A stretch of DNA of 64,000 bases, from NCBI RefSeq assembly GCF_030684315.1, contig NC_081394.1, positions 5,426,163 through 5,490,162 of the forward strand, read 5' to 3'. This DNA comes from Stegostoma tigrinum. Lineage: Eukaryota. Shown in pieces: positions 1 to 64,000 of this stretch. The first letter of the stretch is position 1. Every line of letters starts with the position of its first letter. Under the pieces are notes generated by a model, which saw nothing but the letters and a program-made list of their open reading frames with translations, was not told where the DNA came from and searched no databases. A program made the position numbers and the translations under genes.

Positions 1-510
1 GAGATCTGACACCTGTCCTGGCTCATTGCCGAGCACCAAATCCAAAATGGCTCCCCCCTCGTCGGCCTGTCCACATACTGAGTAAGGAAACCCTCCTGAA
101 CACACCTGACAAAAACGGCTCCATCCAAACCATCTGCACTAAGGAGGTTCCAATCTATATTGGGAAAATTGAAGTCACCCATAACAACAACCCTGCTACG
201 TTTGCACTTTTCAACAATCTGCCGGCCTATGAGTGCTTCGATCTCCCTACTGCTATTTGGGGTCTGTAGAAAACCCCCAGTGAGGTGACTGCTCCCTTGC
301 TGTTCCTAACTTCCACCCACACTGACTCAGTCGACAAACCTTCCTCGGCAACGTCAGCCCATACCACCTCAGTAGACGAGTCCTCAAAGGTTCTTTCAGC
401 CGCCGTTATACTGTCCTTGACCAACAAAGCCACACCTCCTCCTCTTTAACCACCTTCCTTCACCTTAATGAAAGATCTAAACCCTGGAACCTGCAACATC
501 CATTCCTGAC
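1..510 (-). mobile_element. CR1 LINE fragment (APE endonuclease region)
   Basis: SVWVEVRNSKGAVTSLGVFYRP, plus DFNFPNIDW and LLGNEPGQV readable further downstream; frameshifted. Confidence 0.8.
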
Positions 511-648
511 CCTGCTCTGTCCAGGGTAAAGGGGCAGGTTTGCAAAGTCCCAGAGGAGACTGAGCAATGAGAACTTGCATTTGTAAAGCATCTTTAATGC
601 CAAACACTGGAGGTTCAAACAAAATTTGATATGGACCAACATGGTGGC

Positions 649-666
649 GGGGGGGGGGGGGGGGGG
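649..666. repeat. poly-G tract
   Basis: Run of ~18 G. Confidence 0.9.
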
Positions 667-1850
667 AGTTCAGCCAGGAGGGTAGCTTCTGCAGATTACC
701 CGAAGCTTGGTGTGGGAGGAAGGAGAGAGGTGGAGAGACAAATCTGCCTAAACTCAGACAAAGAGGTTTACGTTGTGAATTGCTGAGCCTCAGAGCCAGG
801 CAGCTGAACGGGCAGCAATGGAAATCGCAGGGATACATGGGCACAGAGATCTGAGGGCTGTATAGCTGAAGGTGGGCACAGACAGGGAGGGCTGAGGCCA
901 TGGAGGTATTTCAAAAAGGATGGGCATATTCAAATCTGTCCACCTCGGAAACTGAAATAGATTTAACGATGAAGTGCCCACAAACATATGGAGTGTAAAC
1001 ATGAAGCAGCTTACCCCTGTTTGCAGCCTCTGTATCCTCCTCACAGCTTACTTTCCCACTGAGCCTTGTATCATCAGCAAACTTGGAAAATTCCAAGGGA
1101 TGGTGATAGAGGAGTTTGGAAAGTTGTGTCATTTCTGTCAGTGTGACTATGTCCCACAGTCTCCCAAGCTGAACACCAATCCCCAGGTGTTAGTGAGGGG
1201 GCCATTACAGGGTCAGCTGGGCTGGGTGCATCATTGCTGTGCTGTGCTCAAAGCCAGTGATCCACTCTGTTTTCTTGTGGATTTTCCTGTTCAGGAGGTT
1301 CGATACAAACGGATTGATGTGCTCAGACAATCAAGGAGGGCAGTGAAAAGTCCCCCAGGTTAATGTGGGACTGGAGTCACATAGACCATACAAGGTAAGG
1401 GCGACAGGTTTCCTTCCCTAAAGGGACACGAGTGAACCAGTTGGGGTTTTACAACAATCCAACAGCTTCATGGTCACTTTTATTGGGACCAATTCTCTAT
1501 TTCCAGATTTTTATGAAGAAACTGACTTTAAAATGTAAAACTGATACACGATCTTCAAGGAGTTGTGATTAATGACTGAATGATTTCATTTCCATTGCAA
1601 GGTTAAAGCTGAGGATTGCTCTATTTATGACAATAATTCCCTGTACAGTGTACACAGCTCCTCATTTTATTTTTCGACTGGAAAAACATAGTCACACAGT
1701 AAATCTGAAAACTCTGAGAAAATTCCCTTTCTCCCTGGGATTGGGTGGAAGGGCAGGTTACACCTGGATTCATATTACCCTCCACTGACTTCAACCAGAG
1801 ACAGAAATTCAAAGATTAAACAGCGAATATCAAACAGATATCACTCTCAC

Positions 1851-3814
1851 CTCTTACAAAGAGATGGACGTGCTCCAATGAAAGAGCCATTCTCTGATAA
1901 ATGTGACACTGAAACTCCCCCAGGTCTGTCTCCCTGAGGTCAGAGATCAGAACTGACCAGTCGCCTTTTTCCAGCTGATCTTTGAACAGGGTTTGTTCTG
2001 TTTATGAGCTGTGTATCTTGTTCTCTCAAATCCTCATTCCCATCAACAAACTGGTGTACAATTTCCCTCTCATGTCTCCCCCAGATAAGTAGTAAATCAG
2101 AGACTGAGACATTCCCTTTGTAGGTACAGGGCAATACAACATGCTCCCCAAGAAACCCAGAAACTGGTACAGGCGAATCCCCCTGGAGAAGATTAATTAT
2201 CCACAGATATAACCTCCCTGCTGGTACATTACATCCCAAGCTTCATATGGTTACATTGTGATGCTGGATTTATCAAAAGCTCTGATCAGTAAGTCACTGC
2301 TGGGAAGGATAAAGCTTGGACATTGAGGATCTTCAACTAAAAACAGCTTGTGCTGGATACTTTTCAGCACTGAGCAGCTAGACAGCACTTTGGTTCACAT
2401 GTTTCCCATTTTGACACATGCTGGAGATTGGGGGCATTAGGTGAGTGTAAAATGGGACAGGGCACACTGTGACTAGATTGTAAAGTCAGGAATGGATAGG
2501 GAGGGGATACCCAACGATGGGGTGAGGGTTATTGACAGTTTTTTGAGACAGTGACAGGCAAGTGCAGGGTGTGAGGCAATGATGGTCTGAAAGGGGCTGA
2601 GACCACGTGGATCTTCACCTCCCTCCAACCCTAACCTGTCAGACTTTGCTCCCTCCCTCCTGCTCACGTCTGCCTCCTGCTATGGCCGACAGCTCAATCT
2701 CACACTCACGTTACTAGACAATTCACAGTTCTGTTTGATCCCAGACTGTCCCTGATTCCTACTGCTCAGGATCCTATACAAATCCCACTGGATCCCAGTG
2801 TCCCCTCCTTGTGTCACCGAGTATTGTTCAGTGCTCAGATGCCACTGTTCCCATCCCAGGGGTTAATCTGAATATATTAAGTGCCTTCCTTATGGCTCTG
2901 TCCCATGATCATGGTGTGGGATGTGAACCGCCTGTACCCACTCCCTCAATGGCTCCACCTGCAGCCCACATCGCACCTTAAAGCAAGATAAATTCCGGAT
3001 TCCCTCCCACCTCCAGCCTTTGATCACAGCTGAAATGTCCCAGCGGTCACAGCACTGACCTGGAACAGCAGCAACAACATTTAGCAGCAGCTGGAGGAGC
3101 GGTTTCTGTGAGGTGTGTCCCTGCAACAAGAAAACACAGTGAGCCCCTTTCCCAACAGATCCCCTTCCTGGTCAGAAAATGAAAAAAAAACAGAAATTGC
3201 TGGAGAAGCTCAGCAAATTCGGCAGCATCTATGAAAAAAAAGTCCAGTGACCCTTCCTTAGAACTTTCTTCACACATTTTCCAGCAACCTTCTGCTTTTG
3301 TTCCAGACTTACAGCGTCCGCACTTCCTTCGCGTCCCTTCCTGATCGAGTAGATGATCCGGTCCAACCCCCTGGCGATGACTGACAGATACAGCCCATGA
3401 GAAGGGCTGGGACATGGAGGCACGGAGTGAGGGGGTTGGGGACAAGTCACGCAGTGACTAAAATGACTGTTTTCTTGCCGTTTGCCAAATAAATCTTCAG
3501 GGACCATTATTTATCCCCCTTTCTAGATCCGCCCCGCAGTCTCGGTCTAACCCCCTTTTCAATGTTTCAAGAGATCACTTTACACGCTCCTGACAAGTAC
3601 CGGCACTTTCTGTTTGTATCTGAGATGGTCAGCATTTCCCTTTAATACAGAGGTTGAGTGCTGGGGGTGACGAGGGAGAGAGATCCCCCTCCTACCATGT
3701 CCCCGGGTGGGAGGCACTGACAGTAAATACCTGCACCTCCTTTCCCGGGACCGGGAGCAGGATCAGAGCCAGACACCGACAGGAGACGGAGAGAAACACT
3801 TTGGAAAGCTCCAT
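1851..3814 (-). pseudogene. Diverged IgV paralogue (exon 1 3814-3731, leader 3120-3060, V 2182-1851), frameshifted
   Basis: V is homologous (HVVLPCTY...DLREQDTQLINRTN) but has an extra G after the acceptor (G5 run) and an extra base at ~1990. No stalk or TM exon is recognisable downstream. Confidence 0.75.
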
Positions 3815-4183
3815 GTTGCAGGAAGCGCAGTTTCTTTGTGAGTCAGACGCTGCAATGTTCACATTGGCGCAGTTTGTTCGCAGAAACGATTGCGGTTCTC
3901 AGTTAAGTGCAACTTCCAAATGCATTACCTCGAAATGCATTATAAAACTTTCATTCTACGCATCAGACCGACTCACATTTGGACAGAGACGGGCTGGGGA
4001 TTGTGCCCTCCCCCGGATGTAGACTCACAGTTTTCCGGGATATCCCCACTCGGATCGCTGTCTCATTCCCATCCCTTCAGGGGAACAACAGCTTTGTGTC
4101 GGCTTTTCCCGACAGAGATTGCACCCGGATCCCTCATTCCCCCCGCACTCTCTGTGTGAGAATGGACTCAGCAGGTCTGCCAG

Positions 4184-4826
4184 AGATAATGGGAACTGCA
4201 GATGCTGGAGAACCCGGGATAACAAAATGTGAGGCTGGATGAACACAGCAGGACAATCAGCATCTCAGGAGCACAAAAGCTGACGTTTCGGGCCCAGACC
4301 CTTCATCAGAGAGAGGGATGGGGAGAGGGAACTGGAATAAATAGGGAGAGAGGGGGAGGCGGACAGGTCAAGGAGGTGGGATGAGGTTAGCAGGTAGGAC
4401 ATGGAGGTGCGGCTTGGGGTGGGAGGAAGGGATGGGTGAGAGGAAGAACAGGTTAGGGAGGCAGAGACAGGCTGGGCTGGTTTTGGGATGCAGTGGGTGG
4501 AGGGGATGAGCTGGGCTGGTTGTGTGGTGCAGTGGCGGGAGGGGATGAACTGGGCCGGTTTTGGGATGCAGTAGGGGAAGGGGAGATTTTGAAGCTGGTG
4601 AAGACCACAATGATACCATTGGGCTGCAGGGTTCCCAAGTGGAATATGAGCTGCTGTTCCTGCAACCTTTGGGTGGCATCATTTTGGCACTGCAGGTGGC
4701 CCATGATGGACATGTCGTCTAAAGAATGGGAGGGGGAGTGGAAATGGTTCGTGACTGGGAGGTGCAGTTGTTTGTTGCGAACCGAACGGAGGTGTTCTGC
4801 AAAGCGGTCCCCAAGCCTCCGCTTGG
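4184..4826 (-). mobile_element. Penelope-like element, 3' part (GIY-YIG C-terminus plus terminal repeat)
   Basis: RRLGDRFAEHLRSV...NHFHSPSHS...EQQLIFHLGTLQPNG. Ends in the abundant gataatgggaactgcagatgctggag repeat, of which short copies also occur at ~6597, ~10218, ~15745 and in each unit. Confidence 0.8.
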
Positions 4827-5800
4827 CGGACTGTGTTCATAGGGTACCCATTCTTTTTGAAAACGCTGTATAGGTGACTTTCCTCTGCTCTTCGTAGTTC
4901 CTCTGTGCTGCAGTGTGTGGTGGCTCGTTGGAATAATGTTCTAATGCAGCTTCGTTTGTGGGTGTTGGGATGGTTGCTCCTGTAGTTCAGTATTTGGTCC
5001 GTATGTGTTGTTTTCCTGTAGACGCCGGTTTGAAGTTCCCCATTGGCTGTTCGCTCTACTGTGACATCAAAAAGAATGGGTACCCTATGAACACAGTCCG
5101 CCGATTCCTCATCAATAAACCCAAACAAAGACAAAATGGGCCCAGAAACCATAAGCACTCTCCCCTACATCAAAGACATTTCCAAAATGACTGCCAGACT
5201 ACTCGGACCTCTTGGCATCAGGGTAGCCCACAAACCCACCAACACATTAAAACAGCACCTAATGAACTTAAAAGACTCTATACAGACAACAAGCAAAACG
5301 AACGTCATCTACAAAATACCTTGCAAGAACTGTGACAAACACTACATTGGACAAACTGGCAGAAAGCTAGCCACCAGGATACATGAACATCAACTAGCCA
5401 CAAAACGACATGACCCACTATCACTCGTATCCTTACACACAGATGAGGAAGGACACCACTTTGATTGGGACAACACATCCATCCTAGGACAAGCCAAACA
5501 GAGACACACACGAGAATTCCTAGAAGCATGGCATTCCAACCGGAACTCCATCAACAAACACATTGATTTGGAGCCAATCTACCATCCCCTGAGAAAAAGA
5601 ACAGGTAATGACATCACCAACCCAAGGAAACCTAACCAGATAAATAGAAAGCGGGACATAACACCAGCGCTTTGTCGGAGGCTCACTGATGTTGTTACCT
5701 GGAATGGTGACGAAATGTCTGAAAATGAACCTTCCAGCTCAGCGAGCAAACTCACATCCAGAACCTCAACCTGAGCTACAAATCTTCTCAAAACTCGCTA
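4825..5800 (+). mobile_element. Second Penelope-like element (RT C-terminus inverted plus GIY-YIG endonuclease)
   Basis: Plus-strand ORF 5136-5774 VIYKIPCKNCDKHYIGQTGRKLATRIHEH. Minus-strand 4825-5066 TGVYRKTTHTDQILNYRSNHP (PLE RT thumb region). Confidence 0.88.
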
Positions 5801-6280
5801 GGAAACACTCTGTTTGCTTGTTACACATATGTAAAAACTATATAGAACTGAACTGCTCTAGTGATTACGTGTGTAAAGATTGTTATGAATGAAGTATATT
5901 TTTGAAATGAAAAACAATGTATTTTGAGTAACTGGAACTCTCAAAGTCCCCACCCTGTACCGTAAACACCCACAGTCCTAACCACTCGCAACAGCCTCCT
6001 CCTGAGACTCCCACAATTACTGATCCCAGTCTTCAGCCAATTCCATTCACTGCAAGTCATATCAGGGACTTACTGTCAGCAGATGCAGCATCTCTGTACA
6101 TGCAGTGGCCAGCAGTCAGTAGACCCACTAATGTCTGCACAGCATCTCTTTAATTACCACTTGGAGCAAAAACTATAAGCAGAAAAGTAACAGCTATCTA
6201 CAACAGAGATCAGAAATATAACAGTAAAACAAATACAAAATAAATTACGATACAAGTTATTCATCCATTGAGTCGACAAC

Positions 6281-6425
6281 ATTAAGGGCATTTAAATGGT
6301 CATTGGATAAACATATGGATGATAATGGAATAGTGTAGGTTAGATGGGCTTCAGATTGGTTTCACAGGTCGGCGCAACATCGAGGGCCGAAGGGCCTGTA
6401 CTGCGCTGTAATGTTCTATGTTCTC
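6281..6425 (+). mobile_element. CR1 3' end
   Basis: ...gggccgaagggcctgtactgcgctgtaatgttctatgttct, a typical CR1 3' hairpin and short tandem tail. Confidence 0.75.
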
Positions 6426-7544
6426 GTGACAAATACAGCCACATCACTGATTGGAGAAGAATCTCATTCACATAAAAAAGTAACAGTTAAATATACAGAA
6501 CACATATTTGTGTTATTTTTTGTCAGATGTAGTTGCAATCTGTAAACCATCCAGATTCTGAATCTAAGAAAAACAACTGCTGGTAATTGTACCAGTGATA
6601 ATGGGAACTGCAGATGCTGGAGAGTCCGAGATAACAAAGTGTGGAGCTGGATGAACACAGCAGGCCAAGCAGCATCTCAGGAGCACAAAAGCTGATGTTT
6701 TGGAATTGTAATGACTCGCTTTGCCCATTAGGTGCTGCTGCAGAGGGATTTTCCGAAACCTCTTTCCCACATTCCCGAGAAGGACTGCAGTTGGTCAAGT
6801 CAAGATGGACGATAAACGGTGCTCTGACAGCATCATCCCACTTTAAGAACAAGTTCATGAGTTGTAACTTAAGAAGTAAATAAGGAAACTGCCTGAAAAA
6901 AATCTGACAATTCACGTTGGAGTTAGAAAGCTCAGCTTACAATGTTAAAAGGAACCCCAAACCTGTGTTTGGACACCCAGCTTGTAACAGTAACACTGAG
7001 CGATAATGCAGAATGAAATACTTGGACAGTTTTTCCAGTAAAGGGATAAAACATCCACTGGGAATTTCCCTTCTGAGATTGTGCACCTCTTTCCACCAGG
7101 AGCTACTTGATCCCCACAATACTGGGCTGATTCCCTCCTCCCTGAGCCAGGCTCAGTGCAGTGGAACAAAAGTAAAGCTGCTGGAAAAGTTCAGCAGGAG
7201 TGGCAGCATCTGTGAAGGAAAAAACAGAGTAATTCTGACCAAATGTTTGTTCCCGACTTACAGCAAAGGCAGTTCTTTAGGTTTGTATTCAGTGCAGTGG
7301 AAGCTCAGTTAAAGCTGCGCACCCCGCTCCCCAGAAGGTTTTGTTCTCCAGCGCTCAATTCCTGTTGTCACAGTGCACTGTGCTTCATCTGAACAGGTTG
7401 ACCCTCAAAGGGTCACAATTCAACGCTTCCTTTCAATTGCTGGAGTGTCGGTTTTGAACATAGTCCCAAAAGAAGAGAAACAGACAGAGTGCAAGTTTCG
7501 TTAAACAAGTCCAGCACTTTGGACAAATGTGAATTTTTCAATTT

Positions 7545-8030
7545 CTACATTCATGGGGCGGGTGAAACTGGCTGGACCAGTGTTTATTGCCTGTCCCTAG
7601 TTGCCGCTAAGACGGTGGAGGTGAGCTGTCTTTTTGAGCCACTTCAGTGGGTTGACCCACAATGTCCATTAGGGAGGGAACTCCAGTATTTTGACCTAGC
7701 AACAGTGAAAGATCAGCAAAATATTTCCCAGTCTGAAGGTGAGTGACTTGGAGGAGAATTTGCAGGGGGTGATGTTCCCATGTATCTGCTGCCTTTGTCA
7801 TTCTTCATGGAATTAGTTATGGGTTAGGGAGGTGCTTCCTGAGGATCTTTGGTGAATTTGCATCTTACAGATAGTACACAGTGCTGAGACTGAGCATCTG
7901 TGGTGAATGGACTGGATGATTCTGGAGGTGGTACCAATCAAGCGGGCTGCTTTGTCCTGGATGGTGCCAAGCTTCATGAGTGTTACTGGATCTGCACCCA
8001 TCCAGGCAGGTGAGGGAGATGTTCATGAGC
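7545..8030 (-). mobile_element. Old CR1/L2-group LINE 3' fragment
   Basis: WMGADPVTLMKLGTIQDKAARLIG, an RT C-terminal motif, followed by 3' UTR-like sequence. Confidence 0.6.
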
Positions 8031-8412
8031 ACAGACCAAATAACACTTTGCGTCATGCGGACCAAATGCAGCTGGAAAATGGGTGACAGGAGCTGTATGG
8101 TGATGGAGCACAGACTGTAGAGGAGAGGAGGCTGACGGGGGAGACACTGGGCAAAGGCTGGACACTCTACAGGGGCTGTGCTGGCTGACAGAGGGAGGGC
8201 CAGTGAGACAGTGAGGTAAACTTCCTATTCCCACTGTGAGGGTGTATGTGGGGAAAGGTGCTGGGCAGAGGCATGTGGATATTGACAGAAACAACAAAAT
8301 TCGAGATGGGCATCCCAGTGACTGAGCACACTGATGCCTGGGGTAACAGACAGGTTTGAAAATCATTTCAGTCGCTGATATAGACTGAGAGTCACTGAGG
8401 TCCCAAGCACTG

Positions 8413-8829
8413 ATCCAGTCACTTCCAACTTGTCATCCTCTCACTCACACACAGTCACCATGGATTAGAAAGAAGGAAATGTTATCCCACGGGAGAACCA
8501 GAGGATGGGGCATATATTGGGAATTTCAGGAGCTATTTGAGAAAGTCCTACAGAATAGGTTGTTGCACAAGATGAAGGCTCAGTGGATATGGTTATATCC
8601 TCACAACTAAAAATGACCCATTTGGTCTTGCTCTGTTCCTATCCATTAACCATATCCACTGAGCCCTCATCTTGAGCAGTAACCTATTCTATAGGACTTT
8701 CTCAAATAGCTCCTGACATTCCCAATATATGCCCCATCCTCTGGTTCTCCCGTGGGATAATATTTGCTCCTTTCTAATCCATGGTGACTGTGTGTGAGTG
8801 AGAGGATGACAAGCTGAAAGTGACTGGAT
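8413..8829. repeat. Inverted repeat, ~183-bp arms (8413-8595 and 8647-8829), ~51-bp spacer
   Basis: atccagtcactt...cagtggatatggtta is the near reverse complement of taaccatatccactg...aagtgactggat. Confidence 0.9.
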
Positions 8830-8962
8830 GATACTATTCAATGACAGGCTGGATTGAACCATCCTCATGGCTGGACAGAGACAGAGCCCAGCATCATTTC
8901 ATACAATTTTACACAAAGACAAAAGGGTTACAATGGGAATTATGAAATATTCCAGAACTCAC

Positions 8963-9068
8963 CAACATTTTCGCTATTGAATGTTATAAACCACAATTGC
9001 AACTGCAACTGCAACAGCAGCAATCCCAATTCCCAATCCAACTCTTGTTCTAGTGGAGTGTCCAGGAC
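8963..9068 (-). CDS. Diverged TM exon with a premature stop (tail-less)
   Basis: ctccag|GTCCTGG: GPGHSTRTRVGLGIGIAAVAVAVAIVVYNIQ* (TAG 8976-8974). Same 106-nt length as the TM exon at 29066-29171. Confidence 0.65.
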
Positions 9069-9227
9069 CTGGAGATAGAATGAAGACATGAGCAGATTGA
9101 GAGACATGAACAAAACTAACAGCAGAGACCTAGAGGCCATAACATTTCAAAACTAGCCCAGTACAAACAGATTCCTGGGTAATTCTAGTCCCAGAGGGAT
9201 GTGGGAGGTTACATACCAATGATCTCA

Positions 9228-9229
<2 letters not shown>

Positions 9230-9261
<32 letters not shown>
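9230..9261. repeat. (CA)n microsatellite
   Basis: About 16 CA units. Confidence 0.95.
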
Positions 9262-9263
<2 letters not shown>

Positions 9264-9871
9264 GGGATCAAGACACTATTTCCAATAGAAAGAACTGGAC
9301 ACTGACCAGCAGCTTCTGAGCTTATTTTAGCTTTAACCAAAGGTGGTGATGGAGTGTTATTTCTGTCAGTGTGTCTAAGTCCCACAGTCTCCCAAGTTGG
9401 ACCCCAGTCTCCAGACTGGAGTGAGGGGCACTTTGCAGAGTCAGCTTGGCTGGGTGTGTCTTTGCTGTGTCCTGATTCAATGCCTGGCTCACAGCCAGTG
9501 TTCCACTACGTTTTATTGTGGATTTTTCTGTCCAGGAGTTTGATACAAACCGATTGATGTGCTCAGACAATTAAACAGGGCAATTAAAAGTCCACCAGTT
9601 TAGTTTGGGACTGAAGTCATATGAACACCAGACCAGGTAAGGACAGCAGGTTTCCTTCCCTAAACAGACATGAGTGAACCATTTGGGGTTTTACAAAAAT
9701 CCAACAGCTTCATGGTCACCTTTATTGCGAACAGCTTCCTATTTCTAACTGTAATTCTCTGGATTATTAGTCCAGGTCTCTGGATTACTCATCCAGCAAC
9801 ATAACCCGTGTGTGACCACCCCCATGAAATCCGAGATGAAACACAGAATACCTGAAACAGAAACCCCTCAC

Positions 9872-10160
9872 CTGTTACAGAGAGATGAATGTATGGATGA
9901 AAGTGCAAACCCATCCTCTCAGAAAGCTGACACGGTACTGGTTTTGGCTTGACTCCCTGAGGTCAGAGATCAGAACTGACTGAACGCTTTGTTCCAGCTG
10001 ATCTTTGAACAGGTTTTTCTGTTTTTGAACCGTGAATCTTATTCTCTCAAATTATCACTTATATCAACAAACCTGTGTACAATTTCATTCTTGGGTGTCC
10101 CCCAAATTACCAGGAAATAAGAGACTGGGTCATCCTCTTTGTAAGTACAGGGCAGGAACA
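9872..10160 (-). pseudogene. Degenerate, 5'-truncated IgV exon
   Basis: LPCTYKEDDPVSYFLVIWGTPKNEIVHRFVDISDNLRE* (in-frame TAA), a frameshift near NRT, and no splice acceptor. The donor gtgagg is retained. Confidence 0.85.
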
Positions 10161-10675
10161 CTGACTCAGAATTGCACTATTTATAATGACAAATCATAAC
10201 CCAACTCTTACTGATATAGTAGGAACTGCCGAATCTGGAGACTCTGAGATAACAAGGTGTAGAGATGGGTGAACACAACAGGCCAAGCAGCATCGGAGGA
10301 GCAGAAAAGCTGACATTTTGGATCTAGACGCTTCATTGTTTTCTTGAACTGGAAACAGCAAACTCATGGAACCAAGTAAATCTCAATAAGATGAGAAAAT
10401 TCCCTTTCTCCCTGGGACTGGGGTTGGGGGAGCGGAAGGGCAGCTTACACCTGGATCACTGTTACTCTCCACTGACTTCACTTTCCATCAGTTTCCCAAC
10501 AGCAGGGTTGCATTCAAAGTGTACTGAGACTCTCCACACAGAATTCCAGAAACACTAATGTCAGTGGGATGCAGGGATCCTCAGAGTCCTGTATCTGAGT
10601 CCCATGATGGGATTTGAATTCTCATTCACTGGATTATTAGTCCAGGTCTCTGGACTGTTGTCTAGTAACATGACC

Positions 10676-11580
10676 AACACTGGACACCCCCAAAGAAATG
10701 TCTTCAGGCCCCTACTGTATTGCATGTACAGCTATGACTGTGTTGCCAAATTCCGAATGAACACCATCTGCAAGTTCACTGCTGACTTCAGCATGGTGGG
10801 ATGGCTATCTAACAACAGAATGGAGTTGGAGGGCTTGGCCATGTGCTGCAATAAAAACAGTCTGTCTCCCAACCGCTGCAAAACTAAAGAATTGATCATT
10901 GACTTCAGGAAGAATGGAGGAGAACATGCCTCCATCTATTTCGATGGAACTGAGGTGGAGAGGATGAAGAGCATGATGTTCCTTGAAATGACAATAACGG
11001 ACAACCTGTCCTGGACTTGCCACGTAGACGTGACAGTCAAGGAGACACGGCAATGCCACTTCTCGCTCAGGCGGCTCAGGAAATTGGCATATTGACAAGG
11101 TCCCTCACCAGCCTCCATAGAAGCACCATTGAAAGTGCTCCGTCCGGGTGTATAACGGCCTGGTACGGTAACTCTTCTGCCCAGGACTGTGAGAAACTAC
11201 AGAAGGCTGTGTGCACAGCCCAGACCATCACAGAAGCCGACCTGCCATCCGCGGACTCTACTCACACAGCTCGCTGCCACAGAAAGGCAGCCAACATCAT
11301 CAAAGACTCATCACACCCTGGTAATGACCTTCTATAACCTCTTCCATCAGGCAGAAGATACAGAAGCCTGAAAGCATGTACGAACATGTTCAGGAGCAGC
11401 TTCACTCTGGCTGTTATCAGACTGTTGAATGTCTTCTCACCTCAGCCAATGGAACCTGCAATGTAACCTGCATGCCTCTATTTGCTCTGTACATCTTGCA
11501 TGCTGTGATCTGCCTGTACTACATGTAAACAAAGCTTTTCACTGATTTATTGTCACATGTACCAAAATACAATCAATCTG
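10676..11580 (+). mobile_element. Rex1/Babar-type LINE RT 3' fragment in an intron (copies at ~16207, ~31834, ~43162, ~54494)
   Basis: KTKELIIDFRK, ITDNLSWTCH, RRLRKL and TIES.PSGCITAWYG; frameshifted. Confidence 0.8.
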
Positions 11581-12424
11581 ATGGACAGGAAGGGGTCTCT
11601 CAAAAACTTAATAACAAATTCCAAGGGCCAGTTCCAGGTAACAGTGACCCACATCACTCACTTTAGCAGACTCATTCTTTCATACAATACCACACAGCAT
11701 TGCAAACCACCAATGTCGCTCCCTGTTTATCCCGCATGATCAAATGTAAGATATGAAAACACAGCAATATTTTACACACAGATTTACCTGGTACAGTTGT
11801 GTTTGGTCCAGCTGTAGGAGCTCGCTCTAAAGAAAACAACATGCGTTTGGTACAGTGTGTGAAACAAACTGCAGAAATGTTCAGAGATTCTATCGGGCTT
11901 TAGGGAAACACATCCAAGGAGGAATGAGGATTGGGTCAAACTGATCAGGAGGGATCAAGGACAGAATGGGAGTGAAAATTCCAACAAGATTGTGTTATCT
12001 GTAGAATGGAAGTTTTCCAGGGTTTCCCTGAGCAGGATCATTCCCAGCAGCTTTCATCCCCCTGTGGGGACAATTCTCACAGGATCCTGGACCAAAAGGG
12101 AGACACTTTCAAGCTCAGTCTTCAGAGCCTTGTAAAGGCTGCATCGGGGGTTCTGTGGGTCCCACGTCCTGCACCCCAACCTCTGGAAACAGAAACGCCA
12201 TGTTTCTGGGAAGGAAGTGTAGGTTATGGCACATACAGTTATATGACATATTGGTCTGTCTTTAGTTTGGCCTGAATTAGACTTGGAGTCTGTTCAGTTA
12301 TGTTCTGTTTTGTTTTCTCTCTCGTGGTTTAAAACTGATTGAAGCTCTGAATAAATCAGAGCATGGTTAATGTCAGACTGGAGTCACACAGACCAAGTAA
12401 GGGCACCAGGGTTTTATACCAAAA

Positions 12425-13110
12425 CATTGAAACGCAGAACAGAGGAGCAGGAGTAGGCCATTCAGCCCTTCAAGCCTGTTCCACCACTCAATATGATCAT
12501 CACTGATCTTCCAGTTCAGGGATGGTCTCACTAAGATCTTGTACAATTGTAGCAAGGCATCTCCACTCCTGTACGCAATTCCTGTCACTATGAAGGCCAA
12601 CGTACCATTTGTCTTCTTCACCACCTGCTATGCTTAACTTCAGAAACTGGTGTATAGGGACACCCAGGTCTTGTTGCGCCTCCCCCTTTCCCAATCTATC
12701 ACTGTTCAGATAATTATCTGCCCCCCTGCTTTTGGTTCCAAAGCGAATGACCTCACATTTATCCAAATTATCTGCATCTGCCAAGCATTTTCCCACTCAC
12801 TCAACTTATCCAAATCACACTGAAGCATCTCTGCATCCTCCTCACAGTTCATCTTCCCACCCAGCTTTGTGTTGTCGGCAACCTTTGAGACATTAACTTA
12901 AAACCCTCATCTAAATCATTCATATATTGTGTGCATACATGGGATTCAAGCACTGAAGCCATTTGGTACCCCACAGATGCCAAGCTAACCGGTCTATATT
13001 TCCCTGTTTTCTCTCTCCCTGCTCTTTTTAAAAATTGTATGGTTACATTAGCTACCCTCTAATCCATAGGAGCTCTTTCAGAGTCTATAGAATCTTGGAC
13101 AATAATCAGT
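12425..13110 (-). mobile_element. CR1 LINE RT fragments in the V-stalk intron (copies at ~17958, ~33585, ~44913, ~56245)
   Basis: LDKCEVIHFG, QQDLGV, YRSGDALLQLYKxLVRP; degenerate. Confidence 0.8.
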
Positions 13111-13384
13111 AATCCAGCAACATACGCTGGGAGTGTTCTTACCTAAAGGGTCATCAGTGATTAGTTTCACAACAATTCAACATCTTCACTGTCACTTTTC
13201 TTCTTTCTCTTTTCAGATTTTTATTTAATACCCTGAATTTAAACCCTGGAAGTCCCATGGTGGGATGTGAATTTTTATTCTCTGGATTATTAGTCCAAGT
13301 CTTCACATTTCTCATAACCCCTTCACTGCTATCCCCGTAGCATCAGAGATTAAATACACAATACCTAAAACAGAAACCTCTCAC

Positions 13385-13796
13385 CTTTTACTGAGAGATG
13401 AACAATTTCAGTTTGCTCCCAATATACACCTACAGTCGTGCAGAAAATCTGACAGTGATACTCATCCTGGTCTGTCTTCTGAAGGTCAGAGATCAGAACT
13501 GACCAGTTGCCTTTTTCCAGCTGATCTTTGAACAGGTTTGTTCTGTTTATGAACTGTGTATCTTGTTCTCTCAAATTATCGTTTCCATAGACAAACTTGT
13601 GTACAATTTCCGTCTTGCGTCTCCTCCAGATGACCAGTAAATCAGAGACTGGGATTTTCCCTTTGTAGATACAGGGCAGTACAACCTGCTCTCCAAGGAT
13701 GAGAATATAGCTGCAGATAAACAGATATAAACCAATCGCACTGAACACAATCATAATTATAATCCTCTGATACACACCTCCTTTACGCACAGACAT
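13385..13796 (-). CDS. Chimeric ORF: repeat-derived hydrophobic leader fused in frame to a 5'-truncated V exon
   Basis: ATG at 13796 gives MSVRKGGVYQRIIIMIVFSAIGLYLFICSYILI|LGEQVVLPC...LSVK with the donor intact after 13385. Stalk exon at 11826-11788 and DTGL* exon at 10594-10581 lie downstream. Confidence 0.4.
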
Positions 13797-14009
13797 ACGC
13801 ACAAACAAACAGAGAAAATAGATTACTCGCGTGAGTGGAGAAAGCTGGAAAGTCAGTTCAGGCGTCTTTCGTAATTAGTTTCCTGCAAGTTGCAACTGAA
13901 CTTTTTACAAGCTCAGAGAATGGGCAGCTTCTGCGGCGAACAACGGCACAATCTTTTGTCTCATTCGTTCTGTGTCTCTGGGAATTGTTTTCCACCACTC
14001 TCCGAATTC

Positions 14010-15300
14010 AAAAGGGATGGAAAGTGGGAGAGTGAAAAGAAGGCAAGAGATAAGGAAAGGATAACTGGGAACGCTTCACGGTGTCCTCCTCAGATCAAAA
14101 GGGAAAGTACCGAGGGTGGAAGTGAAAGTCAGAAGCCAATGGTGTTTCCACGGTACCAAGGTGGGACACTTGCATTCAGAATGCTGGAGGTTCAACTGGA
14201 AACAGATAGGACGGATTGGAGTTTGTAAGAATGAGTCTGAAAAAGAAAGAAATCAGGTTGTAGCTCGAATTAAAATTAGAGGTAGACTCTGCCGTGAATG
14301 TCACAAAAATTCATAGCATAGATGAGAAATACGAAGGATTTTTGTGCACGGGCCATTTTCTTCAAAGGAAGAATCCAAGTTGATAACTATTCTCAGAGAT
14401 ACAAGGGCTACTCAAACTCTCTTGAGGGAGTAGGATTTAATTTTCCATTCAGAGATTTCAATGAAAGCCACCGTGTTGGGAAATGGAATAGATGGAGAGG
14501 ATATTCCAGTTTGCTTTCTCCAAAGTCCAACTGAAGCATAGCTTGGGTTGACTGCGCTCATGGTAGTCAGGACAGTTAAGAAATGACCTGTAGATGGAAT
14601 TCTTTTACTTCTGGGGAATGATCTGACAGATGCAAAAGTTTCAACTTTGCTAATTATCACAGAAAGTCCAGCTGAAGCTTAAATGACAGAACAGTTAGAG
14701 GAACAGGTCCCAATATTCTTCCATCCTGTAGCATGACCAGATCAATTGATAAAGAAAGTCCAGCCCAGAGGTCACAGTAATACTGCAAACAGATTCTAGG
14801 GTCACTGAAGCTCCATTTAAGAATAAAGATAATTCAAAGGAAGCGTTTGGCATGTCTTCATTAACTGAGAATCAGGAAGCAGAGCCAAATTCGAGAGCGA
14901 TAGCACAGACAGCTCAGGCTGAGGCTCCGTCTGCCGGAGTTCCAGACTGTCATTATATTTTTAAAAAAGTTCTGATGAGGAAGTGGAGACATCCTCATTA
15001 ACCAGTGAATGACAAATAGATGATTGTTCATCAAAACTGGTACTGTCCAGATATTGTGAAGAAACTTTGTGAATCGCATGTGAAAGTCCAATAGCAGGAG
15101 ATATGAGAATATTGAAAACACAGGCGTCAATAAACAGGTATTTTATATGGGTCAGGGCTTCATAAAGACATAGTGCAGTTCTGTAAAACATAGACATGTC
15201 AGGAAGTAAGAATATTTCAGCATGTAATCACGATACCCACACGAGATTCTGAAGAACCTTTTAGTTGAGGGTTTGTGGGTTGTGAAGGATCATTTTCATA
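14010..15300 (+). mobile_element. Degenerate Gypsy LTR retrotransposon, gag-protease-integrase piece (copies at ~29640, ~40965, ~52290, ~63620)
   Basis: Decayed zinc knuckle CFHGTKVGHLHSECW, protease tail PVDGILLLLGNDL, then integrase Zn-binding region LMRKWR...SPIAG...KT...DIVQFCKT across stops and frameshifts. Confidence 0.7.
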
Positions 15301-16111
15301 TTTCTGGGAAAGATAATATAATTGCAGATAAATTATCCCAAATGTAAAATGTTAAAATAAGTTCAACATTCAGGAAATTCTAAGATTGTGTAAGATTCAC
15401 AAAATGAGAGGATCAATGAAAGTATGTAAATCTTGCTTTGATGCAGTGTAAAGAGGGAGGACGTGTGGCACAGCGGCTGCGTCCTTGTTTGGGGTCACTA
15501 CCTCCAGGTTTAAGGACTTCACCATGACAGAACGTGTGCCTTAGCTGGCCAAACAGGTTGATTATCAACCTGTAAACCCCTTCTTCAGACCTAGTGTCCT
15601 GATCAAGAAAAAAACATGTGGCAGCTGCTGTGAAAAAGTTAAGATTCCCCACATTGATGCTTCCCACACAGGGTCTCAGTGCGAGCATCATCCTCCCTCT
15701 GAGGAACAGGCAGCTCGCAGAAACAACTTTATCCAGCAGGTGAGGGATAATAGGAACTGCAGATGTTGGAGAATCTGAGATAACAAGGTGTGGAGCTGGA
15801 TGAACGCAGCAGGCCAAGCAGCATCGGAGGAGCAGAAAAGCTGACATTTTGGATCTAGACGCTTCATTGTTTTCTCAAACTGGAAACAGCATACTCATGG
15901 AACCAAGTAAATCTCAATAAGATGAGAAAATTCCCTTTCTCTCTGGGACTGGGGTTGGGGGAGCGGAAGGGCAGCTTACACCTGGATCACTGTTACTCTC
16001 CACTGACTTCACTTTCCATCAGTTTCCCAACAGCAGGGTTGCATTCAAAGTGTACTGAGACTCTCCACACAGAATTCCAGAAACACTAATGTCAGTGGGA
16101 AGCAGGGATCC

Positions 16112-19100
16112 TCAGAGTCCTGTATCTGAGTCCCATGATGGGATTTGAATTCTCATTCACTGGATTATTAGTCCAGGTCTCTGGACTGTTGTCTAGTAAC
16201 ATGACCAACACTGGACACCCCCAAACAAGTGTCTTCAGGCCCCTACTGTATTGCATGTACAGCTATGACTGTGTTGCCAAATTCCGAATGAACACCATCT
16301 GCAAGTTCACTGCTGACTTCAGCATGGTGGGATGGCTATCTAACAACAGAATGGAGTTGGAGGGCTTGGCCATGTGCTGCAATAAAAACAGTCTGTCTCC
16401 CAACCGCTGCAAAACTAAAGAATTGATCATTGACTTCAGGAAGAATGGAGGAGAACATGCCTCCATCTATTTCGATGGAACTGAGGTGGAGAGGATGAAG
16501 AGCATGATGTTCCTTGAAATGACAATAACGGACAACCTGTCCTGGACTTGCCACGTAGACGTGACAGTCAAGGAGACACGGCAATGCCACTTCTCGCTCA
16601 GGCGGCTCAGGAAATTGGCATATTGACAAGGTCCCTCACCAGCCTCCATAGATGCACCATTGAAAGTGCTCCGTCCGGGTGTATAACGGCCTGGTACGGT
16701 AACTCTTCTGCCCAGGACTGTGAGAAACTACAGAAGGCTGTGTGCACAGCCCAGACCATCACAGAAGCCGACCTGCCATCCGCGGACTCTACTCACACAG
16801 CTCACTGCCACAGAAAGGCAGCCAACATCATCAAAGACTCATCACACCCGGGTAATGACCTTCCATAACCTCTTCCATCAGGCAGAAGATACAGAAGCCT
16901 GAAAGCATGTACGAACATGTTCAGGAGCAGCTTCACTCTGGCTGTTATCAGACTGTTGAATGTCTTCTCACCTCAGCCAATGGAACCTGCAATGTAACCT
17001 GCATGCCTCTATTTGCTCTGTACATCCCTTGCATGCTGTGATCTGCCTGTACTACATGTAAACAAAGCTTTTCACTGATTTATTGTCACATGTACCAAAA
17101 TACAATCAATCTGATGGACAGGAAGGGGTCTCTCAACAACTTAATAACAAATTCCAAGGGCCAGTTCCAGGTAACAGTGACCCACATCACTCACTTTAGC
17201 AGACTCATTCTTTCATACAATACCACACAGCATTGCAAACCACCAATGTCGCTCCCTGTTTATCCCGCATGATCAAATGTAAGATATGAAAACACAGCAA
17301 TATTTTACACACAGATTTACCTGGTACAGTTGTGTTTGGTCCAGCTGTAGGAGCTCGCTCTAAAGAAAACAACATGCGTTTGGTACAGTGTGTGAAACAA
17401 ACTGCAGAAATGTTCAGAGATTCTATCGGGCTTTAGGGAAACACATCCAAGGAGGAATGAGGATTGGGTCAAACTGATCAGGAGGGATCAAGGACAGAAT
17501 GGGAGTGAAAATTCCAACAAGATTGTGTTATCTGTAGAATGGAAGTTTTCCAGAGTTTCCCTGAGCAGGATCATTCCCAGCAGATTTCATCCCCCTGTGG
17601 GGACAATTCTCACAGGATCCTGGACCAAAAGGGAGACACTTTCAAGCTCAGTCTTCAGAGCCTTGTAAAGGCTGCATCGGGGGTTCTGTGGGTCCCACGT
17701 CCTGCACCCCAACCTCTGGAAACAGAAGCGCCGTGTTTCTGGGAAGGAAGTGTAGGTTATGGCACATACAGTTATATGATATATTGGTCTGTCTTTAGTT
17801 TGGCCTGAATTAGACTTGGAGTCTGTTCAGTTATGTTCTGTTTTGTTTTCTCTCTCGTGGTTTAAAACTGATTGAAGCTCTGAATAAATCAGAGCATGGT
17901 TAATGTCAGACTGGAGTCACACAGACCAAGTAAGGGCACCAGGGTTTTATACCAAAACATTGGAACGCAGAACAGAGGAGCAGGAGTAGGCCATTCAGCC
18001 CTTCAAGCCTGTTCCACCACTCAATATGATCATCACTGATCTTCCAGTTCAGGGATGGTCTCACTAAGACCTTGTACAATTGTAGCAAGGCATCTCCACT
18101 CCTGTACGCAATTCCTGTCACTATGAAGGCCAACGTACCATTTGTCTTCTTCACCACCTGCTATGCTTACCTTCAGCAACTGGTGTACAGGGACACCCAG
18201 GTCTTGTTGCGCCTCCCCCTTTCCCAATCTATCACTGTTCAGATAATTATCTGCCCCCCTGCTTTTGGTTTCAAAGTGAATGACCTCACATTTATCCAAA
18301 TTATCTGCATCTGCCAAGCATTTTCCCACTCACTCAACTTATCCAAATCACACTGAAGCATCTCTGCATCCTCCTCACAGTTCATCTTCCCACCCAGCTT
18401 TGTGTTGTCTGCAACCTTTGAGACATTAACTTAAAACCCTCATCTAAATCATTCATATATTGTGTGCATACATGGGATTCAAGCACTGAAGCCATTTGGT
18501 ACCCCACAGATGCCAAGCTAACCGGTCTATATTTCCCTGTTTTCTCTCTCCCTGCTCTTTTTAAAAATTGTATGGTTACATTAGCTACCCTCTAATCCAT
18601 AGGAGCTCTTTCAGAGTCTATAGAATCTTGGACAATAATCAGTAATCCAGCAACATACGCTGGGAGTGTTCTTACCTAAAGGGTCATCAGTGATTAGTTT
18701 CACAACAATTCAACATCTTCACTGTCACTTTTCTTCTTTCTCTTTCCAGATTTTTATTTAATACCCTGAATTTGAACCCTGACAGTCCCATGGTGGGATG
18801 TGAATTTTTATTCTCTGGATTATTAGTCCAAGTCTTCACATTTCTCATAACCCCTTCACTGCTATCCCCGTAGCATCAGAGATTAAATACACAATACCTA
18901 AAACAGAAACCTCTCACCTTTTACTGAGAGATGAACAATTTCAGTTTGCTCCCAATATACACCTACAGTCGTGTTCCAGAAAATCTGGCACTGATACTCA
19001 TCCTGGTCTGTCTCCCTGAGGTCAGAGATCAGAACTGACCAGTTGCCTTTTTCCAGCTGATCTTTGAACAGGTTTGTTCTGTTTATGAACTGTGTATCTT

Positions 19101-19791
19101 GTTCTCTCAAATTATCGTTTCCATAGACAAACTTGTGTACAATTTCCGTCTTGCGTCTCCCCCAGATGACCAGTAAATCAGAGACTGGGATTTTCCCTTT
19201 GTAGATACAGGGCAGTACAACCTGCTCCCCAGCGAACCCAGAAACTGACACAGGCGAGTCACGTGCAAAAGAGTGAAAGTGTTTATCCACAGATATAACC
19301 TCCCTGCTGGTACATTACATCCCAAGCTTCACATGGATACATTGAGATGCTGAAATTACAACAACCGCAGCTTCATTTCATTTCTGTGGAAAGGTCAAAG
19401 TTCAGGATGGCTCTATTTATCATTAACGGTTCCCTGCGATACATTAATCGGAGTTTAAAAGAGTTTAGAAACGTATAAAATTTTGGCAGGACCAGATAGG
19501 ATCACAGCACTGACCTGAAACAGCAGAAACAGCACTCAGCAGGAGCAGCAGGGGGAGCGGTTTCTGTGAGCAATGTCCCTGCAACAAGAAAACACTGTGA
19601 GCCCCTTTCCCGACACATTCACTGCTCGGAAAGCTTTCCCCCGCATTTACCTCCCTCCATGTCCGCGGGTGGCAGGCACTGACAGTAAATACCTGCATCT
19701 CCTTTCCCGGGACCCGGACTGGGATCAGGATCAGGGCCAGACACCGACAGGAGACCGAGAAGCTGCTGAGAAACACTTTGTAAAACTCCAT
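16112..19791 (-). pseudogene. IgV gene copy with open exons but a destroyed V-exon splice acceptor
   Basis: Exons 19791-19693, 19578-19515, V 19262-18918 (open, 345 nt), stalk 17359-17321, DTGL* 16125-16112. Acceptor reads ttttgcAC|gtgac (plus-strand 19263 is g, versus c in genes A/B/C). Confidence 0.65.
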
Positions 19792-20061
19792 GTTAGAGGA
19801 AGCGCAGACTGTCCATTATCGGAGCCGTTGATGCAATGTCCCGCTGGGTTCCCTGTTCGCTGGGAAATGTGTTGTTCCCCTAATAAATTGCATCTGTCAT
19901 CAAGAGGCGCCCCCACCGTCCAAATCGCAGCAAAATGTCCTGGTTCTTCAGAAAGTGGTGAAAAGCACAAAGCAGTTTCTGTTGTCTCGGCCTGAAACGT
20001 GTTTGTGCTCCTAAGATGCACCGCACCCACTGCGTTTATCCAGCTCGACACTGTCATCGCT

Positions 20062-20072
20062 CTTTCAGTTTC
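20062..20072 (-). promoter_or_regulatory. ISRE-like motif upstream of exon 1 (also 35688-35698, 47016-47026, 58349-58359)
   Basis: Minus strand GAAACTGAAAG matches GAAANNGAAA, about 270 bp upstream of the ATG in a CpG-richer region. Confidence 0.3.
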
Positions 20073-20778
20073 ATTTGCTTTGGCCAGGTCGGAAAGTTGT
20101 TTGCAAACAGTGACAATTCACAACCTGACCCACATTGTAGAGAGAGGGGTGGTGTCTGCGGATCACCCCACCCCTCCGCCGTTCCTTCCCACACCCCGGC
20201 TCTGGATTCACAGTTTCCCGGGAGCCCCCCTCTCGGATCGGTGTCTCACTCGAATCCCTTCAGGCCAAAAGCAGCTTTGACCCGGACTTTTCCGACAGAG
20301 TCTGCACCGAGATCTCTCACTCCCCCGCCGTCTCTGTGCGAATGGTAGAGTCCGGGAGCTGGCGCGCCCTCTGCTGTTCAGACCCATACTGTTCCCCTAC
20401 AGTCTCACATGTGGGGCAGGGGAAAGGACCGCGAATGGACCCAACCGTGAGAACATCGCTGACCCACATGAACGGACCTTTCCAACAGCAAAAGCAAAAT
20501 GGATTACTGTGTTATCCAGCTTCACAGCGTGTTATCTCAGATTCTCCAGCATCGGCAGTTCCTGCTATCTCTAGGTTCCTTGTACGTAGGTTTGCACCGA
20601 GGTACATTGTACATCGTATGGAGCCGTGTGGAGGAGCTGCTGTTAACTTTCCCCTCTACTCCTGTTCTTTTGGAATTTGAGTGCAAGTGACAATAAATCT
20701 CATTCTCATCCATTCTATTCATCGCAGAATCGGCTCTGGGCTGTTTCTGACTGAGACACAATCTGATCTTCATCCAGC

Positions 20779-22292
20779 ATGGAGTTTTACAAAACGTTTC
20801 TCAGCAACCTCTCGGTCTCCTGTCGGTGTCTGGCCCTGATCCTGATCCCAGTCCGGGTCCCGGGAAAGGAGATGCAGGTATTTACTGTCAGTGTCTCCCA
20901 CCTGGGGACACGGAGGGAGGGAGGGGAATCTGTGGCAAACTTTCCGAGCAGTGAATCTGTTTGAAAGGGGCACATTATGTTTTCTTGTTGCAGGGACGGA
21001 TCTCACAGAAACTGCTGCTGCTGCGAAATGTTATTGGTGCTGTTCCAGGTCAGTGCTGTGACTGCTGGGACATTTCAGCTGTGACCAATAGATGGGGGTG
21101 GACTGGGCTGAAAGGAAGGCACTTGAATGTCTTCAAGTTAACCCCTGGGATGTGGGCAGTGGCATCTGGACACTGAGCAAACAGTCACCAACACTGTAAT
21201 GTTTTTGCTTCTAAACTCCACCTCACAATGTACATCATCCCTTCCATTCCTCCCCAGGCTCCCAACATGTGTCCAAATGGGGAACATTTGGTTTGAAGTG
21301 TGGTCCAGCTGTTCAGTGCTGACAAATATCTGGCACAAGCTGCTTTTGGGTGGGATTCCTGAATTTCTGAGCTTTAACCCTTCCATAGAAATGAAAGCAG
21401 TGAGTTACTGATCAGAGCTTCTTGTAAATCCAGCATCACAGCGTAACCATGAGAAGCTTGGCATGTAAAGTACCAGCAGGGAGGTTATAGCTGTGGATAA
21501 ATACTTTCACTCTTTTCTAAATACTTTCACTCTTTTCCTGGTGACTGTCCTGTCCCAGTTTCTGGGTTCCTTGGGGAGCAGGTTGTGCTGCCCTGTACAT
21601 GAAAAGGAATTGCCTCGGACTCTGATTTCCTGGTAATCTGGGGAGCATCCAAATGTGAACTTATATAAAAGTTTGTCGATGAGAACAACGATTTGAGAGA
21701 CCAGGCCCCAAAGTTCAGAAACAGAACAAACTTGTTCAAAGATTAACTGGAACAAGGCAAAACTGGTCAGTTCTGATCTCTGACCTCAGGGAGACAGAGG
21801 AGGACGAGTATCAGCGTCAGGTTTAACTGCAGGATGGGGGATCACTTTCGATGGGAGGGAGTTGTTCACTTCAAGCTCTCTGTCACAGTTGAAGGTCTTT
21901 GTTTCAGCTTTAGTTTTATCTCTGACTTGAGATGGCACATTCTTTATTAGTTGACTCGTCTGCAGTGTTTGAGCATTTCTGCAGTTTGTTTCACACACCG
22001 GACTAAACACATGATGTTTACTTTAGAGCGAGATCCGACTCTTGGACCGGTCATACGTGTTAAGTCTGTTTCTAAACTACTGCTTGTGTTTTCAGCTCTT
22101 ACATTCGATCATGCTGGATAGTCTGAGAGGAACATTGCTAGGTTTGAAATGCTGTGTGATACTTTCCCAAAGAATGACTGTTATAGCGAGTGGTGTGGGT
22201 TACTGTTACCTGAAACTGGTTCTTAAACTCCCTGGAATTGTAATTTCTGTTTCTGAGATTGCCCTTCCTGTCCCTCAGATACAGGACTCTGA
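20779..22292 (+). pseudogene. Inverted (head-to-head) IgV paralogue, fully pseudogenised
   Basis: Exon 1 20779-20877, leader 20994-21048, V 21541-21888 (acceptor AG to TG, three in-frame stops, a frameshift, second Cys to Arg, donor GT to TT), stalk from ~22027, DTGL* exon from 22279. Confidence 0.85.
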
Positions 22293-22739
22293 GGATTCCT
22301 GTTTCCTGCTGGTATTAGTCTTTCTGGAATACTGTATGAACAATATTGCTACAATTTTACCAGTACCCTCCTGTTCGGAAGCTGATGAGATTGGGAGTCA
22401 GTGGAGAGTCATATTGAACGAGGAGTAACCTGGCCTTTCACCTTGTCCCAGTGAGAAATGAATTTTTTTACTTGTGTTGAGATTTCCTTGGCTGGCACTG
22501 CCATCTACCTGCTTCACAGTTTTATACAGGAACCAGAGTCTGGGTTAATCTGTCTGAAGCCCCTTTAATAGAGAACCAGAGTCTCAGTTAACCACATGAT
22601 TGACCTCAACACAGTAAACAAGTTCAGGGATTATTTTCAATACAGTGTAGAGCTGGAGGAATATAGTAGGTCAGGCAGCATCGGAGGAGCAGGCAAGTTG
22701 ACGTTTCAGATCGCTCCCTCAAAACATTCACTCACATTT

Positions 22740-23215
22740 GTTAAGCATGATCTCCCTCTGACTAAGCCATGCTGACTACCCCTGATTAAATTATGCCTCT
22801 TCAAGTAGAGATTAGTTGCCTGCTTTAGAATTTTCTCCGATACTTTCCCTCCCACTGACGTGAGACTCACTGGTCTGTACTCCCTGGCTTATCTCCTTCT
22901 TGAAAAGTGGAACTGCATTAACTATCCTCCAGTCCTCTGGCACCTCTCCTGTGGCCAGAGAAATTGAAAATTTGGGTCAGAGTCCCTGTGTGTCTTCCTT
23001 ATTCTCTCACAGTAGCTTGGGATGCAACACATCCAGTCCTAGGGATTTGTCCAACTTTAATCCTGTCAAAACCTCTCATACTTCCTCACTCCCAAAGTCA
23101 ATCTGCTTAAGAACATCATAGAGCATCTTTAAAAATTCTGTACCTAAATCTCGAATGAAGGCAGGTGTGGAATAATTGTTTAACACGTTACCAACGTCCT
23201 CCAGCTCCACACACT
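22740..23215 (-). mobile_element. CR1 LINE fragment
   Basis: Reverse-strand remnants of CR1 RT N-terminal motifs (degenerate YRPVSLTS and QHG regions). Confidence 0.6.
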
Positions 23216-24460
23216 TTCCAAGCAGTGAATCTGTTAGAAAGGGTCTCACTGTGTTTTCTTGTTGGTGGGACATGGCTCATGGAAGCTGCTCCTGCTGCTG
23301 CTAAATGTTGTTGCTGTTGTTCCAGGACAGTGGTGTGACTGCTGGGACATTTCAGCTGTGATTAAAGGTTCGGCTATGGGTAGTGGGGGGCTGGTGAAGA
23401 GAAAGACAACTGAAAGGAAGGCACTTCCCTTCAGGCAGCCCAGGTGAAACTGGATCTGAAGTACTAACTCCAATTTCTCTCCACAAATGCTGCCAGATTT
23501 TCTGAGCTTTTCCAGCTGCAACGGCAGTTATTTCGGTTTGTATTTGGGCACTTAATGTGTTCAGGTTAAGCCCTGGGACGTGAATAGTGTCATTTGGACA
23601 CTGAGCAAACTTAGTGACAGTGGGGAGGAATCCAATGGGAATGGGATGTGCTACTGAGCACTGGGATGAGGAATGGAGCAATTCGTTATTCCCTCTTTGA
23701 CAAAATTCCCTCTGTATTTCCGATGTGGGTTAATGCCTTCCACCCTCATGACCTGAGGGACAAATGATTAAAATCAAGGCAGAGGTGAATTGGGAGCTAA
23801 GATATGTCACTGACCAACACAGGGTGACAGGTGAATGTGAGTTGTATATGGGGCAGCATTGTTTTTACAATTACTGTTAAGTCTACCCTCTTCATCAATT
23901 TTGGGCTGAGTCTGCATGTACGGGGTGTGGGGGGGGTGTGGGGGGGAGAGGAAGAGGAAAGTCTAACCGGTTAGTGGTGGAGGGAGGTGAGTTTTCACAT
24001 TGCCTTGGCTCTTTTCAAACCATCAGGTGCTGCCTTATTCTGACACAATGTATTCAACTGTCAGTAATCCCACACCCTGTCCAAGCCCTTTTCACTTCCT
24101 CCAGTACCACACCGATTTCAGTCTTCAGGTTCAGAGCTTCAGTTCCACTAGCCTGCCCCCAGACATTTGTGTAGCTATAGCCACCAGCACGATGGGCCGA
24201 GAGCCAAATGCTGGAATAACTGTTGCCAGATCGTTTTTCAGCAGTGATAATACGAGGGCCCAAATGGCCTCCTTCAGTGCTTTATGTGCCTGAGTGAACG
24301 AGTGACCAGTATCCAGCTGTGTTCTCCCAGTGCATGTGTCGAAGTGGCAAACGTGATTCAAAGTGCTGTCTAGCTGCTCAGTGCTGACAAATATCCAGCA
24401 CAAACAGCTTTGAGTTGAAGACCCTCAAAGTCTGAGCTTTAAGCTTCCCACAGAAATGGC
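23215..24460 (+). pseudogene. Orphan leader exon plus intron 2 of a further + strand paralogue, truncated
   Basis: GHGSWKLLLLLLNVVAVVPG at ~23268-23326 with both splice sites mutated. The following intron resembles 2280-3050 (reverse complement) and 21050-21400. No V exon follows before the LTR. Confidence 0.65.
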
Positions 24461-24545
24461 CTGAACACCCTCAAAATATTTTAAGAAGTTCGCATCGACA
24501 CAATTTCCTGTTTTAAAGGTAGGTGTGAAGTGGCTGGTCCAGGTG

Positions 24546-26560
24546 TGTTGCAAACACTCAGATTTCAGTAAACCAGAATTTATTTAAACACTGTAGTTAA
24601 AATACAAACAAAAGAAAGAGGAATTTAGAATAACTTGACAATTCGGAAACTTAATCGTATAACAGGCACTGTACCTATTACTAATTAACTGTTCCAATTT
24701 AGCAACATCCCATAAACACACCCCTTGGCAAAAAGGTAAATTCAGACACAGATTTGCGGGTTTCCAATCCAGGAAGAAACAACTCAAGAGAGATTTCAGA
24801 CTCGGTCACATTGACTGAAGCCTGCAACCCTTTCTGGGACTCAAACATCTTATTACTACTGCAACTAAAAAAAACTAGAAAGCCTGATCTGGGAGAACTC
24901 CCCTTCCATTGTTACAACTGTGTTAAAAAAACCTAAAATCTTCCTAAATTACCAACTTAGATCAGCTCCCTAGCCACTTCAATTCTTATGCCTTTACAAC
25001 CTATTTTTTTAAAAAATCAGGACAAAGTTAACTTTTTAAAGTGACAACAGTCACACACCCCCTTTAAAACAATGAACCATCAATATACAAAGATGGTTTA
25101 TGTTAAAACCCTAAGTCTGACTCTGTTAGTTTGCTGTGATACATGTACATTCCATTGTTTCCAGTGATTGAATGCAACCATTCCTCCTTCATTCTATTTC
25201 AGTCCGTTGACTCCTGCCACCAAACTTCTCCATCTTTCTTGATCCAAATCACAACAATGTGTTGGCATTAACGGTTTCTCATCCTGTCACATGTATAATT
25301 TTCAAATTGAATGGCTGCGATAATAGCACCATCTCAACAGTCTGGAATTTCTGTCCTTAAATCACTCCAAAATCTTTAATGGGTTATGATCAAGATATAC
25401 AATTGTGTCAGACACATTACAGGCAATATAAATGTTGTAACACCAAATTCAAGGGCTCCTTCTCAATCGTGGAATATTTCTGTTGCTGATTATTCAGTTT
25501 CCTGGAGAAATACCCGAGAGGTCTTTCAATCTTCTCATTGTCTTGTTATAAGAGTAGATCACCGACACTCACTTCAATAACCACCTTGAATGGCTTTGTG
25601 TAATGAGTTGTGGCTAACCCTGGGGTGGTGGTTAACACAGCTTTCAGCCTGTCGAGTACCTCCTGACAATCTGCCGCACACTGCACTTCTTCAATAAGAC
25701 AGTCAGCGGAGAACCACACTGTTAAAATTCAGTACGAATTTCCAATAAAACCCACTCTTCAGCAATGGGAAACCCGCCAATAAACTTTGTTTTTACAATG
25801 CATGGGGCCAACTGTCCACGTCCAGTAACATTACTCAAAAATGTGAATTGGGCTTTGGTGAATCCACTCTCAGCCAGGTTTATCACCAAGGCTGGCTCCT
25901 GAAATTGATCAAATAATTCAGATAAATGCTGCAAATATTCCTTCCGTGTTTGATGAAAAACCACCAGGTTGACATTGTACACCGGGCAAATGGGTAATCT
26001 GGAAATGTCTTAACTGGTTAGTCTCGGAAATGTCGCTAGCACTTTTTTCAGACCAAATGGCCTGACTTTAAATTGATATAGTTCATTCAGTGGCATGAAA
26101 TCCAAACTTGTTTTTGTTGTTTTGTATAGAAGTACCAGACACTATCCTCTGAGTAAGTCCAACTTAGAAATAAGGGTTGCTCATCCCGCTTTCTCAATGC
26201 AGTCTTCCAAATGCAGAACAGGTCATGAATCAGACTTTGTGACTGCATAGACATTGCAATAGTCCACACATAATTGCTGGGGACCGTCGGGTTTTGGCAT
26301 CATGACTATGGGTGAGCTCCAGTCTCTGTAACTCACTTTGATTAATTGTGTTGTCTTTGAGTGTGCTTTCAATCTCATCTCGAACCTGTATCACCCTTAC
26401 AGCGCTAAGTCTATTAGGATGTTGCTGAATTGGACATCATGCAGAGCTGGATTCGCCCTTCCCAGTTTATTTCCACATAACTCCCCATGTGATTGTAACA
26501 TCTCTTTCAGGTCATTTTGATTTTCTTCTGGAAAGTAACTCAATAATTTATACCAGTTTT
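24546..26560 (-). mobile_element. Degenerate Gypsy RT-RNase H plus PPT and 3' LTR (LTR truncated in units B-D)
   Basis: QHLSELFDQF...LVINLAES...FTFL (RT) and KPFxVVIEVS..G...YFSRKLNNQQQKYSTIEKE (RNase H). Purine tract ttttaaaggggg at 25069-25058 then TG; LTR-like segment with AATAAA ending in CA near 24546. Confidence 0.75.
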
Positions 26561-29065
26561 GAGAACTTGGTCACAATGTCCATGGAACATTCTGGAAGTT
26601 ACCTTTTCACAGATCAGCACATGGTGTGACTGATGATCCACACAGTGAAAGGTGGTCCTGCATGTTCCTGAGACTGTGGCTGGCAAAAGTAGGGAAAGGA
26701 GATGAAACAGATTGTCAGGCAACTCAGTTTCTCCAGAAGGCCTCATTCTGAATGCTTAGCTGAACTCTAAGAGTCACCAGTTGATGAGCTCAGCCAGGGT
26801 TTATTATGTTGGACTAAAGTATGTTTTCATTGATTTTGATGTGTTGTTTCAGCATCTATAGGCTCAATTGGACAAGGTTAAGAGGGTGTGAAATGAGGGA
26901 AAGCTTCTGACAATAAAGTGGCTCTGCTGTCGAATTGACAATGTCAGAGTTGTAAGAATAGCAGTTCTTTATCAAAGCAGATTTCTAATTCTTTGCAATC
27001 ATCATTTAAAGCTTGGCATCATTATTATCCGGTGAACTGGTTCAGTACAGAGTGTGGACTGAGCGAGCAGGATGGAGAAGGCGTGGGATAATAGCTTTCA
27101 AACTTAAGGTTTCTAATGCAGCTTAAAGTTCACAGCATCCGTCAAATATCAATCATCAACTCCACTAAAAATTCCATGGGGTTGAAGATGACTGTCCCCC
27201 CCCAGCGGAGATGGCGAGGTGGTGAGTGCAGGGTGCAGGATTAAAAATTGCTGGGATTGGAATCAAGGATTCCGATCTGCCCAGCCAGTTTTTAACAGCC
27301 TCCAGAATGGGTCTGACTTTGTGAAAACCGCGGCGTAACTGTATGGGATTGTGTTGGTGGTCCAGACTTGGACGTTGGTAAGTCATTGCTGATCTCAGCC
27401 TCTCCAATGGCAATCACCAGACAGCTACTGCAATGAGCTAATTCAGAGACAGGGTTAGAGCAACTCAGCTGCAGCCACCCCCCAGCCCAGGGGCTCATTC
27501 TCCATTCGCTGTGTCTGCATGATCGGGTGATGCTGGTGAAAGCACCTCCATTTCACTTGGTTCAAGCAGATCATTCGAAGGGTCTTGATGACAGCTTTTG
27601 TTTTCATTCCTAGGAGAGAGAAACCAGCAGAGTTCAGGTGAAAACAATCCAACTGTTTGGACAGGGGAGTAAAGCAGCTGCTCAGAAGCACACACCCATG
27701 AAATGGCACTCAACAGCGTGGGACGAATGGCAGCTCGAAAATGCGCATCAGGAGCTGCACGCTGATGGAGCCCTCAGAGAGTCGAGGAGAGGAGGCTTGT
27801 AGGAGGCGATGGGCTGGACACTCCACAGGAGCTGTGCTGACCGACGAAGGGAGGGCCACAGGAGACAGGGAGAGAACCCTGCAACAGTTCCTCATCCCAC
27901 TGTGAGTGGAAAGATGGTGAGCACAGCGATGTGGATATTGAGTGGAACAAGGAAAGCCAGGATGGGATTCCTAATGACGGAATCCTCCAATTCCCAACTT
28001 CGAGGGAAGGTTTGAAAAGGCTGAGGCGAGTTATATAGCAGCTGTAACGTGGGATACAGGAATGACCAAAAACAATCTGACACTGAGACACACACAAGCA
28101 ATGAGACATTCCTTGAAAATCAGCTTCAATGAGCACTGCGTGGGTGTGGCTTAGGGTGCATTGATCCCAGCATTCACTCGAGTGAAACTTTCTTACATTC
28201 CCTTAAAAACAAATACATCACACATTTCCTAAAGAGACAAGACTGTGCACAGGCCTCCAGTTTGCTTCTGATACATATCCTTATAGAACCTGCAGCAAGA
28301 TCTCCTTCCTCTGACCCACCTGCAAGGAAGGTGACTATCCCATTCCCCTTCCTCATTCCTTACATGGTAACTTAGCGATTTGTCTACAATTTCCTCTGAA
28401 TGACACATTCACTGGCCTTTCACCTTGTAAAAATAGCCTTTTCCATTCACTCTTCACTTTTTTTTACACAAGCCACGACAGTTATGGTCCAGTCAATTAT
28501 CCAGCCTACCCCTGTTTGCAGCCTCTGTATCCTCCTCGCAGCTTACTTTCCCACTGAGCTTTGTATCATCAGCAAACTGGGACAATTATTCTCTATCCCC
28601 TCATCCCAGTCGCTGATATAGATTGTGAGTCACTGAAGTCCCAGCACTGATCCTTACAGCACCAGTTACATCCTGACAGCTGAAAATGACCGATTTGTTC
28701 CTGCTCTGTTCCTGTGCATTAACCAATCCTCAGTCCATTCTGTATAGCCACCTCATTCTATGAGCCCTCATCTTGTGCGACAACTTATTGTGAGTCACCT
28801 ACTTAAATACCTCCTGAAATTCCTGATATATGCCCCATCCTCTGGTTTTCCAGTGGGATACCTCTTGCTCCGTTCCAATCCATGAGGACTATTCAGCAAC
28901 AAGAGGATGACAAGCAGGAAGTGACTGGGTGATGCTGCTCAGGCTGGATTGAAGCATCCTCACAGCTCAGGGAATGGACAGGGGCAGAGCGCAACAACAT
29001 TTCATGCAGTTTCATACAAAGAAAAAAGGGTAACCATGGAAATTGTGAAACATTCCAGAACTCAC

Positions 29066-32000
29066 CACCTTTTTCGCTTCCAAATGTTATAAACCACAAG
29101 TACAACAACAACAAAAACAGCAACAATCCCGATTCCCAATCCAACTCTTGCTCCAGTGGAGATTCCAGGACCTACAGACAGAATGAAGACATGAGCAAAC
29201 TGGGACACATGAACAAAACTAACAGCAGAGACCCTCAGCACCTAGTGTTTCAGAATGAGCCCCACTACAAACAGATCCCTGGGCGATTCTAGTCCTGGAG
29301 GGATGTGGGAGGCTAGATCACATAGATGAGAATATAGCTGCAGATAAACAGATATAAACCAATCGCATTGAACACAATCATAATTATAATCCTCTGATAC
29401 ACACCTCCTTTACGCACAGACATACGCACAAACAAACAGAGAAAATAGATTACTCGCGTGAGTGGAGAAAGCCGGAAAGTCAGTTCAGGCATCTTTCGTA
29501 ATTAGTTTCCTGCAAGTTGCAACTGAACTTTTTACAAGCTCAGAGAATGGGCAGCTTCTGCGGCGAACAACGGCACAATCTTTTGTCTCATTCGTTCTGT
29601 GTCTCTGGGAATTGTTTTCCACCACTCTCCGAATTCAAAAGGGATGGAAAGTGGGAGAGTGAAAAGAAGGCAAGAGATAAGGAAAGGATAACTGGGAACG
29701 CTTCACGGTGTCCTCCTCAGATCAAAAGGGAAAGTACCGAGGGTGGAAGTGAAAGTCAGAAGCCAATGGTGTTTCCACGGTACCAAGGTGGGACACTTGC
29801 ATTCAGAATGCTGGAGGTTCAACTGGAAACAGATAGGACGGATTGGAGTTTGTAAGAATGAGTCTGAAAAAGAAAGAAATCAGGTTGTAGCTCGAATTAA
29901 AATTAGAGGTAGACTCTGCCGTGAATGTCACAAAAATTCATAGCATAGATGAGAAATACGAAGGATTTTTGTGTACGGGCCATTTTCTTCAAAGGAAGAA
30001 TCCAAGTTGATAACTATTCTCAGAGATACAAGGGCTACTCAAACTCTCTTGAGGGAGTAGGATTTAATTTTCCATTCAGAGATTTTAATGAAAGCCACCG
30101 TGTTGGGAAATGGAATAGATGGACAGGATATTCCAGTTTGCTTTCTCCAAAGTCCAACTGAAGCATAGCTTGGGTTGACTGCGCTCATGGTAGTCAGGAC
30201 AGTTAAGAAATGACCTGTAGATGGAATTCTTTTACTTCTGGGGAATGATCTGACAGATGCAAAAGTTTCAACTTTGCTAATTATCACAGAAAGTCCAGCT
30301 GAAGCTTAAATGACAGAACAGTTAGAGGAACAGGTCCCAATATTCTTCCATCCTGTAGCATGACCAGATCAATTGATAAAGAAAGTCCAGCCCAGAGGTC
30401 ACAGTAATACTGCAAACAGATTCTAGGGTCACTGAAGCTCCATTTAAGAATAAAGATAATTCAAAGGAAGCGTTTGGCATGTCTTCATTAACTGAGAATC
30501 AGGAAGCAGAGCCAAATTCGAGAGCGATAGCACAGACAGCTCAGGCTGAGGCTCCGTCTGCTGGAGTTCCAGACTGTCATTATATTTTAAAAAAAGTTCT
30601 GATGAGGAAGTGGAGACATCCTCATTAACCAGTGAATGACAAATAGATGATTGTTCATCAAAACTGGTACTGTCCAGATATTGTGAAGAAACTTTGTGAA
30701 TCGCATGTGAAAGTCCAATAGCAGGAGGTATGAGAATATTGAAAACACAGGCGTCAATAAACAGGTATTTTATATGGGTCAGGGCTTCATAAAGACATAG
30801 TGCAGTTCTGTAAAACATAGACATGTCAGGAAGTAAGAATATTTCAGCATGTAATCACGATACCCACACGAGATTCTGAAGAACCTTTTAGTTGAGGGTT
30901 TGTGGGTTGTGAAGGATCATTTTCATATTTCTGGGAAAGATAATATAATTGCAGATAAATTATCCCAAATGTAAAATGTTAAAATAAGTTCAACATTCAG
31001 GAAATTCTAAGATTGTGTAAGATTCACAAAATGAGAGGATCAATGAAAGTATGTAAATCTTGCTTTGATGCAGTGTAAAGAGGGAGGACGTGTGGCACAG
31101 CGGCTGCGTCCTTGTTTGGGGTCACTACCTCCAGGTTTAAGGACTTCACCATGAGAGAACGTGTGCCTTAGCTGGCCAAACAGGTTGATTATCAACCTGT
31201 AAACCCCTTCTTCAGACCTAGTGTCCTGATCAAGAAAAAAACATGTGGCAGCTGCTGTGAAAAAGTTAAGATTCCCCACATTGATGCTTCCCACACAGGG
31301 TCTCAGTGCGAGCATCATCCTCCCTCTGAGGAACAGGCAGCTCGCAGAAACAACTTTATCCAGCAGGTGAGGGATAATAGGAACTGCAGATGTTGGAGAA
31401 TCTGAGATAACAAGGTGTGGAGCTGGATGAACGCAGCAGGCCAAGCAGCATCGGAGGAGCAGAAAAGCTGACATTTTGGATCTAGACGCTTCATTGTTTT
31501 CTCGAACTGGAAACAGCATACTCATGGAACCAAGTAAATCTCAATAAGATGAGAAAATTCCCTTTCTCCCTGGGACTGGGGTTGGGGGAGCGGAAGGGCA
31601 GCTTACACCTAGATCACTGTTACTCTCCACTGACTTCACTTTCCATCAGTTTCCCAACAGCAGGGTTGCATTCAAAGTGTACTGAGACTCTCCACACAGA
31701 ATTCCAGAAACACTAATGTCAGTGGGAAGCAGGGATCCTCAGAGTCCTGTACCTGAGTGCCATGATGGGATTTGAATTCTCATTCTCTGGATTATTAGAC
31801 CAGGTCTCTGGACTGTTGTCTAGTAACATGACCAACACTGGACACCCCCAAAGAAATGTCTTCAGGCCCCTACTGTATTGCATGTACAGCTATGACTGTG
31901 TTGCCAAATTTTGAATGAACACCATCTGCAAGTTCACTGCTGACTTCAGCATGGTGGGATGGCTATCTAACAACAGAATGGAGTTGGAGGGCTTGGTCAT

Positions 32001-35000
32001 GTGCTGCAATGAAATCAGTCTGTCTCCCAACCTCTGCAAAACTAAAGAATTGATCATTGACTTCAGGAAGAATGGAGGAGAACATGCTTCCATCTATTTC
32101 GATGGAACTGAGGTGGAGAGGATGAAGAGCATGATGTTCCTTGAAATGACAATAACGGACAACCTGTCCTGGACTTGCCACGTAGACGTGACAGTCAAGG
32201 AGACACAGCAATGCCACTTCTCGCTCAGGCGGCTCAGGAAATTGGCATATTGACAAGGTCCCTCACCAACCTCCATAGATGCACCATTGAAAGTGCACTG
32301 TCCGGGTGTATAACGGCCTGGTACGGTAACTCTTCTGCCCAGGACTGTGAGAAACTACAGAAGGCTGTGTGCACAGCCCAGACCATCACAGAAGCCGACC
32401 TGCCATCCGCGGACTCTACTCACACAGCTCACTGCCACAGAAAGGCAGCCAACATCATCAAAGACTCATCACACCCTGGTAATGACCTTCCATAACCTCT
32501 TCCATCAGGCAGAAGATACAGAAGCCTGAAAGCATGTACGAACATGTTCAGGAGCAGCTTCACTCTGGCTGTTATCAGACTGTTGAATGTCTTCTCACCT
32601 CAGCCAATGGAACCTGCAATGTAACCTGCATGCCTCTATTTGCTCTGTACATCCCTTGCATGCTGTGATCTGCCTGTACTACATGTAAACAAAGCTTTTC
32701 ACTGATTTATTGTCACATGTACCAAAATACAATCAATCTGATGGACAGGAAGGGGTCTCTCAAAAACTTAATAACAAATTCCAAGGGCCAGTTCCAGGTA
32801 ACAGTGACCCACATCACTCACTTTAGCAGACTCATTCTTTCATACAATACCACACAGCATTGCAAACCACCAATGTCGCTCCCTGTTTATCCCGCATGAT
32901 CAAATGTAAGATATGAAAACACAGCAATATTTTACACACAGATTTACCTGGTACAGTTGTGTTTGGTCCAGCTGTAGGAGCTCGCTCTAAAGAAAACAAC
33001 ATGCGTTTAGTACAGTGTGTGAAACAAACTGCAGAAATGTTCAGAGATTCTATCGGGCTTTAGGGAAACACATCCAAGGAGGAATGAGGATTGGGTCAAA
33101 CTGATCAGGAGGGATCAAGGACAGAATGGGAGTGAAAATTCCAACAAGATTGTGTTATCTGTAGAATGGAAGTTTTCCAGAGTTTCCCTGAGGAGGATCA
33201 TTCCCAGCAGCTTTCATCCCCCTGTGGGGACAATTCTCACAGGATCCTGGACCAAAAGGGAGACACTTTCAAGCTCAGTCTTCAGAGCCTTGTAAAGGCT
33301 GCATCGGGGGTTCTGTGGGTCCCACGTCCTGCACCCCAACCTCTGGAAACAGAAACGCCATGTTTCTGGGAAGGAAGTGTAGGTTATGGCACATACAGTT
33401 ATATGACATATTGGTCTGTCTTTAGTTTGGCCTGAATTAGACTTGGAGTCTGTTCAGTTATGTTCTGTTTTGTTTTCTCTCTCGTGGTTTAAAACTGATT
33501 GAAGCTCTGAATAAATCAGAGCATGGTTAATGTCAGACTGGAGTCACACAGACCAAGTAAGGGCACCAGGGTTTTATACCAAAACATTGAAACGCAGAAC
33601 AGAGGAGCAGGAGTAGGCCATTCAGCCCTTCAAGCCTGTTCCACCACTCAATATGATCATCACTGATCTTCCAGTTCAGGGATGGTCTCACTAAGACCTT
33701 GTACAATTGTAGCAAGGCATCTCCACTCCTGTACGCAATTCCTGTCACTATGAAGGCCAACGTACCATTTGTCTTCTTCACCACCTGCTATGCTTACCTT
33801 CAGCAACTGGTGTACAGGGACACCCAGGTCTTGTTGCGCCTGCCCCTTTCCCAATCTATCACTGTTCAGATAATTATCTGCCCCCCTGCTTTTGGTTCCA
33901 AAGTGAATGACCTCACATTTATCCAAATTATCTGCATCTGCCAAGCATTTTCCCACTCACTCAACTTATCCAAATCACACTGAAGCATCTCTGCATCCTC
34001 CTCACAGTTCATCTTCCCACCCAGCTTTGTGTTGTCGGCAACCTTTGAGACATTAACTTAAAACCCTCATCTAAATCATTCATATATTGTGTGAATACAT
34101 GGGATTCAAGCACTGAAGCCATTTGGTACCCCACAGATGCCAAGCTAACCGGTCTATATTTCCCTGTTTTCTCTCTCCCTGCTCTTTTTAAAAATTGTAT
34201 GGTTACATTAGCTACCCTCTAATCCATAGGAGCTCTTTCAGAGTCTATAGAATCTTGGACAATAATCAGTAATCCAGCAACATACGCTGGGAGTGTTCTT
34301 ACCTAAAGGGTCATCAGTGATTAGTTTCACAACAATTCAACATCTTCACTGTCACTTTTCTTCTTTCTCTTCCCAGATTTTTATTTAATACCCTGAATTT
34401 AAACCCTGGAAGTCCCATGGTGGGATGTGAATTTTTATTCTCTGGATTATTAGTCCAAGTCTTCACATTTCTCATAACCCCTACACTGCTATCCCCATAG
34501 CATCAGAGATTAAATACACAATACCTAAAACAGAAACCTCTCACCTTTTACAGAGAGATGAACAATTTCAGTTTGCGCCCAATATACACCTACAGTCGTG
34601 CAGAAAATCTGACAGTGATACTCATCCTGGTCTGTCTCCCTGAGGACAGAGATCAGAACTGACCAGTTGCCTTTTTCCAGCTGATCTTTGAACAGGTTTG
34701 TTCTGTTTATGAACTGTGTATCTTGTTCTCTCAAATTATCGTTTCCATAGACAAACTTGTGTACAATTTCCGTCTTGCGTCTCCCCCAGATGACCAGTAA
34801 ATCAGAGACTGGGATTTTCCCTTTGTAGATACAGGGCAGTACAACCTGCTCTCCAAGGAACCCAGAAACTGAGACAGGCGAGTCACCTGCAAAAGAGTGA
34901 AAGTGTTTATCCACAGATATAACCTCCCTGCTGGTACATTACATCCCAAGCTTCACATGGATACATTGAGATGCTGAAATTACAACAACCGCAGCTTCAT

Positions 35001-35415
35001 TTCATTTCTGTGGAAAGGTCAAAGTTCAGGATGGCTCTATTTATCATTAACGGTTCCCTGCGATACATTAATCGGAGTTTAAAAGAGTTTAGAAACGTAT
35101 AAAATTTTGGCAGGACCAGATAGGATCACAGCACTGACCTGAAACAGCAGAAACAGCACTCAGCAGGAGCAGCAGGGGGAGCGGTTTCTGTGAGCAATGT
35201 CCCTGCAACAAGAAAACACTGTGAGCCCCTTTCCCGACACATTCACTGCTCGGAAAGCTTTCCCCCGCATTTACCTCCCTCCATGTCCGCGGGTGGCAGG
35301 CACTGACAGTAAATACCTGCATCTCCTTTCCCGGGACCCGGACTGGGATCAGGATCAGGGCCAGACACCGACAGCAGACCGAGAAGCTGCTGAGAAACAC
35401 TTTGTAAAACTCCAT
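29066..35415 (-). CDS. Gene A: single IgV-domain B7/butyrophilin-like membrane (or secreted) protein, apparently intact
   Basis: Exons: 35415-35317 (MEFYK...KEMQ|gtattt), 35202-35139 leader (GHCSQKPLPLLLLLSAVSAVS), 34886-34545 V (342 nt), 32986-32948 stalk (ERAPTAGPNTTVP), then 29171-29066 TM (GPGISTGARVGLGIGIVAVFVVVVLVVYNIWKRKR) or alternative 31752-31739 (GTGL*). All introns are GT-AG with compatible phases (0,1,1,1). Confidence 0.75.
34545..34886 (-). CDS. Ig V-set exon of gene A
   Basis: ttttgcag|GTGAC...GTAAAAG|gtgaga. Encodes VVLPC...W...QDTQFINRTNLFKDQLEKGNWSVLI...TDQDEYHC, the B7/BTN-type V signature. Confidence 0.9.
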
Positions 35416-38400
35416 GTTAGAGGAAGCGCAGACTGTCCATTATCGGAGCCGTTGATGCAATGTCCCGCTGGGTTCCCTGTTCGCTGGGAAATGTGTTGTT
35501 CCCCTAATAAATTGCTCTGTCATCAAGAGGCGCCCCCACCGTCCAAATCGCAGCAAAATGTCCTGGTTCTTCAGAAAGTGGTGAAAAGCACAAAGCAGTT
35601 TCTGTTGTCTCGGCCTGAAATGTGTTTGTGCTCCTAAGATGCACCGCACCCACTGCGTTTATCCAGCTCGACACATGTGTCATCGCTCTTTCAGTTTCAT
35701 TTGCTTTGGCCAGGTCGGAAAGTTGTTTGCAAACAGTGACAATTCACAACCTGACCCACATTGTAGAGAGAGGGGTGGTGTCTGCGGATCACCCCACCCC
35801 TCCGCCGTTCCTTCCCACACCCCGGCTCTGGATTCACAGTTTCCCGGGAGCCCCCCTCTCGGATCGGTGTCTCACTCGAATCCCTTCAGGCCAAAAGCAG
35901 CTTTGACCCGGACTTTTCCGACAGAGGCTGCACCGAGATCTCTCACTCCCCCGCCGTCTCTGTGCGAATGGTAGAGTCCGGAAGCTAGCGCGCCCTCTGC
36001 TGTTCAGACCCATACTGTTCCCCTACAGTCTCACATGTGGGGCAGGGGAAAGGACCGCGAATGGACCCAACCGTGAGAACATCGCTGACAAACACCTGGC
36101 ACAAGCTGCTTTTAGTTGAGATTGCTGAATTTCTGAGCTTTAACCCTTCCACAGAAATGGAAGCAGTGAGTTACTAATCGGATCTTATTACTACTGCAAC
36201 TAAAAAAAACTAGAAAGCCTGATCTGGGAGAACTCCCCTTCCATTTTTACAACTGTGTTAAAAAAACCTAAAATCTTCCTAAATTACCAACTTAGGTCAG
36301 CTCCCTAGCCACTTCAATTCTTCTGCCTTGACAACCTATTTTTTTTAAAAAATCAGGACAAAGTTAACTTTTTAAAGTGACAACAGTCACACACCCCCTT
36401 TAAAACAATGAACCACCAAGATACAAAGATGGTTTATGTTAAAACCCTAAGTCTGACTCTGTTAGTTTGCTGTGATACATGTACATTCCATTGTTTCCAG
36501 TGATTGAATGCAACCATTCCTCCTTCATTCTATTTCAGTCCGTTGACTCCTGCCACCAAACTTCTCCATCTTTCTTGATCCAAATCACAACAATGTGTCG
36601 GCATTAACGGTTTCTCATCCTGTCACATGTATAATTTTCAAATTGAATGGCTGCGATAATAGCGCCATCTCAACAGTCTGGAATTTCTGTCCTTAAATCA
36701 CTCCAAAATCTTTAATGGGTTATGATCAAGATATACAATTGTGTCAGACACATTACAGGCAATATAAATGTTGTTACACCAAATTCAAGGGCTCCTTCTC
36801 AATCGTGGAATATTTCTGTTGCTGATTATTCAGTTTCCGGGAGAAATACCCGAGAGGTCTTTCAATCTTCTCATTGTCTTGTTATAAGAGTAGAGCACCG
36901 ACACTCACTTCAATAACCACGTTGAATGGCTTTGTGTAATGAGTTGTGGCTAACCCTGGGGTGGTGTTTAACACAGCTTTCAGCCTGTCGAGTACCTCCT
37001 GACAGTCTGCCGCACACTGCACTTCTTCAATAAGACAGTCAGCGGAGCAACCACACTGTTAAAATTCAGTACGAATTTCCAATAAAACCCACTCTTCAGC
37101 AATGGGAAACCCGCCAATAAACTTTGTTTTCACAATGCATGGGGCCAACTGTCCATGTCCAGTAACAGTACCCAAAAATGTGAATTGGGCTTTGGTGAAT
37201 CCACTCTCAGCCAGGTTTATCACCAAGCCTGGCTCCTGAAATTGATCAAATAATTCAGATAAATGCTGCAAATATTCCTTCCGTGTTTGATGAAAAACCA
37301 CCAGGTTGACATTGTACACCAGGCAAATGGGTAATCTGGAAATGTCTTAACTGTTTAGTCTCGGAAATGTCGCTAGCACTTTTTTCAGACCAAATGGCCT
37401 GACTTTAAATTGATATAGTTCATTCAGTGGCATGAAATCCAAACTTGTTTTTGTTGTTTTGTATAGAAGTACCAGACACTATCCTCTGAGTAAGTCCAAC
37501 TTACAAATAAGGGTTGCTCATCCCACTTTCTCAATGCAGTCTTCCAAATGCAGAACAGGTCATGAATCAGACTTTGTAACTGCATAGACATTGCAATAGT
37601 CCACACATAATTGCTGGGGACCATTGGGTTTTGGCATCATGACTATGGGTGAGCTCCAGTCTCTGTAACTCACTTTGATTGATTGTGTTGTCTTTGAGTG
37701 TGCTTTCAATCTCTTCTCGAACCTGTATCACCCTTACAGCGCTAAGTCTATTAGGATGTTGCTGAATTGGACATCATGCAGAGCTGGATTCGCCCTTCCC
37801 AGTTTATTTCCACATATCTCCCTATGTGATTGTAACATCTCTTTCAGGTCATTTTGATTTTCTTCTGGAAAGTAACTCAATAATTTATACCAGTTTTGAG
37901 AACTTGGTCACAATGTCCATGGAACATTCTGGAAGTTACCTTTTCACAGATCAGCACATGGTGTGACTGATGATCCACACAGTGAAAGGTGGTTCTGCAT
38001 GTTCCTGAGACTGTGGCTGGCAAAAGTAGGGAAAGGAGATGAAACAGATTGTCAGGCAACTCAGTTTCTCCAGAAGGCCTCATTCTGAATGCTTAGCTGA
38101 ACTCTAAGAGTCACCAGTTGATGAGCTCAGCCAGGGTTTATTATGTTGGACTAAAGTATGTTTTCATTGATTTTGATGTGTTGTTTCAGCATCTATAGGC
38201 TCAATTGGACAAGGTTAAGAGGGTGTGAAATGAGGGAAAGCTTCTGACAATAAAGTGGCTCTGCTGTCGAATTGACAATGTCAGAGTTGTAAGAATAGCA
38301 GTTCTTTATCAAAGCAGATTTCTAATTCTTTGCAATCATCATTTAAAGCTTGGCATCATTATTATCCGGTGAACTGGTTCAGTACAGAGTGTGGACTGAG

Positions 38401-40393
38401 CGAGCAGGATGGAGAAGGCGTGGGATAATAGCTTTCAAACTTAAGGTTTCTAATGCAGCTTAAAGTTCACAGCATCCGTCAAATATCAATCATCAACTCC
38501 ACTAAAAATTCCATGGGGTTGAAGATGACTGTCCCCCCCCAGCGGAGATGGCGAGGTGGTGAGTGCAGGGTGCAGGATTAAAAATTGCTGGGATTGGAAT
38601 CAAGGATTCCGATCTGCCCAGCCAGTTTTTAACAGCCTCCAGAATGGGTCTGACTTTGTGAAAACCGCGGCGTAACTGTATGGGATTGTGTTGGTGGTCC
38701 AGACTTGGACGTTGGTAAGTCATTGCTGATCTCAGCCTCTCCAATGGCAATCACCAAACAGCTACTGCAATGAGCTAATTCAGAGACAGGGTTAGAGCAA
38801 CTCAGCTGCAGCCACCCCCCAGCCCAGGGGCTCATTCTCCATTCGCTGTGTCTGCATGATCGGGTGACAGCACCTCCATTTCACTTGGTTCAAGCAGATC
38901 ATTCGAAGGGTCTTGATGACAGCTTTTGTTTTCATTCCTAGGAGAGAGAAACCAGCAGAGTTCAGGTGAAAACAATCCAACTGTTTGGACAGGGGAGTAA
39001 AGCAGCTGCTCAGAAGCACACACCCATGAAATGGCACTCAACAGCGTGGGACGAATGGCAGCTCGAAAATGCGTATCAGGAGCTGCACGCTGATGGAGCC
39101 CTCAGAGAGTCGAGGAGAGGAGGCTTGTAGGAGGCGATGGGCTGGACACTCCACAGGAGCTGTGCTGACCGACGGAGGGAGGGCCACAGGAGACAGGGAG
39201 AGAACCCTGCAACAGTTCCTCATCCCACTGTGAGTGGAAAGATGGTGAGCACAGCCATGTGGATATTGAGTGGAACAAGGAAAGCCAGGATGGGATTCCT
39301 AATGACAGAATCCTCCAATTCCCAACTTCGAGGGAAGGTTTGAAAAGGCTGAGGCGAGTTATATAGCAGCTGTAACGTGGGATACAGGAATGACCAAAAA
39401 CAATCTGACACTGAGACACACACAAGCAATGAGACATTCCTTGAAAATCAGCTTCAATGAGCACTGCGTGGGTGTGGCTTAGGGTGCATTGATCCCAGCA
39501 TTCACTCGAGTGAAACTTTCTTACATTCCCTTAAAAACAAATACATCACACATTTCCTAAAGAGACAAGACTGTGCACAGGCCTCCAGTTTGCTTCTGAT
39601 ACATATCCTTATAGAACCTGCAGCAAGATCTCCTTCCTCTGACCCACCTGCAAGGAAGGTGACTATCCCATTCCCCTTCCTCATTCCTTACATGGTAACT
39701 TAGCGATTTGTCTACAATTTCCTCTGAATGACACATTCACTGGCCTTTCACCTTGTAAAAATAGCCTTTTCCATTCACTCTTCACTTTTTTTTACACAAG
39801 CCACGACAGTTATGGTCCAGTCAATTATCCAGCCTACCCCTGTTTGCAGCCTCTGTATCCTCCTCGCAGCTTACTTTCCCACTGAGCTTTGTATCATCAG
39901 CAAACTGGGACAATTATTCTCTATCCCCTCATCCCAGTCGCTGATATAGATTGTGAGTCACTGAAGTCCCAGCACTGATCCTTACAGCACCAGTTACATC
40001 CTGACAGCTGAAAATGACCGATTTGTTCCTGCTCTGTTCCTGTGCATTAACCAATCCTCAGTCCATTCTGTATAGCCACCTCATTCTATGAGCCCTCATC
40101 TTGTGCGACAACTTATTGTGAGTCACCTACTTAAATACCTCCTGAAATTCCTGATATATGCCCCATCCTCTGGTTTTCCAGTGGGATACCTCTTGCTCCG
40201 TTCCAATCCATGAGGACTATTCAGCAACAAGAGGATGACAAGCAGGAAGTGACTGGGTGATGCTGCTCAGGCTGGATTGAAGCATCCTCACAGCTCAGGG
40301 AATGGACAGGGGCAGAGCGCAACAACATTTCATGCAGTTTCATACAAAGAAAAAAGGGTAACCATGGAAATTGTGAAACATTCCAGAACTCAC

Positions 40394-43300
40394 CACCTTT
40401 TTCGCTTCCGAATGTTATAAACCACAAGTACAACAACAACAAAAACAGCAACAATCCCGATTCCCAATCCAACTCTTGCTCCAGTGGAGATTCCAGGACC
40501 TACAGACAGAATGAAGACATGAGCAAACTGGGACACATGAACAAAACTAACAGCAGAGACCCTCAGCACCTAGTGTTTCAGAATGAGCCCCACTACAAAC
40601 AGATCCCTGGGCGATTCTAGTCCTGGAGGGATGTGGGAGGCTAGATCACATAGATGAGAATATAGCTGCAGATAAACAGATATAAACCAATCGCATTGAA
40701 CACAATCATAATTATAATCCTCTGATACACACCTCCTTTACGCACAGACATACGCACAAACAAACAGAGAAAATAGATTACTCGCGTGAGTGGAGAAAGC
40801 CGGAAAGTCAGTTCAGGCATCTTTCGTAATTAGTTTCCTGCAAGTTGCAACTGAACTTTTTACAAGCTCAGAGAATGGGCAGCTTCTGCGGCGAACAACG
40901 GCACAATCTTTTGTCTCATTCGTTCTGTGTCTCTGGGAATTGTTTTCCACCACTCTCCGAATTCAAAAGGGATGGAAAGTGGGAGAGTGAAAAGAAGGCA
41001 AGAGATAAGGAAAGGATAACTGGGAACGCTTCACGGTGTCCTCCTCAGATCAAAAGGGAAAGTACCGAGGGTGGAAGTGAAAGTCAGAAGCCAATGGTGT
41101 TTCCACGGTACCAAGGTGGGACACTTGCATTCAGAATGCTGGAGGTTCAACTGGAAACAGATAGGACGGATTGGAGTTTGTAAGAATGAGTCTGAAAAAG
41201 AAAGAAATCAGGTTGTAGCTCGAATTAAAATTAGAGGTAGACTCTGCCGTGAATGTCACAAAAATTCATAGCATAGATGAGAAATACGAAGGATTTTTGT
41301 GTACGGGCCATTTTCTTCAAAGGAAGAATCCAAGTTGATAACTATTCTCAGAGATACAAGGGCTACTCAAACTCTCTTGAGGGAGTAGGATTTAATTTTC
41401 CATTCAGAGATTTTAATGAAAGCCACCGTGTTGGGAAATGGAATAGATGGACAGGATATTCCAGTTTGCTTTCTCCAAAGTCCAACTGAAGCATAGCTTG
41501 GGTTGACTGCGCTCATGGTAGTCAGGACAGTTAAGAAATGACCTGTAGATGGAATTCTTTTACTTCTGGGGAATGATCTGACAGATGCAAAAGTTTCAAC
41601 TTTGCTAATTATCACAGAAAGTCCAGCTGAAGCTTAAATGACAGAACAGTTAGAGGAACAGGTCCCAATATTCTTCCATCCTGTAGCATGACCAGATCAA
41701 TTGATAAAGAAAGTCCAGCCCAGAGGTCACAGTAATACTGCAAACAGATTCTAGGGTCACTGAAGCTCCATTTAAGAATAAAGATAATTCAAAGGAAGCG
41801 TTTGGCATGTCTTCATTAACTGAGAATCAGGAAGCAGAGCCAAATTCGAGAGCGATAGCACAGACAGCTCAGGCTGAGGCTCCGTCTGCTGGAGTTCCAG
41901 ACTGTCATTATATTTTTAAAAAAGTTCTGATGAGGAAGTGGAGACATCCTCATTAACCAGTGAATGACAAATAGATGATTGTTCATCAAAACTGGTACTG
42001 TCCAGATATTGTGAAGAAACTTTGTGAATCGCATGTGAAAGTCCAATAGCAGGAGATATGAGAATATTGAAAACACAGTCGTCAATAAACAGGTATTTTA
42101 TATGGGTCAGGGCTTCATAAAGACATAGTGCAGTTCTGTAAAACATAGACATGTCAGGAAGTAAGAATATTTCAGCATGTAATCACGATACCCACACGAG
42201 ATTCTGAAGAACCTTTTAGTTGAGGGTTTGTGGGTTGTGAAGGATCATTTTCATATTTCTGGGAAAGATAATATAATTGCAGATAAATTATCCCAAATGT
42301 AAAATGTTAAAATAAGTTCAACATTCAGGAAATTCTAAGATTGTGTAAGATTCACAAAATGAGAGGATCAATGAAAGTATGTAAATCTTGCTTTGATGCA
42401 GTGTAAAGAGGGAGGACGTGTGGCACAGCGGCTGCGTCCTTGTTTGGGGTCACTACCTCCAGGTTTAAGGACTTCACCATGAGAGAACGTGTGCCTTAGC
42501 TGGCCAAACAGGTTGATTATCAACCTGTAAACCCCTTCTTCAGACCTAGTGTCCTGATCAAGAAAAAAACATGTGGCAGCTGCTGTGAAAAAGTTAAGAT
42601 TCCCCACATTGATGCTTCCCACACAGGGTCTCAGTGCGAGCATCATCCTCCCTCTGAGGAACAGGCAGCTCGCAGAAACAACTTTATCCAGCAGGTGAGG
42701 GATAATAGGAACTGCAGATGTTGGAGAATCTGAGATAACAAGGTGTGGAGCTGGATGAACGCAGCAGGCCAAGCAGCATCGGAGGAGCAGAAAAGCTGAC
42801 ATTTTGGATCTAGACGCTTCATTGTTTTCTCGAACTGGAAACAGCATACTCATGGAACCAAGTAAATCTCAATAAGATGAGAAAATTCCCTTTCTCCCTG
42901 GGACTGGGGTTGGGGGAGCGGAAGGGCAGCTTACACCTGGATCACTGTTACTCTCCACTGACTTCACTTTCCATCAGTTTCCCAACAGCAGGGTTGCATT
43001 CAAAGTGTACTGAGACTCTCCACACAGAATTCCAGAAACACTAATGTCAGTGGGAAGCAGGGATCCTCAGAGTCCTGTACCTGAGTGCCATGATGGGATT
43101 TGAATTCTCATTCTCTGGATTATTAGACCAGGTCTCTGGACTGTTGTCTAGTAACATGACCAACACTGGACACCCCCAAAGAAATGTCTTCAGGCCCCTA
43201 CTGTATTGCATGTACAGCTATGACTGTGTTGCCAAATTTTGAATGAACACCATCTGCAAGTTCACTGCTGACTTCAGCATGGTGGGATGGCTATCTAACA

Positions 43301-46300
43301 ACAGAATGGAGTTGGAGGGCTTGGTCATGTGCTGCAATGAAATCAGTCTGTCTCCCAACCTCTGCAAAACTAAAGAATTGATCATTGACTTCAGGAAGAA
43401 TGGAGGAGAACATGCTTCCATCTATTTCGATGGAACTGAGGTGGAGAGGATGAAGAGCATGATGTTCCTTGAAATGACAATAACGGACAACCTGTCCTGG
43501 ACTTGCCACGTAGACGTGACAGTCAAGGAGACACAGCAATGCCACTTCTCGCTCAGGCGGCTCAGGAAATTGGCATATTGACAAGGTCCCTCACCAACCT
43601 CCATAGATGCACCATTGAAAGTGCACTGTCCGGGTGTATAACGGCCTGGTACGGTAACTCTTCTGCCCAGGACTGTGAGAAACTACAGAAGGCTGTGTGC
43701 ACAGCCCAGACCATCACAGAAGCCGACCTGCCATCCGCGGACTCTACTCACACAGCTCACTGCCACAGAAAGGCAGCCAACATCATCAAAGACTCATCAC
43801 ACCCTGGTAATGACCTTCCATAACCTCTTCCATCAGGCAGAAGATACAGAAGCCTGAAAGCATGTACGAACATGTTCAGGAGCAGCTTCACTCTGGCTGT
43901 TATCAGACTGTTGAATGTCTTCTCACCTCAGCCAATGGAACCTGCAATGTAACCTGCATGCCTCTATTTGCTCTGTACATCCCTTGCATGCTGTGATCTG
44001 CCTGTACTACATGTAAACAAAGCTTTTCACTGATTTATTGTCACATGTACCAAAATACAATCAATCTGATGGACAGGAAGGGGTCTCTCAAAAACTTAAT
44101 AACAAATTCCAAGGGCCAGTTCCAGGTAACAGTGACCCACATCACTCACTTTAGCAGACTCATTCTTTCATACAATACCACACAGCATTGCAAACCACCA
44201 ATGTCGCTCCCTGTTTATCCCGCATGATCAAATGTAAGATATGAAAACACAGCAATATTTTACACACAGATTTACCTGGTACAGTTGTGTTTGGTCCAGC
44301 TGTAGGAGCTCGCTCTAAAGAAAACAACATGCGTTTAGTACAGTGTGTGAAACAAACTGCAGAAATGTTCAGAGATTCTATCGGGCTTTAGGGAAACACA
44401 TCCAAGGAGGAATGAGGATTGGGTCAAACTGATCAGGAGGGATCAAGGACAGAATGGGAGTGAAAATTCCAACAAGATTGTGTTATCTGTAGAATGGAAG
44501 TTTTCCAGAGTTTCCCTGAGCAGGATCATTCCCAGCAGCTTTCATCCCCCTGTGGGGACAATTCTCACAGGATCCTGGACCAAAAGGGAGACACTTTCAA
44601 GCTCAGTCTTCAGAGCCTTGTAAAGGCTGCATCGGGGGTTCTGTGGGTCCCACGTCCTGCACCCCAACCTCTGGAAACAGAAACGCCATGTTTCTGGGAA
44701 GGAAGTGTAGGTTATGGCACATACAGTTATATGACATATTGGTCTGTCTTTAGTTTGGCCTGAATTAGACTTGGAGTCTGTTCAGTTATGTTCTGTTTTG
44801 TTTTCTCTCTCGTGGTTTAAAACTGATTGAAGCTCTGAATAAATCAGAGCATGGTTAATGTCAGACTGGAGTCACACAGACCAAGTAAGGGCACCAGGGT
44901 TTTATACCAAAACATTGAAACGCAGAACAGAGGAGCAGGAGTAGGCCATTCAGCCCTTCAAGCCTGTTCCACCACTCAATATGATCATCACTGATCTTCC
45001 AGTTCAGGGATGGTCTCACTAAGACCTTGTACAATTGTAGCAAGGCATCTCCACTCCTGTACGCAATTCCTGTCACTATGAAGGCCAACGTACCATTTGT
45101 CTTCTTCACCACCTGCTATGCTTACCTTCAGCAACTGGTGTACAGGGACACCCAGGTCTTGTTGCGCCTGCCCCTTTCCCAATCTATCACTGTTCAGATA
45201 ATTATCTGCCCCCCTGCTTTTGGTTCCAAAGTGAATGACCTCACATTTATCCAAATTATCTGCATCTGCCAAGCATTTTCCCACTCACTCAACTTATCCA
45301 AATCACACTGAAGCATCTCTGCATCCTCCTCACAGTTCATCTTCCCACCCAGCTTTGTGTTGTCGGCAACCTTTGAGACATTAACTTAAAACCCTCATCT
45401 AAATCATTCATATATTGTGTGAATACATGGGATTCAAGCACTGAAGCCATTTGGTACCCCACAGATGCCAAGCTAACCGGTCTATATTTCCCTGTTTTCT
45501 CTCTCCCTGCTCTTTTTAAAAATTGTATGGTTACATTAGCTACCCTCTAATCCATAGGAGCTCTTTCAGAGTCTATAGAATCTTGGACAATAATCAGTAA
45601 TCCAGCAACATACGCTGGGAGTGTTCTTACCTAAAGGGTCATCAGTGATTAGTTTCACAACAATTCAACATCTTCACTGTCACTTTTCTTCTTTCTCTTT
45701 CCAGATTTTTATTTAATACCCTGAATTTAAACCCTGGAAGTCCCATGGTGGGATGTGAATTTTTATTCTCTGGATTATTAGTCCAAGTCTTCACATTTCT
45801 CATAACCCCTACACTGCTATCCCCGTAGCATCAGAGATTAAATACACAATACCTAAAACAGAAACCTCTCACCTTTTACAGAGAGATGAACAATTTCAGT
45901 TTGCGCCCAATATACACCTACAGTCGTGCAGAAAATCTGACAGTGATACTCATCCTGGTCTGTCTCCCTGAGGTCAGAGATCAGAACTGACCAGTTGCCT
46001 TTTTCCAGCTGATCTTTGAACAGGTTTGTTCTGTTTATGAACTGTGTATCTTGTTCTCTCAAATTATCGTTTCCATAGACAAACTTGTGTACAATTTCCG
46101 TCTTGCGTCTCCCCCAGATGACCAGTAAATCAGAGACTGGGATTTTCCCTTTGTAGATACAGGGCAGTACAACCTGCTCTCCAAGGAACCCAGAAACTGA
46201 GACAGGCGAGTCACCTGCAAAAGAGTGAAAGTGTTTATCCACAGATATAACCTCCCTGCTGGTACATTACATCCCAAGCTTCACATGGATACATTGAGAT

Positions 46301-46743
46301 GCTGAAATTACAACAACCGCAGCTTCATTTCATTTCTGTGGAAAGGTCAAAGTTCAGGATGGCTCTATTTATCATTAACGGTTCCCTGCGATACATTAAT
46401 CGGAGTTTAAAAGAGTTTAGAAACGTATAAAATTTTGGCAGGACCAGATAGGATCACAGCACTGACCTGAAACAGCAGAAACAGCACTCAGCAGGAGCAG
46501 CAGGGGGAGCGGTTTCTGTGAGCAATGTCCCTGCAACAAGAAAACACTGTGAGCCCCTTTCCCGACACATTCACTGCTCGGAAAGCTTTCCCCCGCATTT
46601 ACCTCCCTCCATGTCCGCGGGTGGCAGGCACTGACAGTAAATACCTGCATCTCCTTTCCCGGGACCCGGACTGGGATCAGGATCAGGGCCAGACACCGAC
46701 AGGAGACCGAGAAGCTGCTGAGAAACACTTTGTAAAACTCCAT
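40394..46743 (-). CDS. Gene B: single IgV-domain B7/butyrophilin-like protein, apparently intact
   Basis: Exons 46743-46645, 46530-46467, V 46214-45873, stalk 44314-44276, TM 40499-40394 (...YNIRKRKR), alternative terminal exon 43080-43067. Offset 11328 from gene A. Confidence 0.75.
45873..46214 (-). CDS. Ig V-set exon of gene B
   Basis: 342-nt phase 1-1 exon with canonical AG/GT, open frame, and conserved Cys, Trp and DxxxYxC. Confidence 0.9.
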
Positions 46744-49700
46744 GTTAGAGGAAGCGCAGACTGTCCATTATCGGAGCCGTTGATGCAATGTCCCGCTGGG
46801 TTCCCTGTTCGCTGGGAAATGTGTTGTTCCCCGAATAAATTGCTCTGTCATCAAGAGGCGCCCCCACCGTCCAAATCGCAGCAAAATGTCCTGGTTCTTC
46901 AGAAAGTGGTGAAAAGCACAAAGCAGTTTCTGTTGTCTCGGCCTGAAATGTGTTTGTGCTCCTAAGATGCACCGCACCCACTGCGTTTATCCAGCTCGAC
47001 ACATGTGTCATCGCTCTTTCAGTTTCATTTGCTTTGGCCAGGTCGGAAAGTTGTTTGCAAACAGTGACAATTCACAACCTGACCCACATTGTAGAGAGAG
47101 GGGTGGTGTCTGCGGATCACCCCACCCCTCCGCCGTTCCTTCCCACACCCCGGCTCTGGATTCACAGTTTCCCGGGAGCCCCCCTCTCGGATCGGTGTCT
47201 CACTCGAATCCCTTCAGGCCAAAAGCAGCTTTGACCCGGACTTTTCCGACAGGGCTGCACCGAGATCTCTCACTCCCCCGCCGTCTCTGTGCGAATGGTA
47301 GAGTCCGGAAGCTAGCGCGCCCTCTGCTGTTCAGACCCATACTGTTCCCCTACAGTCTCACATGTGGGGCAGGGGAAAGGACCGCGAATGGACCCAACCG
47401 TGAGAACATCGCTGACAAACACCTGGCACAAGCTGCTTTTAGTTGAGATTCCTGAATTTCTGAGCTTTAACCCTTCCACAGAAATGGAAGCAGTGAGTTA
47501 CTAATCGGATCTTATTACTACTGCAACTAAAAAAAACTAGAAAGCCGTCTGGGAGAACTCCCCTTCCATTGTTACAACTGTGTTAAAAAAACCTAAAATC
47601 TTCCTAAATTACCAACTTAGGTCAGCTCCCTAGCCACTTCAATTCTTCTGCCTTGACAACCTATTTTTTTAAAAAATCAGGACAAAGTTAACTTTTTAAA
47701 GTGACAACAGTCACACACCCCCTTTAAAACAATGAACCACCAAGATACAAAGATGGTTTATGTTAAAACCCTAAGTCTGACTCTGTTAGTTTGCTGTGAT
47801 ACATGTACATTCCATTGTTTCCAGTGATTGAATGCAACCATTCCTCCTTCATTCTATTTCAGTCCGTTGACTCCTGCCACCAAACTTCTCCATCTTTCTT
47901 GATCCAAATCACAACAATGTGTCGGCATTAACGGTTTCTCATCCTGTCACATGTATAATTTTCAAATTGAATGGCTGCGATAATAGCGCCATCTCAACAG
48001 TCTGGAATTTCTGTCCTTAAATCACTCCAAAATCTTTAATGGGTTATGATCAAGATATACAATTGTGTCAGACACATTACAGGCAATATAAATGTTGTTA
48101 CACCAAATTCAAGGGCTCCTTCTCAATCGTGGAATATTTCTGTTGCTGATTATTCAGTTTCCGGGAGAAATACCCGAGAGGTCTTTCAATCTTCTCATTG
48201 TCTTGTTATAAGAGTAGAGCACCGACACTCACTTCAATAACCACGTTGAATGGCTTTGTGTAATGAGTTGTGGCTAACCCTGGGGTGGTGTTTAACACAG
48301 CTTTCAGCCTGTCGAGTACCTCCTGACAGTCTGCCGCACACTGCACTTCTTCAATAAGACAGTCAGCGGAGCAACCACACTGTTAAAATTCAGTACGAAT
48401 TTCCAATAAAACCCACTCTTCAGCAATGGGAAACCCGCCAATAAACTTTGTTTTCACAATGCATGGGGCCAACTGTCCATGTCCAGTAACAGTACCCAAA
48501 AATGTGAATTGGGCTTTGGTGAATCCACTCTCAGCCAGGTTTATCACCAAGCCTGGCTCCTGAAATTGATCAAATAATTCAGATAAATGCTGCAAATATT
48601 CCTTCCGTGTTTGATGAAAAACCACCAGGTTGACATTGTACACCAGGCAAATGGGTAATCTGGAAATGTCTTAACTGTTTAGTCTCGGAAATGTCGCTAG
48701 CACTTTTTTCAGACCAAATGGCCTGACTTTAAATTGATATAGTTCATTCAGTGGCATGAAATCCAAACTTGTTTTTGTTGTTTTGTATAGAAGTACCAGA
48801 CACTATCCTCTGAGTAAGTCCAACTTACAAATAAGGGTTGCTCATCCCACTTTCTCAATGCAGTCTTCCAAATGCAGAACAGGTCATGAATCAGACTTTG
48901 TAACTGCATAGACATTGCAATAGTCCACACATAATTGCTGGGGACCATTGGGTTTTGGCATCATGACTATGGGTGAGCTCCAGTCTCTGTAACTCACTTT
49001 GATTGATTGTGTTGTCTTTGAGTGTGCTTTCAATCTCTTCTCGAACCTGTATCACCCTTACAGCGCTAAGTCTATTAGGATGTTGCTGAATTGGACATCA
49101 TGCAGAGCTGGATTCGCCCTTCCCAGTTTATTTCCACATATCTCCCTATGTGATTGTAACATCTCTTTCAGGTCATTTTGATTTTCTTCTGGAAAGTAAC
49201 TCAATAATTTATACCAGTTTTGAGAACTTGGTCACAATGTCCATGGAACATTCTGGAAGTTACCTTTTCACAGATCAGCACATGGTGTGACTGATGATCC
49301 ACACAGTGAAAGGTGGTTCTGCATGTTCCTGAGACTGTGGCTGGCAAAAGTAGGGAAAGGAGATGAAACAGATTGTCAGGCAACTCAGTTTCTCCAGAAG
49401 GCCTCATTCTGAATGCTTAGCTGAACTCTAAGAGTCACCAGTTGATGAGCTCAGCCAGGGTTTATTATGTTGGACTAAAGTATGTTTTCATTGATTTTGA
49501 TGTGTTGTTTCAGCATCTATAGGCTCAATTGGACAAGGTTAAGAGGGTGTGAAATGAGGGAAAGCTTCTGACAATAAAGTGGCTCTGCTGTCGAATTGAC
49601 AATGTCAGAGTTGTAAGAATAGCAGTTCTTTATCAAAGCAGATTTCTAATTCTTTGCAATCATCATTTAAAGCTTGGCATCATTATTATCCGGTGAACTG

Positions 49701-51717
49701 GTTCAGTACAGAGTGTGGACTGAGCGAGCAGGATGGAGAAGGCGTGGGATAATAGCTTTCAAACTTAAGGTTTCTAATGCAGCTTAAAGTTCACAGCATC
49801 CGTCAAATATCAATCATCAACTCCACTAAAAATTCCATGGGGTTGAAGATGACTGTCCCCCCCCAGCGGAGATGGCGAGGTGGTGAGTGCAGGGTGCAGG
49901 ATTAAAAATTGCTGGGATTGGAATCAAGGATTCCGATCTGCCCAGCCAGTTTTTAACAGCCTCCAGAATGGGTCTGACTTTGTGAAAACCGCGGCGTAAC
50001 TGTATGGGATTGTGTTGGTGGTCCAGACTTGGACGTTGGTAAGTCATTGCTGATCTCAGCCTCTCCAATGGCAATCACCAAACAGCTACTGCAATGAGCT
50101 AATTCAGAGACAGGGTTAGAGCAACTCAGCTGCAGCCACCCCCCAGCCCAGGGGCTCATTCTCCATTCGCTGTGTCTGCATGATCGGGTGACAGCACCTC
50201 CATTTCACTTGGTTCAAGCAGATCATTCGAAGGGTCTTGATGACAGCTTTTGTTTTCATTCCTAGGAGAGAGAAACCAGCAGAGTTCAGGTGAAAACAAT
50301 CCAACTGTTTGGACAGGGGAGTAAAGCAGCTGCTCAGAAGCACACACCCATGAAATGGCACTCAACAGCGTGGGACGAATGGCAGCTCGAAAATGCGTAT
50401 CAGGAGCTGCACGCTGATGGAGCCCTCAGAGAGTCGAGGAGAGGAGGCTTGTAGGAGGCGATGGGCTGGACACTCCACAGGAGCTGTGCTGACCGACGGA
50501 GGGAGGGCCACAGGAGACAGGGAGAGAACCCTGCAACAGTTCCTCATCCCACTGTGAGTGGAAAGATGGTGAGCACAGCCATGTGGATATTGAGTGGAAC
50601 AAGGAAAGCCAGGATGGGATTCCTAATGACAGAATCCTCCAATTCCCAACTTCGAGGGAAGGTTTGAAAAGGCTGAGGCGAGTTACATAGCAGCTGTAAC
50701 GTGGGATACAGGAATGACCAAAAACAATCTGACACTGAGACACACACAAGCAATGAGACATTCCTTGAAAATCAGCTTCAATGAGCACTGCGTGGGTGTG
50801 GCTTAGGGTGCATTGATCCCAGCATTCACTCGAGTGAAACTTTCTTACATTCCCTTAAAAACAAATACATCACACATTTCCTAAAGAGACAAGACTGTGC
50901 ACAGGCCTCCAGTTTGCTTCTGATACATATCCTTATAGAACCTGCAGCAAGATCTCCTTCCTCTGACCCACCTGCAAGGAAGGTGGCTATCCCATTCCCC
51001 TTCCTCATTCCTTACATGGTAACTTAGCGATTTGTCTACAATTTCCTCTGAATGACACATTCACTGGCCTTTCACCTTGTAAAAATAGCCTTTTCCATTC
51101 ACTCTTCACTTTTTTTTACACAAGCCACGACAGTTATGGTCCAGTCAATTATCCAGCCTACCCCTGTTTGCAGCCTCTGTATCCTCCTCGCAGCTTACTT
51201 TCCCACTGAGCTTTGTATCATCAGCAAACTGGGACAATTATTCTCTATCCCCTCATCCCAGTCGCTGATATAGATTGTGAGTCACTGAAGTCCCAGCACT
51301 GATCCTTACAGCACCAGTTACATCCTGACAGCTGAAAATGACCGATTTGTTCCTGCTCTGTTCCTGTGCATTAACCAATCCTCAGTCCATTCTGTATAGC
51401 CACCTCATTCTATGAGCCCTCATCTTGTGCGACAACTTATTGTGAGTCACCTACTTAAATACCTCCTGAAATTCCTGATATATGCCCCATCCTCTGGTTT
51501 TCCAGTGGGATAACTCTTGCTCCGTTCCAATCCATGAGGACTATTCAGCAACAAGAGGATGACAAGCAGGAAGTGACTGGGTGATGCTGCTCAGGCTGGA
51601 TTGAAGCATCCTCACAGCTCAGGGAATGGACAGGGGCAGAGCGCAACAACATTTCATGCAGTTTCATACAAAGAAAAAAGGGTAACCATGGAAATTGTGA
51701 AACATTCCAGAACTCAC

Positions 51718-54700
51718 CACCTTTTTCGCTTCCAAATGTTATAAACCACAAGTACAACAACAACAAAAACAGCAACAATCCCGATTCCCAATCCAACTCT
51801 TGCTCCAGTGGAGATTCCAGGACCTACTGACAGAATGAAGACATGAGCAAACTGGGACACATGAACAAAACTAACAGCAGAGACCCTCAGCACCTAGTGT
51901 TTCAGAATGAGCCCCACTACAAACAGATCCCTGGGCGATTCTAGTCCTGGAGGGATGTGGGAGGCTAGATCACATAGATGAGAATATAGCTGCAGATAAA
52001 CAGATATAAACCAATCGCATTGAACACAATCATAATTATAATCCTCTGATACACACCTCCTTTACGCACATACATACGCACAAACAAACAGAGAAAATAG
52101 ATTACTCGCGTGCGTGGAGAAAGCCGGAAAGTCAGTTCAGGCATCTTTCGTAATTAGTTTCCTGCAAGTTGCAACTGAACTTTTTACAAGCTCAGAGAAT
52201 GGGCAGCTTCTGCGGCGAACAACGGCACAATCTTTTGTCTCATTCGTTCTGTGTGTCTGTGTCTCTGGGAATTGTTTTCCACCACTCTCCGAATTCAAAA
52301 GGGATGGAAAGTGGGAGAGTGAAAAGAAGGCAAGAGATAAGGAAAGGATAACTGGGAACGCTTCACGGTGTCCTCCTCAGATCAAAAGGGAAAGTACCGA
52401 GGGTGGAAGTGAAAGTCAGAAGCCAATGGTGTTTCCACGGTACCAAGGTGGGACACTTGCATTCAGAATGCTGGAGGTTCAACTGGAAACAGATAGGACG
52501 GATTGCAGTTTGTAAGAATGAGTCTGAAAAAGAAAGAAATCAGGTTGTAGCTCGAATTAAAATTAGAGGTAGACTCTGCCGTGAATGTCACAAAAATTCA
52601 TAGCATAGATGAGAAATACGAAGGATTTTTGTGCACGGGCCATTTTCTTCAAAGGAAGAATCCAAGTTGATAACTATTCTCAGAGATACAAGGGCTACTC
52701 AAACTCTCTTGAGGGAGTAGGATTTAATTTTCCATTCAGAGATTTCAATGAAAGCCACCGTGTTGGGAAATGGAATAGATGGAGAGGATATTCCAGTTTG
52801 CTTTCTCCAAAGTCCAACTGAAGCATAGCTTGGGTTGACTGCGCTCATGGTAGTCAGGACAGTTAAGAAATGACCTGTAGATGGAATTCTTTTACTTCTG
52901 GGGAATGATCTGACAGATGCAAAAGTTTCAACTTTGCTAATTATCACAGAAAGTCCAGCTGAAGCTTAAATGACAGAACAGTTAGAGGAACAGGTCCCAA
53001 TATTCTTCAATCCTGTAGCATGACCAGATCAATTGATAAAGAAAGTCCAGCCCAGAGGTCACAGTAATACTGCAAACAGATTCTAGGGTCACTGAAGCTC
53101 CATTTAAGAATAAAGATAATTCAAAGGAAGCGTTTGGCATGTCTTCATTAACTGAGAATCAGGAAGCAGAGCCAAATTCGAGAGCGATAGCACAGACAGC
53201 TCAGGCTGAGGCTCCGTCTGCCGGAGTTCCAGACTGTCATTATATTTTTAAAAACGTTCTGATGAGGAAGTGGAGACATCCTCATTAACCAGTGAATGAC
53301 AAATAGATGATTGTTCATCAAAACTGGTACTGTCCAGATATTGTGAAGAAACTTTGTGAATCGCATGTGAAAGTCCAATAGCAGGAGATATGAGAATATT
53401 GAAAACACAGTCGTCAATAAACAGGTATTTTATATGGGTCAGGGCTTCATAAAGACATAGTGCAGTTCTGTAAAACATAGACATGTCAGGAAGTAAGAAT
53501 ATTTCAGCATGTAATCACGATACCCACACGAGATTCTGAAGAACCTTTTAGTTGAGGGTTTGTGGGTTGTGAAGGATCATTTTCATATTTCTGGGAAAGA
53601 TAATATAATTGCAGATAAATTATCCCAAATGTAAAATGTTAAAATAAGTTCAACATTCAGGAAATTCTAAGATTGTGTAAGATTCACAAAATGAGAGGAT
53701 CAATGAAAGTATGTAAATCTTGCTTTGATGCAGTGTAAAGAGGGAGGACGTGTGGCACAGCGGCTGCGTCCTTGTTTGGGGTCACTACCTCCAGGTTTAA
53801 GGACTTCACCATGACAGAACGTGTGCCTTAGCTGGCCAAACAGGTTGATTATCAACCTGTAAACCCCTTCTTCAGACCTAGTGTCCTGATCAAGAAAAAA
53901 ACATGTGGCAGCTGCTGTGAAAAAGTTAAGATTCCCCACATTGATGCTTCCCACACAGGGTCTCAGTGCGAGCATCATCCTCCCTCTGAGGAACAGGCAG
54001 CTCGCAGAAACAACTTTATCCAGCAGGTGAGGGATAATAGGAACTGCAGATGTTGGAGAATCTGAGATAACAAGGTGTGGAGCTGGATGAACGCAGCAGG
54101 CCAAGCAGCATCGGAGGAGCAGAAAAGCTGACATTTTGGATCTAGACGCTTCATTGTTTTCTCAAACTGGAAACAGCATACTCATGGAACCAAGTAAATC
54201 TCAATAAGATGAGAAAATTCCCTTTCTCTCTGGGACTGGGGTTGGGGGAGCGGAAGGGCAGCTTACACCTGGATCACTGTTACTCTCCACTGACTTCACT
54301 TTCCATCAGTTTCCCAACAGCAGGGTTGCATTCAAAGTGTACTGAGACTCTCCACACAGAATTCCAGAAACACTAATGTCAGTGGGAAGCAGGGATCCTC
54401 AGAGTCCTGTATCTGAGTGCCATGATGGGATTTGAATTCTCATTCACTGGATTATTAGTCCAGGTCTCTGGACTGTTGTCTAGTAACATGACCAACACTG
54501 GACACCCCCAAACAAGTGTCTTCAGGCCCCTACTGTATTGCATGTACAGCTATGACTGTGTTGCCAAATTCCGAATGAACACCATCTGCAAGTTCACTGC
54601 TGACTTCAGCATGGTGGGATGGCTATCTAACAACAGAATGGAGTTGGAGGGCTTGGCCATGTGCTGCAATAAAAACAGTCTGTCTCCCAACCGCTGCAAA

Positions 54701-57700
54701 ACTAAAGAATTGATCATTGACTTCAGGAAGAATGGAGGAGAACATGCCTCCATCTATTTCGATGGAACTGAGGTGGAGAGGATGAAGAGCATGATGTTCC
54801 TTGAAATGACAATAACGGACAACCTGTCCTGGACTTGCCACGTAGACGTGACAGTCAAGGAGACACGGCAATGCCACTTCTCGCTCAGGCGGCTCAGGAA
54901 ATTGGCATATTGACAAGGTCCCTCACCAGCCTCCATAGATGCACCATTGAAAGTGCTCCGTCCGGGTGTATAACGGCCTGGTACGGTAACTCTTCTGCCC
55001 AGGACTGTGAGAAACTACAGAAGGCTGTGTGCACAGCCCAGACCATCACAGAAGCCGACCTGCCATCCGCGGACTCTACTCACACAGCTCACTGCCACAG
55101 AAAGGCAGCCAACATCATCAAAGACTCATCACACCCGGGTAATGACCTTCCATAACCTCTTCCATCATGCAGAAGATACAGAAGCCTGAAAGCATGTACG
55201 AACATGTTCAGGAGCAGCTTCACTCTGGCTGTTATCAGACTGTTGAATGTCTTCTCACCTCAGCCAATGGAACCTGCAATGTAACCTGCATGCCTCTATT
55301 TGCTCTGTACATCCCTTGCATGCTGTGATCTGCCTGTACTACATGTAAACAAAGCTTTTCACTGATTTATTGTCACATGTACCAAAATACAATCAATCTG
55401 ATGGACAGGAAGGGGTCTCTCAACAACTTAATAACAAATTCCAAGGGCCAGTTCCAGGTAACAGTGACCCACATCACTCACTTTAGCAGACTCATTCTTT
55501 CATACAATACCACACAGCATTGCAAACCACCAATGTCGCTCCCTGTTTATCCCGCATGATCAAATGTAAGATATGAAAACACAGCAATATTTTACACACA
55601 GATTTACCTGGTACAGTTGTGTTTGGTCCAGCGGTAGGAGCTCGCTCTCAAGAAAACAACATGCGTTTGGTACAGTGTGTGAAACAAACTGCAGAAATGT
55701 TCAGAGATTCTATCGGGCTTTAGGGAAACACATCCAAGGAGGAATGAGGATTGGGTCAAACTGATCAGGAGGGATCAAGGACAGAATGGGAGTGAAAATT
55801 CCAACAAGATTGTGTTATCTGTAGAATGGAAGTTTTCCAGAGTTTCCCTGAGCAGGATCATTCCCAGCAGATTTCATCCCCCTGTGGGGACAATTCTCAC
55901 AGGATCCTGGACCAAAAGGGAGACACTTTCAAGCTCAGTCTTCAGAGCCTTGTAAAGGCTGCATCGGGGGTTCTGTGGGTCCCACGTCCTGCACCCCAAC
56001 CTCTGGAAACAGAAGCGCCGTGTTTCTGGGAAGGAAGTGTAGGTTATGGCACATACAGTTATATGATATATTGGTCTGTCTTTAGTTTGGCCTGAATTAG
56101 ACTTGGAGTCTGTTCAGTTATGTTCTGTTTTGTTTTCTCTCTCGTGGTTTAAAACTGATTGAAGCTCTGAATAAATCAGAGCATGGTTAATGTCAGACTG
56201 GAGTCACACAGACCAAGTAAGGGCACCAGGGTTTAATACCAAAACATTGGAACGCAGAACAGAGGAGCAGGAGTAGGCCATTCAGCCCTTCAAGCCTGTT
56301 CCACCACTCAATATGATCATCACTGATCTTCCAGTTCAGGGATGGTCTCACTAAGACCTTGTACAATTGTAGCAAGGCATCTCCACTCCTGTACGCAATT
56401 CCTGTCACTATGAAGGCCAACGTACCATTTGTCTTCTTCACCACCTGCTATGCCTACCTTCAGCAACTGGTGTACAGGGACACCCAGGTCTTGTTGCGCC
56501 TCCCCCTTTCCCAATCTATCACTGTTCAGATAATTATCTGCCCCCCTGCTTTTGGTTTCAAAGTGAATGACCTCACATTTATCCAAATTATCTGCATCTG
56601 CCAAGCATTTTCCCACTCACTCAACTTATCCAAATCACACTGAAGCATCTCTGCATCCTCCTCACAGTTCATCTTCCCACCCAGCTTTGTGTTGTCTGCA
56701 ACCTTTGAGACATTAACTTAAAACCCTCATCTAAATCATTCATATATTGTGTGCATACATGGGATTCAAGCACTGAAGCCATTTGGTACCCCACAGATGC
56801 CAAGCTAACCGGTCTATATTTCCCTGTTTTCTCTCTCCCTGCTCTTTTTAAAAATTGTATGGTTACATTAGCTACCCTCTAATCCATAGGAGCTCTTTCA
56901 GAGTCTATAGAATCTTGGACAATAATCAGTAATCCAGCAACATACGCTGGGAGTGTTCTTACCTAAAGGGTCGTCAGTGATTAGTTTCACAACAATTCAA
57001 CATCTTCACTGTCACTTTTCTTCTTTCTCTTTCCAGATTTTTATTTAATACCCTGAATTTGAACCCTGACAGTCCCATGGTGGGATGTGAATTTTTATTC
57101 TCTGGATTATTAGTCCAAGTCTTCACATTTCTCATAACCCCTTCACTGCTATCCCCATAGCATCAGAGATTAAATACACAATACCTAAAACAGAAACCTC
57201 TCACCTTTTACTGAGAGATGAACAATTTCAGTTTGCTCCCAATATACACCTACAGTCGTGTTCCGGAAAATCTGGCACTGATACTCATCCTGGTCTGTCT
57301 CCCTGAGGTCAGAGATCAGAACTGACCAGTTGCCTTTTTCCAGCTGATCTTTGAACAGGTTTGTTCTGTTTATGAACTGTGTATCTTGTTCTCTCAAATT
57401 ATCGTTTCCATAGACAAACTTGTGTACAATTTCCGTCTTGCGTCTCCCCCAGATGACCAGTAAATCAGAGACTGGGATTTTCCCTTTGTAGATACAGGGC
57501 AGTACAACCTGCTCTCCAAGGAATCCAGAAACTGACACAGGCGAGTCACCTGCAAAAGAGTGAAAGTGTTTATCCACAGATATAACCTCCCTGCTGGTAC
57601 ATTACATCCCAAGCTTCACATGGATACATTGAGATGCTGAAATTACAACAACCGCAGCTTCATTTCATTTCTGTGGAAAGGTCAAAGTTCAGGATGGCTC

Positions 57701-58078
57701 TATTTATCATTAACGGTTCCCTGCGATACATTAATCGGAGTTTAAAAGAGTTTAGAAACGTATAAAATTTTGGCAGGACCAGATAGGATCACAGCACTGA
57801 CCTGAAACAGCAGAAACAGCACTCAGCAGGAGCAGCAGGGGGAGCGGTTTCTGTGAGCAATGTCCCTGCAACAAGAAAACACTGTGAGCCCCTTTCCCGA
57901 CACATTCACTGCTCGGAAAGCTTTCCCCCGCATTTACCTCCCTCCATGTCCGCGGGTGGCAGGCACTGACAGTAAATACCTGCATCTCCTTTCCCGGGAC
58001 CCGGACTGGGATCAGGATCAGGGCCAGACACCGACAGGAGACCGAGAAGCTGCTGAGAAACACTTTGTAAAACTCCAT
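51718..58078 (-). CDS. Gene C: single IgV-domain B7/butyrophilin-like protein
   Basis: Exons 58078-57980, 57865-57802, V 57549-57205 (345 nt), stalk 55646-55608 (acceptor weakened, ttTAG to ttGAG), TM 51823-51718, alternative terminal exon 54412-54399. Confidence 0.7.
57205..57549 (-). CDS. Ig V-set exon of gene C
   Basis: Canonical splice sites and open frame; F-G region reads YQCQIFRNTTVGVYWEQ. Confidence 0.9.
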
Positions 58079-58843
58079 GTTAGAGGAAGCGCAGACTGTC
58101 CATTATCGGAGCCGTTGATGCAATGTCCCGCTGGGTTCCCTGTTCGCTGGGAAATGTGTTGTTCCCCTAATAAATTGCATCTGTCATCAAGAGGCGCCCC
58201 CACCGTCCAAATCGCAGCAAAATGTCCTGGTTCTTCAGAAAGTGGTGAAAAGCACAAAGCAGTTTCTGTTGTCTCGGCCTGAAATGTGTTTGTGCTCCTA
58301 AGATGCACCGCACCCACTGCGTTTATCCAGCTCGACACTGTCATCGCTCTTTCAGTTTCATTTGCTTTGGCCAGGTCGGAAAGTTGTTTGCAAACAGTGA
58401 CAATTCACAACCTGACCCACATTGTAGAGAGAGGGGTGGTGTCTGCGGATCACCCCACCCCTCCGCCGTTCCTTCCCACACCCCGGCTCTGGATTCACAG
58501 TTTCCCGGGAGCCCCCCTCTCGGATCGGTGTCTCACTCGAATCCCTTCAGGCCAAAAGCAGCTTTGACCCGGACTTTTCCGACAGAGTCTGCACCGAGAT
58601 CTCTCACTCCCCCGCCGTCTCTGTGCGAATGGTAGAGTCCGGGAGCTGGCGCGCCCTCTGCTGTTCAGACCCATACTGTTCCCCTACAGTCTCACATGTG
58701 GGGCAGGGGAAAAGGACCGCGAATGGACCCAACCGTGAGAACATCGCTGACAAACACCTGGCACAAGCTGCTTTTAGTTGAGATTCCTGAATTTCTGAGC
58801 TTTAACCCTTCCACAGAAATGGAAGCAGTGAGTTACTAATCGG

Positions 58844-61800
58844 ATCTTATTACTACTGCAACTAAAAAAAACTAGAAAGCCGTCTGGGAGAACTCCCCTT
58901 CCATTGTTACAACTGTGTTAAAAAAACCTAAAATCTTCCTAAATTACCAACTTAGGTCAGCTCCCTAGCCACTTCAATTCTTCTGCCTTTACAACCTATT
59001 TTTTTAAAAAATCAGGACAAAGTTAACTTTTTAAAGTGACAACAGTCACACACCCCCTTTAAAACAATGAACCACCAATATACAAAGATGGTTTATGTTA
59101 AAACCCTAAGTCTGACTCTGTTAGTTTGCTGTGATACATTGACATTCCATTGTTTCCAGTGATTGAATGCAACCATTCCTCCTTCATTCTATTTCAGTCC
59201 GTTGACTCCTGCCACCAAACTTCTCCATCTTTCTTGATCCAAATCACAACAATGTGTCGGCATTAACGGTTTCTCATCCTGTCACATGTGTAATTTTCAA
59301 ATTGAATGGCTGCGATAATAGCGCCATCTCAACAGTCTGGAATTTCTGTCCTTAAATGACTCCAAAATCTTTAATGGGTTATGATCAAGATATACAATTG
59401 TGTCAGACACATTACAGGCAATATAAATGTTGTTACACCAAATTCAAGGGCTCCTTCTCAATCGTGGAATATTTCTGTTGCTGATTATTCAGTTTCCTGG
59501 AGAAATACTCGAGTGGTCTTTCAATCTTCTCATCGTCTTGTTCTAAGAGTAGAGCACCGACACTCACTTCAATAACCACGTTGAATGGCTTTGTGTAATG
59601 AGTTGTGGCTAACCCTGGGGTGGTGTTTAACACAGCTTTCAGCCTGTCGAGTACCTCCTGACAATCTGCCGCACACTGCACTTCTTCAATAAGACAGTCA
59701 GCGGAGAACCACACTGTTAAAATTCAGTACGAATTTCCAATAAAACCCACTCTTCAGCAATGGGAAACCCGCCAATAAACTTTGTTTTCACAATGCATGG
59801 GGCCAACTGTCCATGTCCAGTAACAGTACCCAAAAATGTGAATTGGGCTTTGGTGAATCCACTCTCAGCCAGGTTTATCACCAAGCCTGGCTCCTGAAAT
59901 TGATCAAACAATTCAGATAAATGCTGCAAATATTCCTTCCGTGTTTGATGAAAAACCACCAGGTTGACATTGTACACCAGGCAAATGGGTAATCTGGAAA
60001 TGTCTTAACTGTTTAGTCTCGGAAATGTCGCTAGCACTTTTTTCAGACCAAATGGCCTGACTTTAAATTGATATAGTTCATTCAGTGGCATGAAATCCAA
60101 ACTTGTTTTTGTTGTTTTGTATAGAAGTACCAGACACTATCCTCTGAGTAAGTCCAACTTACAAATAAGGGTTGCTCATCCCACTTTCTCAATGCAGTCT
60201 TCCAAATGCAGAACAGGTCATGAATCAGACTTTGTAACTGCATAGACATTGCAATAGTCCACACATAATTGCTGGGGACCATTGGGTTTTGGCATCATGA
60301 CTATGGGTGAGCTCCAGTCTCTGTAACTCACTTTGATTGATTGTGTTGTCTTTGAGTGTGCTTTCAATCTCTTCTCGAACCTGTATCACCCTTACAGCGC
60401 TAAGTCTATTAGGATGTTGCTGAATTGGACATCATGCAGAGCTGGATTCGCCCTTCCCAGTTTATTTCCACATATCTCCCTATGTGATTGTAACATCTCT
60501 TTCAGGTCATTTTGATTTTCTTCTGGAAAGTAACTCAATAATTTATACCAGTTTTGAGAACTTGGTCACAATGTCCATGGAACATTCTGGAAGTTACCTT
60601 TTCACAGATCAGCACATGGTGTGACTGATGATCCACACAGTGAAAGGTGGTTCTGCATGTTCCTGAGACTGTGGCTGGCAAAAGTAGGGAAAGGAGATGA
60701 AACAGATTGTCAGGCAACTCAGTTTCTCCAGAAGGCCTCATTCTGAATGCTTAGCTGAACTCTAAGAGTCACCAGTTGATGAGCTCAGCCAGGGTTTATT
60801 ATGTTGGACTAAAGTATGTTTTCATTGATTTTGATGTGTTGTTTCAGCATCTATAGGCTCAATTGGACGAGGTTAAGAGGGTGTGAAATGAGGGAAAGCT
60901 TCTGATAATAAAGTGGCTCTGCTGTCGAATTGACAATGTCAGAGTTGTAAGAATAGCAGTTCTTTATCAAAGCAGATTTCTAATTCTTTGCAATCATCAT
61001 TTAAAGCTTGGCATCATTATTATCCGGTGAACTGGTTCAGTACAGAGTGTGGACTGAGCGAGCAGGATGGAGAAGGCGTGGGATAATAGCTTTCAAACTT
61101 AAGGTTTCTAATGCAGCTTAAAGTTCACAGCATCCGTCAAATATCAATCATCAACTCCACTAAAAATTCCATGGGGTTGAAGATGACTGTCCCCCCCCCA
61201 GCGGAGATGGCGAGGTGGTGAGTGCAGGGTGCAGGATTAAAAATTGCTGGGATTGGAATCAAGGATTCCGATCTGCCCAGCCAGTTTTTAACAGCCTCCA
61301 GAATGGGTCTGACTTTGTGAAAACCGCGGCGTAACTGTATGGGATTGTGTTGGTGGTCCAGACTTGGACGTTGGTAAGTCATTGCTGATCTCAGCCTCTC
61401 CAATGGCAATCACCAAACAGCTACTGCAATGAGCTAATTCAGAGACAGGGTTAGAGCAACTCAGCTGCAGCCACCCCCCAGCCCAGGGGCTCATTCTCCA
61501 TTCGCTGTGTCTGCATGATCGGGTGACAGCACCTCCATTTCACTTGGTTCAAGCAGATCATTCGAAGGGTCTTGATGACAGCTTTTGTTTTCATTCCTAG
61601 GAGAGAGAAACCAGCAGAGTTCAGGTGAAAACAATCCAACTGTTTGGACAGGGGAGTAAAGCAGCTGCTCAGAAGCACACACCCATGAAATGGCACTCAA
61701 CAGCGTGGGACGAATGGCAGCTGGAAAAAAAATGGCAGCAGGAGCTGCACGCTGATGGAGCCCTCAGAGAGTTGAGGAGAGGAGGCTTGTAGGAGGCGAT

Positions 61801-64000
61801 GGGCTGGACACTCCACAGGAGCTGTGCTGACCGACGGAGGGAGGGCCACAGGAGACAGGGAGAGAACCCTGCAACAGTTCCTTATCCCACTGTGAGTGGA
61901 AAGATGGTGAGCACAGCGATGTGGATATTGAGTGGAACAAGGAAAGCCAGGATGGGATTCCTAATGACTGAATCCTCCAATTCCCAACTTCGAGGGAAGG
62001 TTTGAAAAGGCTGAGGCGAGTTATATAGCAGCTGTAACGTGGGATACAGGAATGACCAAAAACAATCTGACACTGAGACACACACAAGCAATGAGACATT
62101 CCTTGAAAATCAGCTTCAATGAGCACTGCGTGGGTGTGGCTTAGGGTGCATTGATCCCAGCATTCACTCGAGTGAAACTTTCTTACATTCCCTTAAAAAC
62201 AAATACATCACACATTTCCTAAAGAGACAAGACTGTGCACAGGCCTCCAGTTTGCTTCTGATACATATCCTTATAGAACCTGCAGCAAGATCTCCTTCCT
62301 CTGACCCACCTGCAAGGAAGGTGACTATCCCATTCCCCTTCCTCATTCCTTACATGGTAACTTAGCGATTTGTCTACAATTTCCTCTGAATGACACATTC
62401 ACTGGCCTTTCACCTTGTAAAAATAGCCTTTTCCATTCACTCTTCACTTTTTTTTACACAAGCCACGACAGTTATGGTCCAGTCAATTATCCAGCCTACC
62501 CCTGTTTGCAGCCTCTGTATCCTCCTCGCAGCTTACTTTCCCACTGAGCTTTGTATCATCAGCAAACTGGGACAATTATTCTCTATCCCCTCATCCCAGT
62601 CGCTGATATAGATTGTGAGTCACTGAAGTCCCAGCACTGATCCTTACAGCACCAGTTACATCCTGACAGCTGAAAATGACCGATTTGTTCCTGCTCTGTT
62701 CCTGTGCATTAACCAATCCTCAGTCCATTCTGTATAGCCACCTCATTCTATGAGCCCTCATCTTGTGCGACAACTTATTGTGAGTCACCTACTTAAATAC
62801 CTCCTGAAATTCCTGATATATGCCCCATCCTCTGGTTTTCCAGTGGGATACCTCTTGCTCCGTTCCAATCCATGAGGACTATTCAGCAACAAGAGGATGA
62901 CAAGCAGGAAGTGACTGGGTGATGCTGCTCAGGCTGGATTGAAGCATCCTCACAGCTCAGGGAATGGACAGGGGCAGAGCGCAACAACATTTCATGCAGT
63001 TTCATACAAAGAAAAAAGGGTAACCATGGAAATTGTGAAACATTCCAGAACTCACCACCTTTTTCGCTTCCGAATGTTATAAACCACAAGTACAACAACA
63101 ACAAAAACAGCAACAATCCCGATTCCCAATCCAACTCTTGCTCCAGTGGAGATTCCAGGACCTACAGACAGAATGAAGACATGAGCAAACTGGGACACAT
63201 GAACAAAACTAACAGCAGAGACCCTCAGCACCTAGTGTTTCAGAATGAGCCCCACTACAAACAGATCCCTGGGCGATTCTAGTCCTGGAGGGATGTGGGA
63301 GGCTAGATCACATAGATGAGAATATAGCTGCAGATAAACAGATATAAACCAATCGCATTGAACACAATCATAATTATAATCCTCTGATACACACCTCCTT
63401 TACGCACAGACATACGCACAAACAAACAGAGAAAATAGATTACTCGCGTGAGTGGAGAAAGCCGGAAAGTCAGTTCAGGCATCTTTCGTAATTAGTTTCC
63501 TGCAAGTTGCAACTGAACTTTTTACAAGCTCAGAGAATGGGCAGCTTCTGCGGCACAATCTTTTGTCTCATTCGTTCTGTGTGTCTGTGTCTCTGGGAAT
63601 TGTTTTCCACCACTCTCCGAATTCAAAAGGGATGGAAAGTGGGAGAGTGAAAAGAAGGCAAGAGATAAGGAAAGGATAACTGGGAACGCTTCACGGTGTC
63701 CTCCTCAGATCAAAAGGGAAAGTACCGAGGGTGGAAGTGAAAGTCAGAAGCCAATGGTGTTTCCATGGTACCAAGGTGGGACACTTGCATTCAGAATGCT
63801 GGAGGTTCAACTGGAAACTGATAGGACGGATTGGAGTTTGTAAGAATGAGTCTGAAAAAGAAAGAAATCAGGTTGTAGCTCGAATTAAAATTAGAGGTAG
63901 ACTCTGCCGTGAATGTCACAAAAATTCATAGCATAGATGAGAAATACGAAGGATTTTTGTGCACGGGCCATTTTCTTCAAAGGAAGAATCCAAGTTGATA
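58844..64000. repeat. Tandem unit D (runs off the window)
   Basis: Same junction; includes the TM exon at 63056-63161. Confidence 0.95.
63056..63161 (-). CDS. Transmembrane exon of gene D (rest of gene beyond window end)
   Basis: Same 106-nt exon as 29066-29171: tgtag|GTCCTGG...AGGTG|gtgagt. Confidence 0.7.

Follow-up and report, generated by a model that had tools for sequence, protein, structure and literature searches.

Background

Canonical B7 ligands consist of an IgV domain followed by an IgC domain, and it is established that they bind through the C-C'-F-G face. Lineage-specific arrays of IgSF genes are common, and the F-G and C-C' loops are variable in many families of V domains. The multigene V-domain immune genes of fishes include the CD300/MDIR, NITR and NKp30-type genes, which bear ITIMs or charged TM residues. 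Among living lineages with TCR, MHC and CD28-family receptors, sharks are the oldest. A portion of PMC11599192 records several CD28-family receptors in sharks, and part of PMC10173190 gives HHLA2 a V-C-V layout. The chicken BG genes are described in passages of PMC4046983 as encoding a single V domain and a TM segment, and as forming a tandem array with hybrid genes and recombination-driven expansion and contraction; these passages, together with PMC5043582, also mention long heptad-repeat tails, a dimer cysteine in the CDR1 loop and a position in or near the MHC. The mouse Skint genes, as far as an excerpt of PMC4046983 treats them, form a non-MHC cluster with gene numbers that differ among strains.

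A tandem array of single-V genes in the zebra shark

We analyzed a 64-kb window (64,000 nucleotides) of the zebra shark, Stegostoma tigrinum, in which the following features were delineated:

24847..64000, no strand assigned: roughly 3.45 units arrayed in tandem, each 11.32-11.34 kb long (self-BLAST identity 98.4-99.3%), running off the right edge
50156..58078, minus strand: gene A, with intact coding exons and splice sites (exon 1 57980-58078, leader 57802-57865, V 57205-57549, stalk 55608-55646, TM 51718-51823, tail 50156-50261)
38832..46743, minus strand: gene B, with intact coding exons and splice sites (exon 1 46645-46743, leader 46467-46530, V 45873-46214, stalk 44276-44314, TM 40394-40499, tail 38832-38937)
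27495..35415, minus strand: gene C, with intact coding exons and splice sites (exon 1 35317-35415, leader 35139-35202, V 34545-34886, stalk 32948-32986, TM 29066-29171, tail 27495-27609)
61491..63161, minus strand: gene D, 3' part (TM 63056-63161, tail 61491-61596); its 5' exons would fall outside the window
33155..33246, minus strand: one of five copies (the others at 55906, 44574, 17619 and 12086) of an alternative terminal exon after the V exon
17321..19791, minus strand: remnant E, with exon 1, leader, V exon with its acceptor changed to AC, and stalk; no TM exon of its own
11788..13697, minus strand: remnant F, 5'-truncated V exon (junction at 13698) and stalk
7310..10170, minus strand: remnant H, frameshifted V exon, TM exon (8963-9068) with an in-frame stop, and a decayed standard family tail (about 7310-7468)
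1850..3814, minus strand: remnant G, exon 1, leader and frameshifted V exon; no TM exon found
20779..22055, plus strand: remnant I, inverted, with exon 1, leader, V exon with lost acceptor, a stop and a frameshift, and a stalk-like piece
23268..23327, plus strand: remnant J, a leader exon only, its splice sites damaged

In self-BLAST comparisons the segment 24847-52672 matched 36182-64000 at 99.3% identity over 27.8 kb, and the three full units, in which retroelement fragments are abundant, showed pairwise divergences of 0.43-0.97%. Homologous exons are spaced 11,324-11,338 bp apart between units, in agreement with the initial annotation, which had placed three complete genes and a fourth TM exon here, one per unit of about 11.33 kb. 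Tandem Repeats Finder, with its period limit of 500, did not detect the array. The canonical, phase-matched splice sites that had been proposed are borne out by GT-AG boundaries and matching phases in genes A, B and C, with a leader exon of 64 nt, a V exon of 342 or 345 nt, a stalk exon of 39 nt (13 aa) and a TM exon of 106 nt. The five exons originally recognized thus stand; a sixth, cytoplasmic exon had been missed, and gene D accordingly comprises a TM and a tail exon rather than a TM exon alone. For exon 1 an in-frame ATG lies 31 codons upstream, this being the start chosen by RefSeq. The predicted product of each unit is a type I membrane glycoprotein, some 220-250 aa long, in which a signal peptide precedes a single IgV domain of the B7 type; a 13-aa stalk rich in Pro and Thr leads to an uncharged, Gly-rich TM helix, and the short tail contains no tyrosine. 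RefSeq has computed models for genes A and C: a form of gene A reading through the TM exon is identical, letter for letter, to P0014 (LOC132206695 X2), and exon 1, leader, V exon and alternative terminal exon of gene C together correspond exactly to P0204. Use of the alternative terminal exon would yield a predicted secreted V-only form.

The six damaged or partial copies between 1.8 and 23.3 kb match the earlier count of at least six. The term "paralogues" then applied to them does not suit remnants E and F: these are 98-99.5% identical to the units (the E block 99.5% to unit A) and therefore belong to the recent amplification rather than to an older set of paralogues. The presence of six remnants beside three intact genes was counted as support for birth-and-death evolution.

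The V domain is of the B7 type and is not followed by IgC

The V exons match the Pfam V-set model with e-values of 2.7e-10 to 2.4e-9, and the V signature noted at the outset was recovered in them as QDTQFINRTNLFKDQLEKGNWSVLI. In a family alignment of 57 V domains the canonical Ig residues are retained, with Cys18 in 56 of the 57 and Trp33 and Cys91 invariant, so that a B7-type IgV domain with the Cys-Trp-Cys triad places the genes in the B7 superfamily in its broad sense. The nearest solved proteins among the PDB matches are B7-H4 (e-value 3.7e-14 with a single sequence, 2.4e-17 with a profile), B7-H3 and PD-L1; no CD300/MDIR, NITR or NKp30-type receptors occur among the matches shown. In profile comparisons B7-H4 scored 66.5 bits and PD-L1 56.5, as against 38.6 each for MOG and SCN4B, 31.1 for BTN1A1 and 28.9 for BTN3A1. 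Judged by sequence, the V domain is thus nearer to B7-H4 and PD-L1 than to butyrophilins or MOG. Of the initial assignment to a B7/BTN/MOG/BG group, the B7-type part holds; given the lower MOG and butyrophilin scores, the link to BG and butyrophilins is one of analogy.

Among 150 stop-to-stop frames of at least 42 aa in the unit at 36182-47509 there was no match to a C-set domain, and the V exon alone passed the Pfam cut-off. This search led us to reject both a hidden IgC exon in that unit and an LRR-like appearance of the sequence at 41.3-42.2 kb. Across the family, the last V domain and the TM segment are separated by no more than 5-36 residues in all 54 TM-bearing models, leaving no room for IgC; the absence of IgC stated in the initial annotation is hence upheld, and the canonical IgV-IgC order is found neither in the zebra shark unit nor in any of these models. 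AlphaFold gave two models of low quality (mean pLDDT 51.8 for the alignment-based model and 38.8 for the single-sequence V domain), and the strands of the V domain were therefore assigned from sequence landmarks. A Foldseek search with the former model gave weak matches to PD-L1, B7-2 and B7-H4 (best e-value 5.7e-5) and was set aside.

A shortened cytoplasmic tail

The sixth exon is present in genes A-D, on the minus strand, and shows homology to the long tail of shark relatives. In gene B it has a phase-2 acceptor and 34 codons up to a TGA, none of them for tyrosine, and the long-tail homology extends to about position 38635, beyond the stop and a frameshift. A stop cuts the exon in all four copies, leaving tyrosine-free tails of about 40 residues, compared with about 60 aa in the family; the frame is open for 34-37 codons, and the indel separating A, B and D from C is 9 nt long and in frame. 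In tblastn searches the exon matched P0213 with e-values of 4e-19 (gene B copy) and 6e-22 (gene C copy). A profile of the standard family tail scores it weakly (e-value 0.073 at best), and its homology to the family tail is based on the long-tailed relatives and on a DNA alignment, which scored 86 against a maximum of 56 for shuffled sequences. Polyadenylation signals (AATAAA/ATTAAA) are found downstream of the tail exon only. The conserved EQNLL-like tail end, present in 35 of 54 family models, is lost in the amplified zebra shark gene, which may therefore be a decaying copy.

A shark-wide family

Members of the family were found in 12 named shark species and form a single clade. The first tree, in which the outgroup branches were long, was replaced by one that omitted 4 of the 22 outgroup rows; the shark clade was recovered in both (97/91, then 100/99). 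In this tree, which contains no named B7, BTN or BG references, the shark genes constitute their own multigene clade on a long stem, in keeping with the proposal of a multigene array that is not one-to-one with a single-copy gene. All 10 horn shark V domains group together, as do all 4 sawshark V domains, and the zebra shark V domains occupy their own branch (100/99; branch length 0.21). The family had been considered lineage-specific in a cartilaginous fish; it extends over these 12 species, and the 11.3-kb amplification alone appears to be specific to the zebra shark. One V domain is present in 51 of 66 family models and two in the other 15. No tail ITIM or ITAM was detected in the 54 TM-bearing models, and a charged TM window was flagged in 4 of them. 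Some relatives carry a second ectodomain, unannotated, divergent and putatively Ig-like, for which neither Pfam nor PDB sequence searches gave a match and of which there is no trace in the window.

Family members already exist in RefSeq under scattered automatic names (CD276-like, MOG-like, ICOSL-like, SCN4B-like). The open literature yielded no account of a shark single-V B7-like family, consistent with the early suggestion that it is undescribed; subscription papers on B7 evolution lay outside this search.

Comparison with known systems

With B7-H4 (VTCN1), B7-H3 (CD276) and PD-L1 the shark genes share the V-domain match, type I topology and a tail free of ITIM and ITAM, but they lack IgC, occur as tandem multigene clusters with pseudogenes and form a shark-specific clade. 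The array resembles chicken BG in its single V and TM, tandem arrangement and recombination; however, its tail is a single non-heptad exon, with no heptad exons found, its V domains have no conserved third cysteine and so no CDR1-loop dimer cysteine, its variation lies in C-C' and F-G, and, in the two sharks checked, the family's cluster does not share a chromosome with the MHC. The MHC linkage proposed for checking was thus not found: in white shark the members lie on a 16.5-Mb contig and the MHC genes at 65-112 Mb of chr19, and in catshark the chr13 gene list includes neither LOC119975245 nor LOC119975151. Butyrophilins, MOG and Skint share a B7-superfamily V domain with the family, although butyrophilins and MOG score lower; neither a B30.2 nor a C domain, as in butyrophilins, was found in the unit (Pfam) or in precomputed domains of family matches, and, whereas Skint proteins span the membrane at least three times, each shark gene has one TM exon. 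Unlike the CD300/MDIR, NITR and NKp30-type genes, the genes in the window have no ITIM and no charged TM residue. The shark family thus resembles chicken BG and Skint and is a member of neither. Outside sharks, the guppy 'MOG-like' P0206 and the unnamed multi-V proteins P0048, P0065 and P0111 carry B7-type V domains and no C domain, and the IgC-less architecture is therefore not unique to sharks; these proteins are about 25-39% identical, are placed outside the shark clade and have neither the TM nor the tail of the shark family.

Variation and sequence exchange

Within this family, 19 of the 20 most variable V sites in 57 non-redundant V domains map to the C-C' and F-G segments, where entropy is 1.68 bits versus 0.58 bits in A'/B/D/E (p = 5e-9). 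In a comparison of copies A, B, C and E, 11 of 342 V-exon positions vary, as against 25 of 2528 non-coding positions (p = 0.002). As 5 of these 11 sites are synonymous, positive selection among recent copies was unsupported, and the excess points to sequence exchange rather than protein-level selection. Between copies A and B divergence falls from 1.32% in the 5' block to 0.21% in the 3' block, and between B and C it rises from 0.14% to 0.74%; the relationships switch along the unit, and the copies are mosaics. An extra cysteine in F-G is confined to copies B, C and remnant F and is unpaired in gene B.

Possible roles

We lean, with moderate confidence, towards a family of non-signaling B7-like surface co-regulatory ligands under birth-and-death evolution. 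Of the earlier alternatives of receptor or ligand, the ligand is preferred because the tail lacks ITIM and ITAM and the TM segment is uncharged. The proteins would be displayed on the cell surface without signaling themselves, and the C-C'-F-G face may be read by a lymphocyte receptor, either of the CD28/PD-1 family or an antigen receptor. Unequal crossing-over and exchange between copies would create, recombine and destroy genes, and in the zebra shark the amplification of one short-tailed member may have provided a higher ligand dose or a decoy.

A pathogen-driven surface protein, serving as an attachment target or decoy for a virus or parasite, with variability reflecting escape rather than co-regulation, is unlikely but would account for a single hypervariable face on a conserved scaffold, amplified copies without the conserved tail and the modeled secreted form; a chicken butyrophilin-like protein is indeed given as a retrovirus receptor in a part of PMC4046983. 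The recent copies, however, show no surplus of replacement changes. Such a role is compatible with that of a ligand. Somewhat more doubtful is the view that the family is real but that this array arose by neutral segmental amplification from one of its partly decayed members, changing only the dosage of a weak or silent gene: the premature stop and downstream frameshift in all four tails, the long zebra shark branch, the six nearby remnants and the retroelement-filled units suit it, but genes A-C retain every coding exon and splice site intact, the tail frame stays open across an in-frame indel and RefSeq models genes A and C. The identical V-stalk-TM layout, the weak MOG and SCN4B matches and the RefSeq names of some members might suggest a non-immune adhesion or accessory protein of the MOG, MPZ or sodium-channel-beta kind; this is very improbable, as B7-H4 and PD-L1 score 18-28 bits higher and such genes are conserved, unlike a family with rapid birth-and-death and a variable face. 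Least probable by far is an assembly artefact from falsely duplicated haplotypes or repeat mis-joins, which the near-identity of the units could evoke. Diagnostic sites in the 5' block (29 private to F, 20 shared by B and C, 18 by A and E) and the 3' block (29 private to C, 20 to D, 7 to A) define at least three sequence types per shared block, making a two-haplotype origin impossible, though the exact copy number could still err.

Beyond the preferred co-regulatory ligand, a bolder proposal, improbable when its parts are taken jointly, is that a B7-H4/PD-L1-like V domain gave rise in sharks, independently, to a cluster of ligands outside the MHC that is polymorphic and varies in copy number; functionally it would parallel BG, Skint and BTNL, and it would select or tune shark gamma-delta or NAR-TCR T cells. 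A leader-TM-tail chassis would have been shuffled under the B7-type V domain and the second Ig-like ectodomain, the zebra shark array combining the first ectodomain with a tail type otherwise found on the second.

Shark co-regulatory ligands are poorly catalogued, and a defined shark-wide clade can now be recognized behind the scattered names, with a mapped variable face and with candidate lymphocyte ligands among its members. Besides chicken BG and mouse Skint, the family would be a further independent instance in which a V domain of the B7 superfamily gave rise to a fast-evolving array.

Architecture of the array and its genes

In a self-BLAST of the window, the segment 24847-52672 recurs at 36182-64000 with 99.3% identity. 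Homologous exons are spaced 11,324-11,338 bp apart, every unit carries one minus-strand gene, and the three full units differ pairwise at 49, 69 and 110 sites per ~11,320, in line with the recent tandem expansion in ~11.33-kb units proposed in the initial annotation. The three complete genes (A, B and C) and the fourth TM exon (supplied by gene D) that it described, with canonical phase-matched splice sites, were likewise recovered. Genes A and C share the exon layout of gene B, as follows.

Exons of gene B (all minus strand, GT-AG, phase-matched)
46645-46743, exon 1
46467-46530, leader
45873-46214, V exon (Pfam V-set)
44276-44314, stalk
40394-40499, TM

The V exons of the array genes match the Pfam V-set. 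In one whole unit, the V exon alone among 150 frames of at least 42 aa passes the Pfam cut-off, three further matches being sub-threshold and unrelated; the unit thus has no IgC exon, as had been claimed. Exon 1 (46645-46743 and equivalents) contains two in-frame ATGs. The upstream ATG sits in a strong Kozak context and recurs in the whale-shark protein model P0032; relatives encode Leu at the position of the downstream ATG. Gene A with its TM donor read through is letter for letter the Stegostoma tigrinum RefSeq model LOC132206695 isoform X2, with a tail of 6 residues, and exons 1-3 of gene C plus an alternative exon (33155-33246) constitute another RefSeq model, a predicted TM-less form. The F-G glycosylation sequon is replaced in B and C by an unpaired cysteine, through which these copies could possibly form dimers. 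A decayed LTR-retrotransposon RT/RNase H fragment lies at each unit edge (59433-59723 and equivalents; Pfam E 5.5e-14), the introns are filled by what we take to be LINE-like fragments, and a Penelope-like GIY-YIG fragment occurs at 5091-5774 (Pfam E 0.002).

Left of the array lie six damaged or partial copies, matching the initial count of at least six.

Remnant genes
E, V acceptor dead, TM absent
F, V truncated
G, V frameshifted
H, V frameshifted, TM with stop, tail decayed
I and J, inverted

By self-BLAST, remnants E and F match the units at 98-99.5% identity, which extends the recent amplification down to 10.2 kb. In remnant E, a cryptic in-frame AG lies 15 nt into the V exon (at 19240-19262) and could permit splicing, possibly to the stop-bearing TM at 9068. 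The zebra shark model P0016 (LOC125448528, beyond the window) has a V nearly identical to those of E and F with a different stalk and TM and a tail of the standard family type, which points to exon exchange between paralogues. The 5' block sorts the copies into {A,E}, {B,C} and F, the 3' block into {A,B}, C and D, and these differing groupings indicate that array copies recombine. Variable sites are three times as dense in the V exons as in non-coding DNA, and 5 of the 11 variable V-exon sites among copies are synonymous, which fits sequence exchange.

The cytoplasmic tail

The five-exon model of the initial annotation holds from exon 1 to TM and is incomplete, a sixth exon having been overlooked. 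The TM exon ends in a phase-2 donor, and in A-D an acceptor that fits it lies ~1.45 kb further 3', followed by 34 open codons (37 in C). At the DNA level this exon, acceptor included, aligns with the decayed tail of the family at 7.3-7.5 kb, scoring 86 where the best of 300 shuffles reached 56; it also matches the long tail of the bamboo- and epaulette-shark models P0213 and P0215, with best E values of 6e-22 and 2e-16. The homology runs ~60 codons beyond a TGA and a frameshift common to all four copies, and therefore an ancestral ~110-aa tail, with a single tyrosine, has been shortened to ~40 aa, with none. Gene B has no AATAAA/ATTAAA between the TM and tail exons and three 3' of the latter, which fits a terminal exon. 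Family tails have a strongly conserved C-terminal stretch, ending in EQNLLGNGAVQH in most sharks, which the amplified copies have lost; we take this end to resemble, imperfectly, an acidic dileucine sorting signal.

In 8 of the 42 matches of the TM-tail search a cysteine-rich domain replaces the B7-type V; proteins with such an unannotated Ig-like ectodomain, all from other sharks, are P0208-P0215 and P0032. This second ectodomain has no Pfam or PDB sequence match and left no trace in the window; the Atlas structure of one such protein, a low-confidence model, superposes on V-set Ig folds (TM 0.70-0.78). Several such proteins apparently share contigs with V-type members, and one whale-shark model has both domains. 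Two further models, P0207 and P0216, are TM plus tail forms in which the V is skipped. The long tail of the window genes is otherwise seen only on second-ectodomain proteins (three in this sample), which suggests, from a thin sample, that the amplified gene may be a chimera of a V ectodomain and a tail of that type.

A shark-wide family

Searches with the V exon gave 47 proteins of 109 candidates, all named to sharks; a 20-sequence profile gave 68 of 8,000 candidates (66 shark proteins, an unnamed fragment and a single guppy protein of 24% identity), and the TM-tail search 42 of 109, all shark. Twelve species are represented; besides a sawshark, they are carpet, mackerel, ground and horn sharks. 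These word-based searches, which can miss distant relatives, named no ray or chimaera member. Among the best 150 of 2,102 matches of an exhaustive search, none outside the family exceeded 39% identity. Within most species the genes apparently lie on one contig, implying one cluster. The 66 full models (isoforms included) have one V in 51 and two in 15, and the 54 with a TM have a V-TM gap of 5-36 residues throughout, an EQNLL-like tail end in 35 and no ITIM or ITAM. One family V-TM model, P0057, is fused to KRAB and PR/SET domains; it is probably mis-joined, and suggests a PRDM9-like gene adjoining the cluster in some shark.

In a phylogeny built from 58 V domains of sharks and 18 unnamed outgroup domains (four of 22 outgroups in an earlier tree having been dropped), a long branch (support 100/99) separates the shark set from the rest; with 114 columns, the deeper forks are not resolved. 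The 10 horn-shark sequences make up one clade and the 4 sawshark sequences another, and those of carpet sharks form subfamilies that cross species. The lineage-specific family proposed earlier is thus shark-wide, and within it the V of the array occupies a separate branch of length 0.21 (100/99).

Relationship to known systems

Against solved structures the family profile scored 66.5 bits with B7-H4, 56.5 with PD-L1, 38.6 with both MOG and SCN4B, 31.1 with BTN1A1, 28.9 with BTN3A1 and 28.5 with CD80; the 69.3 bits of four-domain CD276 are summed from two domains. A second structure-database search repeated the order B7-H4 > PD-L1 > MOG > BTN1A1. Hence, of the B7/BTN/MOG/BG signature first assigned, the B7 type stands, and the BTN and MOG types score lower. 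In human IgSF data, PD-L1, CD276, VTCN1 and relatives cluster separately from butyrophilins (PMC13262535). Chicken BG is likewise a tandem array of single-V genes that includes hybrids (PMC4046983), but differs in its heptad tails, CDR1 dimer cysteine and MHC linkage (PMC4046983; PMC5043582). MHC linkage, for which a synteny check had been proposed, was absent in the two other sharks checked, by the gene positions in the accessible part of the PMC10751288 supplement: the MHC genes of the white shark occupy 65-112 Mb of chr19, and its family members a contig of 16.5 Mb; in the catshark, two genes of the family do not appear in the chr13 list, which extends to 163.4 Mb, their contig (165.2 Mb) being also distinct from chr16 (145.0 Mb) and chr21 (71.0 Mb).

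Functional interpretation

Over 57 V domains, with strands assigned from sequence landmarks as both structure models were poor, mean entropy was 1.68 bits in C-C' and F-G versus 0.58 in A', B, D and E (p 5e-9); of the 20 most variable sites, 19 fall in the former segments. B7 ligands bind receptors through the C-C'/F-G face. With its uncharged TM and tyrosine-free tail, the array protein would be read by another cell, with no signalling of its own; these features make a surface ligand the likeliest reading, which we favor with modest confidence. That it instead serves as a pathogen target or decoy appears unlikely, and neutral amplification of a decaying gene somewhat more so. A role in non-immune adhesion is improbable, and an assembly artefact very improbable, given at least three sequence types in each shared block.

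B7-like V proteins without IgC are also found outside sharks, so that the layout alone is not new. No description of the family was found in the open literature searched, consistent with the initial suggestion; in the main-text passages covered, a fish-immunity review (PMC6795676), two shark genome papers (PMC3964593, PMC7677710) and a CD28 survey (PMC11599192) do not mention it. We conclude that IgC-less B7-like genes form a genuine clade in sharks, apparently not described before, of which a short-tailed member has recently been amplified.
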